Shown here: positions 1 to 64,000 of the stretch, piece after piece
How positions within the stretch are numbered: the stretch's first letter is position 1
Layout of the letters: each line of letters begins with the position of its first letter
Source of the DNA: Opitutales bacterium
Lineage (GTDB): Bacteria > Verrucomicrobiota > Verrucomicrobiia > Opitutales > PNEW01
Length of the DNA: 64,000 nucleotides
Assembly: GCA_965197745.1 (NCBI GenBank)
Contig: CBDANS010000006.1
Coordinates: 1,440,001 to 1,504,000 of the forward strand
Direction of reading: 5' to 3'
Notes under the pieces: generated by a model
What the model saw: the letters and a program-made list of their open reading frames with translations, nothing else
Told to the model about the DNA's origin: nothing
The model's database searches: none
Translations under genes and position numbers: made by a program

Positions 1-1167
1 TTGCGTATCCTGGAAGGCACGGGTGTAGAGGCGGCCATTGAATACGCAGCACTTTTTGATTATAACCATCTGCCTGCTGATGAATGGTTGGAACTGGCTG
101 TTAATCAATTGCATTTAGATTCAGTGAGTGCGGTAAAGACGCTTGGGCAGACTTGTCATATCGACCACGCATTCCCGGCAACACTTTACCTGCTTCTCAA
201 GCATGGAGAAAATTTTGAAACAACACTTATTGAGAATGTAATGTGTGGTGGAGATTCAGCAGCCCGCGGCTTAATCCTGGGTATGGTATTGGGAGCTAAA
301 TACGGAATTGAGAGCATCCCAAAAAACTGGCTGAAAGAACTAAACGCCTTTGCCCCTATTGATGAGTATTTTAAAAAAATATACCCTGAAAAAGACGGTG
401 ATCAAACTGTCGTTCAGGGGGGAAAAGTTTCTTTTGTTAATGATGATGGGTTTGAACTCGCAGCGCGTATGGAACATCCCACCGAATCACCTAAAGCGTA
501 CGCACTGTTTGCTCATTGCTTTACCTGTTCCAAGGAGATCGCGGCTGCCAGCCGAATCAGCCGCGCTCTTGCCAAAAAAGGAATTGCAGTTTTGCGTTTC
601 GACTTTACCGGATTGGGCAGCAGCGATGGGGACTTCGCCAACACGAACTTTTCGTCAAATATTCAGGATTTAATCAGCGCGGCTGATTTTCTGCGAAATA
701 ATTTTACTGCGCCACTGCTACTCATAGGACACAGCCTCGGTGGGACGGCTGTGTTAGCAGCAGGAACGCTCATTCCCGAAGTAAAAGGAATTGCGACAAT
801 AGGGGCACCCTTCGATCCCGTTCATGTCAGTCATCTTTTTAAAGGAAACATTGAAAAAGTTAAAACTAAAGGCGAAGCAACCGTTCTTTTAGCAGGCCGA
901 GAGTTTCGTGTAAAAAAACAATTCTTCGATGATCTCGAAAACCAGAGCGTGCTGAATATTCTGCGTGAAACGCGAAAACACGTTCTTATTATGCATTCTC
1001 CCAGCGATGAAACGGTTGGAATTGATAACGCACGCCATATTTATGAGGCAGCCAGGCATCCAAAGAGTTTTATCTCCCTCGACGGTGCTGATCATCTCTT
1101 AACCCAAAGGAGAGACTCGACTTTCGTCGCAGAAATGATCGCTGCCTGGAGCACCCGGTTTGTCTAG
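1..1167 (+). CDS. 5'-partial fusion: ADP-ribosylglycohydrolase C-terminal region + alpha/beta hydrolase (OsmC-associated type, without OsmC domain)
   Basis: N-part [32 protein letters not shown] resembles the ARH/DraG C-terminus. C-part has [16 protein letters not shown], nucleophile elbow GHSLGG and LDGADHLL. Confidence 0.7.
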
Positions 1168-1178
1168 GTGGGGTGAAG

Positions 1179-1247
1179 GGTTTCCTTCGGCTTCGCTCAG
1201 GACAGGCAGGGTTCGGTGGTTTCCTTCGACTACGCTCAGGACGGGCA
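1179..1247 (+). repeat. Two tandem REP-like units GGTTTCCTTCGrCTwCGCTCAGGACrGGCA
   Basis: Copies at 1179-1208 and 1218-1247. Reverse-orientation relatives at about 14885-14912 and 16271-16296. Confidence 0.7.
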
Positions 1248-1383
1248 TGGGTTCGGGGTTCAGGGTTCAGGTAAAATGCCGATAGTTAGATGTGAACAGT
1301 AAACAGTAAACGGTGAACAGCTGAAGAGAGGAAGAGTGGAAGTATGGAATGATGGATGACAGGAAAAATAAATATATTATAAT

Positions 1384-1502
1384 AACCCTGAACCCTGAAC
1401 CCTGAACCCTGAACCCTGAACCCTGAACCCTGAACCCTGAACCCTGAACCCTGAACCCTGAACCCTGAACCCTGAACCCTGAACCCTGAACCCTGAACCC
1501 TG
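1384..1502. repeat. (AACCCTG)17 heptamer tandem repeat
   Basis: 17 perfect copies counted, followed by degenerate AACCTCTG. Confidence 0.97.
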
Positions 1503-1516
1503 AACCTCTGAACCTC

Positions 1517-2236
1517 CTACTCCTCCGCTTTCTTAAGAATCGCGGGATCCCAACGGTAATCTTTAAATCCTATGCGAAAGAAGAGGGAGTAAAGAACCGG
1601 GCAGAGGGCCAACGTCAAGATAGTGGAAAAGGCGAGACCGAAAATAATAACGTTAGCCAACGGTCGCCACATCTCTCCTCCCTGGAGAGAGAGCGGAATC
1701 AGCCCAATTACGGTGGTCGTCGCGGTGGTAAGGATGGGGCGCATTCTTGATAGAGCGGTCACCATTATAGCATTGGCGTCATCGATTCCTTTTTTGCGAA
1801 GCGCTTCGATACTGTCGATTATCATGATTGCATTATTGACGATTATACCCATGAGGCTAAGTGCACCGAGCAAGGCCATAAATCCAAATGCAGCATCGGT
1901 AATGAGCAAACCCAGGGCGATGCCGAAAATCGCCGGCACAATAGTAATTCCAATGATGATGGGACGTGTAACCGAATTGAACATGGAGACAAGGGTTAGA
2001 AAAAGTAGACCCATCGCCAAAGGAAAACTGGCCGCGATAGACTCTTGCGCGATGGCACTTTTTTCCTGCTCTCCACCAAATTCATAAAAGAAACCGGTTG
2101 GCCACTCGGGGGTCTCCATCATCGCATCGAGCTTGGGTTGAATTGTGGCTAAAGAGTCAGTCGCGAAATAACCCGGACGGAGATAAGCTTTTATGGTCAT
2201 CGTTCGCTTACCGTTTTCTCTTCGTATATTTGCGGG
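1517..2236 (-). pseudogene. 3' fragment of AcrB/AcrD/AcrF-family RND efflux permease, 5' part removed at IS3 boundary
   Basis: GIIVNNAIMIID, RMRPILTTATTTVIGLIPL and WRPLANVIIFGL motifs. Homology stops at the IS left end (2237); the ORF-track N-terminus is IS-derived. Confidence 0.85.
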
Positions 2237-2301
2237 TGGAGTGACCCCCAAAAATGGTATCATTAACAGAGAGAGGTTATCGGGATAAACAGATAACCTC
2301 A

Positions 2302-2568
2302 ATGAAAAGAAAAAGATATACAACAGAACAGATCATAGCAATACTGCGGCAGCCCGATACGGGCAAAACCGTGCAGGAAGTCTGCCACGGCAACAACCTA
2401 AGTGAACAGACCTTCTATCGCTGGGGCAAAAAGTATGGCAACTTGGAGCTGGCTGATGCGAAGCGATTTAAAGAGCTGGAAAAGGAGAATACGGAGCTGA
2501 AGAAGATGCTCGCTGATCAAATGCTCAAGCTTCGGGTGTTGGAGGAAACGCTCTCAAAAAAATGGTGA
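2302..2568 (+). CDS. IS3 transposase OrfA (HTH)
   Basis: MKRKRYTTEQIIAIL...SEQTFYRW...ELEKENTELKKMLAD is a typical IS3/IS407-like OrfA. Confidence 0.9.
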   Translation: MKRKRYTTEQIIAILRQPDTGKTVQEVCHGNNLSEQTFYRWGKKYGNLELADAKRFKELEKENTELKKMLADQMLKLRVLEETLSKKW

Positions 2569-3481
2569 GCCCAAAGCAGAAGAAGCGAGCAGTAAAAGAT
2601 GCGGCTGAGAAGGGGCTGTGCTCGTTTTAGAGGGCTTGTGCTTATCTCAGCCTCAGTTGGTCAACGTACAGCTACCGACCCAAGCAGGCCAGTAAGAAGG
2701 CTCAGCAATTGGCCGAGCGGATTTTGACCTTGTCCTGGGAACATCCCCGTTACGGTTACCGGCGCATTCGTGCCTTGCTGGTGAAAGAAGGTTGGGCGGC
2801 AAGCAGGAAATTTGTACAGGCAGTGCGACGTTCTTCGGGCTTACAGGTAAAGCCCCCGAAAAAGCGTAGACACCGTCAGGGGATCTCTACTGGGCTCCCT
2901 ACTAAAGCAACCGGTCGCAATCACGTCTGGTCCTGGGACTTTGTCCATGATCGTACAGACAATGGCGGTATGCTAAAGATGATGACCTTGATCGATGTAC
3001 CGAGGAGCTGAAAGCGACGACACTCAAGCGAAGCGAAGACATATACGCGTAAATGTTTACGCATCCGGGTAGCTCGACAGCTCACCTCAACCGATGTTCT
3101 CTCGGTACTCAGCGAAACCATCGATGAAGAGGGAGTTCCTAGCTATATCCGCAGTGACAACGGCAGTGTTCCGAGGAGCGAAGCGACGACATGCGAAGCC
3201 ATTCATTGCTCATCAGGTGCAGCAGTGGTTGTCCGACAAAAAGATCAAGGCGATATATATCGATCCGGGCAGTCCCTGGCAAAACGGTTTCATCGAATCG
3301 TTCCATGCCCGTTTTCGTGAGGAGTGTTTAAACCGTGAACAGCTATGGACTTTAACCGAAGCACGTGTAGTGATCGAGGATTGGCGCCAGACCTATAACC
3401 ATGATCATCCCCACAGTCGATTAGGCTTTAAAAGCCCACAAGAGTTTGTCACATTCCTTTCAGATCTTGGCCGCGTTCGGG
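2562..3481 (+). pseudogene. IS3 transposase OrfB (DDE), inactivated
   Basis: YGYRRI, WSWDF, SDNG and PWQNGFIESF motifs. TAG at 2628-2630, in-frame insert with TGA at 2998-3040, frameshifting insert at 3169-3200, and 3' truncation. Confidence 0.9.
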
Positions 3482-4799
3482 TGGTCGGGTTACACAAACT
3501 GGTCCACAGGGAGAGTTAGTCTGGAGAGGTTAATGTTGAAGTTAAGTTGGTAGAGGAAGTCAAGGCTTGGGCGCAATGAGGGCGTAGCCCGAATGGAGCC
3601 CGAGCCTTCGGTATTGAGGTTTTCAGTGAAGTGCCGTGGAGTGATGTTGCCGAGGCTGCGGTGGGGTCGGACATGATTGTAAAGCCAGCGCCAATCTTCG
3701 ATGACCACGCGGGCTTCGGTCAAAGTCCATAGCTGTTCACGGTTTAAACACTCCTCGCGAAAACGGGCATGGAACGATTCAATGTATCCGTTCTGCCAAG
3801 GGCTTGCTGGTTCGATATAGAGGGTTTTGATTTTCATCGCAGTTAGCCAGGCTCTCAATTGGCTTTCAATGAATGGCTTTGCATGTCGTCGCTTCGCTCC
3901 TCGGAACGGAACCGTTGTCGCTACGAATATATTTTGGCGGCCCATGCCGGTCGAGCAGTTTTTGCATGATACCGCGCACCGTTTCCGCATTGATATGGCG
4001 ATCAACATGGATCACCCGGCACTCGCGGGTGTACTCATCGAGCACGGTCAGCATTTTTAGACTGCCGCCGCGAACCGTCTTATCGTGGATAAAATCCCAG
4101 GTCCAAACATGGTCGGGATGTTCGGCCTTTGTCGGTAGCCCGGTGCAGACACCCCTGCGCCGGCGTCTTGGCTTGCGTGGGGGGATCGCCAGACCCAGTT
4201 CACGTCGCAGACCTTGCACGAGACGTTTACCCACCTGCCAGCCTTCGTCCTTCAACAGCTTCGTGATCTTGGGATAGCCCCACCTCGCGTATTGCCGTGA
4301 TAACCGCCTTACTGCCGCTTTTAGTTTCGTTAGCCAGGCATCCGGATGCTTGGCCCTATACGCATAGGTGGAACGGTGCAGCCGAAAGTACCGGCACCCC
4401 GCTCGCATCGAACACTGGCCCCGAGTCACAAGTCTCTCTGCCACTTGCCGCTTGTGCCCAGGGCTTACAGTTTTTTTTCGAGGGTCTCCTGCAGGATCTC
4501 TATCCCCAGCATCTTGTCCGCCAGCATCCGTTTTAACCGCGCGTTCTCCTTCAAAGAGCTCCTTCATCCGCTTGGCCTGGTTGACATCAATCATCCCAAA
4601 CTCACGTTTCCAGCGGTGGAAGGTCTGTTCGCTTATGTTGTTCTCGCGGCATGCTTCCAGGATCGTTTTCCCTTTGTCCGCCTGGCGCAGCATCCGTATT
4701 TTCTCTTCGGTCGTGTATCTTTTGCCTTTCATTGTCTGTGTCCTTTCTAGTTGGACCAGACTAACTTTTCAAGTGGACCAGTTTTCGTGGTCACGACCA
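3482..4799 (-). mobile_element. IS3-family element copy 2 (1318 bp, full length, inactivated)
   Basis: Ends TGGTCGGGTTACACAAACTGGTCCA (3482) and TGGACCAGTTTTCGTGGTCACGACCA (4774-4799) are imperfect IRs. No target duplication visible. Confidence 0.92.
3490..4732 (-). pseudogene. IS3 transposase OrfAB with two frameshifts
   Basis: An extra T after ...MKEL fuses OrfA into the OrfB frame. A 32-nt insert at 3875-3906 after SDNGS shifts the frame. WTWDF, VLDEYTREC and PWQNGYIESF present. Confidence 0.9.
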
Positions 4800-5115
4800 A
4801 TTTAAAGGCTTCCTTTATACTTACGTGTGGTGCCTGACCGCTCAATTGCATCATTGCTAATTCATACTGCGCGTCCGGGTTACCCTTCTCCGCGGCTTTC
4901 CTAAACCACTTAACCGCGAGATAAAAATCCTGGGGAAGATCCTCACCCTTTTTAAAAACAACGCCTAATCGGTATTGGGACGGCGTGTGCCCGGCATCAG
5001 CTTTTCTAACCAGTTCTGCTACGGTCTCATTCTCAGCCAAGAGAAAGGAATGCAAGGTTATCATAAATGATGCTATTACTATGCTCTTTAAAAGTAATAT
5101 TCGCATCCCATCCAT
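4800..5115 (-). pseudogene. Secreted Sel1-repeat protein, 3'-truncated by IS3 copy 2
   Basis: Signal-like N-terminus and Sel1 repeats (AVKWFRKAAEKGNPDAQYELA). Frame runs into the IS end. Confidence 0.8.
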
Positions 5116-5129
5116 TGTTTAGAACTTTT

Positions 5130-7070
5130 CTATTCACCAGTGATCTCTTCCATGGTGACCGTAATCTCCTCACCATCCACATTGACAAAGACCGCATTGA
5201 TGCTCTGTGTCGGCTGAGGCGTGTTATCCGATTTATAATTATTTTGCGAAATTAAGGTCTCAAAGCCAGGCGTCGTCGATCCACTTTCCGCGACCACAAT
5301 CGAAGCTGTATTCGTCTGCTTCAAGTCTCCTCCGGTGATGCGCAATCCCGGGTTGTCAGCCGGTACCGTGAAAGAACCTTTTCCGAACAGTAAATGGGGT
5401 ACCGCATCACCACTGGCATCGATGTCGCCTATGGTTAAGCGTACCGCAATCGGTACCGCTCTGGCATCGACACCGATCTTACCTGTGCTTCCACTAAAGA
5501 CGGTGTTCGACAGCTGCATTCCCCCGATTCCCGTGGAGTTAATCACTTCCACTAATGCCACGTCGGCTTCGGCGTCATAAACCTGACCCTCTGGGAAGAG
5601 AGCCTGGTTCACCGCGTTGACCGATCCCACCGTAAAAATACTGAAGAAGGTACTCGAATCGGCTCCCTCGATAACTACGCTCGGTTTGCCGGTAACGTAC
5701 TCTACATGCTGGTTGTAACGCGGGGGTAAAGCCGGAGGTAAAAAGGTGGCCGGATCCAGGGTAACGGTAAAGTTACCTGCACCTGAATACTCTACTTGGA
5801 CAATGTCCTCGTCTTCGTCCATGAATGAGACCCTGGTGATTTGTCCCGATCTGGCCTGCAGTTGGATCGATTCTCCGGTGAGCAGGACTTGGTGATAGAT
5901 GTTTCCATTGGGATGCTGGATATTTTCCTCCGCAATATCACCTGAACCTTCAAGTACTAAGGGTACTATTTGAGGTAGTTTAATATCCCCTATTGGTGTA
6001 AAACCAAAATCATCGAGAGTTATTCCCTCATAATTTTGTCTCGTTGGTATTTGCGGTCCATTGGTATACGTAATTCTACCAATGCCTGATTGTGATCCCA
6101 ATTCAGTGGCTCTAAAATCGAATAATGGAGGAGGAATAGAAGAAACGATGCCCATATTTTGCGGAATATCGAATATCGAAGTGAGAAGATTGTTATTGGC
6201 GTCAAAGACCTCTATTTCCCCATCTCCCGTTAATAAGGCAGCAGCGTAAAATTGCACTTTTTCCACTGGCGTTTCAAAGGTAATCGTTCCCGTTCTATCA
6301 TTAGCTATATGCCAGGCAAAATATGTTGGATATAATTCTAAGGTGTGATTTAATGCAATAAAAGGAACAAATAAGCGAGAGCCTCCCGTGAAAGTGGCAG
6401 TAATTGGTGATATGCCTAAAGTAAAATTTGCTTGAATATCAGGATTATTTGTTACGTAAAAGAATCCATGAATATCATATCCATTTGCTCCAAAATCATA
6501 AAATACTGTATTGTTGGATGATCCTTCCTTGAGGGTAAATCCAAGATCATCGAGAGCAAATTGCCCAGTAATGTTTTTAATTAAAATATGTCTTATACCG
6601 TATGTAATATTAAGGTCTGAGGTGTCTTGAGGATCCCCGCTAAATGCTATAAAACTTAGTAAGTTTGGGTTCGCACTAGGACTGATGTTCTTAGGAAGAC
6701 CTTTCACCAATCCATTTGGATGCGGGAAATAAGACGGATTTGTTTTAACCTCGATCCTACCCATGCCATTTGTCTCAGCTGCATAGAACTCTAAAAGATT
6801 TATTCCTCTTTCAAACCGGATTATCCCTTGTTGCCCAGGAATTACCACTAATGACCTAGTCCCAGAATGATGAAGCTCAGGATTGCCCGTAGACTCGATT
6901 CTAAAATTGATAAACCTAACCATGTTCGGTGATTCACCTATAATAAAATCACCTTCACCGTAGACATCCTCAAAATCAATGAATGTATCAAGATCTTGAG
7001 GGAGCGCAGAAAGCAATATTGGTAATCCAGTAAATACCAATAAGACCGTGAATTGATCTTTAATATTCAA
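5130..7070 (-). CDS. Large putative secreted protein: two tandem N-terminal beta-rich repeats + C-terminal HPNGNIYxQVLLTG domain
   Basis: 646 aa with signal-like N-terminus. Internal repeats LEFYAA/VQFYAA and LDDLGFT/LDDFGFT. The C-terminal domain recalls Opitutae surface proteins (from memory, unverified). Confidence 0.7.
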   Translation of the reverse strand: MNIKDQFTVLLVFTGLPILLSALPQDLDTFIDFEDVYGEGDFIIGESPNMVRFINFRIESTGNPELHHSGTRSLVVIPGQQGIIRFERGINLLEFYAAETNGMGRIEVKTNPSYFPHPNGLVKGLPKNISPSANPNLLSFIAFSGDPQDTSDLNITYGIRHILIKNITGQFALDDLGFTLKEGSSNNTVFYDFGANGYDIHGFFYVTNNPDIQANFTLGISPITATFTGGSRLFVPFIALNHTLELYPTYFAWHIANDRTGTITFETPVEKVQFYAAALLTGDGEIEVFDANNNLLTSIFDIPQNMGIVSSIPPPLFDFRATELGSQSGIGRITYTNGPQIPTRQNYEGITLDDFGFTPIGDIKLPQIVPLVLEGSGDIAEENIQHPNGNIYHQVLLTGESIQLQARSGQITRVSFMDEDEDIVQVEYSGAGNFTVTLDPATFLPPALPPRYNQHVEYVTGKPSVVIEGADSSTFFSIFTVGSVNAVNQALFPEGQVYDAEADVALVEVINSTGIGGMQLSNTVFSGSTGKIGVDARAVPIAVRLTIGDIDASGDAVPHLLFGKGSFTVPADNPGLRITGGDLKQTNTASIVVAESGSTTPGFETLISQNNYKSDNTPQPTQSINAVFVNVDGEEITVTMEEITGE

Positions 7071-7134
7071 GCTATTATCAACTAACGAAATTTGTGATGT
7101 GCAATTGCCACTCTAAGACAATATCTGATCATCA

Positions 7135-7200
7135 TTATTCAATCGTCACGTCTTTTGCATCCTCGTTAACAAAAGTACCGCTGATGTTTTGTGTGGCTTG
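7135..7200 (-). pseudogene. Relic C-terminus of a paralog of the 5130-7070 protein
   Basis: Translates QATQNISGTFVNEDAKDVTIE*, versus QPTQSINAVFVNVDGEEITVT at the end of the neighbouring gene. Confidence 0.55.
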
Positions 7201-7215
7201 ATTTACCTGTTACTA

Positions 7216-9384
7216 TTAAAAGTTCACAGGTATATGGCTGAAAGTGAATTGCTGATAGACATGGGCATAGGTTGGCCTGCCCCGTTTCATCGGTGGTTCG
7301 AATTTCCATTCTTTAACGGCAGCTAAGGCGGAAATGGAAAACTCATCATTGGTGGCCATCTTTATCCCCGGCGCTTTCACATTACCCGTCGGATCGATGA
7401 AAAACTCCACAATAACTCTACCACTCTTCTCTGCTTTTTTCATGTTTTCTGGAAAAACGGGTAATACACTATTTAGCAGTCTGGGTTCTCGGTCCAACTG
7501 TCCCAGGTTACTGATACTGTCGAAGAACAGGTTGTCTCTTCCAGTTCTCAGTATTGCTTCATCTATGATTTTGATATCGTCACTACTGATACCGATATGT
7601 TCAAAGTTCACTTCTACTTTTACCCGACTGGTATGCGGTGTTCCCTCCACGAGCAGAGGATTAAATTGCCATTTCTTTATCGCTTCAACAGCTGCTTTGC
7701 CAAATTCAGTATGGGAAGCAGCAGAGACGACAAAATCCCGCGACTGTCCCCTCTCATCGACTATCAGAACAACGTTAGCAAAGCCACTGTTTATCCCCAT
7801 ATGGAGAACCGACTCGGGAAAAACAGGTCTTACCTTATTAAATATCTCTAATTTAGAATAAAACTGCTTATCATCCTCTGCCTGATTCTTTTTATATGAC
7901 CGGGTATACGTTTGAGAGGGTTGATTATTTTTCCTATCACTTACGGTTTGTGCAACCTGCAAGGGGCTGAATATTTTATTAAGCGTTGATACCGTGGACT
8001 TCCCAAGAAAAGGATCTGTTTCTAATTTGGATAAAGGTTTCAATGCTTCCAGGTCTTTCGTCTCAGGATCTACCGACTCATCCGAATGGTATAAAGTTGC
8101 GTTTCCAGCTCTAACAGAATTAAATGGAGTTATAAATCTCTCCCCTTCATTACTTGAGTTTAAATTGATAGTGTAGGCGTTCTGTTCATTAGCATTGAAT
8201 TCATCAGGCGCAGCAGCGTATTCGTGTTTTGAGTGGATTTCACTTTCAGGGATTTCGCCCGTGGCATTGATATCTTTTTCTAAACGATCCTCTTCCTGAG
8301 TGCTTGACGCTTCCAAATGGGCCAGGAATCCACTCGCCGAGGTTGCGAGGATAAGAAAGAACACCACTGCTATTACAATCAGCCGGTAATAGAGCCCGTC
8401 GAAGAATCCGTTACCATGGAAGCTCATTATAGACTTTAAACGACTGCCCATTCGCGCGCTGCTCATGCCGGATAGCCCCGGAATTTTTAAGCCAGTACAA
8501 AAATGGGAAACCCGGATTATAGCTTTAGCATAATTCCTACTATCCTTGGATTGGTTCAAAACCTCCTCATCACAGGATTTTTCACTCTCCAAGGTCAGCC
8601 GCTGATTCAACCACCAGATCAGGGGATTAAACCAGAACGCACAGAAAAACAGCATCTGTATAAATCGCCAGAGATTGTCACGCCGCTTGATATGAATCAG
8701 CTCATGCAAGAGAACAGCTTCGAGTTCCTTAGCGCTCAGCTCTTGAACGAGGTTCGCAGGAAAGATCAACCTGGGTGATACTATTCCAATGACGCTGGGT
8801 TCTATATTAGTGTCTGCATAATAACTGCTGATCTGTTTTTTGATTCCGATTTTATCCTTCAACTGGATTATCTTCTCATTCAGTGAGCCGTTTATTGACT
8901 TGATTCTCGATTTTAATTCCAGGCGAAATTGATAGAGTCGATACTGCCATACGCAGAAGATAAGAAGTGAGCCCAGTATCCAGATAACACCCAGGATGTT
9001 TAAGAATGAAATACCGGAGTATGACACCGCTCCCGTCAACGCCCCGGAATTTCCAACAAGTGTTTCCGTTTCATTAAAGGGAATCAGGGGATCAGATAAG
9101 TGAGCATTAACGGGCAGAATTATCGATTCTATATTAAATGCTTCGGTCGTAGAGAGAAAAGACGGCCATATCTTTTTAAACGCCAGGAAAATGAGTGAAG
9201 ATGGAAGGGCAAATTTGATAAGCCCCACCCATCCGATCATATACCTGGTACTTGCAGGTGCTTTCCATAATAGCGTTATAACTAACAATATGAATATGCC
9301 AAATAACGTGGACTGCCAGAGGTGGTTTCCGGTCTCGACCCAAAACGAGAAAGACGGTTTACTGATGATACTTAAGGTGTTCAT
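7216..9384 (-). CDS. BlaR1/MecR1-type peptidase M56 membrane sensor fused to two TonB C-terminal domains
   Basis: HELIHIKRRD zinc motif, FWFNPLIWW, ESEKSCDE; two TonB_C repeats (AAVEAIKKWQFNP, ALAAVKEWKFEP). Confidence 0.9.
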   Translation of the reverse strand: MNTLSIISKPSFSFWVETGNHLWQSTLFGIFILLVITLLWKAPASTRYMIGWVGLIKFALPSSLIFLAFKKIWPSFLSTTEAFNIESIILPVNAHLSDPLIPFNETETLVGNSGALTGAVSYSGISFLNILGVIWILGSLLIFCVWQYRLYQFRLELKSRIKSINGSLNEKIIQLKDKIGIKKQISSYYADTNIEPSVIGIVSPRLIFPANLVQELSAKELEAVLLHELIHIKRRDNLWRFIQMLFFCAFWFNPLIWWLNQRLTLESEKSCDEEVLNQSKDSRNYAKAIIRVSHFCTGLKIPGLSGMSSARMGSRLKSIMSFHGNGFFDGLYYRLIVIAVVFFLILATSASGFLAHLEASSTQEEDRLEKDINATGEIPESEIHSKHEYAAAPDEFNANEQNAYTINLNSSNEGERFITPFNSVRAGNATLYHSDESVDPETKDLEALKPLSKLETDPFLGKSTVSTLNKIFSPLQVAQTVSDRKNNQPSQTYTRSYKKNQAEDDKQFYSKLEIFNKVRPVFPESVLHMGINSGFANVVLIVDERGQSRDFVVSAASHTEFGKAAVEAIKKWQFNPLLVEGTPHTSRVKVEVNFEHIGISSDDIKIIDEAILRTGRDNLFFDSISNLGQLDREPRLLNSVLPVFPENMKKAEKSGRVIVEFFIDPTGNVKAPGIKMATNDEFSISALAAVKEWKFEPPMKRGRPTYAHVYQQFTFSHIPVNF

Positions 9385-9773
9385 TTTCTCCCTTTCTTTG
9401 AAGTCTCTTTAATTACAGTTTCCATATCCTTCAGATCCTTCAAGGTGATCTGTTCCGATTCAATCAGATGAGACATAATGAGCCTCGATGAACCCCTGAG
9501 TATATTCGTCAGATCCTCAATAAAATTACTGATCGCGGATTTACGACTGATTATAGGCTGGAAGATGTGCGCGTTGCCTATTTTTTTGACGCGTTCGACC
9601 GCCCCTTTTTCTTCCAGGCGGTAGACGATGGTCTGGACCGTGGTGTACTCCGGTCGCTTCTGCTTAGGCAAACTCTCCTGAATCTCTCGTATCGAGGCGC
9701 TTTCCAATCTCCAGAGCGGCTCCATCACCTCCAATTCCAGCCGCGTTAATCGGTTACTCTTTGTTCTTTTCAT
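9381..9773 (-). CDS. BlaI/MecI/CopY family transcriptional repressor
   Basis: LTRLELEVMEPLW...YTTVQTIVYRLEEKG; 4-nt ATGA overlap with the M56 gene. Confidence 0.92.
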   Translation of the reverse strand: MKRTKSNRLTRLELEVMEPLWRLESASIREIQESLPKQKRPEYTTVQTIVYRLEEKGAVERVKKIGNAHIFQPIISRKSAISNFIEDLTNILRGSSRLIMSHLIESEQITLKDLKDMETVIKETSKKGRK

Positions 9774-9800
9774 ATAATTTTATTTTAAGTTTTTCACAAA

Positions 9801-9836
9801 ACTATGGATTTAGTATAAAAAACTACAAATTTAGTA
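9801..9836. promoter_or_regulatory. Two putative BlaI-type operator palindromes
   Basis: ACTATGGATTTAGT (9801) and ACTACAAATTTAGT (9822), both ACTA-N6-TAGT. The second is one mismatch from ACTACAnnTGTAGT. Directly upstream of the blaI-like gene. Confidence 0.65.
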
Positions 9837-11345
9837 AATAGCAAGTAAAAAGCTCACATTTTATTAAAAAATTCAGGTAATTATACTATAAAACATAATC
9901 TATTGTATTGTGTGTTATTACGTTAACGTACATTAAGAGGAGGGTTTAAAATTTTTGATTATTTGATAAACAGCTACAGAGCTATTTTGTAAAACGTGAT
10001 GCAACAATATCGCTAACCTATTTGTGGCAAAGTGGAACTTAAGGAAAAGTTTATAGCTTATATAGATATTCCAAGTTTTAAGAGTTTGGTAGATGCTGCA
10101 GAAAACGCCAAGAGATGTCCTTGCATGACCAGTTAGAGTTGAAGGAGACTGGGTGACCTGCTCCCATTTACTGGACCAGGCCCAGTGTTGGGACTTGCAG
10201 ATTAGTCCCTCTCAAGACAGTGCCATCGCAATTGGTACCCGGCAGGTCATAGTCACTGCCGTTGCCAGTGTTGAGATCAACAGGGCCCAATTGAACCTTC
10301 TGGATTGATGCTCTGGTAGCTTGAGAGGTTCGCGCTGTAAAGAATTGACCCAGGCTTCCCTGTAACCTCTATTCTTTCATCAAAACGCGTATGCAGTGTT
10401 CTCATGCTGCCGTATTCTCTTAGGAATACCGAAAGACACTGCATCGTCATAGGGCATGCGTAGCGAAGTCTAGAAACAGCAACCAGGACATCATTCGAAC
10501 AATAGATCCACGGTCAGTGTATATTCCATGAATACATTCCGGAGATGTCTTTCCGAGAGAAACTCGTGCGAGAGGAAACAGGGTAACCTCGGAGCTGACC
10601 AATCTCTGCTGGAGTCTGACATACTGCATTAGCGAGGATTACGGGCAGGCAAGCATACTCATTGCTCGCAGTTGTGAGCAGCATCTTCGTTTGAGTACGC
10701 ACAGCTTCATGCTCAGATCCGGGCAACTTGTTCTAATACAAATACCACGCCAGCGACAAAGGAGGAGATTACATTTAAGGTGGGTGGGGAGCCTTCACAA
10801 ATCGAAATACCAGGGTTGCGAGCCGTTTATAAGCGATTTGCTTGGGCTGCTAGCACGCGTTCACTCGCATCTACTGACGAATCTAAATATAGATGCTAAT
10901 ACAGGGAGGGGATAAAATTGTTATTTAAATACGGGAAGGTATTAAATAAGAAGAATCCTCAAACCATCAGTTAAATAACGCATTTTAAACTGTAACCCGA
11001 ACAACTTATCTGAAACCTGAGTTTCTGTGAATCTGCTTCATCGGGAAATCTGGAGATGCCATTACAGGTACCGTTGCGATTAAACTTACCTTTACCGAGC
11101 GTATAAATTTGTTGTTTTTTATCACAAGGGACACTTAATTGATATTATTAAATCCACTCAAAATTCTTGTCCGATTCCTGGCTGAACCTCACCAGAAAAA
11201 TATGATTCCTGCCTATTCCTGCCAGACATTTTGAGGCAACGCCAGGAAATCAAAGGAAACCATAAGTTATTTTTGAATCACTATTTAAGTGTAAATTATT
11301 ATTAATAAACAGTTTCTGTAGCGTTACTATGTCCCGTTCATAGTC

Positions 11346-11647
11346 GGTTTCATCGAGTCGTTTCACAACCGCTTACGCGATGAGTGTTTGAACCGTGAAG
11401 TGTTGCTCAGCGTGGCTGAAGCGCAAGTGCTAATAGAACAATGGCGTCAGACCTATAACAATGAACATCCCCACAGTCGATTAGGCTTTAAAAGCCCACA
11501 AGAGTTTGTCACATTCCTTTCCGCTCTTGGCCGCGTTCGGGCTACGCCCTCACTGCGCCAAGATCTCTCATATACATCAATCCTAAAACCATTAACACCC
11601 GGTAGTTCTCTCACTTAAAATTTGGTACGAAATACGGGGTCCGATCA
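11346..11647 (+). mobile_element. IS3 3' fragment (copy 3) with right IR
   Basis: GFIESFHNRLRDECLNRE...HPHSRLG. About 11442-11541 nearly identical to 3382-3481. Ends TGGTACGAAATACGGGGTCCGATCA. Confidence 0.88.
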
Positions 11648-11803
11648 ATATCGCTCAATTTCACCACGTTGATCCAGTAGACTTTTGAGCGGCGCTTCCA
11701 AAGTGAAATGAAGCAATTCATCTGACTCAAACAGATTCGCATTCGATGATAGCGTTAGTGATGCATATAAAATTGTCGTAAGTAAAATGACTTTTATTTT
11801 CAT
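11648..11803 (-). pseudogene. N-terminal fragment of a secreted protein truncated by the IS3 right end
   Basis: MKIKVILLTTILYASLTLSSNA signal peptide followed by LFESDELLHFTLEAP; stops at the IS boundary. Confidence 0.55.
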
Positions 11804-11991
11804 AGATCTGAAGTGAAGATTAATTAATAACACGGGTTGCACTTATTTGTTTTCTCTAAAATCAATTCTTGAAATCCAATATATCCGATAGGGTGTATGA
11901 AAAACTACAGCAAGTTTTTTCTGCCATTGGGTTCGAATCCAGGTAACAGGTTTACCTTGTGACACTGATGATTGATGAAAGCCTGGTCTCA

Positions 11992-12495
11992 TTAAGTAAT
12001 ATTATGGATTTTTTTTGGATATTCATAAAAATCCACAATACCTATACCTTCTGATACTTCTTCCCAATTAAGTATTTCAAAGCTTACGCTGACAACGCCG
12101 CATGTGGGTATATTTTCAATAGGATGATGAGTGAGAAACAGGGTCAGTTGTGTAATTGCGGGGTTATGCCCAATGAGTATAACGGTTTCGTATCTATTCT
12201 CAATCTGCTGTATTATGGTGATAAGGGTTACATGACCGGCCCCATATATTTCTTCGCGATCAATGATTTTATTAATCGGAAAACCGAGTTTCCGAGAAAT
12301 GATGTTGGCTGTTTTAATGGCCCTCCGGGCCGGGCTGGAAAGGATAAGATCAGGCTTAATCGCTTGCTGCTTCAAATGTTCACCCATCAGGGGGGCGTCT
12401 CGTTTCCCGCGTTTATTTAACGGTCTGTCATAATCGGCTAATGCATGATTTTTCCAGCTCGATTTAGCATGTCTGATTAATATTAAATTTTTCAT
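11992..12495 (-). CDS. sixA: SixA-type histidine phosphatase
   Basis: LIRHAKSSW, DRPLNKRG, SSPARRA, IGHNP; start reassigned to MKNL at 12495. Confidence 0.85.
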   Translation of the reverse strand: MKNLILIRHAKSSWKNHALADYDRPLNKRGKRDAPLMGEHLKQQAIKPDLILSSPARRAIKTANIISRKLGFPINKIIDREEIYGAGHVTLITIIQQIENRYETVILIGHNPAITQLTLFLTHHPIENIPTCGVVSVSFEILNWEEVSEGIGIVDFYEYPKKIHNIT

Positions 12496-12605
12496 ACAAT
12501 CCATACATAAGAAGCCACTAATATAGTGTATGTTAATGTGAAAGCGATGGTGGAAAGTCAATTTCGCTCACGGATTAACCAGGTAATGATATATTCCAGG
12601 ATACT

Positions 12606-12957
12606 GAAGCACCAAATAAAAAAGACAAAAAACAAATAAATTCCAGAAAATGAATTTTCAATCAACCAAACATTTAATTGTTTTCGTTTTTGAATTTTAG
12701 AAATTGAAAATTGGATGTTATTTGGGATTTGTGTATTGCGATTTGATAATTTAATGACTACCCCCCTCGACCCACGACACTCTCTCTTTGAAGCACCAAA
12801 TAACAAATGACAAAACACAAATAAATTCCAATATTGAAAATTCAAAATCTCAAATCTGAGTAAAGGTTATCCAGTTCTCAAAACAAATAAAGTATACCTT
12901 TTGGTAATTTAAAAATTGAAAACTGAATATTTTTTGAAATTTGTGTTTTGATCATTT
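12606..12957. repeat. Two tandem degenerate AT-rich MITE-like units
   Basis: GAAGCACCAAATAAnAAAnGACAAAAnACAAATAAATTCCA at about 12606 and 12790, each followed by complementary TTTGnnATTTGTGTnTTG tracts (about 12721 and 12933). Confidence 0.55.
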
Positions 12958-13058
12958 TCGAGCAGCCCGCTCCACCTATCTGCTTAACACTGCTACTGCT
13001 TTCCACCGTTTACAGATTACTGACTACTGATCTTAGCTCCTGGGAACGTTATAATAGT

Positions 13059-14096
13059 TCATTCAATCATATCCACTTTTTTTATTGTGGATAATTCTTT
13101 TTTTTGACCATTACGAAGGACGGTTACGAATATTTCCCCCCCCGCTTCCAAAGTGTTTAATTTTTCGACAATCGCGGTCATATTTATTTCGTCGACCTTT
13201 AAACCCATTACTTCAAGAACAATATCACCGCCGATAAGTAATTCCTCTCCATCAATAATTGAGCGCAGGGTACCGGGGCGTAATCCCATTCGCGACGCAG
13301 GGGAATCGTCGGCAACCCGCTGAATGAGCAGTGCTTTGGACTGAGGAACATTCAGGGCTTGGGCGAGCTCACCTTGCAGCCGATATGATTCAGCCCCACT
13401 CCAGAATGATTTACTTTTTAATAATAGATCCGAAACTAAGTTCAAAGTAACAGCAAAACCAATACCCTCAAAACCACCCGAATTGGACAGTAAATAACTA
13501 ACGATACCGATTACTTCACCTTGTGTGTTAAACATGGGTCCTCCAGAATTTCCCATATTGACCGCAGCGTCAGTTTGTAAATATTCCAGGTCCACCATAT
13601 AGCCAGATATTCGATTGGGAATGCGCCGAGCACTGATATGACCAACCGTCAAGGTGTGGGTAGCTCCGTAGGGTGCGCCTACAATAAATATTTCCTCCCC
13701 TATATTCACTTCATCTGAATCGCCCAATTCAGCTACAGAAGGCACACGTGGAAGATATTCCATTTGCAAGAGAGCAACATCGGCTTGGGTATTTGAAGAT
13801 ACAACGTAAGCAGGACTTTTTTGACCATTAAGCAATTCAATAGTAATCTCATTAGCGGTTTGAACCACATGAGAAGCAGTTACAACCTTCCCGTCACCGG
13901 AAATTATTACACCAGAGCCCATTCCCTTATAGGTAGCCATGAGGCGTTCCCTGGTTGGTGTGGATTTTTTCTCGTTAGTTTTGATTACGACGACGTTGTG
14001 CTTAATTTCATGAAAAATTTCATGAATTTCTTTTGCCGATAAAGTTAATGAGCTTAAGGTTATAAATAGTGCTAACCCTGAATATAATTTAAACAT
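13059..14096 (-). CDS. HtrA/DegP-like trypsin serine protease with one PDZ domain
   Basis: GSGVII, TASHVV, DVALL, QTDAAVNMGNSGGP; C-terminal PDZ; signal peptide. Confidence 0.92.
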   Translation of the reverse strand: MFKLYSGLALFITLSSLTLSAKEIHEIFHEIKHNVVVIKTNEKKSTPTRERLMATYKGMGSGVIISGDGKVVTASHVVQTANEITIELLNGQKSPAYVVSSNTQADVALLQMEYLPRVPSVAELGDSDEVNIGEEIFIVGAPYGATHTLTVGHISARRIPNRISGYMVDLEYLQTDAAVNMGNSGGPMFNTQGEVIGIVSYLLSNSGGFEGIGFAVTLNLVSDLLLKSKSFWSGAESYRLQGELAQALNVPQSKALLIQRVADDSPASRMGLRPGTLRSIIDGEELLIGGDIVLEVMGLKVDEINMTAIVEKLNTLEAGGEIFVTVLRNGQKKELSTIKKVDMIE

Positions 14097-14424
14097 AACT
14101 TTGAAATTTGCTGTGATTTTTTCTCATTGTAACTGTTCGAGTGACATAGTAAGCACAAAATACTTTATTTCAATAGACTTGATAATTATAAGCCCTGTTA
14201 ATCGTATGCAAGAATGCTTTGGAATGATTTCACGTGACTATAATAAATGAAAATTCTTCAGGGTATAAAACTATTCATTAATATTATACCTTCTAGCATT
14301 GCTTTCTTTATAGATCAAGTAGTGATCAGTGGAAGAGGATTCTGCGTTCAGGGTTCAGGGAAAATGCCGATAGTTAGATGTGATAGTAAACAGTAAATAA
14401 GGGATCGTGTGTCGAAGAAAAGAG

Positions 14425-14772
14425 ATGAATGCATATAAGCGCTTTGAAGATTTGAGCGTTTACCAGAAACTTTGCCAACTGCATATAAGGGTCTGTGATC
14501 TAACTCACATGTGGCCCGCTGAGGAGAAGTATGAACTTGGATCCCAAGCGAGACTCTCTTCAAACAGTGTAGCTGCTCAAATGGCTGAGAAATATGACGA
14601 TCGGCATATTAGAAATAAGATCGAGGGAGTAAATAGAAGTCGAGGCGAAGCGGCCGAAACTGTGCACTACTTATATATGGCCCACCTGAAAGAATATGAA
14701 AGTAGAGTTACATATGAAGATTATAGCCAACGCTATCATGAATGCATCCGGATGTTGAATGGATTGGAATGA
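14425..14772 (+). CDS. Four-helix-bundle protein (23S rRNA-IVP/Avd-like), possibly with premature TGA
   Basis: FEDLSVYQ...PAEEKYELGSQ...SSNSVAAQMAE...SRGEAAET...RMLNGL; the frame continues as TLEKQLP after the stop. Confidence 0.85.
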   Translation: MNAYKRFEDLSVYQKLCQLHIRVCDLTHMWPAEEKYELGSQARLSSNSVAAQMAEKYDDRHIRNKIEGVNRSRGEAAETVHYLYMAHLKEYESRVTYEDYSQRYHECIRMLNGLE

Positions 14773-15069
14773 ACTTTGGAGAAGCAATTACCCGAACAAG
14801 ATCATCGCTGGCCGGAAGTCGCGCGAGGAGACGAAGAACGGTACGACGGCTTCCCTGAACCCCGAACCCTCTTCTCCCGAACCCCGCCTATCCTGAGCGT
14901 AGGCGAAGGGAACCCCACCTGCCCTGAGCTTGATGAAATCCCTGAGCCAAGTTGAAGGTTAAACAGGTTGTCTGTAGAAGCTTGGAAGAACAGAATACTG
15001 GAAAAATGGATGGTTGGGATTTCCTTTCGGCATTTATTATTGACCCATATTTTATGATAATCTACCTAA

Positions 15070-15612
15070 ATGGGAAAAACTGAAATAAAATTAATGATGA
15101 AAAACAGAATTGTCTTTATTGGTCTAATTACAGCCATTTTTACCCTTAATTGTGAAGCGCAGGTTAGTAAATTTAATTATAAACTCGGTACGGATTTTTC
15201 CGCTTACAAGACATACGCATGGCACCCTAAAATGGATGGTGTTTTCGATGGAACCGTGGACACGGATTTTCGTGATCCGGAAAATATTCAGCGTGTTAAA
15301 AAGGCGGTAGAAAAAGAATTGGTGAAAAAAAATTGCCAGCAAGTCGATCGTAATGAAGCTGATCTCCACATTGCCTATAGCGGAAATCTGGAAAAAATAG
15401 TTACCTGGGGTCGTAAAGATGATAGAATCTATCTTTTCGAGGATACCCAAAACGCTAAAGGCACACTTTTTGTCGATATTATTGACGCAAATCATGACGA
15501 ACTATTATGGCGTGGCTGGATAACCGATACCGTTGGTCTAGAGGTTAAAAAAAAGAAAATTATAAAGACGGTATCTAAAATTCTGAAGAATTACCCCCCG
15601 AAGGTGAAGTGA
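15070..15612 (+). CDS. DUF4136-like exported protein
   Basis: TDFSAYKTYAW and GTLFVDIIDANHDELLWRG, ending ILKNYPP. Confidence 0.8.
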   Translation: MGKTEIKLMMKNRIVFIGLITAIFTLNCEAQVSKFNYKLGTDFSAYKTYAWHPKMDGVFDGTVDTDFRDPENIQRVKKAVEKELVKKNCQQVDRNEADLHIAYSGNLEKIVTWGRKDDRIYLFEDTQNAKGTLFVDIIDANHDELLWRGWITDTVGLEVKKKKIIKTVSKILKNYPPKVK

Positions 15613-15776
15613 ACCCTTCGTCTCCTCCCAGGGGAGGCAGTGAGAGTGGTTTCAGGGTTAAGGGTTCAGGTATCAGTGAACGGTGAACAGTGGATTGTGA
15701 AAAAAATCGGGGTTCACTGTTAAGTGTCGGTAGGAGTTGACGATATCTAAAAGTGAACAGTTAGAGGAGAAAACAG

Positions 15777-16208
15777 ATTGTAGAGAGAAATCCACACGCT
15801 GCTAATTTCAGAGAACTGATAGTTTATCAGAAGGCAAAAGTTGTATCTGAGGAGATCTTCATCATCTCAAAACAATTTCCTAAGGAAGAAACCTATTCTC
15901 TTACGAACCAGGTGCGACGGTCATCCAGATCGATTGGTGCCCAGATTGCGGAGGCATGGGGAAAACGACGCTACGAAAAACACTTTGTAAGCAAAATTAC
16001 AGATGCAGATGCCGAACAATATGAAACGCAGCACTGGATCGAGATGGCAGTAAATTGTGGGTATTTACGCGAAGATAATGCGAACGAGTTATGTGACAAG
16101 CTATCCAAAATAGGACGCATGCTAAATAGCATGATAGTTAAATCCGCATCCTTCTGTGATAAGATCCCAATTGTTATCAGAGAAGATGCCACTGAATTTT
16201 TCACATAA
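15777..16208 (+). CDS. Four-helix-bundle protein with apparent ATT start
   Basis: The frame extends upstream of the tracked GTG as NFRELIVYQKA...FPKEETYSLTNQVRRSSRSIGAQIAEAWGKRRY. ATT at 15777 lies 7 nt after GAGGAG; in-frame TAG at 15762. Confidence 0.85.
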   Translation: MVERNPHAANFRELIVYQKAKVVSEEIFIISKQFPKEETYSLTNQVRRSSRSIGAQIAEAWGKRRYEKHFVSKITDADAEQYETQHWIEMAVNCGYLREDNANELCDKLSKIGRMLNSMIVKSASFCDKIPIVIREDATEFFT

Positions 16209-16314
16209 TAAAGAGATATCTATTTATCTACTGTTCACCGTTTACTGTTCACCGTTCACTTTCCACCGCCCCGCCTGCCCTGGGCTAAGTCGAAGGAGCT
16301 CCCGACAACCTTCC

Positions 16315-17058
16315 TCACTTATTAATCCGGGCTTTACCAATAAACTTTTTAATACCTTTAACCGAACCTTTAGCAGCATTGCCAACTTTATCAGTTACAT
16401 CAAAACCTACTCCCACCGCCAACCCTGGCACATCTCGCACCTTGAGTTCGACATTAATAGTTACCTTACTTAGTATTTCTTTTACCAGCTCATCAGAAGT
16501 AATTCCTCCCGATTCCTTCCCCATATCGTGGAATTCAATTCTCGGGACGGGAATGGTCATGTTTCTTGTTGGCATAATAATTTCGACACTGCCTCCCTCC
16601 AAAATGAATTCTGTGATTTCAAATCTTACCAACTCCTCCTTATTATTTTCGCGCCGCTTTACCACTTCATTTACATTATTACGCAATTGGGTGAGGTTAT
16701 TTCCCTTGGATGAATTTTCCAAAACGATTTGGGGTTCGCTGATGTATATTCTTTCGATGAGAAAGCGTTCAGAGAACAGAGAAAGCAGTTCTATATCGAC
16801 TTCAACTTCTCCCAGGTAGAAAGCTTTATCGGATTTAAAACCTTTGGGGTTGCCAATAAAAAAGCCTTTCAATGCCCCGTGCCCATCAAGAGGGGAAATA
16901 TTGACTTCATCTAATCGAATTTCTGTCCGGGTTAGTGTTGACCCGATCGTTTCGACCCCGGCATGAATAACCTTGTCCATCGTAAACGCCAGGACAAATA
17001 AAAGCGTCACAATGAGGGCGAGGATGGTAACCAATCCAATTTTAATTAGCCGTACCAT
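16315..17058 (-). CDS. AsmA/DUF748-like membrane-anchored protein
   Basis: N-terminal TM helix; IGNPKGFKSDKAFYLGEVEVDI and GNNLTQL pattern. Confidence 0.65.
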   Translation of the reverse strand: MVRLIKIGLVTILALIVTLLFVLAFTMDKVIHAGVETIGSTLTRTEIRLDEVNISPLDGHGALKGFFIGNPKGFKSDKAFYLGEVEVDIELLSLFSERFLIERIYISEPQIVLENSSKGNNLTQLRNNVNEVVKRRENNKEELVRFEITEFILEGGSVEIIMPTRNMTIPVPRIEFHDMGKESGGITSDELVKEILSKVTINVELKVRDVPGLAVGVGFDVTDKVGNAAKGSVKGIKKFIGKARINK

Positions 17059-17150
17059 TGTTTATCAGTAATCTGTAGATGCCGAGAGTTAAATGATTCT
17101 CATTTATTTAGCGTACTCTTTCAATCTTCTAATTATCCACTTTTCGCAAA

Positions 17151-17852
17151 TCACAGCTTTTCCCCGCTCCCGTATAGAAAATGCGTATCCGTTCTTTTTA
17201 CTGATATCTGCCAACCGATTTCTTTGAGACGAGCGGTAAGTTCTTCGGGTTGGAAGAAGATCTTGATAATCTGGAATTCACGACCGTTATTGAGGTAACG
17301 AACAGATATATTATCGTCCTTCTGATTCAGGCTGTGGTTTTTTGCCCCTGCTGTCGGTGCCCCTAAAGTGTCAGCAAAAAAAACGCGTCCACCCGGTTTG
17401 AGTGATGATCGCACCACGTCCCAGAATTCAGAGAAACGTCCCGGGGGGACATGTGATAACCAAAAACTGAAAAATATTGCATCGTAAAGTTTGTCTGGTC
17501 GCCACTGGAATATATCTGAAATAACGTAATTAACTTTTTTACTTTGTACTTTATTGCGATTTAATGTTACTACTTCTTCAGACGAATCGACGGCAGTGAT
17601 ATTATCAGCAAAAATAACAAGAAGTTCCGTCCCCCAGCCGGTGCCGCAAGCAAATTCCAGGACATTTCCGATAGGATTAAAAAGTCTGATTTGCTCACGC
17701 ACTTCATCTAATTCTGAGAAAAATTTTTGATTTGAATCCGGTCCGCGATCGTACCGTCCTTTTCGAAGAAGCCAATCGTCGTACTCCCCGGCACGTGCCT
17801 GGTAGTAGGTGATCTGTTCTTCAAATATCTCCTTGTCGTCTGCAGTTGGCAT
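17151..17852 (-). CDS. Class I SAM-dependent methyltransferase
   Basis: VLEFACGTG, AVDSS, FFSFWLSHVP, LKPGG. Confidence 0.9.
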   Translation of the reverse strand: MPTADDKEIFEEQITYYQARAGEYDDWLLRKGRYDRGPDSNQKFFSELDEVREQIRLFNPIGNVLEFACGTGWGTELLVIFADNITAVDSSEEVVTLNRNKVQSKKVNYVISDIFQWRPDKLYDAIFFSFWLSHVPPGRFSEFWDVVRSSLKPGGRVFFADTLGAPTAGAKNHSLNQKDDNISVRYLNNGREFQIIKIFFQPEELTARLKEIGWQISVKRTDTHFLYGSGEKL

Positions 17853-17884
17853 CTGAACAGGTCTCGTTTCCCTTCCCAGGAAGA

Positions 17885-18484
17885 TTACAGGTTTTCCAGT
17901 TCAATTTCCCCCGATATGATTTTCCCTACGGTTTCAACAAGAAAACGATGCTCTCTATCGAGAACGCGCTTTGACAATGAATCAACGGTGTCGTCATCTG
18001 TTACGGGGATAGTGGTCTGGGCGATGATCGGTCCGGTGTCATATTCTTCGTCAATAATATGAATAGTAACGCCGGTCTCCTTTTCCCCGGCTTTCAAGAC
18101 CGCTTCGTGAACGCGGGAACCGTACATCCCCTTGCCGCCATACTTGGGGAGCAAGGCCGGGTGAATATTTATTATTCTCCCTTTGTAATCTTTAAGGATT
18201 TTCTCTCCTATTTTTTTCATATACCCGGCGAGTATAATGAGCTGGACTTCATGCTGTCGCAGAGCGTTGAGCATTGCGTTATCGAGAGTTTCAGGTGAGG
18301 CATGGGTCCTGGCATTGAGGACGGAGTAGGGGATTTGCTCTTTCTTTGCCCGCGCGACTGCACCGGAATCGCCGTTGTTACTGATAACAAGAGCGGGATT
18401 TGCTTTAATCTCACCTGACCTGCAGGCATCAATTATCGCCTGCATGTTACTGCCATTGTGTGATGCAAAAAAACCGAGATTCAT
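17885..18484 (-). CDS. purN: Phosphoribosylglycinamide formyltransferase
   Basis: ASHNGSNMQAI, LAGYMK, INIHPALLP, GVTIH, YDTGPII; start reassigned to 18484. Confidence 0.95.
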   Translation of the reverse strand: MNLGFFASHNGSNMQAIIDACRSGEIKANPALVISNNGDSGAVARAKKEQIPYSVLNARTHASPETLDNAMLNALRQHEVQLIILAGYMKKIGEKILKDYKGRIINIHPALLPKYGGKGMYGSRVHEAVLKAGEKETGVTIHIIDEEYDTGPIIAQTTIPVTDDDTVDSLSKRVLDREHRFLVETVGKIISGEIELENL

Positions 18485-18747
18485 GAGGTTTATTATCCCT
18501 GTATTAGTTGTATTACCGCTCAAGGTCCAGCATTGATCAACCTGATGGATGGTGGAATACAGTTTTCCCTGCGTGTTTGAATGAACCTTTATTGGAGAAG
18601 CGTGCTGGGGATCAAGCAATAATTTAAGTCTGCGTTTGCCACGTCGTCTTCGTCCTACCCAAAAATTCGTTGCGGCCATGATCAACCGTCGTCCCGTCCC
18701 GCAATGGCGGGAGGACTATGTCGGACAAACAGCCCACTCCATTTGCT

Positions 18748-19776
18748 TTACTGCATCTGCTTTGGCAGCCACTCGAACCACCTGGCATGCCCGTGTACAT
18801 TAGCGATGGGTTCATCAAATTTTTCTCCCTGATGATAATAAGTTAAATGTAAATGGGGCATTATATTATTATGGAGATGATAAATGTCTCTCTGAGTACT
18901 GTGTTCTGTAATTAAATCAAATAGCTTTTCCTTTGTCTCCCGTGAAAATTGATTCGCTACATGGGTATGATAAATACAGAGAGCCGTATTTTCCGGGACT
19001 TCGTTTATTATTTCTGAAAGCCGTTCAACAGCGTCACCGGTGAATAATCGGGGTGGGTGTTCAGTGACAATTGCTTTCGCGGCCGCCAACAGCCTTACGC
19101 GCTCTTTTTCCTCCGGCCAGATTAACGCTCTTAACCACAAGTACTGATCATCATCGTTTAAGTTGATAACATTCAGATCAACACCAAAACGCGAAACCAC
19201 AGGAGGGGTCTGTTGGAGGAAATCCGGTTTATTTTCTCCACGAACGGTTGAAGTGATTTTAACCGTGGATACCTTGTTTCCATATATTTTACCGTCACCA
19301 TAGGAGTAAGCATAATAGTCCCATAACAAATTTAATCCCGCGCTGGGGCCGATTTCAATAAGGGAGAGCGGGGTTTCCTGCGCGTGTTTATAGATGCGGC
19401 AAAATGAAGGGAATAAGTAAGCGCATCTTTTAATCACGTTGGTTTGAACAAGCCGGGTTTTGAGAAGCTCTGTCATCTCATCGAGATGCTCCCGGCAGAA
19501 GGCAAGAAAGTGGGGATAACAGTCTTCCCGAGGTTCTGTTGCTTCCGTCATACTGGGATAATAGGCGGCTAACGCAGAGGAGGGTGATTGCAAAAGCAAG
19601 TAGTGAACTGCGGCAAACAATATATTGGGGACAGGTTGCCCCTTTTGCGCATTCGATGCCAATGCTAGCATTTCGGGGTCCTCCGCAATTGCCAGTGACA
19701 ATTGTTCATATAACGGTGAAGCGTCCCGTGTTTCACTTTCAGCAAAGGCTCGAAATCTATCTGCGATATTTTTCAA
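18748..19776 (-). CDS. DUF2332-family protein
   Basis: SPLYEQL, LFAAVHYLL, VQTN, EIGPSAGLNLLWD, WLRALIWPE, HGHARW. Confidence 0.85.
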   Translation of the reverse strand: MKNIADRFRAFAESETRDASPLYEQLSLAIAEDPEMLALASNAQKGQPVPNILFAAVHYLLLQSPSSALAAYYPSMTEATEPREDCYPHFLAFCREHLDEMTELLKTRLVQTNVIKRCAYLFPSFCRIYKHAQETPLSLIEIGPSAGLNLLWDYYAYSYGDGKIYGNKVSTVKITSTVRGENKPDFLQQTPPVVSRFGVDLNVINLNDDDQYLWLRALIWPEEKERVRLLAAAKAIVTEHPPRLFTGDAVERLSEIINEVPENTALCIYHTHVANQFSRETKEKLFDLITEHSTQRDIYHLHNNIMPHLHLTYYHQGEKFDEPIANVHGHARWFEWLPKQMQ

Positions 19777-19852
19777 AACGGAATTGAATTAAGGTGAGTG
19801 GGTTTTATTTATAGTAGTGGCCGCGAATTGTATGTTTGTTAATCAGGGATAA

Positions 19853-19933
19853 AGAAGCGTGCTGGGGACAGCCCTCTCCACCATTTATTATTTTTTGCAA
19901 TGTATAGGTGGAACTCGGTGTCCCTACCGCGTT
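19853..19933. repeat. Pair of REP-like elements (GGTGGA...CTGTCCC family)
   Basis: AGCGTGCTGGGGACAGCCCTCTCCACC and opposite-orientation GGTGGAACTCGGTGTCCCTACCGCGTT. Relatives at 12961, 18596, 29093, 29145 and 60925. Confidence 0.7.
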
Positions 19934-20048
19934 ATCGGGTAATTTATATCTAAAAAATCATTGCGCGATTATACCAGCCGTCATCCGAATTAATTCGTTA
20001 CGGCATGACAGTCATCGCGTGGTCCTCCAATTACCAGTCTTGCCAGGC

Positions 20049-20822
20049 TTAAACCCGTGTCGAGTCGTCAATAGGCTCGTAGCCAATCAACTCTCGGGCG
20101 TGTTCAATATCCCAGCGCATGCCGGTGTTGTTTGACATGCCGTTGATGACCGCAAACTTGATCGCCGGATCAGCATTGATGCAACGTTCCATAAGCTGAC
20201 AAAGGTCGGGATTTGAAAGCCACATAAGGTGAAACCACGATTCGCGATCCGGGGGTAAGTCGTTTAATCGATTTTCACCTCTCTGGACCCAGCCAATACG
20301 AACGGCGATGAACGAGAACCCATGGGCATCGGAAAAACATTTACCCATACGTTCGCCCATTAACTTGGCCGAACCGTAGGGTGTGCTGTCGTAAGACTGT
20401 TCGTTGTTGACGTAATGTGTTCCCGGTAGCGGTGGAATGTCAGTGGTAATTTTATTTGGTGTGGGAACGTCTTTATAGCCGCCCATGGCGTGATTGGAAC
20501 TGGCGTAGATGACACGCTTAACACCACCCTTTGCCGCTGCCGATAAAAGATTGACTACCGCATCGATATTCGAACCTACGACACTCGCCCAACTTTGATG
20601 GGCCGTGGGGTTGGCAGCCATATGCACGACGGTATCGACATCCTGGAAGTGTTTAGACCAGGATTCGTTCCATTCGCTCATATCTGCCTGTTTGATCTCA
20701 TTATCCCCACGAGGGTCAATATCGAGGAGGCGCAAATTATAGCGACCCTGCAAATGCTGCCTCAGCTTGTTCCCGATATTGCCCGCTGCACCGGTGATGA
20801 GTACTGTCTTCGTGGTGCTCAT
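20049..20822 (-). CDS. NAD-dependent epimerase/dehydratase (uronate dehydrogenase-like SDR)
   Basis: TGAAGNIG, YASSNHA, YGSAK, VRIGW. Confidence 0.85.
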   Translation of the reverse strand: MSTTKTVLITGAAGNIGNKLRQHLQGRYNLRLLDIDPRGDNEIKQADMSEWNESWSKHFQDVDTVVHMAANPTAHQSWASVVGSNIDAVVNLLSAAAKGGVKRVIYASSNHAMGGYKDVPTPNKITTDIPPLPGTHYVNNEQSYDSTPYGSAKLMGERMGKCFSDAHGFSFIAVRIGWVQRGENRLNDLPPDRESWFHLMWLSNPDLCQLMERCINADPAIKFAVINGMSNNTGMRWDIEHARELIGYEPIDDSTRV

Positions 20823-20835
20823 TTATGTGATAGGT

Positions 20836-20956
20836 GGGTTCAGGGTTCAGGGTTCAGGTTCAGGGTTCAGGGTTCAGGGTTCAGGGTTCAGGGTTCAGGG
20901 TTCAGGGTTCAGGGTTCAGGGTTCAGGGTTCAGGGTTCAGGGTTCAGGGTTCAGGG
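20836..20956. repeat. (CAGGGTT)n heptamer tandem repeat, about 16 units
   Basis: 13 perfect units at 20861-20951, preceded by two perfect units and one 6-nt variant. Reverse complement of the 1384-1502 array. Confidence 0.97.
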
Positions 20957-21113
20957 ATTTTTTTTCTAACACTTAAAACTTAACACCGCCACTGCATTTT
21001 CACCGTTCACTGTTTACTGTTCACATCTTTCCCGACACCAGACGCCTTCTCCCTACTCTTCACTTCTTTCCCGAACCCTAATTCTTCTCCCCACTGTTCA
21101 CTGGACAACCGGC

Positions 21114-23438
21114 TTACACTTTAACACCACTGCCTACGGTTGCAGGGGCGGGGTCTTCAACAGGTTGCTGCAATGCCGCGATTATGCAATCCGGGCTCAT
21201 GGGCAAAGCATACAATCGTTTGCCTATGGCATGGTAAATAGCATTTGCGATGGCTGCCAAGGGGGGGACAATGGGTACTTCACCGACACCACGAATTCCG
21301 TGCGGGCTATTCGGATTGGGGACTTCTACTAAAATAGTTTCGATCATGGGAAGGTCCAGTGCGGTCGGCATGCGATAATCGAGAAAACTGGTGTTAGCAA
21401 TGGAACACGCATCATTGTAGAAGAAACCCTCATTGAGAGCCCAACCGATACCCTGAACGACACCACCTTGAATCTGTCCTTCCACATAGCTGGGATGAAT
21501 GGCGGTGCCGGCATCCTGGACTGCAGTGTAGCGCAGGATTTCAACCTTTCCGGTTTCCGGATCGACTTCGACATCGACGATATGGGTTGCATAAGCGTTG
21601 CCCGGGCCGCTCGCATTAATGGTCCCACTCCCGGTAATCGGCCCTCCGGTACTACCCTGTTCAGCAGCAACTTCTTTAAAGGTAAGATGTTTGCTCGAGT
21701 CCGAATTGCAAATGAAGTTACCATCCTTAAATTCCACATCATCTTTCTCTACCTCAAGTTGATCAGCGGCGCGTCGACACATCTCCTTTATAACATCCTG
21801 GGCCGCGAGGTGACAGGCATGTCCGGTAGCATAGGTGACGCGGCTGCCACCGGTGCCATCAGTATAAGCTATGGAATCGGTATCGGCGACCATGGGGTTG
21901 ACATCTTCAACTTTCAAACCCAGTTCTTCAGCGACGATCATGGCCATGGAGGCACGCGTTCCCCCAATATCGACTGAACCTTCGAGAAGATTTACGGTCC
22001 CGTTGGTGCTTACATTAATCACGGCAGCAGACTGACCGCCGCCATTAATCCAAAAACCTGAAGCCACACCGCGTCCACGATACGGACCTTCCAGTTTACT
22101 TTTATAGTGGTCCGATTGGAAGGCTGCATCAACCGTTTCTTCACACCCAATTTTCCCAAAGACCACCCCATCTACCCGGCGGTCCCCCTCTTTTGCTGCG
22201 TTCATGCGACGGAATTCCAGGGGATCAAGATTTAGTTTTTCCGCGATTTCATCGAGAACCGTTTCCGAGGCAAAAGCGGCATTGGGTGCACCCGGTGCTC
22301 GGTATGCTTGTGATTTCGGTTTATTATTCACTACGTCGTAGGCGTCGATATGGGTATTTTCGATATTGTAGGGAGAGAAAATACACATGACTCCAGCGCC
22401 CACCGCCGATCCGGGGTAGGCACCCGCTTCAAAAGCCAGGTAAGCCTCTGCTGCAGTAATCTTACCCTCCTTGGTGGCCCCCATTTTCACGCGGATATAA
22501 GATCCGGGTGCCGGTCCTGAACCTTCGAAAACTTCAGTGCGCGACATCACCATTTTAACGGGATGGCCTGTCTTGTGGGACATAACTGCAGCAGCAGGTT
22601 CCATATAAATGGGGAATTTACCGCCAAAGCCGCCACCGATCTCACAGGGAATAACCTTTATTTTAGAGATCGGGACCTGCAATACATCAGCCAGCTGGGC
22701 ACGAATTTGAAATGGCCCCTGGGTGCTCACCCAGACAGTTACACTCCCATCCTTTTTCCAATGGACGGTCGTATTATGAGGCTCAATATAACCTTGATGA
22801 ACGGTTGCGGTATTATACTCGCGCTCAATGACGATGTCGGCTTCAGAATACCCCTTCTCTATATCTCCCAGTTTAAACTGGTTATGCGTGGCGATATTGC
22901 TGTGAATGCCTGTGTCTTCACCCAGAGCTTGCATCGTTCTCTTTTCGTCCAGCAGGGGGGCGCCCTCTTTCATCGCTTCGCGCACATCTATCACTGCGGG
23001 TAGCGGTTCGTATTCGACTTCAATCAGGTCCAGGGCTTCTTCCGCAATATGCGGACTGGTGGCGGCTACGGCCGCAACAGCATGTCCCGTGTAAAGAACT
23101 TTATCTGAAGCCAGGGAATTGCTGGCGATTTCTCGGATGTCCACGACTGTTTCGCCGATACTGGAGACTTTGCTCACGGTCTCTACGAGGTCATCGGCAG
23201 TAGCCACGGCACGCACTCCCGGCAGTTTCATGGCTTTACTCGTATCAATTGATAATATACGCGCGTGAGCGTGAGGGCTTCGTTTTACCTTTCCATAAAG
23301 CAGGTCCGGGATACGCACATCCGCTCCGTAGATGGCCCGGCCCGTCACTTTATCCCAACCATCGTGTCGGATTGGACGAGAACCAATTACATTGTATTTT
23401 CCATTACTTTTTCCGTTACCCGAAAAATCCTGTGTCAT
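21114..23438 (-). CDS. Xanthine dehydrogenase/CoxL-family molybdopterin-binding large subunit
   Basis: DKVTGRAIY, GGGFGGK, AYRAPG, GGSRVT, EGQIQGG, RGVGE. Confidence 0.92.
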   Translation of the reverse strand: MTQDFSGNGKSNGKYNVIGSRPIRHDGWDKVTGRAIYGADVRIPDLLYGKVKRSPHAHARILSIDTSKAMKLPGVRAVATADDLVETVSKVSSIGETVVDIREIASNSLASDKVLYTGHAVAAVAATSPHIAEEALDLIEVEYEPLPAVIDVREAMKEGAPLLDEKRTMQALGEDTGIHSNIATHNQFKLGDIEKGYSEADIVIEREYNTATVHQGYIEPHNTTVHWKKDGSVTVWVSTQGPFQIRAQLADVLQVPISKIKVIPCEIGGGFGGKFPIYMEPAAAVMSHKTGHPVKMVMSRTEVFEGSGPAPGSYIRVKMGATKEGKITAAEAYLAFEAGAYPGSAVGAGVMCIFSPYNIENTHIDAYDVVNNKPKSQAYRAPGAPNAAFASETVLDEIAEKLNLDPLEFRRMNAAKEGDRRVDGVVFGKIGCEETVDAAFQSDHYKSKLEGPYRGRGVASGFWINGGGQSAAVINVSTNGTVNLLEGSVDIGGTRASMAMIVAEELGLKVEDVNPMVADTDSIAYTDGTGGSRVTYATGHACHLAAQDVIKEMCRRAADQLEVEKDDVEFKDGNFICNSDSSKHLTFKEVAAEQGSTGGPITGSGTINASGPGNAYATHIVDVEVDPETGKVEILRYTAVQDAGTAIHPSYVEGQIQGGVVQGIGWALNEGFFYNDACSIANTSFLDYRMPTALDLPMIETILVEVPNPNSPHGIRGVGEVPIVPPLAAIANAIYHAIGKRLYALPMSPDCIIAALQQPVEDPAPATVGSGVKV

Positions 23439-23612
23439 TTCTATTTTCTCCTTTATACGGCGTTATATCTAAAATGAGTGCTATATATCTATATTTTCAT
23501 TCTTATATATAAGGAAGAGTGTAATTACCATCTTATTTCCCCGTTGCTGGCAAGTCTGGGATACTCCAAATTTAATCAGGGTTTTTTTCATCCGAGAAGT
23601 GATTCAAGAGTA

Positions 23613-24158
23613 TTAATGGGTCATTCCTTCCACATGGATGGTAACTGTTAATTCAGGATCAACTTTCAGGACTAAAACTTTAACGATCGGCAAGTCCCAA
23701 TCAAGGTGGTCAATTATCGTGCTCCCATCAATTGTCCATTGGGGCCCCTCAGTATGAACATTAATGGGAAAAGATATATCTTTTTCTATGCCATGAAGCG
23801 TTAACTTGCCTTCCGCAATGATTTTTTCTCCCAGTTCGTGGATTTTTGCTAAAACGAAAGTAGCGGTTGGAAATTTATGGTGCTCCTCCCATTTGAGCAT
23901 AGCCTTGTCCCGGGCTTTCTTGCCTGTTTTAAGATCCTCAAAGTCGAAACTGAATTCCGTGTTTAGAATTTTTGCACTTTCAGTGTCGACCATGATTTTT
24001 AAATCATAATTTTCTAAACTGGCTACAAATGAATGAGCGGTAACATTAACTGCGACTTCCACCTTAGAATTCGCTTTTTCAATTTGCAACAGTTGCTCTT
24101 CGCCATAAAGCGAGAACACGGTGGTAAAAAGAGTAATGATACCTATTAACTTTTTCAT
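23613..24158 (-). CDS. YceI-family exported lipid/polyisoprenoid-binding protein
   Basis: Signal peptide; LKTGKKARD, FPTATF, GKLTLHGIEKDI. Confidence 0.85.
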   Translation of the reverse strand: MKKLIGIITLFTTVFSLYGEEQLLQIEKANSKVEVAVNVTAHSFVASLENYDLKIMVDTESAKILNTEFSFDFEDLKTGKKARDKAMLKWEEHHKFPTATFVLAKIHELGEKIIAEGKLTLHGIEKDISFPINVHTEGPQWTIDGSTIIDHLDWDLPIVKVLVLKVDPELTVTIHVEGMTH

Positions 24159-24336
24159 AAGTATTATCGTAAATCAGTTCAACTAATTGCTAATAATACA
24201 GCACTTGCTGGCTAATTGACGAAATTGGCGTAAAATTCATTATTATCTTAATAGCTTTAAATAGAAATTCATTGACCCAATCTAATCGATTCCTGTCTAA
24301 TCGCTAGCTCAATTTCGCATTTCAAAAACATGATAC

Positions 24337-26010
24337 ATGTCTAATAATCTGAGTGCATTATCTTTTCGGAAGGGACTGGAAAAGAATCTTTTCGAGAAAA
24401 TGGTTGAGTCCTCCGAAAAAACCGGAACGGCGGTCTCCGACAATCTCAAAGATCTTGCTGATGAGTATTTGATGGGTGATGCGATAATGCTGGGCTCGGT
24501 CTCCTTTTACGATTTCCTGAAAAAGGAAAACGCGGGAAAAAAAGCATTCGTTTGTAATGGAACCGCCTGTATGACCGCGGGGACCCAGGATCAATTGACG
24601 GAGGATTTGAAGAAACATTTTAAGGAGGACGAAGTCGGTGAAATCTGTTGCTTGGGCCGTTGTCATGAAAATCGATCTTTTCAATACAAAGGAGTAAATT
24701 ATTCCGGTAAAAGTGATGCGGATATAGACCGTATCATTGATGGAAACAAGGTGCCGTCACCGGACGAGTATCATGTGGGGTCCCGATTCGATACCCCCCT
24801 ATTGCTGGCCGCATTTCCGGGGGTGGATGAATATTACAACCTGTTTAAAAAATTATTGGAGCGCGACCCCGTGTCACTTCTCGATGAGTTGAAAACTTCC
24901 AAGTTGCGGGGACGAGGGGGCGCAGGTTTCCCCGCGGGGATTAAATGGGATTCCTGTCGCCAGGCGAAAGGAGAACCGAAGTATATTGTTTGCAACGCTG
25001 ACGAAGGTGATCCCGGTGCTTACATCGATCGGTATCTCATGGAAAAACAACCGCATTCAGTTTTATTTGGGATGATAGTGGCAGGTTATCTCGCAGGATC
25101 CAATGTCGGCATTCTTTACATAAGAGCGGAATACCCGGATTCAATTTCAATTATTGAGCAGTCTATAAAAGAACTGCAGGATAAAGCTTTGGTCGGAGAG
25201 AAAATATTAGGCAGTGATTTCTCGTTCCGCTTTAAGATAATAAAAGGCGCGGGCGCTTATATCTGTGGCGAAGAAACCGCGCTCCTTGCTTCCATTGAAG
25301 GGCGACGACCGGAAGTGGGAGTTCGCCCTCCATTTCCCACGGAACAAGGTCTTTTTGGAAAACCAACGATCGTCAATAATGTAGAAACCTTTTCCTGCAT
25401 CCACTCTGTGTTTGCTCTCGGCGGTGAAGCTTTTTCGAAAATTGGAACGGAAGCATCGACCGGCCCCAAGCTCGTGTCGCTCGATGGTAAATTTAAAAAG
25501 CCCGGCCTCTACGAAGTGGAAATGGGAACACCATTTACGGTTGTTATTGATGAGATGGGCGGCGGTTTTCGTGTTCCGGTCAAAGCGGTTCAGGTAGGTG
25601 GCCCATTAGGGGGTATCGTTCCGGTTGAAAATTTTCAAGACCTCACCCTTGATTTTGAATCCTTTAAAGACAACGGATTTTTATTAGGTCATGGCAGTAT
25701 CGTTTGCATTCCCGAGTCATTTCCCATGCTTCAATTTATCGAACACCTCTTTGAATTTACCGCGGCCGAATCTTGCGGAAAATGTTTTCCTTGTCGTTTA
25801 GGCTCAGTTAGAGGGCAGGAAATGGCGGAAAAGGCGCGTAAAGAGGATTATAAAATTGACCCGGAACTGATAATGGATTTATTGGATACGATGGAGCTAA
25901 CTTCACTGTGTGCTCTGGGTGGAGGTGTTCCCCTGCCGATAAAAAACGCGCTTCACTATTTTGAAAAAGAGTTAAGGCCCCATTTAAAAACCCAAACAGT
26001 GGTGTCATGA
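24337..26010 (+). CDS. NAD-linked formate dehydrogenase diaphorase subunit (NuoE-like + NuoF-like fusion)
   Basis: CNGTAC/CLGRC 2Fe-2S ligands; LRGRGGAGFP, NADEGDPG, GAYICGEETAL, ESCGKCFPCR, SLCALG. Confidence 0.9.
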   Translation: MSNNLSALSFRKGLEKNLFEKMVESSEKTGTAVSDNLKDLADEYLMGDAIMLGSVSFYDFLKKENAGKKAFVCNGTACMTAGTQDQLTEDLKKHFKEDEVGEICCLGRCHENRSFQYKGVNYSGKSDADIDRIIDGNKVPSPDEYHVGSRFDTPLLLAAFPGVDEYYNLFKKLLERDPVSLLDELKTSKLRGRGGAGFPAGIKWDSCRQAKGEPKYIVCNADEGDPGAYIDRYLMEKQPHSVLFGMIVAGYLAGSNVGILYIRAEYPDSISIIEQSIKELQDKALVGEKILGSDFSFRFKIIKGAGAYICGEETALLASIEGRRPEVGVRPPFPTEQGLFGKPTIVNNVETFSCIHSVFALGGEAFSKIGTEASTGPKLVSLDGKFKKPGLYEVEMGTPFTVVIDEMGGGFRVPVKAVQVGGPLGGIVPVENFQDLTLDFESFKDNGFLLGHGSIVCIPESFPMLQFIEHLFEFTAAESCGKCFPCRLGSVRGQEMAEKARKEDYKIDPELIMDLLDTMELTSLCALGGGVPLPIKNALHYFEKELRPHLKTQTVVS

Positions 26011-28817
26011 TCAAATCGGTCGAAAAATCTCAAATGGTATATATCGATGACCAGCCTCATGAAATTGAGGAAGGTGATACAATTTTATCACTCATCGATC
26101 GCCATAACGGGCGGGGGTTTGTCCCAACCCTTTGTGATGCTCCTCAATTAGAACCCTATGGCGCCTGCCGCGTATGTTCTGTAGAAATCGCACAATCGGC
26201 CGATGGGCCAAGGCGTGTCGTTGCAGCCTGTCATACCCCGTTAACGGCAGGTCTTCATATTTTCCCGGAAACAAAAAATATTCAAAGATTACGAAGGAAC
26301 ATCATTGAACTGGTTCTCACCGATCACCCCCTGGATTGCCTGACATGTGAGGTAAACGGCAATTGTGAACTACAGACAGTTGCCGCTAAAGTGGGCGTTC
26401 GCGATGTGCGCTATCCGGAGGGTAAAAACCATCTGGACCGGAAGAAAGATTTAAGTCATCCCTACATGACTTCGGACCTCTCCAAATGTATTAATTGCAA
26501 TCGCTGTGTTCGAGCGTGTGATGAAGTTCAAGGCCAGTTCGTGCTCAGTATGCATGGCCGCGGTTTTGATAGCAGAATCATCAAAGGATTGGATTCTACA
26601 TTTGAAGACTCGGACTGCGTATCGTGTGGGGCCTGCGCCCAAGCCTGTCCCACTTCGGCCATCTCCGATGTTTTTCAGTCCAAATCGATTGAAGCATCAG
26701 CGAAAACGCGAACAGTCTGCACCTATTGCGGGGTGGGGTGCAACCTGGATGTAGCAGTCAAAAATAACGAAGTTCATTCCATCCAGGCTCCGATTGACGC
26801 GGAAGTTAATCATGCGCACACATGCTTGAAAGGAAGATATGCGTTTAAATTTTATAATCATCCGGACCGTTTGAGAAATCCCCTCATAAAGCGCGATGGT
26901 AAATTTGAAGAAGCGTCGTGGGATGAAGCTTATGATACAATTGTTAATCGTTTCAAAGAAATTCGAGCCCGTTCGGGACCGGATGCGATAGCCGGCATTT
27001 CATCGGCGCGTTGCACAAATGAAGAAAACTACCTGATGCAGAAATTTATTCGTGCGGTGATTGGCACGAATAATATCGATTGCTGCGCCCGTGTCTGCCA
27101 CGCCCCGACAGCCTGGGGGATGCAACAGAGTTTTGGTACCGGGGCGGCGACAAACTCGACTAATGATTTAGAGAAAACAGATTTAATTCTCCTCATTGGA
27201 GCCAACCCCACGCAGGGCCACCCCGTCACGGGCGCGAGAATTAAACAAAGGGTGATGAAGGGAGTTCCGATGATTGTCATCGATCCGCGTAAGATCGAAC
27301 TGGTTCCCTATGCTAAGTACCACCTGCAACTGCGCCCGGGTACAAACATTGCCATGCTCAATATGTTTGCTTACTTCATTATCGAAACGGGCAACGTTGA
27401 TGAAGAATTTGTCAAAGAGCGCTGTGAGGACTTTGAAACATTTCGCGAGAATATAAAAAAGCTCGATATCGACGAAATGGAACGTGTGACCGGAGTCGAT
27501 CGCGAGCTCGTAAAGAAAGCGGCCATCGCCTATGCTTCAACCCCACGTGCCATGAGTTTTCACGGGCTGGGTGTCACCGAGCATTCCCAGGGAAGTAAAA
27601 CTGTAATGCTCATTTCAAACATCGCGATGATGACCGGCAATATCGGACGTGAAGGAGTAGGGGTCAATCCCCTGCGGGGTCAGAATAATGTCCAGGGTGC
27701 CGCTGATATGGGAGTGCAGCCTCACCAGGGAGCTGGCTACCTCAATGTAACGCTACCGGAAATCCACGAGCAATATGAGAAGGCCTATGGAGCCAATCTT
27801 TCGAACAAGATAGGTTACAAGATTCCCCAGATGTTTGAAGCGGCAGTGGATAAAGATCTAAAAGCGCTCTGGATAATTGGCGAAGATGTCGTTCAGACTG
27901 ATCCCAATTCCGCGGAAGTGCGTAAAGCCATGGAGAGCCTGGAATTTCTCGTCGTCCAGGAAATTTTCATGACAGAAACCGCCCATTATGCGGATGTCAT
28001 ATTACCGGCTACCTCATTTCTTGAAAAAAGCGGAACCTTTACTAATGCCGAGCGCCGTGTTCAGCGCGTCAACCGGGTAGTAGAACCTCTCGAGGGGACC
28101 AGGCCTGACGGTCAGATTGTCGTCGATATTATGAATAGGATGGGCTATGAACAAAAGGGTTACAGTCCTGACATTATTCTCGAAGAAATCGCACAAGTCG
28201 TTCCTTTTTTCAAAGGAATCCGATGGGATGAACTCGGTAAAAACGGCAAGCAGTGGCCGGTTGCTGAAGATGGCACTGACACAAAAATCATGCACCGGGA
28301 CACATTTAAAAGAGGCAAAGGCAAGTTTCACTATTTCGATTGGACTGAGACAAAAGAAATGCAAGACAATCGCAATGAATACCCCTTTATTTTAACTACG
28401 GGTCGGGTTTTGGAACATTACAATTGCGGCACTATGACGAGACGCACGGGCAATAAGGAAATTGTGAGTGAAGATATGCTCGCGATTAATCCGAAAGACG
28501 CGGCAAACAAAGGGATTGAATCTGGAGATAAGGTGCGAATCTTTTCCGCGCGCGGTGAAGTGCAGCTTGACGCCATAGTTTCCGATGAAGTTAAACCGGG
28601 TATCCTTTATACCACATTTCATTTTCCGGAGCACATGGTTAATCAGGTAACGAGTGAGGAAAAAGATGAGGAGAGTCTGTGTCCCGAGTATAAAGTTTCC
28701 GCAGTTGATTTCGAAAAAGTATCACCTTCTGAGAACAAGGTTAAGGAAACTAAAGAATCAGTCAGTTCAGGCAGGAAAAGAAAACCTGTTCCGGTTGCCG
28801 GTGGGGGTTCAAGCTAG
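26007..28817 (+). CDS. fdhF: Formate dehydrogenase alpha subunit (Mo/W-bisPGD, Cys ligand)
   Basis: N-terminal Fe-S modules, CTYCGVGC, CARVCH, PLRGQNNVQG, CPEYK; ATGA overlap with the upstream gene. Confidence 0.92.
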   Translation: MIKSVEKSQMVYIDDQPHEIEEGDTILSLIDRHNGRGFVPTLCDAPQLEPYGACRVCSVEIAQSADGPRRVVAACHTPLTAGLHIFPETKNIQRLRRNIIELVLTDHPLDCLTCEVNGNCELQTVAAKVGVRDVRYPEGKNHLDRKKDLSHPYMTSDLSKCINCNRCVRACDEVQGQFVLSMHGRGFDSRIIKGLDSTFEDSDCVSCGACAQACPTSAISDVFQSKSIEASAKTRTVCTYCGVGCNLDVAVKNNEVHSIQAPIDAEVNHAHTCLKGRYAFKFYNHPDRLRNPLIKRDGKFEEASWDEAYDTIVNRFKEIRARSGPDAIAGISSARCTNEENYLMQKFIRAVIGTNNIDCCARVCHAPTAWGMQQSFGTGAATNSTNDLEKTDLILLIGANPTQGHPVTGARIKQRVMKGVPMIVIDPRKIELVPYAKYHLQLRPGTNIAMLNMFAYFIIETGNVDEEFVKERCEDFETFRENIKKLDIDEMERVTGVDRELVKKAAIAYASTPRAMSFHGLGVTEHSQGSKTVMLISNIAMMTGNIGREGVGVNPLRGQNNVQGAADMGVQPHQGAGYLNVTLPEIHEQYEKAYGANLSNKIGYKIPQMFEAAVDKDLKALWIIGEDVVQTDPNSAEVRKAMESLEFLVVQEIFMTETAHYADVILPATSFLEKSGTFTNAERRVQRVNRVVEPLEGTRPDGQIVVDIMNRMGYEQKGYSPDIILEEIAQVVPFFKGIRWDELGKNGKQWPVAEDGTDTKIMHRDTFKRGKGKFHYFDWTETKEMQDNRNEYPFILTTGRVLEHYNCGTMTRRTGNKEIVSEDMLAINPKDAANKGIESGDKVRIFSARGEVQLDAIVSDEVKPGILYTTFHFPEHMVNQVTSEEKDEESLCPEYKVSAVDFEKVSPSENKVKETKESVSSGRKRKPVPVAGGGSS

Positions 28818-28870
28818 ACCGCGGATTACGCTGATGAGTTAAACCGCGGATTACGCGGATTAAGCGGATT
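28818..28870. repeat. Short CGCGGATTA-type nonamer repeats after fdhF
   Basis: ACCGCGGATTACGCTGAT...ACCGCGGATTACGCGGATTAAGCGGATT. Confidence 0.55.
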
Positions 28871-29175
28871 GTTGCCTTGGTGATATTCATATGTTGATGC
28901 GTTGATGGATGTCGGGCTTCGCTGTCGGTACAGACTTCACCCCAATTATTTCATTACGGCCACGATCTGCCTTCGTCCAGTCCCGCAGTCGCGGGAGGGC
29001 TACGGCATGACAGGCATCGCGTGGCCTCCGGAAATGTGCAATTATCTTCGTCTGCGTCTGCTTCTTCGTCTTGAATTGAATTAAGATAAAGCAGCGTGCT
29101 GGGACAGCCCGCTCCACCTCATAAATATTAACTGAGATAAAAATGTGGAACGCGGACAAGCAGCCCGCTCTAACT

Positions 29176-31593
29176 TTAACTCAGATTCTTATCGCCCGTT
29201 TTCCTGATAATAGAAGGGGAAAACTTATCCGCCGCATATTTATCTTCGTAATAACCGACTTTGGCATTTTCATTCAGCTTGACTTGCCAATTCCGCTCCA
29301 GTTTTTCGTCAAATTTCACGGTTACACGCAAAACATGTATCTCCATCATTTCACAGCTGCAATTTTCAAAAGATAACGGCGCGATATCATCTTCGAGGTA
29401 AAAATAGAGAGCGTGTTCAGTGTGTGGCGGGCCTGCCGTTCTACCTGTAATTACCCGATCTTGTAAATCATATCGCCACTCCTCGACGGCAAATGCACCG
29501 GTTATGTGGCGGTCCGATCCGATGAGTGTAACTTCCTTTTGCTTCTCGGTTGCGAATACCACCTGACAGGTAAAAGGGGGAAGCGAGACGGCATATTCAT
29601 CATTGAGTGTTCCGAGGAACCTTTTGTCCCAGAAGTCGAATAAGAAAAAGGCCCCCTTACTTTCAACCACCTCGTTCTGTTTGAACGATACTCTGATTTG
29701 TTCATCCTTATTCCAGTTAAACAAGCCAACGACAGTGTGGCCACCATCTCCAGATTGAGAGACCGGGAGCACCCATATACTGAGAGGATTTTTTTCGGCC
29801 ATCAAGTCGAGCGGGTAAGCACGACCCGGATAGACAGGCAGAGCGCGGGTATAAAGATAAAACCGTTCGTCGGATGTTCTCTCCAACGCACCTCCCACGA
29901 AAAAACACCAACAGTTGATGCTGTAGAGCGAGATCAACGCTTTCGCTTTCTCAAAGGGGGTAATTATCTTTTGCGAGAGAGGAATCTTTGAATCCCAGAA
30001 AAAAGGTCTTTCCGCGATGTCGATAAATTCAGGGTCTAAATGAAACCATTTTCCATGATAGAAGTAACGCTGGGCCATTTGATGGAGCAGAATCGTTTCC
30101 ATACTGCCACGAAAGTCCTGAGCGGCGCGCGAACTATCGACGATCCCAATCGTTTGCGTGGGATGGGTGCTTGAGATAAAAATATCGGGCCCTACTAGCT
30201 CTCTTATGCGCTGAATTCTGTTCCGGTAAGCTTCGATTAAAGTAATATCAGTTTGATAATTTTGCGATCCACCTCCGATAAAGAGATAGTCGAAACCCCA
30301 GTCATCAGTATACTTTTTTTTAATCCATTTGGCCGCCGCTTCGTCCCATTCACGCTTACCCCCCTTTATATGCTGGAACTCTACAAAGTGAAAGCCAGCT
30401 TGGAAACCACGCTTGTGAATCTCTTCATTAAAACTTTTGATGCCTTCTGGAAAATAATCATCCAGTTTGAATCCCTCGGCCAGGCCTTGATAGTCAGAAC
30501 GAGAAGCATCAATCTTTTTTAGAACTTCATCGGGAATAGTTGATCGCCAGTCGAAATCGTCGGGGGCGACTTCATTAGCCTCGCCTACCGCAAGCGTATA
30601 CATAATGGTGGTCAGGCCGTATTTCTGTAGATGTTTCTGAAGTATATCCATATTGGCGGTTAATCGCTTACTGGTCACATATTCAGGATTAATATTGCGG
30701 AATGACGGATCGCAGGCGTAGTCGCCCCATAGGCCGGCAGGGGGATCGTAGCGTAACTTTATTTCAAGATAATCGCGGACATAATCCGCGTGTTTATCCA
30801 GCGCGTTATGGATAGAGATTGAGTTAGCAAATGAAAACCTGCAATCGATGGATCGACCTGCTCCCAGGAAGAGTGGATGGATAGGGATAATTTCCGCATT
30901 CGGGTTGGCCGCTACTACGCCACCGGGCCCAATCCACGGATAATTATTTTTAGTCTCCTGCAGAGCCGACGCATAGAGTTTAACCCGGGAATTATCGCGG
31001 GAAAAAACATAGCGATAAAAAGCTTTGGGAGCGGCTCCCATGCCAATAACAAAATTTATGTTTCTGGCGGGATTATTTATTGCCGTAGACCAGTAAGCTT
31101 CAATTTGCGAACCGCTGTTAAGCCCCGTTGTTACCTCTTCGAGGAATCTCGAATACCAGAGAAATCCTCCCATGTTCGGGCTGCAGTTTAAGACACGACA
31201 CTTTTCTTTTTCGTCCCAGTCCTCGAATAGTGTTCCATCAATAGCGAATATGTCTTCGACCTTGAGGGTGTCGGAACCATTGTTTGTCACTGATAATGCA
31301 ACGGCCCTGGTGGGGGCGTTTTCATAACAGTAAAGTTGCCAGATAAACGACAGTTTATGCGCATCGTTGACAAACTCAGCAATGACGCATTCACCGGACC
31401 CGGCTGTATCGGAAAAAGGCTTCTTTTCTGATTGAATTAATTTCCCAAAAATCTTTTCCCCGCCCACGAGATGGGCGCCTACTCGACTTTCTTTGATCGT
31501 AATCCCGTCCGCCGTATCCAGGGTCCACGTATCAGTTGTCGTATCAAAGTTAATTTCTTCCTTATTAACTAAAGTGAATTTATTCTCTTTCAT
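29176..31593 (-). CDS. Divergent GH36/GH27 (clan D)-like glycoside hydrolase homolog
   Basis: FPEGIK..EEIHKRGFQAG, WGFDYL, GIVDSSR...D, WFHLDPE, VVGLFNW, YLFDFW-like, GSDRHIT architecture. Confidence 0.6.
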   Translation of the reverse strand: MKENKFTLVNKEEINFDTTTDTWTLDTADGITIKESRVGAHLVGGEKIFGKLIQSEKKPFSDTAGSGECVIAEFVNDAHKLSFIWQLYCYENAPTRAVALSVTNNGSDTLKVEDIFAIDGTLFEDWDEKEKCRVLNCSPNMGGFLWYSRFLEEVTTGLNSGSQIEAYWSTAINNPARNINFVIGMGAAPKAFYRYVFSRDNSRVKLYASALQETKNNYPWIGPGGVVAANPNAEIIPIHPLFLGAGRSIDCRFSFANSISIHNALDKHADYVRDYLEIKLRYDPPAGLWGDYACDPSFRNINPEYVTSKRLTANMDILQKHLQKYGLTTIMYTLAVGEANEVAPDDFDWRSTIPDEVLKKIDASRSDYQGLAEGFKLDDYFPEGIKSFNEEIHKRGFQAGFHFVEFQHIKGGKREWDEAAAKWIKKKYTDDWGFDYLFIGGGSQNYQTDITLIEAYRNRIQRIRELVGPDIFISSTHPTQTIGIVDSSRAAQDFRGSMETILLHQMAQRYFYHGKWFHLDPEFIDIAERPFFWDSKIPLSQKIITPFEKAKALISLYSINCWCFFVGGALERTSDERFYLYTRALPVYPGRAYPLDLMAEKNPLSIWVLPVSQSGDGGHTVVGLFNWNKDEQIRVSFKQNEVVESKGAFFLFDFWDKRFLGTLNDEYAVSLPPFTCQVVFATEKQKEVTLIGSDRHITGAFAVEEWRYDLQDRVITGRTAGPPHTEHALYFYLEDDIAPLSFENCSCEMMEIHVLRVTVKFDEKLERNWQVKLNENAKVGYYEDKYAADKFSPSIIRKTGDKNLS

Positions 31594-31866
31594 GATTCCC
31601 TATATGCTAAATTATGTCATTTGTGGATGCCATTCCTAGTATTACGCTGCGTGGTTATAATAGAGTATGCTACGAAAAGTTATCACCGCAATCTCTTAAA
31701 TGCTGGGAAAGTGTGAGACTGGAAAGATGCTGGTTGTTTAAATTGTAGATTTTTCGATCCGCCGCCACCTCGTAGCGGCAGGACTGTAGCGTGAGAGTTT
31801 TACGATATGGTGAATAATAATATAGTAATCACACGCGCTAAGAGAGCCCAAATATCGATTTTCCTT

Positions 31867-31973
31867 TTGTCATCGCGAAGGAGGTGATGCCGACTGTGGC
31901 GATCCAGGGGAATGTCTGTAGCGTAACGCCGGCCCCCTGGATTGCTTCGTCGCGCTACTCCTCGCAATGACAA
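31867..31973. repeat. Palindromic element TTGTCATyGCGA...TCGCAATGACAA
   Basis: Terminal IR plus inner IR ATCCAGGGG/CCCCTGGAT; shorter copy at 60862-60919. Confidence 0.75.
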
Positions 31974-31981
31974 ATTGGAAT

Positions 31982-32929
31982 TCAATCTAAGCGGGATAGC
32001 TGCTCCAATTTTGCCAATACGGTCTGAATATTATTTCGCAGCTCGTCGGCTGAACCTGGGGTGTAATCATAAAATCCTTTACCCGTTTTCACACCCAACT
32101 CCCCGCGAGCGACTTTATCCTTAAGCAATGAAGACAGCTCCGTAGAGGAATCAATTTCCGGTAAGAGGTTGGATGTCACCGCCGAGAGGACGTCCCATCC
32201 TCCGAAGTCCAAAATCGTAAAAATACCGGCCGCAGCCCAGCGACGGCCAAGGCTGTTTTTTATGACGGTGTCAACATCCTCCGGGCTTGCTATACCACGC
32301 TCAACAATGGAAAGACTTTCGCGTAATAGCGCTACCTGCAGACGATTCACAATAAAGCCGGGTGTTTCCTTCTGCAGTATCACGGGCCGCTTTCCCAGCT
32401 TAAACAATAAATCATAAATGGTGTTTACGGTATCATCCGATGTTTCACTATGGCGGACAATTTCGACGAGAGGGATGAGATAAGGAGGATTGAGATAATG
32501 AACAACCAGAACTTTGTCCGGTCGATGTGTCGCGGATGCGAGCTTACTTGGTAGCAGGGTAGATGTGTTGCTTCCTAATAGCGTGTGGGCCGGGCATAAT
32601 TTATCAAGTTCTCCAAAAATCTTCTGTTTTAACTCCAGGTTTTCGGTAACCGCTTCGATTACAAAATCGGCTTCAGAGACACAATCTTCTAACGCGGTGC
32701 TAACCTGAATATTGTTCAAGACGGGAGATGCCTGTTCTTCCGTTACCATTTCAAGTTGGGTAAGTCTTATTAAGTTTGCCCTAATATTTTCAATTGCCTG
32801 ATGAAGCGCTTCGTCATTCAGATCATGCAAGCTGACCTGGTAACCTCCTAACGCGAATTCCTGAGCAAGCCCATGCCCCATTAATCCCGCACCGATTACG
32901 GCGATTTTTGTGATTCCATCTTCACTCAT
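31982..32929 (-). CDS. 3-hydroxyacyl-CoA dehydrogenase family protein
   Basis: IGAGLMGHG, EAVTENLELK, SNTS, PGFIVNRLQ, GVKTGKGFY. Confidence 0.92.
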   Translation of the reverse strand: MSEDGITKIAVIGAGLMGHGLAQEFALGGYQVSLHDLNDEALHQAIENIRANLIRLTQLEMVTEEQASPVLNNIQVSTALEDCVSEADFVIEAVTENLELKQKIFGELDKLCPAHTLLGSNTSTLLPSKLASATHRPDKVLVVHYLNPPYLIPLVEIVRHSETSDDTVNTIYDLLFKLGKRPVILQKETPGFIVNRLQVALLRESLSIVERGIASPEDVDTVIKNSLGRRWAAAGIFTILDFGGWDVLSAVTSNLLPEIDSSTELSSLLKDKVARGELGVKTGKGFYDYTPGSADELRNNIQTVLAKLEQLSRLD

Positions 32930-33096
32930 ATTTTTGTGATATAATTGTTTATTTCTATCTTACTCAAAAAAACATATTTGCGCAATTGATCGTTCATCAT
33001 ATTTCACATTATTATCCCCTGATAGTTGCCATGTCGATCCATTAACGGTTGACTCAAAAATAATAATGGCTTCTTTATCCGTTAGCCCAGAGAGCT

Positions 33097-34155
33097 ATGA
33101 GCACCACCCCGCATGAAGAGCGTATTCGGACGGTTTGTCTTCTTTTCCTCAGCGCTATCGGTATCGGTGTTGCCCTCTTCTTTTTAAAACCGGTCCTTAT
33201 TCCTTTTGTCCTGGCGGTTTTCTTTACTTATTGTCTCTTACCGGTGATCGATATATTACGACACCGTCTTCGGGCGCCGCGTTCAGTGGCCATAATTGCA
33301 ACATTTCTTTTTGGGTGCATTCTTCTCGCCTTGATTGGCGTGTTAATTGCGGCGTCCGTAGGACAGATGTCCACCCATGCCGACATCTATCAAACACAAT
33401 TCAAGCAACTCCTGGACAGGTTCATGGCGGCTCTTCCTCTGGATCAGTTTGGTGTTCAACCTGCAGACATCACGAGTACCCTTTTAGACAACCTTGAGAA
33501 TGTTGTAGGGAGTGTTGTTGCCGGGACGATCAGCTCAATTATGAGCGTCCTTTCCAATGGTCTCCTGGTTTTGATCTTTCTACTCTTTCTCCTTTTAAGC
33601 AGAACAGCGAGTGATGAATCAGCACGGGGATTGCTCGGTGAGATCGAGGAGCGTATAAAACGTTTCATCATTACTAAAGTTCTTATCTCGGTGCTGACGG
33701 GCATACTAGTGGGGGTAATTCTCGCGATTCTTGGCGTTCCCTTCGCTTTTGTATTTGGGGTCCTCGCTTTTCTTTTCAATTTTATTCCCAGTATCGGATC
33801 AATAATCGCGACCCTTATGCCTCTCCCTGTTATTCTGCTTAACCCCGAGCTCGCCATGCCCGCCAAAGTTCTGGCCATTGTCATACCAGGGGTGATTCAA
33901 TTTTCGGTTGGTAATATTATTGAACCGAAATTTATGGGCAGATCACTGGATCTGCACCCCATCGTCATACTCATGGCATTAATTTTCTTTGGAATGATCT
34001 GGGGAATTATCGGGATGTTCCTGGCGACGCCCATTACCGCAGTAGTAAAAATTGTATTTGAAAAGATTGAGATCACTCGACCCGTGGCAGAATTACTTGC
34101 CGGGCGGATGAGCGCATTAATGGCTGAAACGGATGATGCTGCTGCTACCACTTAA
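33097..34155 (+). CDS. AI-2E family transporter
   Basis: Multi-TM; NFIPSIGS, GNIIEPKFMG..LDLHP, WGIIGMFLATP. Confidence 0.9.
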   Translation: MSTTPHEERIRTVCLLFLSAIGIGVALFFLKPVLIPFVLAVFFTYCLLPVIDILRHRLRAPRSVAIIATFLFGCILLALIGVLIAASVGQMSTHADIYQTQFKQLLDRFMAALPLDQFGVQPADITSTLLDNLENVVGSVVAGTISSIMSVLSNGLLVLIFLLFLLLSRTASDESARGLLGEIEERIKRFIITKVLISVLTGILVGVILAILGVPFAFVFGVLAFLFNFIPSIGSIIATLMPLPVILLNPELAMPAKVLAIVIPGVIQFSVGNIIEPKFMGRSLDLHPIVILMALIFFGMIWGIIGMFLATPITAVVKIVFEKIEITRPVAELLAGRMSALMAETDDAAATT

Positions 34156-34195
34156 CGCTTGAAATGGAGTAAGCTTAATTTATGATTTATGTGAG

Positions 34196-35089
34196 ATGAA
34201 AAATATTATGATTACCAGAATTCTGATTTTTGCCAACATGCTATTTTTACTTAGTTCATGCGCCAAGGCACCGGAGAACCTGGAAGAAGCCATTCACGAA
34301 GCCTCAGCGAATGGAGACGCGATCAAAATTAAAGAAATTCTCGAAAAAGCACCCGAGCTGGCAAACCATCTTAAAAAGGATGCGGCAAGGAGAGATCGAA
34401 CGCCACTCCACGGGGCAGCGACAAGAGAAGTTGCGGAGATACTCGTGTCTTATGGAGCGGACTTTAACGCGGAGGATCGTTTTAACTGGACTCCTTTACA
34501 TACCGCGAATAACAGGGAAGTGGCAGAGTATCTCATCAGCAAGGGAGCTGATGTTCACACTGAGGCCGCGCGTCAATTTACCCCGTTGCACACCGTGGAT
34601 AATGCGGGAGCGGCGGAGGCGTTGATCAAGCATCGCGCTGACGTCAATCGCCAGGCTAATCAGAAGATAACTCCTTTGTACTGGCAGATACAGAACGGCC
34701 ATGCCGAGGTGGTGCGAGTTCTCCTGGAGAAACGAGCTAACTGGCGTGAACGATTGAATGATGGAAAGACCCTTCTCCATTTTGCAGCCGATAGAAACAA
34801 CCCAGAAATCGTTGAACTGTTCGTTAAAAAAGGACTGAGTGTGAATTCCGTCGATAAAATAAGAGCGACACCCTTACATTATGCGGTGTATAAGGACCGG
34901 CCCAAAGTCGCTGAGGTATTGCTCAAAAACGGTGCCAACCCCAACTTAAAATTATCAAGTGAAGCAGCGGTCATTACTTATGGTGCGTCTAATCTGCCCT
35001 CAGAAAAAGCAGTGGGAGGATTTACTCCACTGGCACTCGCGGAGTCGGAAGAAATGAAAGCACTATTGCGTCAACACGACGCGCGTTAA
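34196..35089 (+). CDS. Ankyrin-repeat lipoprotein
   Basis: Lipobox LSSC; repeated TPLH...GAD motifs. Confidence 0.88.
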   Translation: MKNIMITRILIFANMLFLLSSCAKAPENLEEAIHEASANGDAIKIKEILEKAPELANHLKKDAARRDRTPLHGAATREVAEILVSYGADFNAEDRFNWTPLHTANNREVAEYLISKGADVHTEAARQFTPLHTVDNAGAAEALIKHRADVNRQANQKITPLYWQIQNGHAEVVRVLLEKRANWRERLNDGKTLLHFAADRNNPEIVELFVKKGLSVNSVDKIRATPLHYAVYKDRPKVAEVLLKNGANPNLKLSSEAAVITYGASNLPSEKAVGGFTPLALAESEEMKALLRQHDAR

Positions 35090-35103
35090 GCAAAAGAATT
35101 CTA

Positions 35104-36030
35104 TTATTTCTTTATCTGCAATCCTTCCAGGACTTGCTTAGACATTTTACAGATCATCGTATAAGCCGGATCGTAAACATTACCCATGTCATATTCTACC
35201 GTTTGCCCCATTAACAGGTGCGCGGCTCGTGTGCTGAGACCATAATCTTCCTCTAACCAACGCACCATCTCTGTCGTCGCGTGTTCGACACATTGAACAA
35301 GGGGGCGGGCATTTCCTACGGTCATAATATGCGTATCATTTTCGGCCCGGGGCCAATTGATGGTTTTACCCTTTTGGAGACGAACGGTAAATGTTACGTC
35401 GAAAGAGATTTCCATACCGGTGCCAACGATTTCACCATCGCCCTGCGCGGCATGACCGTCACCCAGGTGAAAGAGGGCCCCTTGTGCTTCTACAGGAAAA
35501 TAAACAGTAACCCCCTGAACAAAACCGTTGTAATCCATGTTGCCGCCGTGGGTGGATGAAGTAGCGGTGGAAATGGCCTGTCCACCGGGTGGTGCTACGC
35601 CAAAACAGCCGGGCATGGGGCGCAGTGGGATGCTTAAATTATCCAGTGGAGGGTCAACATCCAGGGGTCTTGCCGTATTTTTTTCGAGATCGATTTCCCA
35701 CTCTATCTTTACCTTATCATCATCAAATTGAGGGTGGTAAAGGGGGTCGAGGACATTGGGGGCGATGGCACAACGGGTCCAGGCTGTCTTTCGATTGGGA
35801 GTGATTTTATCAAAAGTTACGGCCAATGAATCTCCGAGTTCGGCACCTTCGATGTAAAATGGGCCTGTCATCGGATTGCCGCGCTTACCGACTTGTTTAT
35901 TTTCAGCATCAATTCCCCAGGCATCGATCGTAGTGGTAGAGACCGTGTCTCCATCAGCGATATGCAGGACCGGCTCGTGAGAACCTATCGTATTATAGTA
36001 AATTTCGGGCGTGAATTGATGATGAGGCAA
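35104..36030 (-). CDS. Acetamidase/formamidase family protein
   Basis: NPMTGPFYIEGA, HGGNMD, GDGHAAQGDGEIVGTG. Confidence 0.92.
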   Translation of the reverse strand: MPHHQFTPEIYYNTIGSHEPVLHIADGDTVSTTTIDAWGIDAENKQVGKRGNPMTGPFYIEGAELGDSLAVTFDKITPNRKTAWTRCAIAPNVLDPLYHPQFDDDKVKIEWEIDLEKNTARPLDVDPPLDNLSIPLRPMPGCFGVAPPGGQAISTATSSTHGGNMDYNGFVQGVTVYFPVEAQGALFHLGDGHAAQGDGEIVGTGMEISFDVTFTVRLQKGKTINWPRAENDTHIMTVGNARPLVQCVEHATTEMVRWLEEDYGLSTRAAHLLMGQTVEYDMGNVYDPAYTMICKMSKQVLEGLQIKK

Positions 36031-36203
36031 TTGGCGATTTCCGATTTTTGATTTCCGATTGAACCTGGTGGTTATTAAAAACTTATTCTTATATCAAGTA
36101 TCTTAAATCTATATTTATCTTGTGCTTTTTGTGGCTTTCTTGCTTTTTTATCAATCGAAAATCGGCAATCGTACCGAGGGCAAAGCCCGACATCCTCCAA
36201 ATT

Positions 36204-37340
36204 CTACACTTTATTTTTCTCAATGTAGTCAAAATTGATCTTCAATCCCAGTCCTGGATCCTGAGACACGTGGACAAAACCTTCGCTATCTAGGGAATCG
36301 GAGATTTCATGAAGCCAGGGTGGGGGTTTATCGTAGTCGATAAAAGGGTGTAACAAACCGCGTTCATAATACTGACCAGCAATGCCCATGGCGCAGAGGA
36401 CGTGAAGGTTGCCGGGACCGCCACCGTGAACTTCCATTCTCATCCCAAAAGATTCGCAGAGATGGGCTGTTTTAATCAAAGGGGTGATACCTCCAAGATC
36501 GCCTACTCCTCCCCGAATAATGTCGCTCGCTCCACGTTTAATCCACTCAGCCCGGGTGAAATGTTTACCTTCGGCGGTTTCCGGACCGACCACGGGAATG
36601 TCGAGATGCTCGGTAAGCCACACATAGGATGAGACACTTTGCTCATCCATCGGTTCTTCAATCCAATGATAATTTAATTTCTCCAGTTCGCGTCCTATGT
36701 ATAGCGCCTCATGCCGGTCATAAAAATGATAGGAATCTAACATGAGATCGATATCGTCACCGACGCGTTCTCTCACCGCGCGACAGGCGGCCACATCCAT
36801 TTTTGGATCCGGAGCCCATTCGATGGGCGGCATCCAGGTGTGCAGTTTAATTGCTTTATAACCGCGTTCGATACTCATTTGAGCAAAATCGCCGTAGGCC
36901 TCGGGAGTATTCAAGCCGCCTTCCAATTCGTCGCCGCACATGCTACTCGCATAGGCTGGAACCTTGTCGCGAAAAGCGCCTAACAATTTATGTACCGGTT
37001 GGTTCGCACTACGCCCCGCTAAATCCCACAGGGCCATGTCCACTACCGCAATCTCGCGATCCGAAAGCCCGCTTTTATGGATCCGCTGCCATTGATTAAG
37101 ACGCTGCCAGATTTTTTCACGATAAAGGGGGTCTTCTCCGACAATAGCTGATTTTACGATATGCTCCATCACCCGGGGATCACCGCCAAAACAATAGCCC
37201 TCGATACTCTCATCGGTAATGATACGAGTCAGGGTCTGGGTTGCTTCATGCTCCTCTCCAGGATGACCATGGCCCTCGGAATCTCTGACCTGATTTGAGA
37301 GGTAAGTAAACTGATCAACGCGGACATCGACGATCTTCAT
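36204..37340 (-). CDS. Mandelate racemase/muconate lactonizing (enolase superfamily) enzyme
   Basis: DMALWDLAG, IKLH, LMLD, WIEEP, GPE, GGIT, EVHG, PGLG. Confidence 0.9.
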   Translation of the reverse strand: MKIVDVRVDQFTYLSNQVRDSEGHGHPGEEHEATQTLTRIITDESIEGYCFGGDPRVMEHIVKSAIVGEDPLYREKIWQRLNQWQRIHKSGLSDREIAVVDMALWDLAGRSANQPVHKLLGAFRDKVPAYASSMCGDELEGGLNTPEAYGDFAQMSIERGYKAIKLHTWMPPIEWAPDPKMDVAACRAVRERVGDDIDLMLDSYHFYDRHEALYIGRELEKLNYHWIEEPMDEQSVSSYVWLTEHLDIPVVGPETAEGKHFTRAEWIKRGASDIIRGGVGDLGGITPLIKTAHLCESFGMRMEVHGGGPGNLHVLCAMGIAGQYYERGLLHPFIDYDKPPPWLHEISDSLDSEGFVHVSQDPGLGLKINFDYIEKNKV

Positions 37341-37360
37341 AAATATAATATTAAAAACAA

Positions 37361-38611
37361 TTAATCTATTACTGGGGGGTCAGCTATAACCCGCGTTTTA
37401 CGGCCCTTTTGAATCGATTTAATTTGTTTATTAGCATTCGCCACTTCCTTGTCATTGATAAGCGCGGTATATTCAATTGTAAAGTCTCTGCTCTCTCCTC
37501 CTTTAAGTTTGGGGATCCTGCCAAACTTCCGCTCGATACGTCGATTATATGGAAAACTGGTACCCGGTTCCAGTCCTGTGACATACCCTTCTTCCAAGGC
37601 GGATGTATTCTTCCATAAATTTACAATCGGAAGCTGGTCCACAGAAAAGGCCATCGATAATCCGCGATCGGCTGCGTTGTTTTGGATCATGATTTGAGTC
37701 ATCTTATTCTCATCGGCATAGAGGTGCATGCAGTAAACTTGCTCAATGAATCCAAGGACCGGTTTCTCGTAAACTTTGTATCGGTTTATAGACTTTGCAG
37801 CGTGATCATTAAAGGGAAAGACCTCTTTGACCGCGCCAACAAACTGTGCGCCTTTTTCCAAAAGAGGGGGGCCAAAATTAACATGATAAAGTATTTCAAA
37901 CTCCTGATCAAACCCGCCATGATTGGTAATCCTGTCGTCCATGCGGAGAGAATGGGATCCGGGGATTGTGGAGAATTCAGTCCACAGCTCAAACTTTGGA
38001 CCGTAAAACATTCTTTCATAAACAATACCACGAATGCGAAGGCGGTGTGGAGGTTTTCGGTCAATCAACACTTCAACTTCAGAAGCAGGAATATTTGCGA
38101 TTTTGCCATGTAGCGTTAATTCCATCTCCGCTTCGTTGCCCGCATTATCGATAAATTTATCACTGCCTGGATGTCCCATAAATTCAATGCCGCAGCGGAC
38201 CATCCATTCATTAAAACCATCCAGCCATCCGAGTCCTCCTCGCTCCTGCAGATTGATGTATTGGGGATGGACGACTTCTTTAACCGGCGAGTCCCATCCC
38301 AGAAACACATCTCCCAATTTCGCTTTCAGTATCCCCATACCCCGCGTCGGAATCACTGTGAAACTCAGTTTCCCGTTGTCCACTTCGATAATATCTACAC
38401 CCTCCTGCTTTCCGCCGTGCAGGGTATATTTTCGAATGGACCATGGGGTGGCGCTTTTAAAATCAACGTCATTGTGGGATATCTGCCAATTATCTAAATG
38501 AATGCCGCGCCTGGCGCTGGTTAAAACTTGAAAGATTTGCTCACGCCCAAATAACGGAATGAAAAGCCAGGTGAGGAGAAGAAAAGTTAAATATATTTTC
38601 ATAATTTTCAT
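37361..38611 (-). CDS. DUF4432 aldose-1-epimerase-like protein with signal peptide
   Basis: [36 protein letters not shown]. Confidence 0.85.
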
Positions 38612-38635
38612 GATAGATATAATTATTTTTAAGGG

Positions 38636-39433
38636 TTATAATCCTAGATCTTTCATCAGTTGGATTTTTTTCATGCGCAACGGACCAGCGGTTTCAAATA
38701 TCCGATCGGTGAAGAGGCGGCCGGTATCCGGTGACCATTCCGCGCCATAAGACTTGTTTAAGCTGACGATGCGTTCGATTTCCCAATCCATGCGGGGATG
38801 CGTTCGCATCATCCATGCCATTTGCCGGCGTTTATCGCCACCGCCCCAGGAGGCATGCTGGATCCTCGTATTGAAGACAATCAAATCCCCTTTCTCAATC
38901 GTCAGTTCATACCTTCCGGGAAACTGGTTCGTGGGGTAACCTACTACCAGTTCGTCAATCTGTATTTTTTCGAAAGTATCGCTTAAGTGCAGCGGCCAAT
39001 GATGGCTTCCTGGAATGAAGCTTAAACATCCTTTACCGGGTTCGATTTCATCGAGGTAAAAAGTCTGTTTCATGTCAATCGCCGGCTCAGGCATATTGCC
39101 ATCGCGATGCCAGTTGGTATTTCCGAAGTGAATCTGCCCGTCAGAACTGCCATAGAAAATGCAATCCTCACCGAGGATATCTTCAGCGACGGCAGACAGC
39201 CTGGGATGGTCGAGTAGGTTATAAAAATAGGGGTCCGCTTCAATTAAGGGGATGATCACGCGATGCCCGTCGGGAAATATCCGGTGGCCGGGAGCTGAAT
39301 CATCGTCCTGCGCTTTATCCATGACCGTGTCAAATCGTTTGGAATACTCATCTATCTCTTCGTGGGTGAGCACCCCGGGAATCCTAAGGAAACCCAGCAG
39401 ATGAAAATGGGTTTTCTGGTCGTCTGTTAACAT
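38636..39433 (-). CDS. PhyH-family Fe(II)/2OG dioxygenase, copy 1
   Basis: WHRD, IPGSH, QHASWGG..RR. Confidence 0.9.
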   Translation of the reverse strand: MLTDDQKTHFHLLGFLRIPGVLTHEEIDEYSKRFDTVMDKAQDDDSAPGHRIFPDGHRVIIPLIEADPYFYNLLDHPRLSAVAEDILGEDCIFYGSSDGQIHFGNTNWHRDGNMPEPAIDMKQTFYLDEIEPGKGCLSFIPGSHHWPLHLSDTFEKIQIDELVVGYPTNQFPGRYELTIEKGDLIVFNTRIQHASWGGGDKRRQMAWMMRTHPRMDWEIERIVSLNKSYGAEWSPDTGRLFTDRIFETAGPLRMKKIQLMKDLGL

Positions 39434-39623
39434 GGTTTCAAATCCAGTAGATTAAATGGGATTAATGGTATTGATGCTCTATCCCATTCGGTTTTAAAAG
39501 GAAAATCGACTCGAATCAGCTATGTATTTTTTATTCTCACTACTAAGCTCTTGAATTCGACATGAGAAAGTGCTGCTTTCGTTAGATAGAATTTAAATCT
39601 GAACCATTAAACCTGTAGCTATT

Positions 39624-40529
39624 ATGGAATATCGTTCTATACCCGATACCGAGATTGAAGTCTCGACCCTCTGCCTCGGAACCATGACTTTCGGAGACCC
39701 GGTGAAAGAAAAGGAAGCTATCCACATCGTGGACTGGGCCCTGGATCACGGGGTAAACTTTATCGATACCGCGGACATGTATGAGGGCTACACGCGCACC
39801 ATGGGTTCTCCGGGCGGGGTCACCGAAGAAATACTCGGAAAAGCCTTAAAAGGTAAACGCGACCAAGCCATCGTGACAACAAAAGTAGGTAACCCGATTG
39901 GAGATGACTCTTACCAGGGAACAGGTCTCAGCCGCAGTCACATTATGCATCAGATCGACGCGAGTCTGACGCGTATGCAGACCGATTATACGGACTTCTA
40001 CCACTTGCACCGACCGGATCCGGATACTCCGCTGGAAGAATCAATCGCCACGATGGTGGATCTTATAAAAGCGGGTAAAGTACGCTATTGGGGGTTCTCA
40101 AATTTTGAAGTTGGGCAGATCCGTGAAATGCTTCAACTCTGCGAGACTAATAGCTGGCCGCGCCCCGTGATCAGTCAACCGAACTACAGTTGGTTGAATC
40201 GGAAGGTGGAAGAAGAGCATTTACCACTCTGTAAGCAAGAAGCCATAGCTGTGACCCCTTTTAAAGTCCTGGAAGGCGGATTGCTCACCGGTAAGTACCG
40301 TAAGGGGCAAGAAGCGCCCGAAGACAGTCGTAATAGTGAAAATCCGGGGTGGATAGCATTTGAAATGGACGATGATTTATTTACAGATCTGGATAATTTT
40401 GAAAGTGAAGCGAAGGGGAAATCCCGCAGTCCGGCACAGCACGCTGTCAACTGGGTATTGGAGCAGGATGGAATCGCTTCAGTAGTGCTCGGATTAAAGC
40501 GCACTGATCAGCTTGCTGATTTGCTTTAA
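39624..40529 (+). CDS. Aldo/keto reductase
   Basis: LGTMTFG, DTADMY, LHRPD, GKVRYWGFSN, GGLLTGKY. Confidence 0.93.
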   Translation: MEYRSIPDTEIEVSTLCLGTMTFGDPVKEKEAIHIVDWALDHGVNFIDTADMYEGYTRTMGSPGGVTEEILGKALKGKRDQAIVTTKVGNPIGDDSYQGTGLSRSHIMHQIDASLTRMQTDYTDFYHLHRPDPDTPLEESIATMVDLIKAGKVRYWGFSNFEVGQIREMLQLCETNSWPRPVISQPNYSWLNRKVEEEHLPLCKQEAIAVTPFKVLEGGLLTGKYRKGQEAPEDSRNSENPGWIAFEMDDDLFTDLDNFESEAKGKSRSPAQHAVNWVLEQDGIASVVLGLKRTDQLADLL

Positions 40530-40581
40530 AAAACGCATCTCATTGCCATTGACTGCAATCGTGTTTTCTGCACAATATAAA

Positions 40582-41406
40582 ATGATGCTGACAAAGGGAC
40601 AGATAGCTCATTTCGAATCATTCGGGTTTCTCGTCATGCGGCAGGTATTTTCGCCTGAGGAGATGAAATCGTACATTGAGGCAGCCGAGGAAATCTGGGC
40701 TGTTGATGAAGGAATGTCAGTCGGTAGCGGCGAGAACAATGGGGCTAATTCGGTTAGAGCGATTGTCGAAAAGCATCCCATACTGACATCGCTGGCGGGA
40801 GATGACCGTATCTATTTAACTCTTGAAAAAATACTGGGACCGGGATTCATTTGGGCATTTTCAGAAGGCCAGCGAGGGCGCATCAGCACCTCCTGGCATA
40901 ATGACCGTCCGGGTAAAAATCAGAATAAATATACCCGCATCAAAGTTCACCTTTACCTCGAACCAACGACGAAAGAGACCGGCGCCTTGCGCGTCATCCC
41001 CGGTTCTCATCGTTCCCCCTATCATGAATCTCTCGAGCCGCTCATGAATCGCCATATGCGAAAAAATGATGCAATGAATGGCGAAAAAGATGGGGCAGGA
41101 AATCTTCAAAACTTGCCCTTCGGTGTAGAGGGTCCAGACATACCCTGCTATGCTTTCGAATCCAATCCCGGTGATGTCATTTTTTTTCATCAGAATATAT
41201 TCCATGCCGTTTATGGCGGACTGGGAGAGGGGCGCAGGTATATTGCCATGAAATTCGCAGCGAAGCCGACGACCGATGAACACATCCGTTTAATTAAGGA
41301 ACATACAGAATATGTATTCCATCCCCATGAGGCTTTTCTGAACAGTGACCGTCCGCGTATCCGGGGGATGGTCGAAAACCTGGAAGCATTAGGGGCTAGT
41401 GTTTAA
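40582..41406 (+). CDS. PhyH-family dioxygenase, copy 2 (clade D)
   Basis: SEGQ, WHNDRPG, VIPGSH, FHAV, RRYIAMKFAAKP; start reassigned to 40582. Confidence 0.9.
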   Translation: MMLTKGQIAHFESFGFLVMRQVFSPEEMKSYIEAAEEIWAVDEGMSVGSGENNGANSVRAIVEKHPILTSLAGDDRIYLTLEKILGPGFIWAFSEGQRGRISTSWHNDRPGKNQNKYTRIKVHLYLEPTTKETGALRVIPGSHRSPYHESLEPLMNRHMRKNDAMNGEKDGAGNLQNLPFGVEGPDIPCYAFESNPGDVIFFHQNIFHAVYGGLGEGRRYIAMKFAAKPTTDEHIRLIKEHTEYVFHPHEAFLNSDRPRIRGMVENLEALGASV

Positions 41407-41549
41407 GACTAAATATTAATTATTCAGTTGCCAAATCACGCAAATAATCGAGACAAGATATGCATGGATTTTGTGAAGGTATGCGTAATAATTATACTTC
41501 GAAAAACAACAGGATTCCATTTTAATAGATAAAATAAAAAAGGTCATAT

Positions 41550-42371
41550 ATGTTAACGGAGCAACAGGTCTATCAATTTCACACCTTCGGTTTTCTTATT
41601 CTACGGAATATAATAACGGAAGAAGAACATAAGATTGTCAGTGAGGAAGTAGAAAAAGGTTACGCGAGGAAAGATAAAAGTGAATTCATAGGAAAAGAAC
41701 GTCTACAGTTGAACTGGACCAACCTTGTCCCTCACTGCCCATTCTTAACCTCATTGCTTGAAAACCAGCGGTTTTACGGAGTTGCGCAACAGCTCCTGGG
41801 AGAAGATGCCGTTGGATTTGACACTACATCCAACATTATGAAAGGAGACCGGACGACCTGGCATCCGGATGCCCCTGCCAATTTACAGGGATTAAAATTT
41901 ACCTTTTACCTCGACCCGCTCGACGGAGAGTCGGGCGCGCTTCGTATCATACCCGGATCCCATCAGGCCGGATTCAGTGATGCCATAAAGGAAGTTCGCT
42001 TAAAGGACAACAATCCCGGTCCCCCTGAAGATCCCGGACTCGCCATTACCGAGGTGCCCTGCCACATATGTGAGACCGGTCCCCGTGATGCCGTTATTAT
42101 GAACTATCTTAACTGGCATGCCAGTTGGCACGGTTCACCACGTCGCAGAATGGTTACCCTGAAATATTATAAAAACCCCAAAAGTCATGATGAAACCGAA
42201 GCACTACGCAAATTTTTAATCGGGGCAGTAGAGGACAGGAAAAAAAATAAAATGTCCATTCACCGTACCTATTCGGAATTCTGGCTTTCTAATCCTGAGA
42301 ACAGTCCGGTTCGCGCGCGCTGGATAGAGTGGTTGCAGAAATGGGGATTAATTGATACAATTGCAGCTTAG
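41550..42371 (+). CDS. PhyH-family dioxygenase, copy 3 (clade A)
   Basis: WHPD, IIPGSH, WHASW, RRM; C-terminal WLxNP...RARWIEWL. Confidence 0.92.
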   Translation: MLTEQQVYQFHTFGFLILRNIITEEEHKIVSEEVEKGYARKDKSEFIGKERLQLNWTNLVPHCPFLTSLLENQRFYGVAQQLLGEDAVGFDTTSNIMKGDRTTWHPDAPANLQGLKFTFYLDPLDGESGALRIIPGSHQAGFSDAIKEVRLKDNNPGPPEDPGLAITEVPCHICETGPRDAVIMNYLNWHASWHGSPRRRMVTLKYYKNPKSHDETEALRKFLIGAVEDRKKNKMSIHRTYSEFWLSNPENSPVRARWIEWLQKWGLIDTIAA

Positions 42372-42405
42372 AGCCAAAATTTTTATTAGTATAGGACGAA
42401 TACCC

Positions 42406-43275
42406 ATGATAACACAGAAACAGATCGATCAATATCATACCTTCGGTTGCCTCATTCTAAGGAATGTTCTCAGTGCAAAAGATATTGATAATCTGAATGC
42501 TGAATTTGAAGCCAAATTAGAGACAACCTTTCGTGGGAAAGCAAACGGGGGAAAGCCAATTCACTGCAGTTGGCCTAATTTAGGTCCGAGTACCCCTTTT
42601 ACCGCTTCCCTCTTGGAAGATCCACGGATTTACGGGGTCCCGGAAGCATTATTTGACGATCAAGTTTACGGAGTATCCTGTAATGCCACCAGTTTTATAG
42701 AAGATACCCCCTGGCATCCCGACTCGGATCATTTTCATCTGCACGGAATTAAAGTTGTCATTTATTTAGAGCCACTCAATGGTGATAACGGCGCCTTGCG
42801 TGTCATTCCCGGATCCCATCTGAATCCCTATCATGACGAATTACATGAGATCGGTATGTTAGCCGATTTTGGTAATCTCCCCCTGCCGAGCAGTCCCTAT
42901 CTAATTGAGTGTGGCCTCGGAATTAAAGATGTCCCCGCACTCATCTGCAGTGTAACCCCGGGTGATGTCATTGTCTTTAATTTTCGCATATGGCATGCCA
43001 GTACCGGGGGTAAATTTGACCGGCGCTTTATCTCGAATATGTTTATCAAGGATCCCGTTTCTCCCGATGAAAAAAAAGCGGTATCTGAGCTTGTCGAAAT
43101 TACAAAAAAAAACCGGGATAGACGTGCCAGGGATACATTTCCCAACCGGGGACCCGAGTACCATCCTGAATGGTTGTCCAATCCGGATAAAAATCATAAG
43201 CGTCAAAGAAACATCGATTGGATGCTGAAGAGGGGATACTTTGAAGTCGATGAAACGACATTGGCTAAATCCTGA
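42406..43275 (+). CDS. PhyH-family dioxygenase, copy 4 (clade B)
   Basis: WHPD, VIPGSH, WHAS, DRR; start reassigned to MITQKQ. Confidence 0.92.
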   Translation: MITQKQIDQYHTFGCLILRNVLSAKDIDNLNAEFEAKLETTFRGKANGGKPIHCSWPNLGPSTPFTASLLEDPRIYGVPEALFDDQVYGVSCNATSFIEDTPWHPDSDHFHLHGIKVVIYLEPLNGDNGALRVIPGSHLNPYHDELHEIGMLADFGNLPLPSSPYLIECGLGIKDVPALICSVTPGDVIVFNFRIWHASTGGKFDRRFISNMFIKDPVSPDEKKAVSELVEITKKNRDRRARDTFPNRGPEYHPEWLSNPDKNHKRQRNIDWMLKRGYFEVDETTLAKS

Positions 43276-43288
43276 AGATCAATAATTC

Positions 43289-44167
43289 ATGCTTAGCGAA
43301 CAACAGATACACCAATTCCATACCTTCGGATATCTTCTATTAAGGGATGTTTTCAGTGTGGATGAAGTCCAGAAATTAAACACAGAATTTGACGCTAAAT
43401 TAACAACCACTTCCGGGGGGAAATCGAAGGGTAAGAAATCGGAGCGTATGAGCTGGTCCAGCCTGGGCCCGGATACACCATTTACCTCATCCCTGATAGA
43501 GGATTCACGGATAACCAGTATTGTGGATTCATTATTCGCTCATGAATATTTCGGGATTTCCTGCAATGCCTCAAGTCTTGTCGGTGAAACAAACTGGCAC
43601 CCCGATGCTGACAATCAAAATATGCACGGGTTAAAGGTGGTTTCCTATTTGCAGTCACTTAATGGCGAAAGTGGCGCTTTGCGCGTTATTCCCGGATCAC
43701 ACCTTAACTCTTTTCACGACGATATTAAGAAGATCGAAATGCATGAACCTGAACATGACGGTCTCACGCAAACCGCCACCGTGACTGACTCCGGCCTCGG
43801 TCTGGAAATAGATGAAGTTCCAGCCTGCGCCTGTACCGTTAATCCGGGTGACCTCGTAGTCTTTGACTTTCGGATATGGCATGCCAGTTCCGGAGGGTCG
43901 GATGATCGCCGCATGATATCGATGATTTTTATTAAGGATGCCGATACCCCTGAAGAAAACGAAGCGATTGACGAAATTGTTCTTAAATCGCGCAGGAACC
44001 GGGCTCATCGCGCAAAAGCCGCCTTTGGAAAAAAGGGTTCGGAATACCACCCGGATTGGGTCGCTAATCCCGATAATAACCCGAGACGTCAGCGCTGGAT
44101 TGATTGGCTGCGGGAGAAAGGTTATTTCGAAGCATATGATGCGTCATTAATAGCATTTAATAATTAA
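43289..44167 (+). CDS. PhyH-family dioxygenase, copy 5 (clade B)
   Basis: WHPD, VIPGSH, WHAS, DRR. Confidence 0.92.
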   Translation: MLSEQQIHQFHTFGYLLLRDVFSVDEVQKLNTEFDAKLTTTSGGKSKGKKSERMSWSSLGPDTPFTSSLIEDSRITSIVDSLFAHEYFGISCNASSLVGETNWHPDADNQNMHGLKVVSYLQSLNGESGALRVIPGSHLNSFHDDIKKIEMHEPEHDGLTQTATVTDSGLGLEIDEVPACACTVNPGDLVVFDFRIWHASSGGSDDRRMISMIFIKDADTPEENEAIDEIVLKSRRNRAHRAKAAFGKKGSEYHPDWVANPDNNPRRQRWIDWLREKGYFEAYDASLIAFNN

Positions 44168-44178
44168 AAATATTAATT

Positions 44179-44997
44179 ATGCTGACCGAACAACAGATAC
44201 ACCAATTCCATACCTTCGGGTTCATCGTCTTAAAGAATATGTTAAGTGAGGACGAGCTTAAAATCGTCAATGAGGAATTCGAAAAGGGCTACGCCAAAAA
44301 AAATAAAAGTGAATTAATCGCCGGCGCGCGTGTTCAGCTGAACTGGTCGAACCTCGAACCTCACAGCCCCTTCACTGCTTCGCTGTTAGAGAATAAACGG
44401 TTTTACGGAATCGCGCAACAGCTCTTTGGAGAAGATGCAGTTGGCACTAATTCCCAATCCAATCATTACGCCGGTAATCGGAGCCCCTGGCACCCGGATG
44501 TGGGCCCTAATACTCACGGGTTCAAATTTACCTTTTATCTCTCACCGGTGGACGCCGATTCGGGAGCGCTGAGGGTCATTCCCGGTTCACACCGTCCGGA
44601 ATTCAGCGACATGATCAAAAAAGTACGATTAAAGGACAATGATCCTGGGCCACCTGAAGATCCGGGACTCGCGGTAAATGAAGTGCCCTTTTGTTCCTGC
44701 GACTCTCAACCGGGGGACGCGGTATTATTCAACTATTTAATCTGGCACAGCAGCTGGCATGGCTCCGATAACCGGCGCATGGTATCTCTGCAGTATTACA
44801 AGAACCCAAAGACGCCGGAAGAAATTGAGGCAGCGCGAAATACGGCAAAACATATTCGAGAACACCGGAAAGATAAATTGACGATTGACCGGGAGTACCC
44901 GGATTTTTGGGTTTCCAATCCGGAGAACAATCCCCTGCGCGCGCGCTGGATAGAGTGGCTGCGTGAATGGGGCTATATTGAATCCATTCCCGCTTAA
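44179..44997 (+). CDS. PhyH-family dioxygenase, copy 6 (clade A)
   Basis: WHPD, VIPGSH, WHSSW, NRR. Confidence 0.92.
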   Translation: MLTEQQIHQFHTFGFIVLKNMLSEDELKIVNEEFEKGYAKKNKSELIAGARVQLNWSNLEPHSPFTASLLENKRFYGIAQQLFGEDAVGTNSQSNHYAGNRSPWHPDVGPNTHGFKFTFYLSPVDADSGALRVIPGSHRPEFSDMIKKVRLKDNDPGPPEDPGLAVNEVPFCSCDSQPGDAVLFNYLIWHSSWHGSDNRRMVSLQYYKNPKTPEEIEAARNTAKHIREHRKDKLTIDREYPDFWVSNPENNPLRARWIEWLREWGYIESIPA

Positions 44998-45017
44998 TAA
45001 AATAAATTTAATATACG

Positions 45018-45836
45018 ATGCTAACCGAACAACAGATACACCAATTCCATACCTTCGGGTTCCTCGTCTTAAAGAACATTTTAAACGAGGACGAACTAAA
45101 GATCATCAATGAGGAATTCGAAAAGGGCTTGGCAAAAAAAGACAAAAGTGAATTAATCGCCGGCGCGCGCGTGCAGTTGAACTGGTCTAACCTGGAGTCT
45201 CAAAGTCCCTATACGGCCTCACTGTTGGAAGATAAGCGAATTCATAGGGTCGCGCAGCAGCTCTGGGGAGAAGATGTAATAGGAAAAAACTCACAGGCCA
45301 ACCATTACGCCGGTAACCGCAGTCCCTGGCACCCGGATGTTGGCCCTGATATACACGGGTGTAAATTCGTTTTTTATCTCTCACCTGTAGACGCCGATTC
45401 GGGAGCACTAAGGGTCATCCCCGGTTCACATCGTCCGGAGTTCAGCGATAGGATCAAAAAAGTACGATTAAAGGACAATGATCCCGGACCGCCTGAAGAC
45501 CCGGGCCTTGCGGTTAACGAAATTCCCTTTTGTTCCTGCGATTCTCAACCGGGTGACGCGGTACTGTTCAACTATTTGCTCTGGCATGCCAGCTGGCATG
45601 GTTCCGATAACCGGCGCATGGTATCCTTACAGTATTGGAAAAATCCCAAGACTCCTGAAGAAAAAGAAGCGATGGCAGCAATGGCGAGCGGTTTTGTGAA
45701 GAGAAGTCATGATAAATTATCCGTTGTTCAACCTTATCCGGATTTCTGGCTTTCCAATCCGGATAATAGTCCCCTGCGCGCGCGCTGGATAGAGTGGCTT
45801 AATGAATGGGGATTTATTGAATCCATGCCCGTCTAA
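45018..45836 (+). CDS. PhyH-family dioxygenase, copy 7 (clade A, recent duplicate of copy 6)
   Basis: Same length (272 aa) and long identical blocks with copy 6; WHPD, WHASW. Confidence 0.92.
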   Translation: MLTEQQIHQFHTFGFLVLKNILNEDELKIINEEFEKGLAKKDKSELIAGARVQLNWSNLESQSPYTASLLEDKRIHRVAQQLWGEDVIGKNSQANHYAGNRSPWHPDVGPDIHGCKFVFYLSPVDADSGALRVIPGSHRPEFSDRIKKVRLKDNDPGPPEDPGLAVNEIPFCSCDSQPGDAVLFNYLLWHASWHGSDNRRMVSLQYWKNPKTPEEKEAMAAMASGFVKRSHDKLSVVQPYPDFWLSNPDNSPLRARWIEWLNEWGFIESMPV

Positions 45837-45867
45837 ATTTACACGAATAATAGAGTGAAGATCGCCG

Positions 45868-46653
45868 ATGCTTACCGAGCAGCAAGTCACGTTTTTTAAT
45901 ACCTTCGGGTTCATTGTCCTGAGGAAAGTGTTTTCTGAAGGGGAGCTCACGATAATGAATGATGAGTTTGACTCCTTATTAAAAATTATCCAGCGCGAGA
46001 GACCTGACGGCGAACTGCCTAAACATTTTAACTGGTCTAACCTTGGCCCGGAGACGCCATACCTCAGCGCGCTGCCGGAAGATCCGCGCATTTGTGAAAC
46101 AGCAGAACAGCTATTTGGAGAAGACACGGTTGCCGTGTCATCGAACAGCAACCGCAGGGTGGGAGACACACGCTGGCATACGGATCAATCGCACCCCCAT
46201 TCTCATGGAATGAAATTTGCCGCTTATTTGCAACCCCTCGAAGCCAGTAATGGCGCCTTTCGTGTCATTCCGGGATCCCATAAACAACCTTTTAATGATA
46301 ATCTTAAGCATATAAAAATGGATAGTCCGGAGATCTCAGTACCCTCTTATTCCTGTGATTCAGCTCAAGGTGATATCGTCCTTTTCAACTTTGCCCTGTG
46401 GCATTCCAGTTGGGGCGGGTCCTCCGATCGCCGCGCGTGCACCGTGGATTTCTATAAGAATCCTCATACCACGGAAGAAGTAGAGGGCACCTATGACCAG
46501 GTAAAAGTCGACGAACAGGTTTACGCGAAAGTCCGCACCTACGGTCCAGGTTTCCATCCGCACTGGTTAGCCAATCCTCAAAACAGTCCCCGGCGACAGC
46601 GCTGGATTGACTGGCTGCGGAAATACGGATTTGTCAAATCAGAAGCGGCCTGA
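45868..46653 (+). CDS. PhyH-family dioxygenase, copy 8
   Basis: WHTD, VIPGSH, WHSSWGG, DRR. Confidence 0.92.
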   Translation: MLTEQQVTFFNTFGFIVLRKVFSEGELTIMNDEFDSLLKIIQRERPDGELPKHFNWSNLGPETPYLSALPEDPRICETAEQLFGEDTVAVSSNSNRRVGDTRWHTDQSHPHSHGMKFAAYLQPLEASNGAFRVIPGSHKQPFNDNLKHIKMDSPEISVPSYSCDSAQGDIVLFNFALWHSSWGGSSDRRACTVDFYKNPHTTEEVEGTYDQVKVDEQVYAKVRTYGPGFHPHWLANPQNSPRRQRWIDWLRKYGFVKSEAA

Positions 46654-46687
46654 ATATATCTAATCAATAATAGAAGGGGTAAAAGTT

Positions 46688-47518
46688 ATGATCACTGAAC
46701 AGCAGGTATATTTTTTTAAAACTTTCGGATTTCTCGTCCTGAAAAATGTATTAACAGCGGATGAATTGAAAATAATAAATGAAGAGTTTGCGGTGGGGTT
46801 GGCTAAAATGGATGAAAGCAAAATGGGCGCTTCCGTGAGGAAGCAGTACAATTGGACTAATCTCGGACCTGATTCACCTTTCACCGCCTCTTTGCTTGAG
46901 GATGAACGGTTCTATGGGGTAGCGCAGAAGATTTTGGGGGATGACTGTGTGGGTGTTGATTCTCATGCCAATCAATATAACGGAAATCGCAGTCCCTGGC
47001 ATCCCGATATAAGGGAACCAGGGCCGGACCAATTCAGTGGTTTTAAATTTACATTTTACCTGGCCCCCGTTGATGGCAACTCGGGTGCCCTCAGGGTTAT
47101 ACCCGGTTCACATCGACCCGGGTTCAGTGCGGAAGTCAACAAGGTCTACATGAAAGATAATAATCCCGGACCGGACGATGATCCTGGCCTGGCTGTAAAC
47201 GAAACCCCCGCCCACGTCTGCGTGTCCGAACCCGGGGACGCGGTAATTTTTGATTATTATGTCTGGCACTCCAGCTGGGGTGGCTCGACAGATCGCCGGA
47301 TGGTATCTTTACAGTATTACAAGAATCCAAAGACTCCGAAGGAAGAGGAAGGTATGCGCCAGATGGTCGACTTTCGGAAAAATTTTAATAAAGGCTTTAA
47401 GCGTGAAACAAAACTATACCCCGATTTCTGGCTTTCAAATCCTCAAAATAATGCTATGCGTTGTCAATGGATAGAATGGCTTCATAAGTGGGGTTTTATC
47501 GATCCTGTTAATGCCTGA
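46688..47518 (+). CDS. PhyH-family dioxygenase, copy 9 (clade A)
   Basis: WHPD, KDNNPGP.DDPGLA, WHSSW. Confidence 0.92.
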   Translation: MITEQQVYFFKTFGFLVLKNVLTADELKIINEEFAVGLAKMDESKMGASVRKQYNWTNLGPDSPFTASLLEDERFYGVAQKILGDDCVGVDSHANQYNGNRSPWHPDIREPGPDQFSGFKFTFYLAPVDGNSGALRVIPGSHRPGFSAEVNKVYMKDNNPGPDDDPGLAVNETPAHVCVSEPGDAVIFDYYVWHSSWGGSTDRRMVSLQYYKNPKTPKEEEGMRQMVDFRKNFNKGFKRETKLYPDFWLSNPQNNAMRCQWIEWLHKWGFIDPVNA

Positions 47519-47541
47519 TAATGAAAATTAATCTGTAAAAT

Positions 47542-48405
47542 ATGATCGCTGAAAACTACAGCCTCACCGAAAAGCAAATCCTGCATTTTGAAACCTTCGG
47601 ATTCCTGGTTCGCAGAAAAGTTTTTAGTGCCGAGGAAATGGCGAAAGTGAACGATGAATTCGATCGCCGCCGGGCTTCCATTCTGGCCGAAATCGACCCT
47701 GAAGAAAAACGGACTTTCACTCAATGGCCTACCCGAAATCCGGAAAATCCTTTTACAGCCAGCTTGCTCGATGACCCGCGTATTTATGTGCCCTCTGAAC
47801 AACTGGTAGGTGAAGACTCCATTCCCGTCCAATCTCACTGCAATAGTTATGGGTTAAGTAGTGGATGGCATGTGGATACTTATGATCGTCGTTTATGTGT
47901 TATCAAAAACATCATGTATCTTCAACCGACATCTGCCGATCGTGGGGCCTTGCGGGTTATCCCCGGTTCGCATAGAAGTCCGTTATCGGAAGACCTGCGC
48001 AGTATGGGTTTGTATGGTTTCCATGAAGACTCGTCGCCGTTTTTAAAAGCATCCGGTATGCGCGGAGAAGATATACCCGGTTACATTTTTGAGTCGGAGC
48101 CTGGCGATATCATTATATTTAACGAGTTAACCTGGCATGCGGCTTTTGGCGGTTATAAAGACCGCCGTACCTGCTCCTTTAACTTTTTCACCAACCCAAA
48201 GACAGACAGTGAAATTGAGACGATGAAAAAAATAGTGGAACACACCCCTGCAAACACAAAGGGTTTGGGTACCGTAGGATTGGAATACGATCCCACCTGG
48301 TTGGAAAATGCCGACAACAATCCGCGCCGCGAGCGCTGGATTAATTGGTTGGAAGAATGGGGCTTTGTGGATGCTTTTAATAATTTAAATCTAAAAAAAA
48401 TCTAG
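47542..48405 (+). CDS. PhyH-family dioxygenase, copy 10 (clade C)
   Basis: WHVD, VIPGSH, WHAAFGGYKDRR. Confidence 0.92.
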   Translation: MIAENYSLTEKQILHFETFGFLVRRKVFSAEEMAKVNDEFDRRRASILAEIDPEEKRTFTQWPTRNPENPFTASLLDDPRIYVPSEQLVGEDSIPVQSHCNSYGLSSGWHVDTYDRRLCVIKNIMYLQPTSADRGALRVIPGSHRSPLSEDLRSMGLYGFHEDSSPFLKASGMRGEDIPGYIFESEPGDIIIFNELTWHAAFGGYKDRRTCSFNFFTNPKTDSEIETMKKIVEHTPANTKGLGTVGLEYDPTWLENADNNPRRERWINWLEEWGFVDAFNNLNLKKI

Positions 48406-48416
48406 ACTAGAATATC

Positions 48417-49310
48417 ATGATACAGAATAACTATAGAATTAGTGATCAGGAGATCGCGCTCTTTAAATCATTCGGATTTTTAGTCAGGAGAAATGTGTTT
48501 ACGCCCGAAGAAATGGCAAAAGTAAACGAGGAGTTCGACCGTCGCCGTGCGTCGGTGGTCGCGGAAATTGATCCGAAAGAAGAACGGATTTTTACCCAGT
48601 GGCCGACCCGAAACCCGGAGTCGCCCTTTACGGCCAACCTGCTGGAAGACCCGCGTATTTACGTGCCCATGGAACAACTGACAGGTGAAGATTCAGTTCT
48701 CTTTCAATCCAACTGTAATAGTTATTCCTGGGACGAACAAAACTGGCATTGTGATACCGGAGTCACGGAAATAGATATGATCAAGAATGTCATGTACCTT
48801 CAGCCAACAACCGCTGACAACGGTGCTTTACGTTTTTTACCCGGGTCACACAGAAATCCATTGCGTGAAGAACTTTTTAACATGCAGTTGGCAAAACCAC
48901 GCGGTGAAATAGGTATATTTTATGAAGCATCCGGTCTGCGCGGTGAAGATATACCCTGCTTTATTTTTGAATCACAACCGGGTGATATCGTTGCTTTTAA
49001 CGAGTTAACCTGGCATGCCGCTTTTGGTGGCTTTAAAGATCGTCGCTCCTGCACCTTTAATTTTATTCAGCACCCGAAAACACCTGAGCAGAGAACAGGC
49101 GTGCAGAATATGGTAGTGGGAGCTGCTCACAGCGTAGAGGCCCAGGGAACGGTGGGCTTGCAGTATCATCCCACGTGGTTGGAAAATCCTGATAACAGTC
49201 CGCGGCGAGCACGCTGGATTAAAAATTTAAATGAATGGGGTTTTATCGAGGCTTATAATAATGGAACTTACACAGAAAAAAATGATACAGGAAAATTACA
49301 GCCTAACTGA
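48417..49310 (+). CDS. PhyH-family dioxygenase, copy 11 (clade C, extended C-terminus)
   Basis: WHCD, FLPGSH, WHAAFGG; overlaps the next gene by 29 nt. Confidence 0.92.
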   Translation: MIQNNYRISDQEIALFKSFGFLVRRNVFTPEEMAKVNEEFDRRRASVVAEIDPKEERIFTQWPTRNPESPFTANLLEDPRIYVPMEQLTGEDSVLFQSNCNSYSWDEQNWHCDTGVTEIDMIKNVMYLQPTTADNGALRFLPGSHRNPLREELFNMQLAKPRGEIGIFYEASGLRGEDIPCFIFESQPGDIVAFNELTWHAAFGGFKDRRSCTFNFIQHPKTPEQRTGVQNMVVGAAHSVEAQGTVGLQYHPTWLENPDNSPRRARWIKNLNEWGFIEAYNNGTYTEKNDTGKLQPN

Positions 49311-50127
49311 AGCGCAGATTCAGCATTATGAAGTATTTGGTTTTTTGGTAAGGCGAAACGTCTTCAGTGCTGAAGAGGTGACGAGAATGAATGAAGAATT
49401 CGATCGTCGCCTTGCAATCATCCTTGAGGAAACCGATCCAGAAGGGAAACGGATTTTCAACAACTGGCCTAACCGGACTCCGGATACCCCTTTTATTGCA
49501 AGTTTGCTTGATGATCCGCGTATTTATCAACACTCCGAACAACTAATCGGTGAAGACTCTGTTCCCGTCCATTCTAACGCCAACAGCTATGGTAAAGATA
49601 GTGGATGGCATCCGGACAGGACCGATCATAGTATTTGCACCATTAAAAATGTCATGTATCTGCAAAAGACAACCGCGGAACGCGGTGCCTTACGCGTTAT
49701 TCCCGGGTCGCACCAAAATCCATTGCATGAAGATCTTCTCCACATTGGATTGAAGGGGTTCAATGAAGACGAAGCTCAGTTTTTGAAAGGATCCAGTCTG
49801 CGCGGTGAAGATATTCCCTGCTATATATTTGAATCAAATCCGGGTGATGTCATTACTTTTAACGAGTGGACCTGGCACGCGGCTTTTGGCGGTTATAAAG
49901 ATCGCCGTACCTGCACCTTTAATTTTTATCGTAACCCGAAAGCACCCGATGAAATTGCATCGATGCAATTGGAAGTAAAAAACTATGCTGAAGAGACTAA
50001 AAACTTAGGGACGGTGGGCTTACAATTTCACCCTTGGTGGTTGGAAAATCCAGACCACAATCCGCGCCGTGAGCGCTGGATCAATTGGTTAAAAGAATGG
50101 GGTTTCGTCGAAGCTCAATATAAATAA
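49282..50127 (+). CDS. PhyH-family dioxygenase, copy 12 (clade C)
   Basis: Start reassigned to MIQENYSL; WHPD, WHAAFGG. Confidence 0.92.
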   Translation: MIQENYSLTEAQIQHYEVFGFLVRRNVFSAEEVTRMNEEFDRRLAIILEETDPEGKRIFNNWPNRTPDTPFIASLLDDPRIYQHSEQLIGEDSVPVHSNANSYGKDSGWHPDRTDHSICTIKNVMYLQKTTAERGALRVIPGSHQNPLHEDLLHIGLKGFNEDEAQFLKGSSLRGEDIPCYIFESNPGDVITFNEWTWHAAFGGYKDRRTCTFNFYRNPKAPDEIASMQLEVKNYAEETKNLGTVGLQFHPWWLENPDHNPRRERWINWLKEWGFVEAQYK

Positions 50128-50144
50128 CTTCGATTTTGAATTAA

Positions 50145-50969
50145 ATGATACAGGAAAATTACAGCCTCAGTGAAGAACAGATTCAGCATTATGAAGTATT
50201 TGGTTTTTTGGTAAGGCGAAATGTCTTCACTGCTGAGGAGGTGGCGAGAATGAACGAGGAGTTTGATCGTCGTTTTGCCACCGTCCTCAAGGAAACAGAC
50301 CCTGAAGGGAAGCGGTTCTTCAACTGGACAAATCTGACCGAGGAGACGCCATTTATTGCAAGTTTGCTCAATGACCCGCGAATTTATCTCCACTCCGAAC
50401 AACTGATTGGTGAAGATTCCGTTTTTATCAATTCGCACTCCAACAGTTTCCCGAAAGGTACTGGATGGCATCCAGATAGGATCGATCATAATATGTGCGC
50501 CATAAGAAATGTCATGTATCTGCAGCCGACAACTGCGGACCGTGGAGCCTTGCGTGTTATTCCCGGGTCGCACAAAAATCCACTGCATGAAGAGCTTCTC
50601 CGCATCGGATTGTGGGTCTCCAAAGGTAAAGGATCACCGTATTTAGAGAAATCCGGTCTGAGCGGTGAAGATATACCCTGCTACATATTTGAGTCACATC
50701 CGGGCGATATCATTACCTTTAACGAGTTAACCTGGCATGCTGCCTTTGGTGGGTATAATGATCGTCGCACCTGCAACTTTGATTTTTATCGCAATCCGAA
50801 GACACCTGATGAAATAGCCTCGATGCGATTGGAAGCAAAAAAAGGTAAGCAATATCATCCCTGGTGGTTGGAAAATCCTGACAACATTCCGCGACGTGAA
50901 CGCTGGATTAACTGGTTAAAAGAATGGGGTTTCTTCGAAGCTAAAAATAAAAATTCAATTCTTAATTAA
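50145..50969 (+). CDS. PhyH-family dioxygenase, copy 13 (clade C)
   Basis: WHPD, WHAAFGG; 11-aa deletion before QYHPWW. Confidence 0.92.
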   Translation: MIQENYSLSEEQIQHYEVFGFLVRRNVFTAEEVARMNEEFDRRFATVLKETDPEGKRFFNWTNLTEETPFIASLLNDPRIYLHSEQLIGEDSVFINSHSNSFPKGTGWHPDRIDHNMCAIRNVMYLQPTTADRGALRVIPGSHKNPLHEELLRIGLWVSKGKGSPYLEKSGLSGEDIPCYIFESHPGDIITFNELTWHAAFGGYNDRRTCNFDFYRNPKTPDEIASMRLEAKKGKQYHPWWLENPDNIPRRERWINWLKEWGFFEAKNKNSILN

Positions 50970-50970
50970 A

Positions 50971-51816
50971 ATGATACAGGAAAATTACAGCCTTAGCGAA
51001 GCGCAGATTCAGCATTTTGAAGTATTTGGTTTTTTGGTAAGGAGAAATGTTTTCACTGCTGAGGAGGTAGCGAGAATGAACGAGGAGTTTGATCGTCGCC
51101 TCGCAGCTATTATCGAGGAATCCGTTCCTGATGAGAATCGGACATTAAACAACTGGACTAATCGGACCCCGGATACCCCTTTTATAGCGAGTTTGCTTGA
51201 TGACCCGCGTATATATATGCACTCCGAACAACTGATTGGTGAAGACTCCGTTCCCGTCCATTCTAACGCCAACAGTTATGGGACAAGTACCCATTGGCAT
51301 CCGGATAGGACAGATCAAAATATGTGCGCTATTAAAAATGTCATGTATCTGCAGCCGACAACCGCAGAACGCGGCGCCTTGCGTGTTATTCCCGGGTCGC
51401 ACAAAAATCTTCTACACGAAGATCTTCTCCGCATCGGATTGAGAGGGGACAAAGATGCCGAACATAATTTTTTAGAAGAATCCGGACTGCGGGGTGAAGA
51501 TATACCTTGTTACGTATTTGAATCGGAACCGGGTGATGTCATTACCTTTAATGAGTTGACATGGCACGCAGCATTTGGCGGTTATGTAGACCGCCGCACC
51601 TGTACCTTTAACTTTTATCACAACCCGAAGTCACCCGAAGAGATCGAGTCGATGCGAAAAGAAGTGGAACTTATTTCTAATAGCAATAATAGATTGGGGA
51701 CCGTGGGGTTGCAATACCATCCCTGGTGGTTGGAAAATCCTGATAATAATCCACGTCGGACGCGCTGGATCAATTGGCTGAAAGATTGGGGATTTGTCGA
51801 TGCTTATGATAATTGA
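50971..51816 (+). CDS. PhyH-family dioxygenase, copy 14 (clade C)
   Basis: WHPD, WHAAFGG. Confidence 0.92.
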   Translation: MIQENYSLSEAQIQHFEVFGFLVRRNVFTAEEVARMNEEFDRRLAAIIEESVPDENRTLNNWTNRTPDTPFIASLLDDPRIYMHSEQLIGEDSVPVHSNANSYGTSTHWHPDRTDQNMCAIKNVMYLQPTTAERGALRVIPGSHKNLLHEDLLRIGLRGDKDAEHNFLEESGLRGEDIPCYVFESEPGDVITFNELTWHAAFGGYVDRRTCTFNFYHNPKSPEEIESMRKEVELISNSNNRLGTVGLQYHPWWLENPDNNPRRTRWINWLKDWGFVDAYDN

Positions 51817-51836
51817 AAAAATTTTACTAAAATAAA

Positions 51837-52682
51837 ATGATACAGGAAAATTATAGTCTCAGCGAAGCGCAGATTCAGCATTTCGAAGTTTTTGGATTCC
51901 TCGTCCGGAGGCAGGTGTTCAGTTCCGAGGAAGTGGCTAGAATGAACGAAGAATTCGATCGTCGCCTGGCATGCATCGTCAGAGAAACAGATCCTGAAGG
52001 GAAACGGATTTTCAATAACTGGCCTAACCGGAGTCCTGAAACCCCTTTTATTGCCAGTGTGCTTGAGGACCCGCGTATTTATCTTCCTGCAGAACAGCTG
52101 ACAGGTGAAGACTCTGTTCCTGTCAATTCTAATGCCAACAGCTATGGGATAAATAGCACTTGGCATGCGGATACGAATGATCATCATTTGTGCATAATCA
52201 AAAATGTCATGTATCTGCAACCGACAACCGCGGACCACGGTGCATTGCGAGTTATTCCTGGGTCGCATAAAAATCCGTTACATGAAGATCTTCTCCACAT
52301 CGGATTGGAGGAGGGGGAAATTAACGAACCTCGATTTTTAGAAAAATCCGGCATGCGCGGTGAAGAGATACCCTGCTACATATTTGAGTCGAATCCGGGC
52401 GATATCATTACCTTTAATGAATTAACCTGGCATGCTGCCTTTGGTGGCTATAGAGATCGTCGCACATGCACTTTTAATTTTTCTCGCAATCCGAAGACTC
52501 CCGAGGAGATCGAGTCGATGCAAAAAGAGTTGGAACGCTTTCCTGAAGGCAATAAGATTTTGGGAACAGTGGGAATGCAATACCATCCCTGGTGGTTGGA
52601 AAATCCTGATCATAACCCGCGGCGTATGCGCTGGATTAATTGGTTGACAGAGTGGGGCTTCATTGAAGCAGGTAATAATTAA
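51837..52682 (+). CDS. PhyH-family dioxygenase, copy 15 (clade C)
   Basis: WHAD, WHAAFGG. Confidence 0.92.
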   Translation: MIQENYSLSEAQIQHFEVFGFLVRRQVFSSEEVARMNEEFDRRLACIVRETDPEGKRIFNNWPNRSPETPFIASVLEDPRIYLPAEQLTGEDSVPVNSNANSYGINSTWHADTNDHHLCIIKNVMYLQPTTADHGALRVIPGSHKNPLHEDLLHIGLEEGEINEPRFLEKSGMRGEEIPCYIFESNPGDIITFNELTWHAAFGGYRDRRTCTFNFSRNPKTPEEIESMQKELERFPEGNKILGTVGMQYHPWWLENPDHNPRRMRWINWLTEWGFIEAGNN

Positions 52683-52683
52683 A

Positions 52684-53529
52684 ATGATCCAGGAAAATTA
52701 TAGCCTCAGTGAGGCGCAGATTCAGCATTTTGAAGTTTTTGGCTTCCTCGTCCGAAGAGCGGTATTCAGTACCGAGGAAATTAATAAAATGAACGCGGAG
52801 TTCGATAAGCGTCTCGCCTCCCTTAAAGCAAAAGCAGACCCAAGCGAAGAAAGGCTTTTCAATAACTGGCCCAATCGAAATCCGGAAACACCTTATATTG
52901 CCAGCTTGCTCGAAGATCCGCGTATTTATGTCCCCGCGGAGCAGTTAGTAGGCGAAGACTGCGTCCCCGTTCACTCCAATGCCAACAGTTACGCGAAAAG
53001 TTCCGCCTGGCATCCGGATACCACAGATCCCCACCTCTTAATGATAAAAAATGTCATGTATTTGCAGCCAACCACGGGGGACCATGGAGCCCTGAGAGTC
53101 ATCCCCGGATCTCACATGAATCCCTTACATGAAGAGCTTCTTCGCATAGGATTAGATTGTTCATTTGGTAAAGAATCCAGATATTTAAAAGAGTCCGGTC
53201 TGCGGGGTGAAGATATTCCGAGCTTTATTTTCAGTTCACAGCCGGGTGATTTGATTATGTTCAACCAAAGGACATGGCACGCCGCTTTTGGCGGCTATGA
53301 GGACCGCCGTACTTGTACCTATAATTTCTACAAAAGTCCCAAGTCATCTGAAGAAAAAGAGTCATTGCACAAACAGTTAGAAGTCGCCCGGAAAAATATT
53401 AAATATTTGGGAACTGTAGGGCAGCAATACCACCCCTGGTGGTTGGAAAATCCCGAAAGCAATCCGAGGCGAGAACGTTGGATCCAATCGTTAAAGGAAT
53501 GGGGCTTTGTAGAAGCTAAAAATAATTAA
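52684..53529 (+). CDS. PhyH-family dioxygenase, copy 16 (clade C)
   Basis: Start reassigned to MIQENYSL; WHPD, WHAAFGG. Confidence 0.92.
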   Translation: MIQENYSLSEAQIQHFEVFGFLVRRAVFSTEEINKMNAEFDKRLASLKAKADPSEERLFNNWPNRNPETPYIASLLEDPRIYVPAEQLVGEDCVPVHSNANSYAKSSAWHPDTTDPHLLMIKNVMYLQPTTGDHGALRVIPGSHMNPLHEELLRIGLDCSFGKESRYLKESGLRGEDIPSFIFSSQPGDLIMFNQRTWHAAFGGYEDRRTCTYNFYKSPKSSEEKESLHKQLEVARKNIKYLGTVGQQYHPWWLENPESNPRRERWIQSLKEWGFVEAKNN

Positions 53530-53550
53530 ATATCCTAAACAATAAATACT

Positions 53551-54408
53551 ATGATCCAAAAAAACCACAGTCTAACAAAAGAGCAGGTCCAGCATTTTGA
53601 GACTTTCGGTTTTCTTGTCCGTCGCCAGGTGTTCAGCCCGGATGAAGTTAACCGGATTAACGAGGAGTTCGATAAGCATCTCGCCGCGATTAAAGATGAT
53701 TTTGATAATATTAAAGACAGCCGTTCCCGTAAATGGCCTAATTGGTCGAATCTCATTCCGGAGACCCCTATGATCGCAACTTTGTTGGAAGATCCACGCA
53801 TTTGTGTGCCCACGGAGCAATTACAAGGAGAAGACACCGTTCCCGTGTATTCCAATGCTAACAGCTTTAGACAAAACACCAACTGGCACCCGGATATGAG
53901 GCAACGACATATTCGCGCGCTCAAAAATCTCACTTATCTGCAACCCACGACTGCTGAACACGGATCTTTACGTCTCATTCCTGGTTCGCATATAAGTCCT
54001 TTATTTGATGAGCTGATTCGCATCGGGTTGAGACCTGCTGATGATAGTGAAGCTGATTTTCTAACAGAATCCGGTATGCGTGGCGAAGATATTCCCGCTT
54101 ATGTATTTTCTTCAAAGCCGGGTGATGTCGTTACTTTTAACATGAATGTATGGCACGCGGCTTTTGGGGGCTATGAAGACCGAAGGAACTGTTCTCTTGC
54201 CTATTACAGCAATCCTAAGACAGCTCAAGAAGAAGAGGACCTGCGTGCGCAGGTAGAAAATGCCAAATCCATCAGTTCGAGAATGGATTTGCAGGATGCA
54301 CCATACTACCATCCCTGGTGGTTGGAAAATCCCGAGGGCAGTGCGAAGCGGGCACGCTGGATAAAATGGTTGGATAAATGGGGCTTTATAGAAGCAATGA
54401 ATAATTAA
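53551..54408 (+). CDS. PhyH-family dioxygenase, copy 17 (clade C, WPNWSN subgroup)
   Basis: WHPD, WHAAFGG, DRRNCS. Confidence 0.92.
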   Translation: MIQKNHSLTKEQVQHFETFGFLVRRQVFSPDEVNRINEEFDKHLAAIKDDFDNIKDSRSRKWPNWSNLIPETPMIATLLEDPRICVPTEQLQGEDTVPVYSNANSFRQNTNWHPDMRQRHIRALKNLTYLQPTTAEHGSLRLIPGSHISPLFDELIRIGLRPADDSEADFLTESGMRGEDIPAYVFSSKPGDVVTFNMNVWHAAFGGYEDRRNCSLAYYSNPKTAQEEEDLRAQVENAKSISSRMDLQDAPYYHPWWLENPEGSAKRARWIKWLDKWGFIEAMNN

Positions 54409-54428
54409 GTAACCCCGAAAATAATATT

Positions 54429-55289
54429 ATGAACCAGGAAAATCACAGTCTGACAGATGAGCAGATCCAGCATTTTGAAACCTTCGGTTTTATTGTCCGT
54501 CGCCAGGTCTTCAGTCCGAAGGAAATTGATCGGATCAATGAGGAGTTCGAGCAGTATCTGACGACGATTAAAGACGAATTTGAGAAGAAAGTCGGGCAGG
54601 GCCGAGGCTGGCCCAATTGGTCCAACTTGAATCCGGATACGCCCTATATGGCAAGTTTGTTGGAAGATCCTCGCATTTGCGTGCCCTCAGAACAGTTACT
54701 GGGAGAAGACACCTTCCCCGTTTATTCCAATGCCAACAGCTTTAGATATAACAGCGGCTGGCATCCAGATGCTAAATTGCAACATTTGCGGATGCTCAAA
54801 AATCTTGTCTATCTGCAACCCACGACCGGTGACAACGGTTCTTTGCGTGTAATCCCAGGGTCGCATAAAAGTCCACTCTTTGATGATCTCCAACACCTGA
54901 AGATGGTTAATTCTGATGATAAGCAATCAAACTCTTTAAAAGAATCGGGCATACGCAGCGAAGATATTCCCGCTTATATTTTCTGTTCGCAGCCGGGTGA
55001 TGTCATTACCTTTAACCATAGATTATGGCACGCGGCTTTTAATGGTTACGAAGACCGAAGGAACTGCTCTTTTGCTTTTTTCAGCAATCCCAAAACGGCT
55101 CAAGAGGAAGAGGATTTGCGTGCACAAGCAGTAGCTGCTAAAAACACCGCAAATGGACTGAAAATGGTTTTGAAAGATTCGAAATACTATCACCCCTGGT
55201 GGTTGGAGAACGCAGAGGGTAGTGCGAAGCGCGAGCGCTGGATAAAAAGGCTCGATAAATGGGGCTTTATCGAAGCAGTGAATAATTAA
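54429..55289 (+). CDS. PhyH-family dioxygenase, copy 18 (clade C, WPNWSN subgroup)
   Basis: WHPD, WHAAFNG, DRRNCS. Confidence 0.92.
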   Translation: MNQENHSLTDEQIQHFETFGFIVRRQVFSPKEIDRINEEFEQYLTTIKDEFEKKVGQGRGWPNWSNLNPDTPYMASLLEDPRICVPSEQLLGEDTFPVYSNANSFRYNSGWHPDAKLQHLRMLKNLVYLQPTTGDNGSLRVIPGSHKSPLFDDLQHLKMVNSDDKQSNSLKESGIRSEDIPAYIFCSQPGDVITFNHRLWHAAFNGYEDRRNCSFAFFSNPKTAQEEEDLRAQAVAAKNTANGLKMVLKDSKYYHPWWLENAEGSAKRERWIKRLDKWGFIEAVNN

Positions 55290-55304
55290 TCACAGGGTTA
55301 TATT

Positions 55305-56171
55305 ATGATCCAGGAAACTCACAGTCTTACCGAAGCGCAGGTCCAGCACTTTGAAACCTTCGGTTTTATAGTCCGTCGCCAGGTCTTCAGCCCGGATGAA
55401 ATTGACCGGATCAACAAGGAGTTTGATAAATATCTCGCGGCGATTAAAGAGGAATTTGAAAAGAAATCAGATCCCAGTACGCATCGCTGGCCTAATTGGT
55501 CAAACATGAATCCGGATACCCCTTATATGGCAAGTTTGTTGGAAGATCCGCGCATTTATGTTCCCACCGAACAATTACAGGGAGAAGACACGGTTCCCTT
55601 GTATTCCAATGCCAACAGCTTTAGATTTAACAGCAACTGGCATGCAGATACGCGGCAATGTCATTTGCCTATGCTTAAAAATCTCGTCTATCTGCAACCC
55701 ACGACCGGTGACCACGGATCTTTGCGTGTGATTCCAGGTTCGCATAAGAGTCCCCTCTACGATAATCTCCAACGCCTGAAGATGAGTCCCTCTGATGATA
55801 AGCAGTCGAAATCTTTAAAGGAATCCGGCATGCGTGGCGAAGATATTCCCGCTTATATATTCTGTTCGCAGCCAGGTGATGTCATTACCTTTAACATGAG
55901 ATTATGGCACGCGGCTTTTGGCGGATATGAAGACCGCAGGAACTGTTCCCTTGCCTTTTGCAGCAATCCCAAGACGGCAGAAGAAGAAGAAGATCTAAAA
56001 TCACAGTTAGAAAATGCCAAAACTTTGACAGACGGGCTGAAAATGGAATTGAAAGATTCGAAATACTACCACCCCTGGTGGTTGGATAATCCCGAGGGCA
56101 GTCCGAGACGCGCACGCTGGATACAATGGCTGGATGATAAGGGCTTTATTGAAGCGGTTAATAAGAATTAA
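55305..56171 (+). CDS. PhyH-family dioxygenase, copy 19 (clade C, WPNWSN subgroup)
   Basis: WHAD, WHAAFGG, DRRNCS. Confidence 0.92.
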   Translation: MIQETHSLTEAQVQHFETFGFIVRRQVFSPDEIDRINKEFDKYLAAIKEEFEKKSDPSTHRWPNWSNMNPDTPYMASLLEDPRIYVPTEQLQGEDTVPLYSNANSFRFNSNWHADTRQCHLPMLKNLVYLQPTTGDHGSLRVIPGSHKSPLYDNLQRLKMSPSDDKQSKSLKESGMRGEDIPAYIFCSQPGDVITFNMRLWHAAFGGYEDRRNCSLAFCSNPKTAEEEEDLKSQLENAKTLTDGLKMELKDSKYYHPWWLDNPEGSPRRARWIQWLDDKGFIEAVNKN

Positions 56172-56187
56172 CTTAAAGGATCCCATC

Positions 56188-57036
56188 ATCATAAAGGAAA
56201 AATACACGCTCACCGAAGAGCAGATCCAGCACTATGAAATCTTCGGTTTTCTTATCCGTCGTCAAGTATTCAGCTCTGAGGAAATTGAGAGAATCAACGG
56301 GGAGTTCGATAAACGTCTCGCTACCCTGAAACGTGAAAATGATCTGAAAGAAGATGACCAAATTCATAACTGGTGCAATCGCAATCCAGAAACACCTTAT
56401 GTGGCCAGCTTACTGGAGGATCCCCGCATTTACATACCTTCAGAGCAATTATTAGGAGAAGACGCCGTTCCCGTGTATTCCAATTCCAACAGCTATCGGG
56501 AAAACACTTCCTGGCACCCGGATTCGAAGGAGCGCCATTTACGATTGCTCAAAAATGTAACCTATCTGCAACCAACCTCCGCTGATCGCGGTTCTTTGCG
56601 TCTCATTCCCGGTTCACACAAGAGTCCCTTATTTGATGAGCTGCATCGGATCGGATTGAATATCTATGACGATGAGAACAAATCCAATTTTATGGAAGAA
56701 TCAGGTCTCCGAGGTGAAGATATTCCCTGCTATATATTCTCTTCTCAACCAGGCGATATCATTACCTTTAACCAGAACACATGGCATGCGGCTTATGGTG
56801 GTTACGAAGACCGAAGGACGTGCACCTTTAATTTCATCTGCAACCCCAAAACTGCTGAAGAAACAGCAGAACTGCGCGCCAAGGTGAAACATGCCGGGAG
56901 TATTAAAAAAAGACTGCGAACCCTGGGGCCACAATACCATCCGTGGTGGTTGGCCAATCCTGAAGGCAATATCAGGCGTGCGCGCTGGATAAAATGGTTG
57001 GAAGAGTGGGGTTTTGTCGAATCGATGAAGAATTAA
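56188..57036 (+). CDS. PhyH-family dioxygenase, copy 20 (clade C; ATC at the homologous start position)
   Basis: WHPD, WHAAYGG. IIKEKYTL aligns with MIQENYSL. Alternative ATG at 56134 lies inside copy 19. Confidence 0.88.
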   Translation: MIKEKYTLTEEQIQHYEIFGFLIRRQVFSSEEIERINGEFDKRLATLKRENDLKEDDQIHNWCNRNPETPYVASLLEDPRIYIPSEQLLGEDAVPVYSNSNSYRENTSWHPDSKERHLRLLKNVTYLQPTSADRGSLRLIPGSHKSPLFDELHRIGLNIYDDENKSNFMEESGLRGEDIPCYIFSSQPGDIITFNQNTWHAAYGGYEDRRTCTFNFICNPKTAEETAELRAKVKHAGSIKKRLRTLGPQYHPWWLANPEGNIRRARWIKWLEEWGFVESMKN

Positions 57037-57056
57037 TTAACCCCCAGAGTGATTTT

Positions 57057-57908
57057 ATGATCCAGGAAAATCACAATCTCATTGAAGAGCAGATCCAACA
57101 TTTTAAGACATTTGGTTTTCTTGTCCGCCGCCAGGTGTTCAGCGCGGAAGAAGTTGAGAGGACCAACGAGGAGTTCAGCCGCCGCCGCGCATTCATCCTC
57201 GCGGGGCTCAATGCTGATGAAAAAAAAGGTTTCAGAACATGGCCAATCCGAAATCCGAAAAGCCCGTATATCGCGAGTTTATCTGAAGACCCCCGAATTT
57301 ATGTGCCCTCAGAGCAACTCTTAGGTGAAGACTCCGTATTACTCCAGTCCAACTGCAACAGCTATAGGGTAGACACTGCCTGGCACTCGGATACGAAGGA
57401 TCGCCATTTGCGATTAATTAAAAATGTAATATATCTGCAACCCACCACTGCCGAACGTGGTGCCTTGCGTCTCATTCCCGGTTCACACATGAGCCCCTTA
57501 TACGATGATCTGGTAGGGATCGGCTTGGATCTTTATGTCAAAGATCAACAGTCCTATTTTCTGAAGGATTCCGAGTTTTGCGGTGAAGATATCCCCAGCT
57601 ATATATTTTCTTCACAGCCGGGCGACATTATCACTTTTGCCCAGTGTACCTGGCACGCGGCTTTTGGTAGTTTCGAAGACCGAAGGACGTGCACCTTTAA
57701 TTTCATCGGCAACCCAAAAACAGCTGAAGAAAAAGCGGAACTGCGTGCCATGGCGGAGCAAGCCGGGAGTCGGAGTTTTAAAGAATTACCGGTCCAGGGG
57801 CCCCAATGTCATCCGTGGTGGATGGCCAATTCTGAAGCCAATGCCAGGCGCGCGCGGTGGATTGAAAAGTTAGAAGAGTGGGGTTTTGTCGAAGCGGTGA
57901 AAATTTAA
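57057..57908 (+). CDS. PhyH-family dioxygenase, copy 21 (clade C, chimeric/drifting)
   Basis: Start reassigned to MIQENHNL; WHSD, WHAAFGS. Confidence 0.9.
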   Translation: MIQENHNLIEEQIQHFKTFGFLVRRQVFSAEEVERTNEEFSRRRAFILAGLNADEKKGFRTWPIRNPKSPYIASLSEDPRIYVPSEQLLGEDSVLLQSNCNSYRVDTAWHSDTKDRHLRLIKNVIYLQPTTAERGALRLIPGSHMSPLYDDLVGIGLDLYVKDQQSYFLKDSEFCGEDIPSYIFSSQPGDIITFAQCTWHAAFGSFEDRRTCTFNFIGNPKTAEEKAELRAMAEQAGSRSFKELPVQGPQCHPWWMANSEANARRARWIEKLEEWGFVEAVKI

Positions 57909-57981
57909 GGAGGGAATTTATCCCTTTATAGATAGGGGTATTACCTCTTCCAGCTCATAAAAGCAGCCTGACCTCTTTTGT

Positions 57982-58785
57982 CTAGTCGTCTCGGAAAGGA
58001 ATGAAGTCGGGAACTTCTTTTGCGCCCAGTCGCGGCAAGTCCTCAACCATCTGTCGTATACGTGGGCGATCGCTAGTTAAGAGGGTTTCTGCAGGTTCAA
58101 ATATATTCTTTTTATAATAACGCAGCGAGGCGAGATGCATGTCGGTCGTCGGTCGAGCCGCAAATTTTAGCGCAATATAACGCCGGCCTTTTTTTCCATT
58201 AAACATGGAATGCCAGAGACTCTGGCTGAAAAATAAGACATCACCCGGGCGACATTCAAAAGGAAAGCCGGGTATATCCGGTCCGGGGACATCGAATGGT
58301 TTAACATAATCTCCGTGCTGATGACGATTTTCCGGTTCTATTTGCCCATGAAGGGGCAGCCGATGGGAACCGGGTATCACGCGCAGGCAGCCATTATCTT
58401 TATCCAAGGGGTCGAGATAGAGCATGACTTTAATTCTGAGGTAGGAAACTTCCTCCTCATCACCGGGACGGTCAGGATGCCAGCCATGCTCACGATGATA
58501 GGTTACTTGTCCCTCAGATCCAGCCCAGACAAATCCAGGCCCGAGCAATCCCTCGATCGTGTCCTGGATGCGATCGTCATCGAGTAGTTCCAGCAGCGGG
58601 GAATGCCGTTCAACAAACTCATCTAATGATAACTCCTCGTCTTTCGAAGACTCTTTTTTTCTGTCATCCACCCATAATTTTTCGGCTTCGCTTGTTATCT
58701 TATCAATCTCTTCGGGGGTGAAAGCCTGGCGCAGGATAAGAAAGCCAAAGGCGTCAAAATGTGCTTTCTGTTCGGGAGCTATCAT
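57982..58785 (-). CDS. PhyH-family dioxygenase, copy 22 (clade D)
   Basis: SEGQ, WHPDRPG, WHSM, RRYIALKFAARP. Confidence 0.92.
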   Translation of the reverse strand: MIAPEQKAHFDAFGFLILRQAFTPEEIDKITSEAEKLWVDDRKKESSKDEELSLDEFVERHSPLLELLDDDRIQDTIEGLLGPGFVWAGSEGQVTYHREHGWHPDRPGDEEEVSYLRIKVMLYLDPLDKDNGCLRVIPGSHRLPLHGQIEPENRHQHGDYVKPFDVPGPDIPGFPFECRPGDVLFFSQSLWHSMFNGKKGRRYIALKFAARPTTDMHLASLRYYKKNIFEPAETLLTSDRPRIRQMVEDLPRLGAKEVPDFIPFRDD

Positions 58786-58837
58786 ATTCGGGCTCAGCTA
58801 ATTAATTATATTTAGATTATCAGGTAAAATCTATTGC

Positions 58838-59686
58838 TCAATTAATACTATTCTCTTCTCGTTGATGATAGAGTGAAGCTTTTAAATCATCACAATAGGG
58901 TATGAAGGCAGGTACTTTTTTTGCGCCCAGGCGTGGTAAATCCTCAACCATTCGGCGAATTTTGGGATTATCGCTTTTTAACAAGATATCTGCCGGTTCA
59001 AACATGTGCTTAGTATAATAGCGCAGGGAGGCGAGTTGCTTATCCATTAACGGACGCGCCGCAAATTTCAGCGCGATATAGCGCCGCCCTTTTGTCCCAT
59101 TGAACATGCCATGCCAGAGACTATGATTGAAAAATATAACATCACCCGGACGACATTCTAATGGAAAACCGGGCATATCCGGCCCAGTGATGTCGAAAGG
59201 CTTAACATGATCCTCGTGCTGGTGGTGTTCCTGCGGTTCTATTTGCCCATGAAGGGGTAGCTGATGGGAGCCCGGTATCACGCGCAGACATCCACTGTCT
59301 TTATCCAGGGGATCGAGGTAGATCATAACTTTAATTCTCTGATAGGAGAGTTCCTCTTCATCACCGGGTCTGTCCGTATGCCAACCATGGTAACGATGAC
59401 TGGTAACTTGTCCTTCAGATCCAGCAAAGATAAAATTAGGTCCGAGCAATCCCTCGATCGTCCCATGAATCCGATCGTCAACGAGAAGATTAATCAGTGT
59501 GGGACGCAGCTCAACGAACTCATCTGAACTTAACTCTTCGTCCTGCGAAGGACATTTCTTCCTGTGTTCACTCCAAATTGTTCCAGCTTCGCTTGTTATC
59601 TTTTCAATCTCTTCAGGTGAGAAAGCCTGACGGAGGATAAGAAATCCAAAGACGTCAAAATGTGCTTTCTGTTCAGAAGTTAACAT
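58838..59686 (-). CDS. PhyH-family dioxygenase, copy 23 (clade D, duplicate of copy 22)
   Basis: SEGQ, WHTDRPG, WHGM, RRYIALKFAARP. Confidence 0.92.
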   Translation of the reverse strand: MLTSEQKAHFDVFGFLILRQAFSPEEIEKITSEAGTIWSEHRKKCPSQDEELSSDEFVELRPTLINLLVDDRIHGTIEGLLGPNFIFAGSEGQVTSHRYHGWHTDRPGDEEELSYQRIKVMIYLDPLDKDSGCLRVIPGSHQLPLHGQIEPQEHHQHEDHVKPFDITGPDMPGFPLECRPGDVIFFNHSLWHGMFNGTKGRRYIALKFAARPLMDKQLASLRYYTKHMFEPADILLKSDNPKIRRMVEDLPRLGAKKVPAFIPYCDDLKASLYHQREENSIN

Positions 59687-59785
59687 AGTGATAATTTATT
59701 TTTTATAAATAGTTTATCAGGTTAACTTTAATTCTCAATTAAATAGATTGTCATGTTGTAAGTGATGTAATGGTATTCGACAACG

Positions 59786-60775
59786 ATGAAAAAGGTAATG
59801 GGAATAGATGGAGGAGGGACACAAACGCGTGCAATAATCCTTGATGAAAAGGGCCATTTTCTTGGTCTCGGGCAAGCCGGTCCTTCCAATCCCAATGCCG
59901 TAGAGCTCGAACAATCCCTGACCGCGATCAATGGAGCTATGGCCTGCGCCTGTGAAAGTGCAGAGGTAAAGTTAAATGAAATCGATGCTGTGTTCCTCGG
60001 AATTTCCGGGCTGCCGCGCGTTAATCGTGAAGCTTTCAAAAAAACATTGACGGAGAAACTATCGTTCACCCCATCGCAATCTTTTGCTATCGATCATGAT
60101 TTGCACATCGCCTTGACGGGTGGATTAGCCGCTGAGCCGGGAATGGTTCTCGTTGTCGGCACGGGATCGGCCTGTTATGGACTGAAGGAAGATGGCAGTC
60201 GCAGTCAGGCAGGCGGGTGGGGATACCTTGTTGATGATTTTGGCAGCGCCTATTGGATAGGATTGCAAGCGCTTGCCGCGGTCGCGCAATCCGCGGATAG
60301 CCGCTCCGGGCCCACGGCGCTTACCTTGGCGATCAAAGGGGCCTTAGAGATAAATGAGATGAACGAGTTAATAAGCCTTATCTATGACCCTGATTTTAGC
60401 CAGCAGGAGATAGCAGCACTGGCACCGCACGTTTTCTATGCGGTGAGTTCGGGTGACACTGCCGCTCTGGCCATCATTAATCGAGGGTGCAGGGAACTGG
60501 CGCGTATGGCGACAACCGTGGCCCGTAAACTCAATTGGAAAAATGAGCCTTTAAAAATTGTGATCACCGGCGGCGTGGCCCGCGCCAAAAAACAATTTAT
60601 GAACCCGCTGAAAGCAGCATTAAAAGCCAGACTGCCCCAGGCCAGGCTTATCAAGCCAATCCTTCCTCCCGTTTTCGGTGCTGCATTACTTGCTTATAAG
60701 ATGATAAATGTATCACCGGATAATTCACTTTTAGGGAAACTTAAGGAAGCAGCAAAAGCGAAAAAGCTGAGTTAG
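59786..60775 (+). CDS. BadF/BadG/BcrA/BcrD-type N-acetylglucosamine kinase-like sugar kinase
   Basis: GIDGGGTQT, VGTGS, GGWGYLVDDFGSAYWIG, TGGV. Confidence 0.9.
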   Translation: MKKVMGIDGGGTQTRAIILDEKGHFLGLGQAGPSNPNAVELEQSLTAINGAMACACESAEVKLNEIDAVFLGISGLPRVNREAFKKTLTEKLSFTPSQSFAIDHDLHIALTGGLAAEPGMVLVVGTGSACYGLKEDGSRSQAGGWGYLVDDFGSAYWIGLQALAAVAQSADSRSGPTALTLAIKGALEINEMNELISLIYDPDFSQQEIAALAPHVFYAVSSGDTAALAIINRGCRELARMATTVARKLNWKNEPLKIVITGGVARAKKQFMNPLKAALKARLPQARLIKPILPPVFGAALLAYKMINVSPDNSLLGKLKEAAKAKKLS

Positions 60776-60861
60776 GATCACCGGGTGGATGATGGGATTG
60801 CGGAATTGCGAATGCGGATTTCGGATTGTTCCTGACGGTTATTAATTTCGTAATATTCGAT

Positions 60862-60951
60862 TTGTCATTGCGAGAAGCAGTGCGCCACGGTCGGCTGATA
60901 GCCTCCCTCGCAATGACAAGAGGAGGTGGAACGCGCTGTCCCTAACGCGTT
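60862..60951. repeat. Palindromic element (13-bp IR TTGTCATTGCGAG) followed by a GGTGGA-type REP
   Basis: IR arms at 60862-60874 and 60907-60919; GGTGGAACGCGCTGTCCCTAACGCGTT at 60925-60951. Confidence 0.75.
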
Positions 60952-61104
60952 GAGGATGAAACAATTAAAGAAACGCGACGAAGCGACAATGCTATCGAAG
61001 CTCCTGCCTTGGGTTAATATCCGTATAACAAGGATTGGTATTTAAGTATTGAAAGCAGAATTAAACAGGATAAATTAGAAACAGAAATTAAAGAAAGAGG
61101 ACAG

Positions 61105-61869
61105 ATGGTTACGCAGGAACAGTTGAATCACTACTGGGATAAGGGATGGGTCGTCGTCGAAGGGGTATTCGATCCTGCCGAGGTTGATCGCATCGCAGAA
61201 AGAGCCACGACCATTATTGAAGAGGAGATTAAGGATCCCAATATTCCCGCCGTGGCAGGTGAACGATTGGAAAATGGAGAGATCATTCCCCGTAAATTAA
61301 TGAACGCATTTTTCAAACATCATTCATTTCAGGAATTCGTTCTTAATGACCGGCTCAAAAAGGTAATCGAGATGTTTATAAAGGGCACCCCACTATTGTT
61401 TGCGGAACAGATACTCATGAAGCCGCCTCATCACGGGGGTCCCAAACCCTACCACCAGGATAATTTTCATTTTCAGTGTTTTCCCGCCGATCATGTAATT
61501 ACGGCCTGGATCGCGCTCGATGATGTAGGTGAAGAAAATGGGTGCCTGCGCTATATCAGTGGATCACACAAGGAGGGAATGATCCCCCACTTCCCGATGG
61601 AAAATGAACCTTACAATAAAATACCTGTTGAAGACCGCATAGATTTATCAAAAGAGGAGCTGGCACCAGTAGACAAGGGGGGTGTGGTCTTTCATCACGG
61701 ATATACATTACACAGTTCGCACCGCAATCATTCCGACCGCTGGCGAAGGGGGTACGCCACCCACTGGATAACGCCTGCTGTCAGCCGCAAGAATGGAGAT
61801 CTCGATGGCGCTGTTTTTAACGACGAACGTTATCGATCATTTCTCTCGAATTTAAGTCATAAAGAATAA
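61105..61869 (+). CDS. PhyH-family dioxygenase, copy 24 (canonical PHYHD1-like type)
   Basis: MKPP..GG.KPYHQD, WIALDD...ENGCL, GSH, TLHSSHRN.SDRWRR. Confidence 0.93.
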   Translation: MVTQEQLNHYWDKGWVVVEGVFDPAEVDRIAERATTIIEEEIKDPNIPAVAGERLENGEIIPRKLMNAFFKHHSFQEFVLNDRLKKVIEMFIKGTPLLFAEQILMKPPHHGGPKPYHQDNFHFQCFPADHVITAWIALDDVGEENGCLRYISGSHKEGMIPHFPMENEPYNKIPVEDRIDLSKEELAPVDKGGVVFHHGYTLHSSHRNHSDRWRRGYATHWITPAVSRKNGDLDGAVFNDERYRSFLSNLSHKE

Positions 61870-62092
61870 GCAGTAGGGTTGTTAAGTCAGGATCTCTTTC
61901 GGCTGATGAGATGGGGTAACGCCGTTCAATCAATACCTCAAAGCCCCAAGCCAAGGTCGTGTCTTTGCTCGTTTAAAGGTCTCACTTGGCCAGCATTTTG
62001 GCATCCCATCCTTCCCATTTAATTACCTTCACGTTCTACTTTCAAAACGATCCAGTTAGTTATGCCCGGTCAGATTAACTTTATTTCGTGAT

Positions 62093-63031
62093 ATGCCCTT
62101 TATTGAAAAGCCGCTTAATATCAAGCCGGTGGGTAACGATTTTTCGCCATTGGGCCAATTTGTCATTCCCAATGACAAGGATAACAGAGAGCACCTTTTA
62201 TTAGGGGGCAGTCCATGCTGCTTTTATCTTACCCTCCTGGGTTGCGATGAGAACCGAATGATCGGTCGTATCTGTTATAATGCGGACGGACAGATTGTAG
62301 CTGCTTTTCATTTGTCTCTTCCTGATGGTAAGCTTAATATAAAGAGAGCACCTGACCTCACTTCAACTGATCATTTGCGTCAAATAATAGAAGAGTCTGA
62401 ACGGATATTAATGGAGCAAAGTGACGTTGGTTTATTAGAGATATCTTCGTGGATTAAGCTGCAAGATTTTTCAAGTTTTCTCAGAAAGAGCGGTTTCAGT
62501 GATGTTTCAGAGGAAGAGATTATCTTTGAATATGACCTTGGAGGTGAGTTGGAACCGCCACGGAAAATAGACGGCGGCTCTATCAGAGAGTTGAACGAAG
62601 ATGATGAATTAGAAGTGGAAAGCCGAGCTAAAGTCCGGGGCAGTGCATTCAGTGGAGAGGATCTCGATTCTGTAGGAGCTTGGGGAATCCGAAACATTCA
62701 GAGAATGGTGGATTTTCGCAGGCGTACAGGAGGAAGCGATTTAGTGGTTTTAAATCAAAGCAGTGCCGTAATCTCTTTTGCTGCTTTCGACCTGTATAAA
62801 AAGATTTTGATCGGAGAGTTTGATCCTATTGGAACGCTGCCTGGTTATCAAAGAAAAGGACTGGCGAAAGCGGTTATACTCGATGGGTTGCGACGCATGA
62901 AAAAGAGTGGCATGAAAAAAGCCTTGGTTAGAACTCATGTCGATGTCATCCCTGCCATAAAGACCTATGAATCGATTGGCTTCAAACAGGTGGATCGAGC
63001 GATCTCATACGAGAAAAGATTGGGGAAATGA
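62093..63031 (+). CDS. GNAT-family N-acetyltransferase
   Basis: FDPIGTLPGYQRKGLAKA, PAIKTYESIGF. Confidence 0.85.
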   Translation: MPFIEKPLNIKPVGNDFSPLGQFVIPNDKDNREHLLLGGSPCCFYLTLLGCDENRMIGRICYNADGQIVAAFHLSLPDGKLNIKRAPDLTSTDHLRQIIEESERILMEQSDVGLLEISSWIKLQDFSSFLRKSGFSDVSEEEIIFEYDLGGELEPPRKIDGGSIRELNEDDELEVESRAKVRGSAFSGEDLDSVGAWGIRNIQRMVDFRRRTGGSDLVVLNQSSAVISFAAFDLYKKILIGEFDPIGTLPGYQRKGLAKAVILDGLRRMKKSGMKKALVRTHVDVIPAIKTYESIGFKQVDRAISYEKRLGK

Positions 63032-63078
63032 AAAACTCATATATAAAGTATATCATTCCATTTTAAACCATATAAAAA

Positions 63079-63103
63079 TGGTCGGGGTGACTGGACTTGA
63101 ACC
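63079..63103 (-). other. 3' fragment of a tRNA (tRNA-Pro-like), putative att site
   Basis: Reverse strand GGTTCAAGTCCAGTCACCCCGACCA gives T-loop + acceptor 3' strand + CCA, with no 5' half. Confidence 0.7.
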
Positions 63104-64000
63104 CGTTTTAACCGTGCATCTACATTCATTCAATTTCAACTTGTTTCTCTAATTGTTATTCCTGAGCACTTTAAGAAATTTTAAAAATGCACTAAAATGC
63201 AGTCAAATACAGCAAAGTGAATGATAATTAGCAAATCTTTAGCAAACTTTAACTTTATATTTAAGAATTATATATTTAAGTTAACAGACTGTTATCCATC
63301 AATGTGCAATTCGGACATATCTGGAATTTGAAGGTCAGTATCTTTTTTGTCCGGCATCGATTTAACCAATTATATCAGGATAATTCCTGATAATCATTAA
63401 GAGAGCTTTTCCTGTCGTCTGTCGTTAAGGATTTTCTTCATTCTATCCTCTGTTTCTTCCTGCTTGTTTTTTGAAAGAAAAGGGATCCTCATATCCCTGA
63501 GGCGATCAATCGTAGTTGAGGATAGCGAGGACTGAATCAATACTCAATCAAGGACAATGACACGTATTACTCGCAAAGCCCAATATAGGGAACAGCGGTT
63601 CAGTTCCTTATAATCGAATGATCTTATAGGATAAGATAGGATAAAAATGTCCTTGTGAAACCATCTTTACGTCATCGGCCAGTAGCATGACTGATTCCCC
63701 TATCCTATAAGAGTTCCTTCCTTGATCATCAGAATATCGAGGGGTCGATCGTGGCTCAGGTTAATATGTATTTGAAATTTCCGACACATTTGATAGAACA
63801 TGTAAATTTGACCTTCCGAAATTCTAAAAGCGAACAATTCCGAACATTTACAAATGATGAAACACCACCTCTATTCATTCTTGATTCCCTTAATCTCAAT
63901 GTGCGCCGTGCTGCCGATGTTCGGTGCTCATGAACCTCCGTCTTGCGCGGAACACTCCATCGTAGCCAGCGCGGTGCGCACCCCTGAGGACGTGCAAGCA

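Follow-up and report, generated by a model that had tools for sequence, protein, structure and literature searches.

Two neighbouring elements of the IS3 family, here called isA and isB, carry inserts of 32 or 43 nt in the 64,000-nucleotide stretch of Opitutales DNA that we analysed as a whole (the window). We consider it probable that these inserts belong to a REP-like family of tagged hairpins, that the elements carrying them are mobilised in trans, and that the insert spreads by conversion; that a nuclease initiates copying-in at new sites is a far more tentative idea. The insert destroys the transposase reading frame in IS3 genes, and the carriers have multiplied nonetheless. We class the mini-element as a variant of REP-like repeats already known, and not as a system dedicated to countering transposases.

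Frame-breaking inserts in two adjoining IS3 elements

Both carriers encode IS3-type transposases, as the earlier note had assumed: Pfam assigned HTH_Tnp_1, HTH_21, rve and rve_3, with the rve domain interrupted at the insert, and each element has an OrfA with an HTH and an OrfB with an rve (DDE) domain, as expected of IS3. The isA element, which splits an RND-type transporter gene of the - strand, contains an A7 run (2556-2562), and its orfB lies in the -1 frame, as for the IS3 programmed frameshift. Copies of isB have the TG-starting inverted ends of IS3 (TGGTCG.../...CGACCA; similar but non-identical to those of isA). Besides its two mini-inserts, the window copy of isA contains a TAG stop early in orfB (2628-2630; ORF analysis and sequence reading) and an isB-like conversion patch of ~110 nt around 3290-3400 (alignment). 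Positions of the features are collected in Table 1.

Table 1. Elements, mini-inserts and repeats located in the window
Feature	Position	Strand	Remarks
isA, IS3-family element	2237..3481	+	boundaries from BLAST against 36 other genomic copies; Pfam HTH_Tnp_1, HTH_21, rve_3
isB, second IS3-family element	3482..4799	-	adjoins right end of isA; Pfam HTH_Tnp_1, HTH_21, rve, rve_3
Site-1 mini-insert, 43 nt, net +42, in-frame TGA	2998..3040	+	isA ID-E-YTR motif: GAT G[...]A TAT
Site-2 mini-insert in isA, 32 nt, net +31	3169..3200	+	after SDNGS: AGT G[...]A TTC
Site-2 mini-insert in isB, variant ...GCAAAGCC	3875..3906	-	TCC G[...]A TTC
Type I repeat, GTCATTGCGAGGAG...GACGAAGCAATCCAGG, empty copy	31936..31971	-	usual host site of nested mini-elements
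Intergenic mini-element, TACCGAG-GGCAAAGCC-CGACAT-CCTCC	36172..36198	+	inside a CAATCG heptad array
Type I repeat heads, inverted pair, GTCATTGCGAG ... CTCGCAATGAC	60864..60917		

The 32-nt insert, which the earlier note had reported from both elements, gave two exact matches in the window and 0 in 100 shuffles; its two copies differ by a single base (G/A). At filled sites the frame is broken, bearing out the claim that the insert disrupts the transposase: a Glu codon, GAA or GAG, becomes G[32 or 43 nt]A with one base replaced, giving a net shift of +31 or +42, and the TGA of the 43-nt insert lies in frame. When 37 isA-like and 43 isB-like copies from the genome were aligned, natural empty sites emerged for both the 32-nt and the 43-nt inserts. 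With a caret marking the insertion point, site 2 reads GGCAGTG^AATTCATT or AGTTCATT in the empty alleles of isA and TCCGAGTTTATT in that of isB, and seven aligned copies have the empty site 1, GATCGATG^AATATACG. Since filled and empty sites both exist, the mini-element was inserted. That the inserts are real sequence and not an assembly artefact follows from their recurrence in two other related-genome assemblies and in contigs from public runs. The GCGAAGC mini-hairpin has special stability. An unusual stability of the insert hairpin, which the earlier note had invoked, found no support in nearest-neighbour DNA folding (-1.1 to -1.6 kcal/mol, no better than shuffles, z +1.35 to +1.76; the model omits the special GCGAAGC term).

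A tagged-hairpin family and its host sites

The mini-element is a tagged hairpin of 23-45 nt, T[AT]CCGAG-hairpin-CGACAY-tail: a 5' box is followed by a short hairpin in which a GAA loop and tandem G.A pairs are frequent, then by the CGACAY box and a tail rich in C. In the genome the core motif occurs 240 times, compared with six in the reversed-sequence control, and the hairpin covaries among copies (GGAGC/GCGAC, GGAAC/GTGAC, GGGC/GCCC, TCCCGC../..GCGGGA). At the target, N^A(A/G)T, one or two bases give way to the element and the A that follows it; the 5' flank is only G or C, where miniature IS200/IS605-type transposons have a conserved tetra- or pentanucleotide and lose no target bases. With neither TIR nor target duplication, and with the loss of 1-2 target bases, the mini-element differs from MITEs and from miniature transposons of the IS200/IS605 type. 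Five sites in IS3 genes are occupied, with genome counts of filled and empty copies of 29/11 at site 1, 72/10 at site 2, 9/71 at site 3, 11/69 at site 4 and 7/33 at site 5. Of the 240 family copies, about half are elsewhere, in heptad arrays, in repeats linked to tRNAs and in intergenic repeats, and ~100 non-IS contexts share the junction signature N^A(A/G)T. One copy of a tRNA 3' end bears the mini-element at TTCG^A^ATCC, where it is a clean insertion in a relative, G035. Thus the site-selective mobile hairpin of the earlier note stands as far as its hairpin type, its filled and empty sites and its short target are concerned, whereas the selectivity for transposases does not, since about half of the copies are non-IS.

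This Opitutales genome is rich in members of the family, as are a few relatives; in public genomes an exact 24-mer was found in just two MAG records (Opitutales/Opitutaceae). Mini-elements showed no orientation bias relative to GC skew (61 vs 49). Rfam returned nothing relevant on the IS region and, on the tRNA-linked repeat, a weak RtT-like match (23.7 bits, under the 45-bit cut-off). The inserts are conserved beyond their flanks, since over 75 nt of insert isA groups 10% apart differ at only 0-1 positions, which could alternatively mean that the inserts have a function.

The commonest host of nested mini-elements is a TGTC-tagged repeat resembling NTS and CGTC-type REPs, which we call the Type I repeat; of ~97 such repeats, ~40 hold a nested mini-element and ~57 do not. 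Type I repeats lie within 250 nt of the small GIY-YIG nuclease genes, on both strands and both sides, in all four full or near-full copies, and a nested mini-element lies ~95 nt upstream in three of those gene copies. The 97-aa protein, encoded at C7:1541992-1542282 of this genome, has no other Pfam domain, and its best solved relative is a UPF0213 protein (E = 1.5e-5). When 41 genomes were searched for co-occurrence, the four with a close GIY-YIG homologue, this one included, were all rich in both Type I repeats and mini-elements. One relative (G040) has 234 mini-elements with neither a Type I repeat nor a close GIY-YIG homologue, and another (G012) has 56 Type I repeats and no GIY-YIG gene. 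The published degenerate SRM pattern had 16 matches in the genome as against 19 in the reversed control, none of them on the window inserts. In Supplementary Data 4 of PMC11893778, a cd10448 homologue is given for Opitutus terrae, but it passes no more than loose criteria. As insertion enzyme, the Ssn-like GIY-YIG nuclease is no more than a candidate. A RAYT or other HUH gene flanked by the motif, which the earlier note had proposed to look for, did not turn up: the inverted repeat around this genome's sole Y1 gene is a different one, a mini-element is near 1 of 10 Y1 loci in relatives, and the RAYT link was rejected.

Spread of the insert and competing explanations

Inserts borne by IS elements trace to ~5 sites and were then amplified through IS transposition. 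Four young IS groups (at least 99.3% identity) comprise 51 copies, 47 of which have inserts. The group to which the window isB belongs has 13 copies, nine filled and four empty; the ...GCAAAGCC variant, present in only 12 site-2 inserts genome-wide, occurs in all nine of the filled ones. Likewise, a premature stop is common to all 14 copies of isA group 1 and to the window copy. A group-specific insert variant and a common nonsense codon show that the carriers transposed after they were broken. The four empty isB copies lie at four different loci and have open frames, either of 100 + 354 aa or fused into one of 415 aa; their flanks hold no unambiguous 3-4 bp target duplication. These intact, insert-free isB copies are likely the source of transposase, so that the insert-bearing elements would be non-autonomous and mobilised in trans by them. 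Among the genomic copies aligned, no isA-type copy free of any insert was found, and mobilisation of isA would therefore have to come from isB transposase or from a lost copy.

Gene conversion accounts for at least part of the sharing of the insert by diverged IS families. The insert and three adjacent bases are all that distinguishes filled from empty isB copies, and one isA copy has, directly 3' of its insert, ~80 nt of isB sequence (alignment); further patches adjoining the insert on its 3' side were seen, several of which rest on few diagnostic bases. The insert would pass between IS copies and subfamilies in short tracts beginning at the insert itself and extending 3' of it, which would account for an identical insert within diverged flanks. 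The earlier note had named a longer conversion tract between the two copies as something that would refute its reading, and this holds in altered form: conversion is common among IS copies, but no direct tract joins the two window copies.

We weighed four other explanations. An unlikely one holds that each site received a single accidental insertion long ago and that IS transposition, recombination and conversion did the rest, the mini-element itself being neither mobile nor choosy about its target. In its favour, IS copies do show conversion and chimeras, the exact insert is restricted to a narrow clade and IS bursts account for copy number within IS elements. Against it, the same architecture recurs at five IS sites and in ~100 non-IS contexts, the target in every case being N^A(A/G)T, ~40 of ~97 Type I repeats hold a nested element, and the left flanks of isA and isB diverge right up to the insert. 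Quite improbable, in our judgement, is that the inserts are tolerated and the carriers autonomous, through bypass or frameshifting, removal at the RNA level or transient excision from single-stranded DNA. It would fit the 47 filled copies among 51 young ones, whose frames are otherwise open if the insert is ignored, the unusual conservation of the insert sequence, and a CCG...CCA pair in the 32-nt insert that could serve as take-off and landing codons. Yet net shifts of +42, +31 and +35 follow no frame rule, taking out exactly the element leaves a frame that lacks one base, whichever the site, and matching take-off and landing codons are missing from the 43-nt and 36-nt inserts, unlike a bypass of the T4 gene 60 type; no Rfam match was obtained, and isA group 1 multiplied despite its common stop, so that mobilisation in trans is needed anyway. 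The RNA check covered contigs only, from three RNA-library runs and one other run, and within that scope gave no evidence of RNA removal or recoding. Joints that skip the insert were found at 2997>3042 (X19, X20), at 3168>3208 and 3873>3907 (X18) and at 3870>3907 (X18, X1); they carry the extra letters AG, AGTTTATC, CT and AAACT, which are those of empty alleles and cannot derive from filled DNA, and filled forms are also present in the RNA-library contigs, X18 included.

A dedicated host system that silences IS elements by inserting hairpins into conserved transposase codons, which the earlier note had envisaged, is very improbable. Such a system would accord with the five sites in IS3 genes, of which four fall in conserved motifs, and with the fact that nearly all young copies are affected. 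However, about half of the family resides in non-coding repeats beyond IS elements, and IS DNA readily tolerates insertion; we estimate ~5 independent events in ~117 kb of IS DNA, a density not above that of other dispensable DNA, and the carriers still proliferate. Nothing points to a silencing function. Finally, we rejected the reading of the insert as a scar, or miniature attachment-site remnant, of islands whose integrase targets T-loops, to which we give hardly any weight: one island does interrupt an isB copy at ATCGAATCG, a T-loop-like site, and mini-elements also occur in T-loop copies (TTCG^AATCC), but the island junction has neither T[AT]CCGAG nor CGACAY, the inserts lack a flanking direct repeat of a core, and every genomic 5' box has a 3' box within 45 nt, which leaves no large element with such ends.

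We keep to a REP-like tagged hairpin that travels with trans-mobilised carriers and by conversion. The first insertion at a new site may be a nuclease-initiated copy-in from another copy, perhaps one in which the 5' junction is sharp and A/AT microhomology determines the 3' junction, and an Ssn-like GIY-YIG nuclease is a possible enzyme for it. A bolder version, which we regard as speculative and put forward tentatively, is that mini-elements are among the smallest DNA elements that move, by a homing-like, one-sided copy-in driven by an Ssn-type GIY-YIG single-strand nuclease.

Relation to known repeats and mobile elements

REPs tagged with CGTC or TGTC include Neisseria dRS3/NTS and the Ssn-related motifs, at which Ssn GIY-YIG nucleases cut single-stranded DNA. 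With these the Type I repeat shares the TGTC tag, a stem that starts with AT (ATTGC/GCAAT) and a CCA tail, and its GTCATT...AATCCAG compares with CGTCATT...AATCYRG of NTS as presented in PMC3733652 and PMC11893778. It is also inverted around small single-domain GIY-YIG genes, as NTS/Ssn repeats are in those accounts, whereas its interior is long and variable in place of a stem of 8-9 bp and a loop of 4-5 nt. The complementary strand of the mini-element reads TGTC, hairpin, TCGG (ATGTCG-hairpin), which is the plan of CGTC/TGTC-REPs, unpaired tag included; it differs from them in being shorter, with a stem of 4-7 bp that includes G.A pairs, a loop of 3-8 nt and a CTTCC-like tail without CCA. Unlike NTS/SRM, it is nested in a larger repeat, lies out of frame inside genes, shows no enrichment of the SRM pattern and occurs in one relative without the GIY-YIG gene. 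GTAG REPs and REPINs with their RAYT (Y1/HUH) are likewise short, tagged, high-copy hairpins that are presumed non-autonomous, to judge from PMC3733652. With its usual preceding G the mini-element starts GTAC or GTTC, comparable to GTAG; unlike the REP/RAYT arrangement, the Y1 gene here is not flanked by it.

Homing of introns and inteins brings co-conversion of flanking markers. The insert similarly spreads between homologous or homeologous copies with a short donor flank on one side, but it encodes no endonuclease and does not splice, and a nuclease acting on the empty site is only putative. Non-autonomous IS derivatives and MITEs are mobilised in trans; here too defective IS copies outnumber the intact presumed suppliers of transposase, although the carriers are full length and disabled by a common tiny foreign insert instead of an internal deletion. 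Rickettsia palindromic elements are larger, in frame and apparently translated in functional proteins. The inserts resemble these as small palindromic selfish DNA within ORFs, and differ in being 32-43 nt long, frame-breaking and located in mobile-element genes. Rickettsia elements inside protein-coding genes are mentioned in PMC3733652, where Opitutus terrae is given as rich in intragenic REPs. A search of the literature at title level, in part limited to 2024 and later, found no paper that describes REP-like sequences inserted in transposase genes.

Short tagged hairpins of the CGTC/NTS type occur widely. According to PMC3733652 they are without a dedicated transposase, and PMC11893778 raises only as an idea that a repeat-ssnA-repeat unit is a domesticated mobile element. 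With its many filled and empty pairs, defined junctions, nested repeats and one-sided co-conversion tracts, this genome opens the mechanism of insertion to direct tests. In two IS3 families the same foreign insert of 32-43 nt has disabled almost every recent copy, and the copies are still spreading, which bears on how an IS load is tolerated and on IS annotation, where frameshifted transposases are usually called pseudogenes. If the copy-in by an Ssn-type nuclease were true, it would offer a first view of how CGTC/NTS-type REPs multiply without a known transposase, and would mean that such REPs can turn whole IS families into non-autonomous passengers.

Filled and empty sites in two IS3-family elements

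The 32-nt insert was found at both positions and strands where the earlier note had placed it (exact matches; none in 100 shuffles), and it divides the rve domain in both isA and isB, the two IS3-family elements of the window. The genome holding the window comprises 4.45 Mb in 7 contigs, and the public records with the same insert are Opitutales/Opitutaceae MAGs. On comparing 37 isA-like and 43 isB-like copies (all ≥900 nt) using BLAST and MAFFT, we found copies without an insert for each of the window's insert sites. The filled state turns GAA or GAG (Glu) into G[insert]A, with a net change of +31 and +42, as the earlier note had inferred. Three more IS3 sites (sites 3-5) hold relatives of the window inserts.

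Features of the window (plain positions) and of other loci in its genome (contigs C5-C7 of G000)
Feature	Position	Strand	Remarks
32-nt insert	3169-3200	+	exact match
32-nt insert	3875-3906	-	exact match
43-nt relative of the 32-nt insert	2998-3040
isA, IS3-family carrier	2237-3481	+	HTH_Tnp_1, HTH_21, rve, rve_3
isB, IS3-family carrier	3482-4799	-	HTH_Tnp_1, HTH_21, rve, rve_3
T/A run in isB	4474-4482		also in other isB copies; near-identical copies differ by 1 base
RND/AcrB-like transporter gene, C-terminal part	1517-2236	-	apparently severed by isA insertion at 2237; listed ORF 1517..2323 extends into isA
Long (CCCTGAA)n heptad array	1381-1507
Two tandem ~45-nt units (tttccttcgNctNcgctcaggacNggca)	1160-1260		directly downstream of hydrolase-like gene; different small repeat
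Mini-elements in (CCCTGAA)n-type arrays (examples)	C5:500022; C7:1485969
L001 and L002, ~100-170-nt units	C6:354800-356400; C5:235800-237300		3' of tRNA-Asn / tRNA-Gln
L011, the genome's only Y1/RAYT-like gene	C6:163380-163706		flanked by inverted repeats GGGTCAGACTGCGAAT / ATTCGCAGTCTGACCC, unrelated to mini-element
Tyrosine-integrase island inside an isB copy	C7:1065100-1066400		at ATCGAATCG (motif IES), T-loop-like sequence
isA copy with isB group-2 patch	C7:1673.4-1673.8 kb

Genome-wide counts of filled (insert-bearing) and empty sites in IS3 elements, assigned by flanking context
Site	Context	Insert	Filled	Empty
1	ID-E-YTR		29	11
2	SDNGS-E-F		72	10
3	R(D/E)-E-CLN	36 nt	9	71
4	PW-Q-NG	43 nt	11	69
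5	antisense, at isB slippery run	24 nt	7	33

Depending on the one-base difference in the isB T/A run, the frame is fused (415 aa) or split into 100+354 aa and in need of a frameshift; the difference could be true variation or a homopolymer assembly error.

Mini-elements outside IS elements

The window insert belongs to a larger mini-element family. In all inserts T[AT]CCGAG precedes a hairpin, which is followed by CGACAY and a tail with a final C; this core occurs 240 times in the genome and 6 times in a reversed-sequence control. The hairpin varies in sequence with its pairing kept (GGAGC/GCGAC, GGAAC/GTGAC, GGGC/GCCC, and longer TCCCGC.../...GCGGGA stems), yet under the standard nearest-neighbour model the two window inserts fold no better than shuffles. 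Non-IS copies are most commonly nested in the Type I repeat, a larger TGTC-tagged repeat with the layout TGTCATTGCGAGGAG-variable-GACGAAGCAATCCAGG: ~57 Type I copies without a mini-element read ...GC|AATCCA, and ~40 with one read ...GC[mini-element]A(T/A)TCCA. Others lie within CAATCG and CCCTGAA heptad arrays, or in repeated tRNA 3'-end copies located 3' of tRNA-Asn and tRNA-Gln, where the site is the T-loop copy TTCG|A|ATCC. Junctions follow a shared rule, N|A(A/G)T, with the mini-element plus A replacing 1 or 2 target bases; the tRNA-linked mini-element of the related genome G035 is a clean insertion. The earlier note's reading as a site-selective anti-transposase hairpin is only partly right: the mini-element does disable IS elements, but its target is loose and about half of its copies lie outside them.

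Each L001/L002 unit ends in a copy of its own tRNA's T-arm and acceptor 3' strand, with the mini-element within the T-loop copy. These units gave a weak RtT-like Rfam match (23.7 bits, under the cut-off), and locus L006 in G035 is a similar tandem array.

Type I repeats, GIY-YIG genes and Y1/RAYT genes

According to Di Nocera et al. (PMC3733652), CGTC-tagged REPs, to which Neisseria dRS3 belongs, have a CGTC or TGTC tag, a stem beginning AT and a CCA tail; the Type I repeat has all three features. Its sequence also resembles the Neisseria NTS, CGTCATTCCCGCGMAVGCGGGAATCYRG, as given in PMC11893778. As in an NTS/ssnA arrangement, Type I repeats lie in inverted orientation on either side of small single-domain GIY-YIG genes, flanking 4/4 full or near-full gene copies and adjoining at least 10 C-terminal remnants, and a nested mini-element lies ~95 nt upstream of three of these genes. 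The closest solved relative of the GIY-YIG protein is a UPF0213 protein (E = 1.5e-5). Formal tests of the likeness to NTS/SRM were mixed. The published SRM pattern was not enriched in the genome (16 vs 19 in control). Among 41 related genomes, a close GIY-YIG homologue occurs in four (G000, G001, G002, G015), each of which holds both repeats in large numbers; however, G012 lacks the gene but carries 56 Type I repeats, and G040 has 234 mini-elements with neither Type I repeats nor a close homologue. The whole G040 genome gave 46 Y1_Tnp matches. Y1/RAYT genes were not flanked by the mini-element; in relatives, 1 of 10 Y1 loci examined had one nearby.

Spread of disabled IS copies and gene conversion

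The high copy number of the mini-element is due to the IS elements that it disables. Near-identical copies fall into isA groups 1 and 2 (14 and 9 copies) and isB groups 1 and 2 (13 and 15 copies), with within-group identity of at least 99.3% in all four and inserts in 47/51 copies. All nine filled isB group-1 copies carry ...GCAAAGCC, a variant present in only 12 site-2 inserts genome-wide, indicating that the insert predates their transposition. A TAG early in orfB is common to 14/14 isA group-1 copies and the window isA copy, so broken copies multiply, which requires transposase in trans. For isB, the obvious candidate source would be the four empty copies, which lie at four different loci and keep either a 415-aa frame or the 100+354 aa pair open. 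No copy free of any insert was found among the genome's isA-like copies, and similar terminal repeats suggest that isA may be helped in trans.

We found no support for transposase production from filled copies: net insert lengths obey no frame rule, exact removal leaves all sites 1 base short, and a conceivable take-off/landing pair exists only in the 32-nt insert. In RNA-library contigs, which come from other studies without matched DNA, filled forms are present, and insert-less forms carry letters found only in empty alleles. Conservation is higher in the inserts than in their flanks (isA groups 10% apart show 0-1 differences over 75 nt), which we attribute to conversion and recent spread; function would also fit.

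Within isB group 1, what separates filled from empty copies is the insert together with three bases directly 3' (G[..]A TTC vs GAG TTT), and the filled state matches isB group 2. One isA copy reads as isA backbone, insert, ~80 nt of isB group-2 sequence and isA again, and the window isA copy has an isB-like patch (~110 nt) further downstream. Gene conversion among IS copies, also between families, is therefore real. Window-by-window typing of all site-2 carriers, in which some patches have few diagnostic bases, revealed further patches, several of them immediately 3' of the insert and one or two on its 5' side; conversion tends to start at the insert. Between most isA and most isB copies the left flanks differ up to the insert edge, implying either that tracts end there or that the site was hit twice.

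In sum, the mini-element is a small REP-like repeat whose target is loose, and it persists where insertion is harmless, in other repeats and IS copies. REPs inside genes have been described before, in particular from Opitutus terrae and Rickettsia (PMC3733652). New here are the very small nested mini-element, numerous filled/empty site pairs with a defined junction, one-sided conversion tracts at the insert, and two IS3 families almost wholly converted into insert-bearing passengers.

Follow-up and report, generated by a model that had tools for sequence, protein, structure and literature searches.

An old island of 24 PhyH-type genes maintained in a marine family of Opitutales (Verrucomicrobiota)

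Genome-wide expansion of the PhyH genes has been described in Poribacteria, where two of them are linked to phnY/phnZ (Kamke 2014, in the part of that paper available to us); the first-pass annotation of the DNA studied here had described that expansion correctly. An excerpt of a second study interprets the PhyH genes of SAR202 as alpha-oxidation genes (PMC5395668). At the level of single enzymes, the 2-oxoglutarate (2OG) dioxygenase KanJ yields a 2'-oxo amino sugar, which is then reduced by the reductase KanK (PMC5533434, again in part). In the literature searched we found no published description of a conserved PhyH mega-array.

Content and reading of the array

What does the array contain? 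We scanned the 30 ORFs from 35104–63031 of the window, the whole 64 000-nucleotide stretch analysed, with PF05721 at a cut-off of 22 bits. Twenty-four ORFs, c01 to c24, scored between 36.8 and 134.7 bits and make up the array at 38636–61869 (table 1). The other six are an aldo/keto reductase (AKR), a BadF/NagK-like ATPase, GNAT, DUF4432, MR_MLE and FmdA-like ORFs. The order is c01(–), AKR(+), c02–c21(+, 20 copies), c22 and c23(–), BadF(+), c24(+). Both the 24 paralogs in about 23 kb and the 20 consecutive plus-strand copies of the first-pass annotation are thus borne out. It had also claimed that HxD, the distal His and the 2OG-binding Arg are kept throughout. H109, D111, H198, R207 and R208 (c13 numbering) are indeed invariant throughout the 24, and so is a G-S-H motif. 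No copy is broken, as had been stated: each aligns as an intact single ORF to at least 236 of the 276 positions of a custom HMM, and 23 of them to at least 271. The decayed genes reported at the left of the window are equally real (AcrB C-terminal, integrase, DUF748/AsmA and His_Phos_1 fragments).

Across the 4.45-Mb genome there are 168 PhyH ORFs, a density at which chance predicts about 0.9 per 23.2 kb (Poisson P(≥24) < 1e-24). Two of its loci, L088 and L089, contain fragments of PhyH ORFs and an SSF gene that is split. No other cluster of more than four occurs in this genome, and no such run was seen in 79 loci from other taxa, in a genome of Poribacteria or in one of Chloroflexota.

Pairwise identity among the 24 copies ranges from 17 to 81%. 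There are two main clades, c03–c21 and c02/c22/c23; c01 and c24 are separate lineages with 17–29% identity to the remaining copies. Judged by sequence, the array genes are not one uniform paralog set, and c24 is outside the tandem-duplication family. No ortholog of c24 was found in the syntenic regions examined of three sister genomes. No copy contains a hydrophobic segment (maximum Kyte–Doolittle 19-residue mean 1.33), and all are predicted to be soluble, cytoplasmic proteins of about 31 kDa. The AF2 model of c13 (pLDDT 89.9, pTM 0.87) has a predicted PhyH-type jelly-roll fold; its top Foldseek matches are all PhyH-type enzymes (TM 0.55–0.63). The invariant triad and Arg pair, together with this model, suggest that the copies are catalytically competent.

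Are the genes read together? With the starts of c02, c04, c12, c16 and c21 reset to the conserved N-terminus, the spacers from c03 to c21 are, in order and leaving aside the c19/c20 junction, 34, 13, 11, 20, 31, 34, 23, 11, –29, 17, 1, 20, 1, 21, 20, 15 and 20 nt; the c02–c03 gap is 143 nt. The earlier description of 1–34 nt spacers with a single 29-nt overlap consequently stands after start correction, except at c19/c20. There, c20 has ATC-ATC-ATA at the conserved start, the only core copy without an ATG at that point and without a 1:1 ortholog. Its start may be the ATG at 56134, which gives a 38-nt overlap with c19, or a non-canonical codon lying 16 nt past c19. Neither promoter-like consensus sites (38 versus 31.5 ± 6.2 in shuffles) nor terminator-like sites (23 versus 21.7 ± 5.4) are enriched. 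No plus-strand terminator-like match falls between array genes, in agreement with the claim that the array has no obvious terminator. Since a Shine–Dalgarno-like motif is not evident upstream of most copies, and the promoter and terminator scans gave no signal, it is from the spacing that we infer a single transcript; the architecture would be compatible with one.

Table 1. Positions of the array genes and their neighbours in the window. G001, G002 and G003 are genomes of three other species of the same family; bit scores of PhyH copies are for PF05721.
Feature	Coordinates	Strand	Evidence
FmdA/AmdA-like amidase-family gene, last of divergent minus-strand unit	35104..36030	-	PF03069 89 bits; G001 ortholog 94% identical, dN/dS 0.070
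Enolase-superfamily MR_MLE, acid-sugar dehydratase-like	36204..37340	-	PF13378 + PF02746; G001 ortholog 97% identical, dN/dS 0.027
DUF4432 protein, synteny anchor	37361..38611	-	PF14486 339 bits
c01, separate lineage, 24-29% identity to c02-c23	38636..39433	-	67.9 bits; 1:1 ortholog in 3/3 sister genomes, dN/dS 0.042
Divergent c01/AKR intergenic region, 190 nt, putative promoter region for both units	39434..39623	.	Position only
Aldo/keto reductase, first gene of plus-strand run	39624..40529	+	PF00248 226.6 bits; G001 ortholog 87% identical, dN/dS 0.076
c02, subfamily with c22 and c23 (45-49% identity)	40582..41406	+	65.7 bits; start corrected; dN/dS 0.166
c03	41550..42371	+	36.8 bits; dN/dS 0.129 vs G001
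c04	42406..43275	+	56.7 bits; start corrected; dN/dS 0.139
c05	43289..44167	+	53.9 bits; dN/dS 0.129
c06	44179..44997	+	58.0 bits; dN/dS 0.057
c07	45018..45836	+	63.2 bits; dN/dS 0.136
c08	45868..46653	+	57.2 bits; dN/dS 0.140
c09	46688..47518	+	58.2 bits; dN/dS 0.085
c10, first of c10-c21 sub-clade (support 0.987)	47542..48405	+	43.3 bits; dN/dS 0.090
c11, C-terminal tail overlaps c12 start by 29 nt	48417..49310	+	50.2 bits; dN/dS 0.082
c12	49282..50127	+	51.8 bits; start corrected; dN/dS 0.114
c13, modelled representative	50145..50969	+	51.7 bits; dN/dS 0.235
c14, 1 nt after c13	50971..51816	+	55.7 bits; dN/dS 0.169
c15	51837..52682	+	45.8 bits; dN/dS 0.171 vs G001
c16, 1 nt after c15	52684..53529	+	42.4 bits; start corrected; dN/dS 0.064
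c17	53551..54408	+	49.9 bits; dN/dS 0.161
c18	54429..55289	+	56.2 bits; reciprocal-best with G002_17, dN/dS 0.239; none with any G001 copy
c19	55305..56171	+	51.9 bits; dN/dS 0.152
c20	56134..57036	+	39.5 bits; no reciprocal-best match in G001, G002, G003
c21, last of co-oriented run	57057..57908	+	37.4 bits; start corrected; dN/dS 0.149
c22, convergent with c21	57982..58785	-	67.8 bits; 75% identity to c23; dN/dS 0.152
c23	58838..59686	-	71.0 bits; dN/dS 0.291, array maximum
BadF/BcrAD-type ATPase, N-acetylglucosamine-kinase-like	59786..60775	+	PF01869 140.8 bits; ortholog 78% identical, dN/dS 0.139
c24, canonical PhyH of different lineage, 17-22% identity to others	61105..61869	+	134.7 bits

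Assembly, age and origin

Could the array be an artefact of concatenated strain variants, or a set of neutral duplicates heading to decay? Other genes of this genome are decaying (the left-window fragments; L088, L089), and c20 has no canonical start codon. However, strain-variant concatenation is unlikely because the identity of the copies is far below strain level. Contigs from four runs of three studies cover all 30 bins of 39500–59400, with no alternative joints. The unitigs listed bridge at least 12 gene junctions, and those of X1, X3 and X5 show zero differences. With four independent assemblies and four read sets from the three studies in agreement, misassembly is ruled out.

Three further species of this Opitutales family carry syntenic arrays, of 24, 22 and 14 copies; that of G001 is on a single 4.49-Mb contig. 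In all three genomes a DUF4432 ortholog, 80–85% identical, adjoins the array. The co-oriented runs vary from 12 to 21 copies among the four species, two genera, over which the copies form near 1:1 colinear orthogroups; all 84 are intact. Against G001 the median dN/dS of orthologs is 0.139 (range 0.042–0.291, 21/21 reciprocal-best pairs); the medians against G002 and G003 are 0.130 and 0.113, and six flanking genes give 0.027–0.139. Every reciprocal-best pair is at or below 0.29, nowhere near 1, which upholds the earlier view of a selected array and leaves artefact or non-adaptive amplification scarcely credible. We conclude from these sequence comparisons that the copies have been kept as separate orthologs since before the split of the two genera, under purifying selection. 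The array is a genuine PhyH gene island, long established and maintained in this marine family.

How did it arise? Clade c03–c21 has a support of 0.991. Paralog identity declines with distance along the array (Spearman rho –0.573, a value as low as which none of 5000 permutations gave), the nearest paralog is at most two positions away for 13 of the 19 core copies, and the closest pair is c06/c07 (81% identity). The core probably grew step by step, through tandem duplications that started from a single Fe(II)/2OG oxygenase gene. Members of its clade are scattered at other sites in the genome, and a Caldilineaceae homolog is 74% identical to c14. The array may thus be a source of new paralogs, dispersed in the genome and, for one lineage, in Caldilineaceae.

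Candidate substrates

If the copies are kept apart by selection, do they differ where substrates would bind? Among 263 scored columns, 46 are fixed inside orthogroups with at least four states among the 17 orthogroups. Many of these, located by sequence motif rather than by distance in three dimensions, lie beside the catalytic motifs: the x of HxD and position +1, the residues after PGSH, and three residues before the distal His. The active-site pockets have probably diverged between paralogs.

The array is flanked by DUF4432, MR_MLE, AKR and NagK-like kinase genes, with no transporter or regulator gene inside the locus. The top NCBIfam match of the MR_MLE gene is talarate/galactarate dehydratase (144 bits, below the 500-bit cut-off); the BadF-type gene scores 148 bits against NagK_SO3507 (cut-off 370), and neither gene is assigned to a subtype. 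In other PhyH islands the 57 non-PhyH ORFs scanned include three sulfatases (SGSH_C), five GFO/IDH/MocA, three SDR, two polysaccharide deacetylases, PIG-L, two BNR, GH32, MR_MLE and two SSF–NanM fusion transporters. In other phyla, clade members adjoin GH127, GH67-like, BNR_2, GHL10, DUF4432, MR_MLE and Zn-ADH genes; a Dehalococcoidia locus (L033) again pairs DUF4432 with a member of the clade. The neighbourhoods are mixed, and also hold amidases, aminotransferases, methyltransferases, a luciferase-like monooxygenase and eukaryote-like repeat proteins. By gene content the bacterium looks like a marine sponge symbiont.

EvdO1, EvdO2, HygX, AviO1 and SnoK, all of which act on sugar moieties, are among the sequence and fold matches. 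Judged by gene neighbourhood alone, and despite its mixed character and the absence of a transporter or regulator gene from the locus, sugars are the most likely substrates. We lean, though not heavily, towards a selectively kept tandem island predicted to supply one hydroxylase for each of a set of related imported, probably sugar-derived compounds. Transcription from the divergent c01/AKR region would cover AKR and c02–c21 in one or two long mRNAs. Each enzyme, with O2 and 2OG, would hydroxylate its own member of a series of imported small molecules, most likely decorated sugars or products of glycan breakdown that stem from the host matrix. Where the hydroxylated carbon bears a substituent, a methyl, sulfate, amine or acyl group would be freed and a carbonyl left. 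The latter might then be reduced by the co-encoded AKR and by the numerous reductases of the GFO/IDH/MocA and SDR types; from there the MR_MLE dehydratase and the sugar kinase would pass the product into central metabolism. Of the first-pass proposals, an oxygenase library remains plausible given the 46 paralog-specific columns, but the context points to imported compounds derived from sugars or glycans, in a bacterium associated with a host, and not to bulk seawater dissolved organic matter.

Might the library instead be directed at non-sugar compounds of host or microbial origin? The enzymes would then hydroxylate lipophilic or secondary metabolites made by the host or its co-symbionts, such as terpenoids, sterols, branched lipids and alkaloids, either to detoxify them or to use them as carbon sources. 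The fold matches FtmOx1, PrhA, AndA and SptF tailor terpenoid or alkaloid natural products, the PhyH that gave the family its name acts on branched acyl-CoA, and the PhyH islands also hold an alpha/beta hydrolase, a luciferase-like monooxygenase and a protein of glyoxalase fold. The alpha-oxidation reading of the SAR202 genes, in the excerpt cited (PMC5395668), points the same way. Yet the genes adjoining the array include no acyl-CoA ligase or lyase and none for beta-oxidation; the nearest of this kind, a 3-hydroxyacyl-CoA dehydrogenase gene (31982–32929), is 5.7 kb upstream, beyond unrelated genes. What recurs in the neighbourhoods, in this genome as in other phyla, are glycoside hydrolases, sulfatases, deacetylases and oxidoreductases of sugar type, and we consider this alternative rather unlikely.

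By sequence the closest characterised relatives are EctD, GriE and PhyH, whose substrates (ectoine, leucine and an acyl-CoA, respectively) are not sugars, which counts against the sugar reading. Among solved structures the best sequence matches are EctD (E 4.8e-20) and leucine hydroxylase 5nch, as hydroxylation of osmolytes, amino acids or phosphonates (ectoine, betaines, proline or leucine, 2-aminoethylphosphonate) for N or P scavenging would suggest. A weak match of c24 to the methylphosphonate hydroxylase model (46.8 bits, cut-off 500) and an amidase, aminotransferases and PhoX near some clade members are of the same tenor. So are the phnY/phnZ link and the scavenging kind of role proposed for some Poribacteria genes (Kamke 2014, part consulted). 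But the array copies reach only 19–36 bits against the ectoine hydroxylase model (cut-off 336.5), the window has no HD-phosphohydrolase (phnZ-type) or ect gene, and so few substrates could hardly account for twenty specificities. Such a role is improbable.

Twenty co-oriented genes with tiny spacers do look like a pathway operon, and PhyH-type enzymes commonly tailor products, so the oxygenases could act in sequence on one scaffold to give a highly oxidised natural product. This idea, raised by the first-pass annotation as iterative tailoring, is disfavoured, and we hold it highly improbable. The 53 window ORFs scanned include no scaffold-forming enzyme (no PKS or NRPS, and no core gene for a terpene or RiPP), run length varies among species in a way that is incompatible with a fixed pathway, single clade members turn up in catabolic loci both in this phylum and in others, and the genome-wide total of PhyH ORFs also tells against it.

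The array has the look of a toolkit whose enzymes oxidise related compounds of one family, probably derived from sugars. For its pairing of PhyH enzymes with an aldo/keto reductase, the oxygenase and reductase KanJ/KanK, as far as the excerpt goes (PMC5533434), offer a precedent. The Poribacteria expansion is genome-wide (Kamke 2014, same part); the organism here is a member of the Opitutales with a 24-gene array.

An intact and conserved array of PhyH genes

Between 35104 and 63031, 24 of 30 scanned open reading frames (ORFs) match PF05721, the Pfam model for PhyH, at 36.8–134.7 bits against a cut-off of 22 bits. The first-pass annotation had counted 24 PhyH genes, 20 of them consecutive and co-oriented, and both counts stand. 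First comes c01, on the minus strand; it is followed by an aldo/keto reductase gene, c02–c21 on the plus strand, c22 and c23 on the minus strand, a BadF/NagK-like ATPase gene, and c24. Once five start codons had been shifted to the conserved N-terminus, each copy measured 254–300 aa, and the spacers within the core, c03–c21, were 1–34 nt with a single overlap of 29 nt (c11/c12), exactly as first described. The exceptional copy is c20, which has Ile codons where the others have the conserved start, so that its start is either an ATG within c19, with an overlap of 38 nt, or a non-canonical codon. In an alignment of all copies H109, D111, H198, R207 and R208 are invariant (24 of 24), so the earlier statement that the HxD motif, the distal His and the Arg are kept throughout was correct. 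So too was the claim that no copy is internally broken, each one spanning the family HMM, built from the copies, within one ORF. Four lineages are represented: c03–c21; c02, c22 and c23; c01; and c24.

The spacing of the aldo/keto reductase gene and c02–c21 fits a putative single transcription unit. Scans of the array for promoter and terminator consensus sequences gave nothing exceeding shuffles, and a hairpin in the gap between the convergent c21 and c22 was no better than shuffled sequence (z 0.05).

Could the array be an artefact, strain variants having been strung together by misassembly? The first-pass annotation had named this among the outcomes that would refute it, with long reads or read depth as a proposed check. 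Pairwise identity among the 24 copies is 17–81% (median 37%), which excludes collapsed strain variants. In four public runs, which come from three studies, contigs cover each of the 30 bins of 39500–59400 and show no alternative joints; the best-covering run may be the source sample, the remaining runs being separate samples. The Logan contig pieces listed for three of the runs show zero differences from the window, and the listed pieces bridge at least 12 gene junctions; they are short (0.9–2.4 kb), none spans the whole array, and they speak to presence and local junctions only. This divergence, this coverage and the syntenic arrays of sister genomes rule out misassembly.

How old is the array? 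Searches with a core copy and with the neighbouring DUF4432 protein each locate the syntenic locus in G001, G002 and G003, three sister genomes of the same Opitutales family; with the genome under study, G000, they make up four species in two genera. Their syntenic regions contain 24, 22 and 14 intact PhyH ORFs, respectively, with co-oriented runs of 21, 19 and 12 compared with 20 in G000. The G001 assembly is one contig of 4,492,227 bp. When the 84 array copies are placed in a tree, the orthogroups come out near 1:1, and their order along the array is identical in all four genomes. Most of the array thus existed before the two genera diverged, and concerted evolution has not occurred. There is no ortholog of c20 in the sister arrays, the c12 group has one extra copy in G001, and the G003 array lacks many of the copies.

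That the copies are under selection, as had been supposed, is supported by the dN/dS ratios of reciprocal-best orthologs (Nei–Gojobori). The median is 0.139 against G001 (21 pairs, range 0.042–0.291), 0.130 against G002 (21 pairs, 0.042–0.239) and 0.113 against G003 (12 pairs, 0.053–0.155). Six flanking non-PhyH genes have ratios of 0.027–0.139; the copies are thus constrained, just somewhat less than their neighbours. The dS of array orthologs against G001 is 0.19–1.6, mostly 0.4–0.7, and varies about eight-fold among copies (c13, 0.19; c23, 0.24; c15, 0.28; c16, 1.2; c01, 1.6). Some copies may have undergone recombination or gene conversion between lineages.

The further apart two copies of c03–c21 lie, the lower their identity (rho -0.573; a value as low arose in 0 of 5000 permutations), and adjacent pairs average 58.7% identity versus 46.8% over all pairs. 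Such decay is a prediction of stepwise local duplication. The array shows birth-and-death evolution without concerted evolution. We conclude that this tandem array is genuine and ancient and that selection maintains it.

Family membership, fold and pocket

A PF05721 match and the HxD...H triad (H109, D111, H198) place all 24 copies in the PhyH family, and the two invariant downstream arginines, R207 and R208, are both candidate contacts for the C5 carboxylate of 2OG. A profile search of solved structures matched EctD, SnoK, three entries titled phytanoyl-CoA dioxygenase, PHYHD1, leucine hydroxylase, human PhyH and EvdO2 (E 4.8e-20 to 8.8e-12). The AF2 model of c13 (pLDDT 89.9, pTM 0.87), the one copy modelled, has a predicted jelly-roll (double-stranded beta-helix) fold. 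With Foldseek it aligned to PhyH-type structures at TM 0.55–0.63 and 14–20% identity, with at least 500 matches at E <= 0.001, those listed all being PhyH-type enzymes. The copies fit the Fe(II)/2OG-dependent oxygenase family, and oxidation with 2OG and O2 is predicted from their sequences.

The jelly-roll, the HxD...H triad and the predicted 2OG dependence are those of EctD (4mhr, 3emr), SnoK/SnoN, EvdO1/EvdO2/HygX/AviO1, GriE (5nch), PHYHD1, PhyH (2a1x) and FtmOx1, at profile E-values of 4.8e-20 to 1e-9. Unlike these characterised enzymes, the array proteins bear a conserved C-terminal helical extension of ~70 residues (consensus YHPxWLxNPxxNPRRxRWIxWLxxWGF), beyond the Pfam match, which stops near residue 205. 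The curated NCBIfam models assigned no array copy, none reaching a cut-off, and a protein atlas search returned generic PhyH clusters only. Given the low identity, the extension and the lack of an NCBIfam assignment, a substrate is not transferable from the characterised enzymes.

Three specific assignments were rejected. For ectoine hydroxylase EctD (TIGR02408, cut-off 336.5 bits) six of the 24 copies were scanned; four scored 19.0–36.4 bits and two gave no match. A 2OG halogenase of the SyrB2/CytC3 type would have HxA/G, whereas all 24 copies have HxD, and TIGR01762 gave 19–24 bits against a cut-off of 226. As a PhnY-type methylphosphonate/2-AEP hydroxylase, c24 scored 46.8 against 500 bits (NF052437), and the genes next to it encode a BadF-type ATPase and a GNAT protein, with no HD-phosphohydrolase.

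By a crude Kyte–Doolittle measure every copy lacks a hydrophobic segment; the proteins are therefore probably cytoplasmic, acting on imported small molecules. Of 263 scored alignment columns, 46 do not vary inside an orthogroup but show four or more states across the 17 orthogroups. Judged by sequence position, many of these paralog-specific columns adjoin HxD, follow PGSH or precede the distal His. With some 20 intact, co-located and individually conserved paralogs whose pocket-adjacent residues have diverged, the array is a compact test set for PhyH function.

PhyH genes beyond the array

The genome of G000 (4.45 Mb, seven contigs, 45% G+C) gave 153 matches to the Pfam PhyH model, with 150 of 173 candidates scored, and 168 ORFs match the HMM built from the array copies. 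The same Pfam model matched none of 14 control genomes. When genes separated by gaps of up to 1.5 kb are grouped, the PhyH genes form 72 singletons, 18 pairs, eight triples, three quadruples and one group of 24. Chance does not account for the group of 24. Among 41 genomes of the order, G000 included, 13 have a PhyH match, and large numbers are restricted to five genomes, four in this family and one in another (first-look candidates 173, 228, 230, 122 and 94).

Is the arrangement found elsewhere? In 79 fetched loci of ~20 kb there were at most four PhyH ORFs each and the longest same-strand run was three; one of these loci is another part of G001, and the rest are from Caldilineaceae, Poribacteria, Latescibacterota, Gemmatimonadota, Chloroflexota and others. 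One Chloroflexota chromosome of 3.7 Mb has 73 matches (85 of 85 candidates scored) and a longest run of four. In the data covered, which are samples and not a survey, only this Opitutales family has the mega-array. A literature search, thin on subscription journals, turned up neither a tandem PhyH array nor a PhyH expansion in Opitutales; sponge-associated Opitutales are reportedly the subject of a 2020 paper by Sizikov et al. The organisation as a conserved mega-array appears to be new, while genome-wide PhyH expansion was already known. To our knowledge the array is among the longest bacterial tandem runs of one enzyme family.

A wider tree of 369 sequences joined the 84 array copies to 137 other PhyH ORFs of G000 and 148 ORFs from loci of other taxa, this outside sampling being the best 80 loci of one scan. 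The c03–c21 clade (support 0.991) contains 68 array copies, 15 dispersed G000 copies and 11 sequences of other phyla. Its c10–c21 sub-clade (0.987) contains 43 array copies, five dispersed copies and five Caldilineaceae sequences. The latter, one from each of five Caldilineaceae (Chloroflexota) species, are 65–74% identical to c10–c16, the top identity being to c14, and form a group with support 0.998. This group is nested in three successive clades that are otherwise Opitutales-only (0.964, 0.942 and 0.987); its immediate sister node has a support of 0.27. We read the nesting as export, the Caldilineaceae copies seeming to have left the array lineage by a cross-phylum transfer. The array appears to seed both dispersed copies and such a transfer.

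Other features of the window and of the PhyH islands of G000 are collected in the table. The remnants at the left of the window lie in a stretch of lower G+C (0.40–0.43 at 6–18 kb) with long non-coding gaps. The broken PhyH and transporter genes of two islands contrast with the fully intact array. The fusion of a NanM-like domain to a symporter is an unusual transporter–enzyme combination. Eukaryote-like repeat proteins near the array and other islands fit a host-associated lifestyle.

Features of the window (bare coordinates), of PhyH islands L085, L088 and L089 and contigs C6 and C7 of G000, and of Caldilineaceae loci L006–L010
Feature	Location	Strand	Remark
PhyH array, c01–c24	38636-61869		
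DUF4432 gene	37361-38611	-	synteny anchor
Aldo/keto reductase gene	39624-40529	+	
Ankyrin repeat protein	34196-35089		beside array
Gene remnants	1517-2323; 3094-3519; 3866-4732; 11992-12561; 16315-17058		include AcrB C-terminal fragment (profile 802-1020 of 1021), two integrase-core fragments or IS3-like transposase, His_Phos_1 fragment, DUF748/AsmA fragment (positions 16-180 of 1037)
ORFs without Pfam or NCBIfam match	5130-7070; 29176-31593	-; -	646 and 805 aa
BlaR1-type M56 peptidase fused to TonB C-terminal domain	7216-9773	-	BlaI/Penicillinase_R repressor gene directly upstream
LRR, RCC1, Ig_7 proteins	L085:13080-15573; L085:3885-10119		near other PhyH islands
Sodium:solute symporter with N-terminal NanM/Kelch beta-propeller	L088:16413-19082; L089:7644-10226 (C7)		N-acetylneuraminate-epimerase-like; both in PhyH islands
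Three short adjacent PhyH ORFs and SSF transporter split in two	L088:3868-5620; L089:12078-13660 (C7)		broken genes; PhyH ORFs 230, 154, 191 aa
PhyH match with internal TAG	C7:1567696-1568286		outside array
Two PhyH matches per open frame	C6:1070676-1072079; C6:1101953-1103512; C7:1229385-1230794		542-584 aa; candidate fusions, first-look search
C6:1101953 pair under start-codon ORF calling	L085:1807-2616; L085:2746-3540		two separate genes
Caldilineaceae PhyH gene	L006–L010, ~10001-10849 each		adjoins GH127 and GH67-like genes

Gene context, a possible role and known systems

What might the array act upon? It is flanked by genes for DUF4432, MR_MLE dehydratase-like, FmdA-like, aldo/keto reductase and NagK-like kinase proteins, and all flanking genes tested have orthologs in the syntenic region of G001. 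For comparison, 57 non-PhyH ORFs in seven other PhyH-rich stretches of G000 include three sulfatases with an N-sulphoglucosamine sulphohydrolase C-terminal domain, five GFO/IDH/MocA oxidoreductases, three SDRs, two polysaccharide deacetylases, one PIG-L deacetylase, two BNR proteins, one GH32, one MR_MLE gene, two Na+/solute symporters fused to NanM-like domains, and ABC binding proteins, along with unrelated genes and eukaryote-like repeat proteins. In other phyla, clade members adjoin GH127, GH67-like hydrolases, MR_MLE and Zn-ADH (Caldilineaceae), DUF4432 and Zn-ADH (Dehalococcoidia), BNR_2 proteins on both sides (Latescibacterota), and GHL10 and SDR genes. From these sugar- and glycan-type neighbours, here and in other phyla, we infer that the substrates are sugar-derived. 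Hydroxylation by a PhyH enzyme at a substituted carbon would yield a carbonyl, which the co-encoded reductases could then handle.

A bolder reading, and one that we think improbable, makes the array a conserved 'gene nursery' for non-hydrolytic glycan processing, in which co-transcribed PhyH enzymes strip decorations, reductases restore the sugar and new specificities are exported. By C-H hydroxylation each PhyH enzyme would free host-derived sugars of a decoration of its own, be it methyl, sulfate, amino or acyl, the sugar being restored by paired reductases. Specificities born in the array would pass to other loci and, within the sponge microbiome, across phyla. 

Should oxidative de-decoration hold true, an oxygen-dependent route would be added to marine glycan turnover. 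It has been clear since 2014 that in some sponge symbionts no protein domain is commoner than PhyH; expression and screening of the array copies and of their orthologs in three more species would make its role there, a question of symbiont metabolism, directly testable.

KanJ is a putative member of the PhyH family, and is absent from the 59 solved-structure matches of the profile search. In the KanJ/KanK pair a 2OG/Fe dioxygenase turns a substituted sugar carbon into a ketone, which an NAD(P)H-dependent reductase then reduces (Sucipto et al. 2012, cited in PMC5533434). The same enzyme pairing is proposed here for the PhyH copies and the aldo/keto reductase. As described, however, KanJ/KanK is biosynthetic (kanamycin), a single pair with one substrate, unlike the array.

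In SAR202 Chloroflexota, catabolic oxygenases have likewise expanded into many paralogs, mainly flavin monooxygenases dispersed in the genome, with recalcitrant deep-sea dissolved organic matter as the proposed substrate. The idea is shared, in that numerous diverged paralogs of one oxidative family would widen the range of organic compounds open to attack by a marine heterotroph, and enolase-superfamily genes go with the oxygenases in both SAR202 and G000. The SAR202 expansions are the subject of Landry et al. 2017 (PMC5395668) and reportedly of Saw et al. 2020. In the relevant passage of the former PhyH figures solely in a putative alpha-oxidation, and a tandem mega-array is not described.

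A close likeness is to the sponge-symbiont 'Candidatus Poribacteria', whose PhyH expansion the first-pass annotation had rightly named. There PhyH is the most abundant Pfam domain, at >1.9% of genes versus <0.049% in all other genomes then available, and its 305 sequences form 193 clusters at 60% identity, mostly of unknown function (Kamke et al. 2014, PMC3909097). G000 shows an expansion of this type, with PhyH above ~1.9% and high paralog diversity: at least 3.2% of its ORFs are PhyH (168 among 5170 stop-to-stop ORFs of at least 120 aa). Both have the same PF05721 family at an extreme gene share, highly diverged paralogs mostly without known function, and eukaryote-like repeat proteins, and Poribacteria include members of the array's own PhyH clade. 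G000, however, belongs to a different phylum, Verrucomicrobiota (order Opitutales). Of 151 matches on one Poribacteria chromosome of 7 Mb, where 150 of 257 candidates were scored, the 150 listed lie scattered in groups of about three, whereas G000 has 24 in 23 kb, conserved copy for copy across species.
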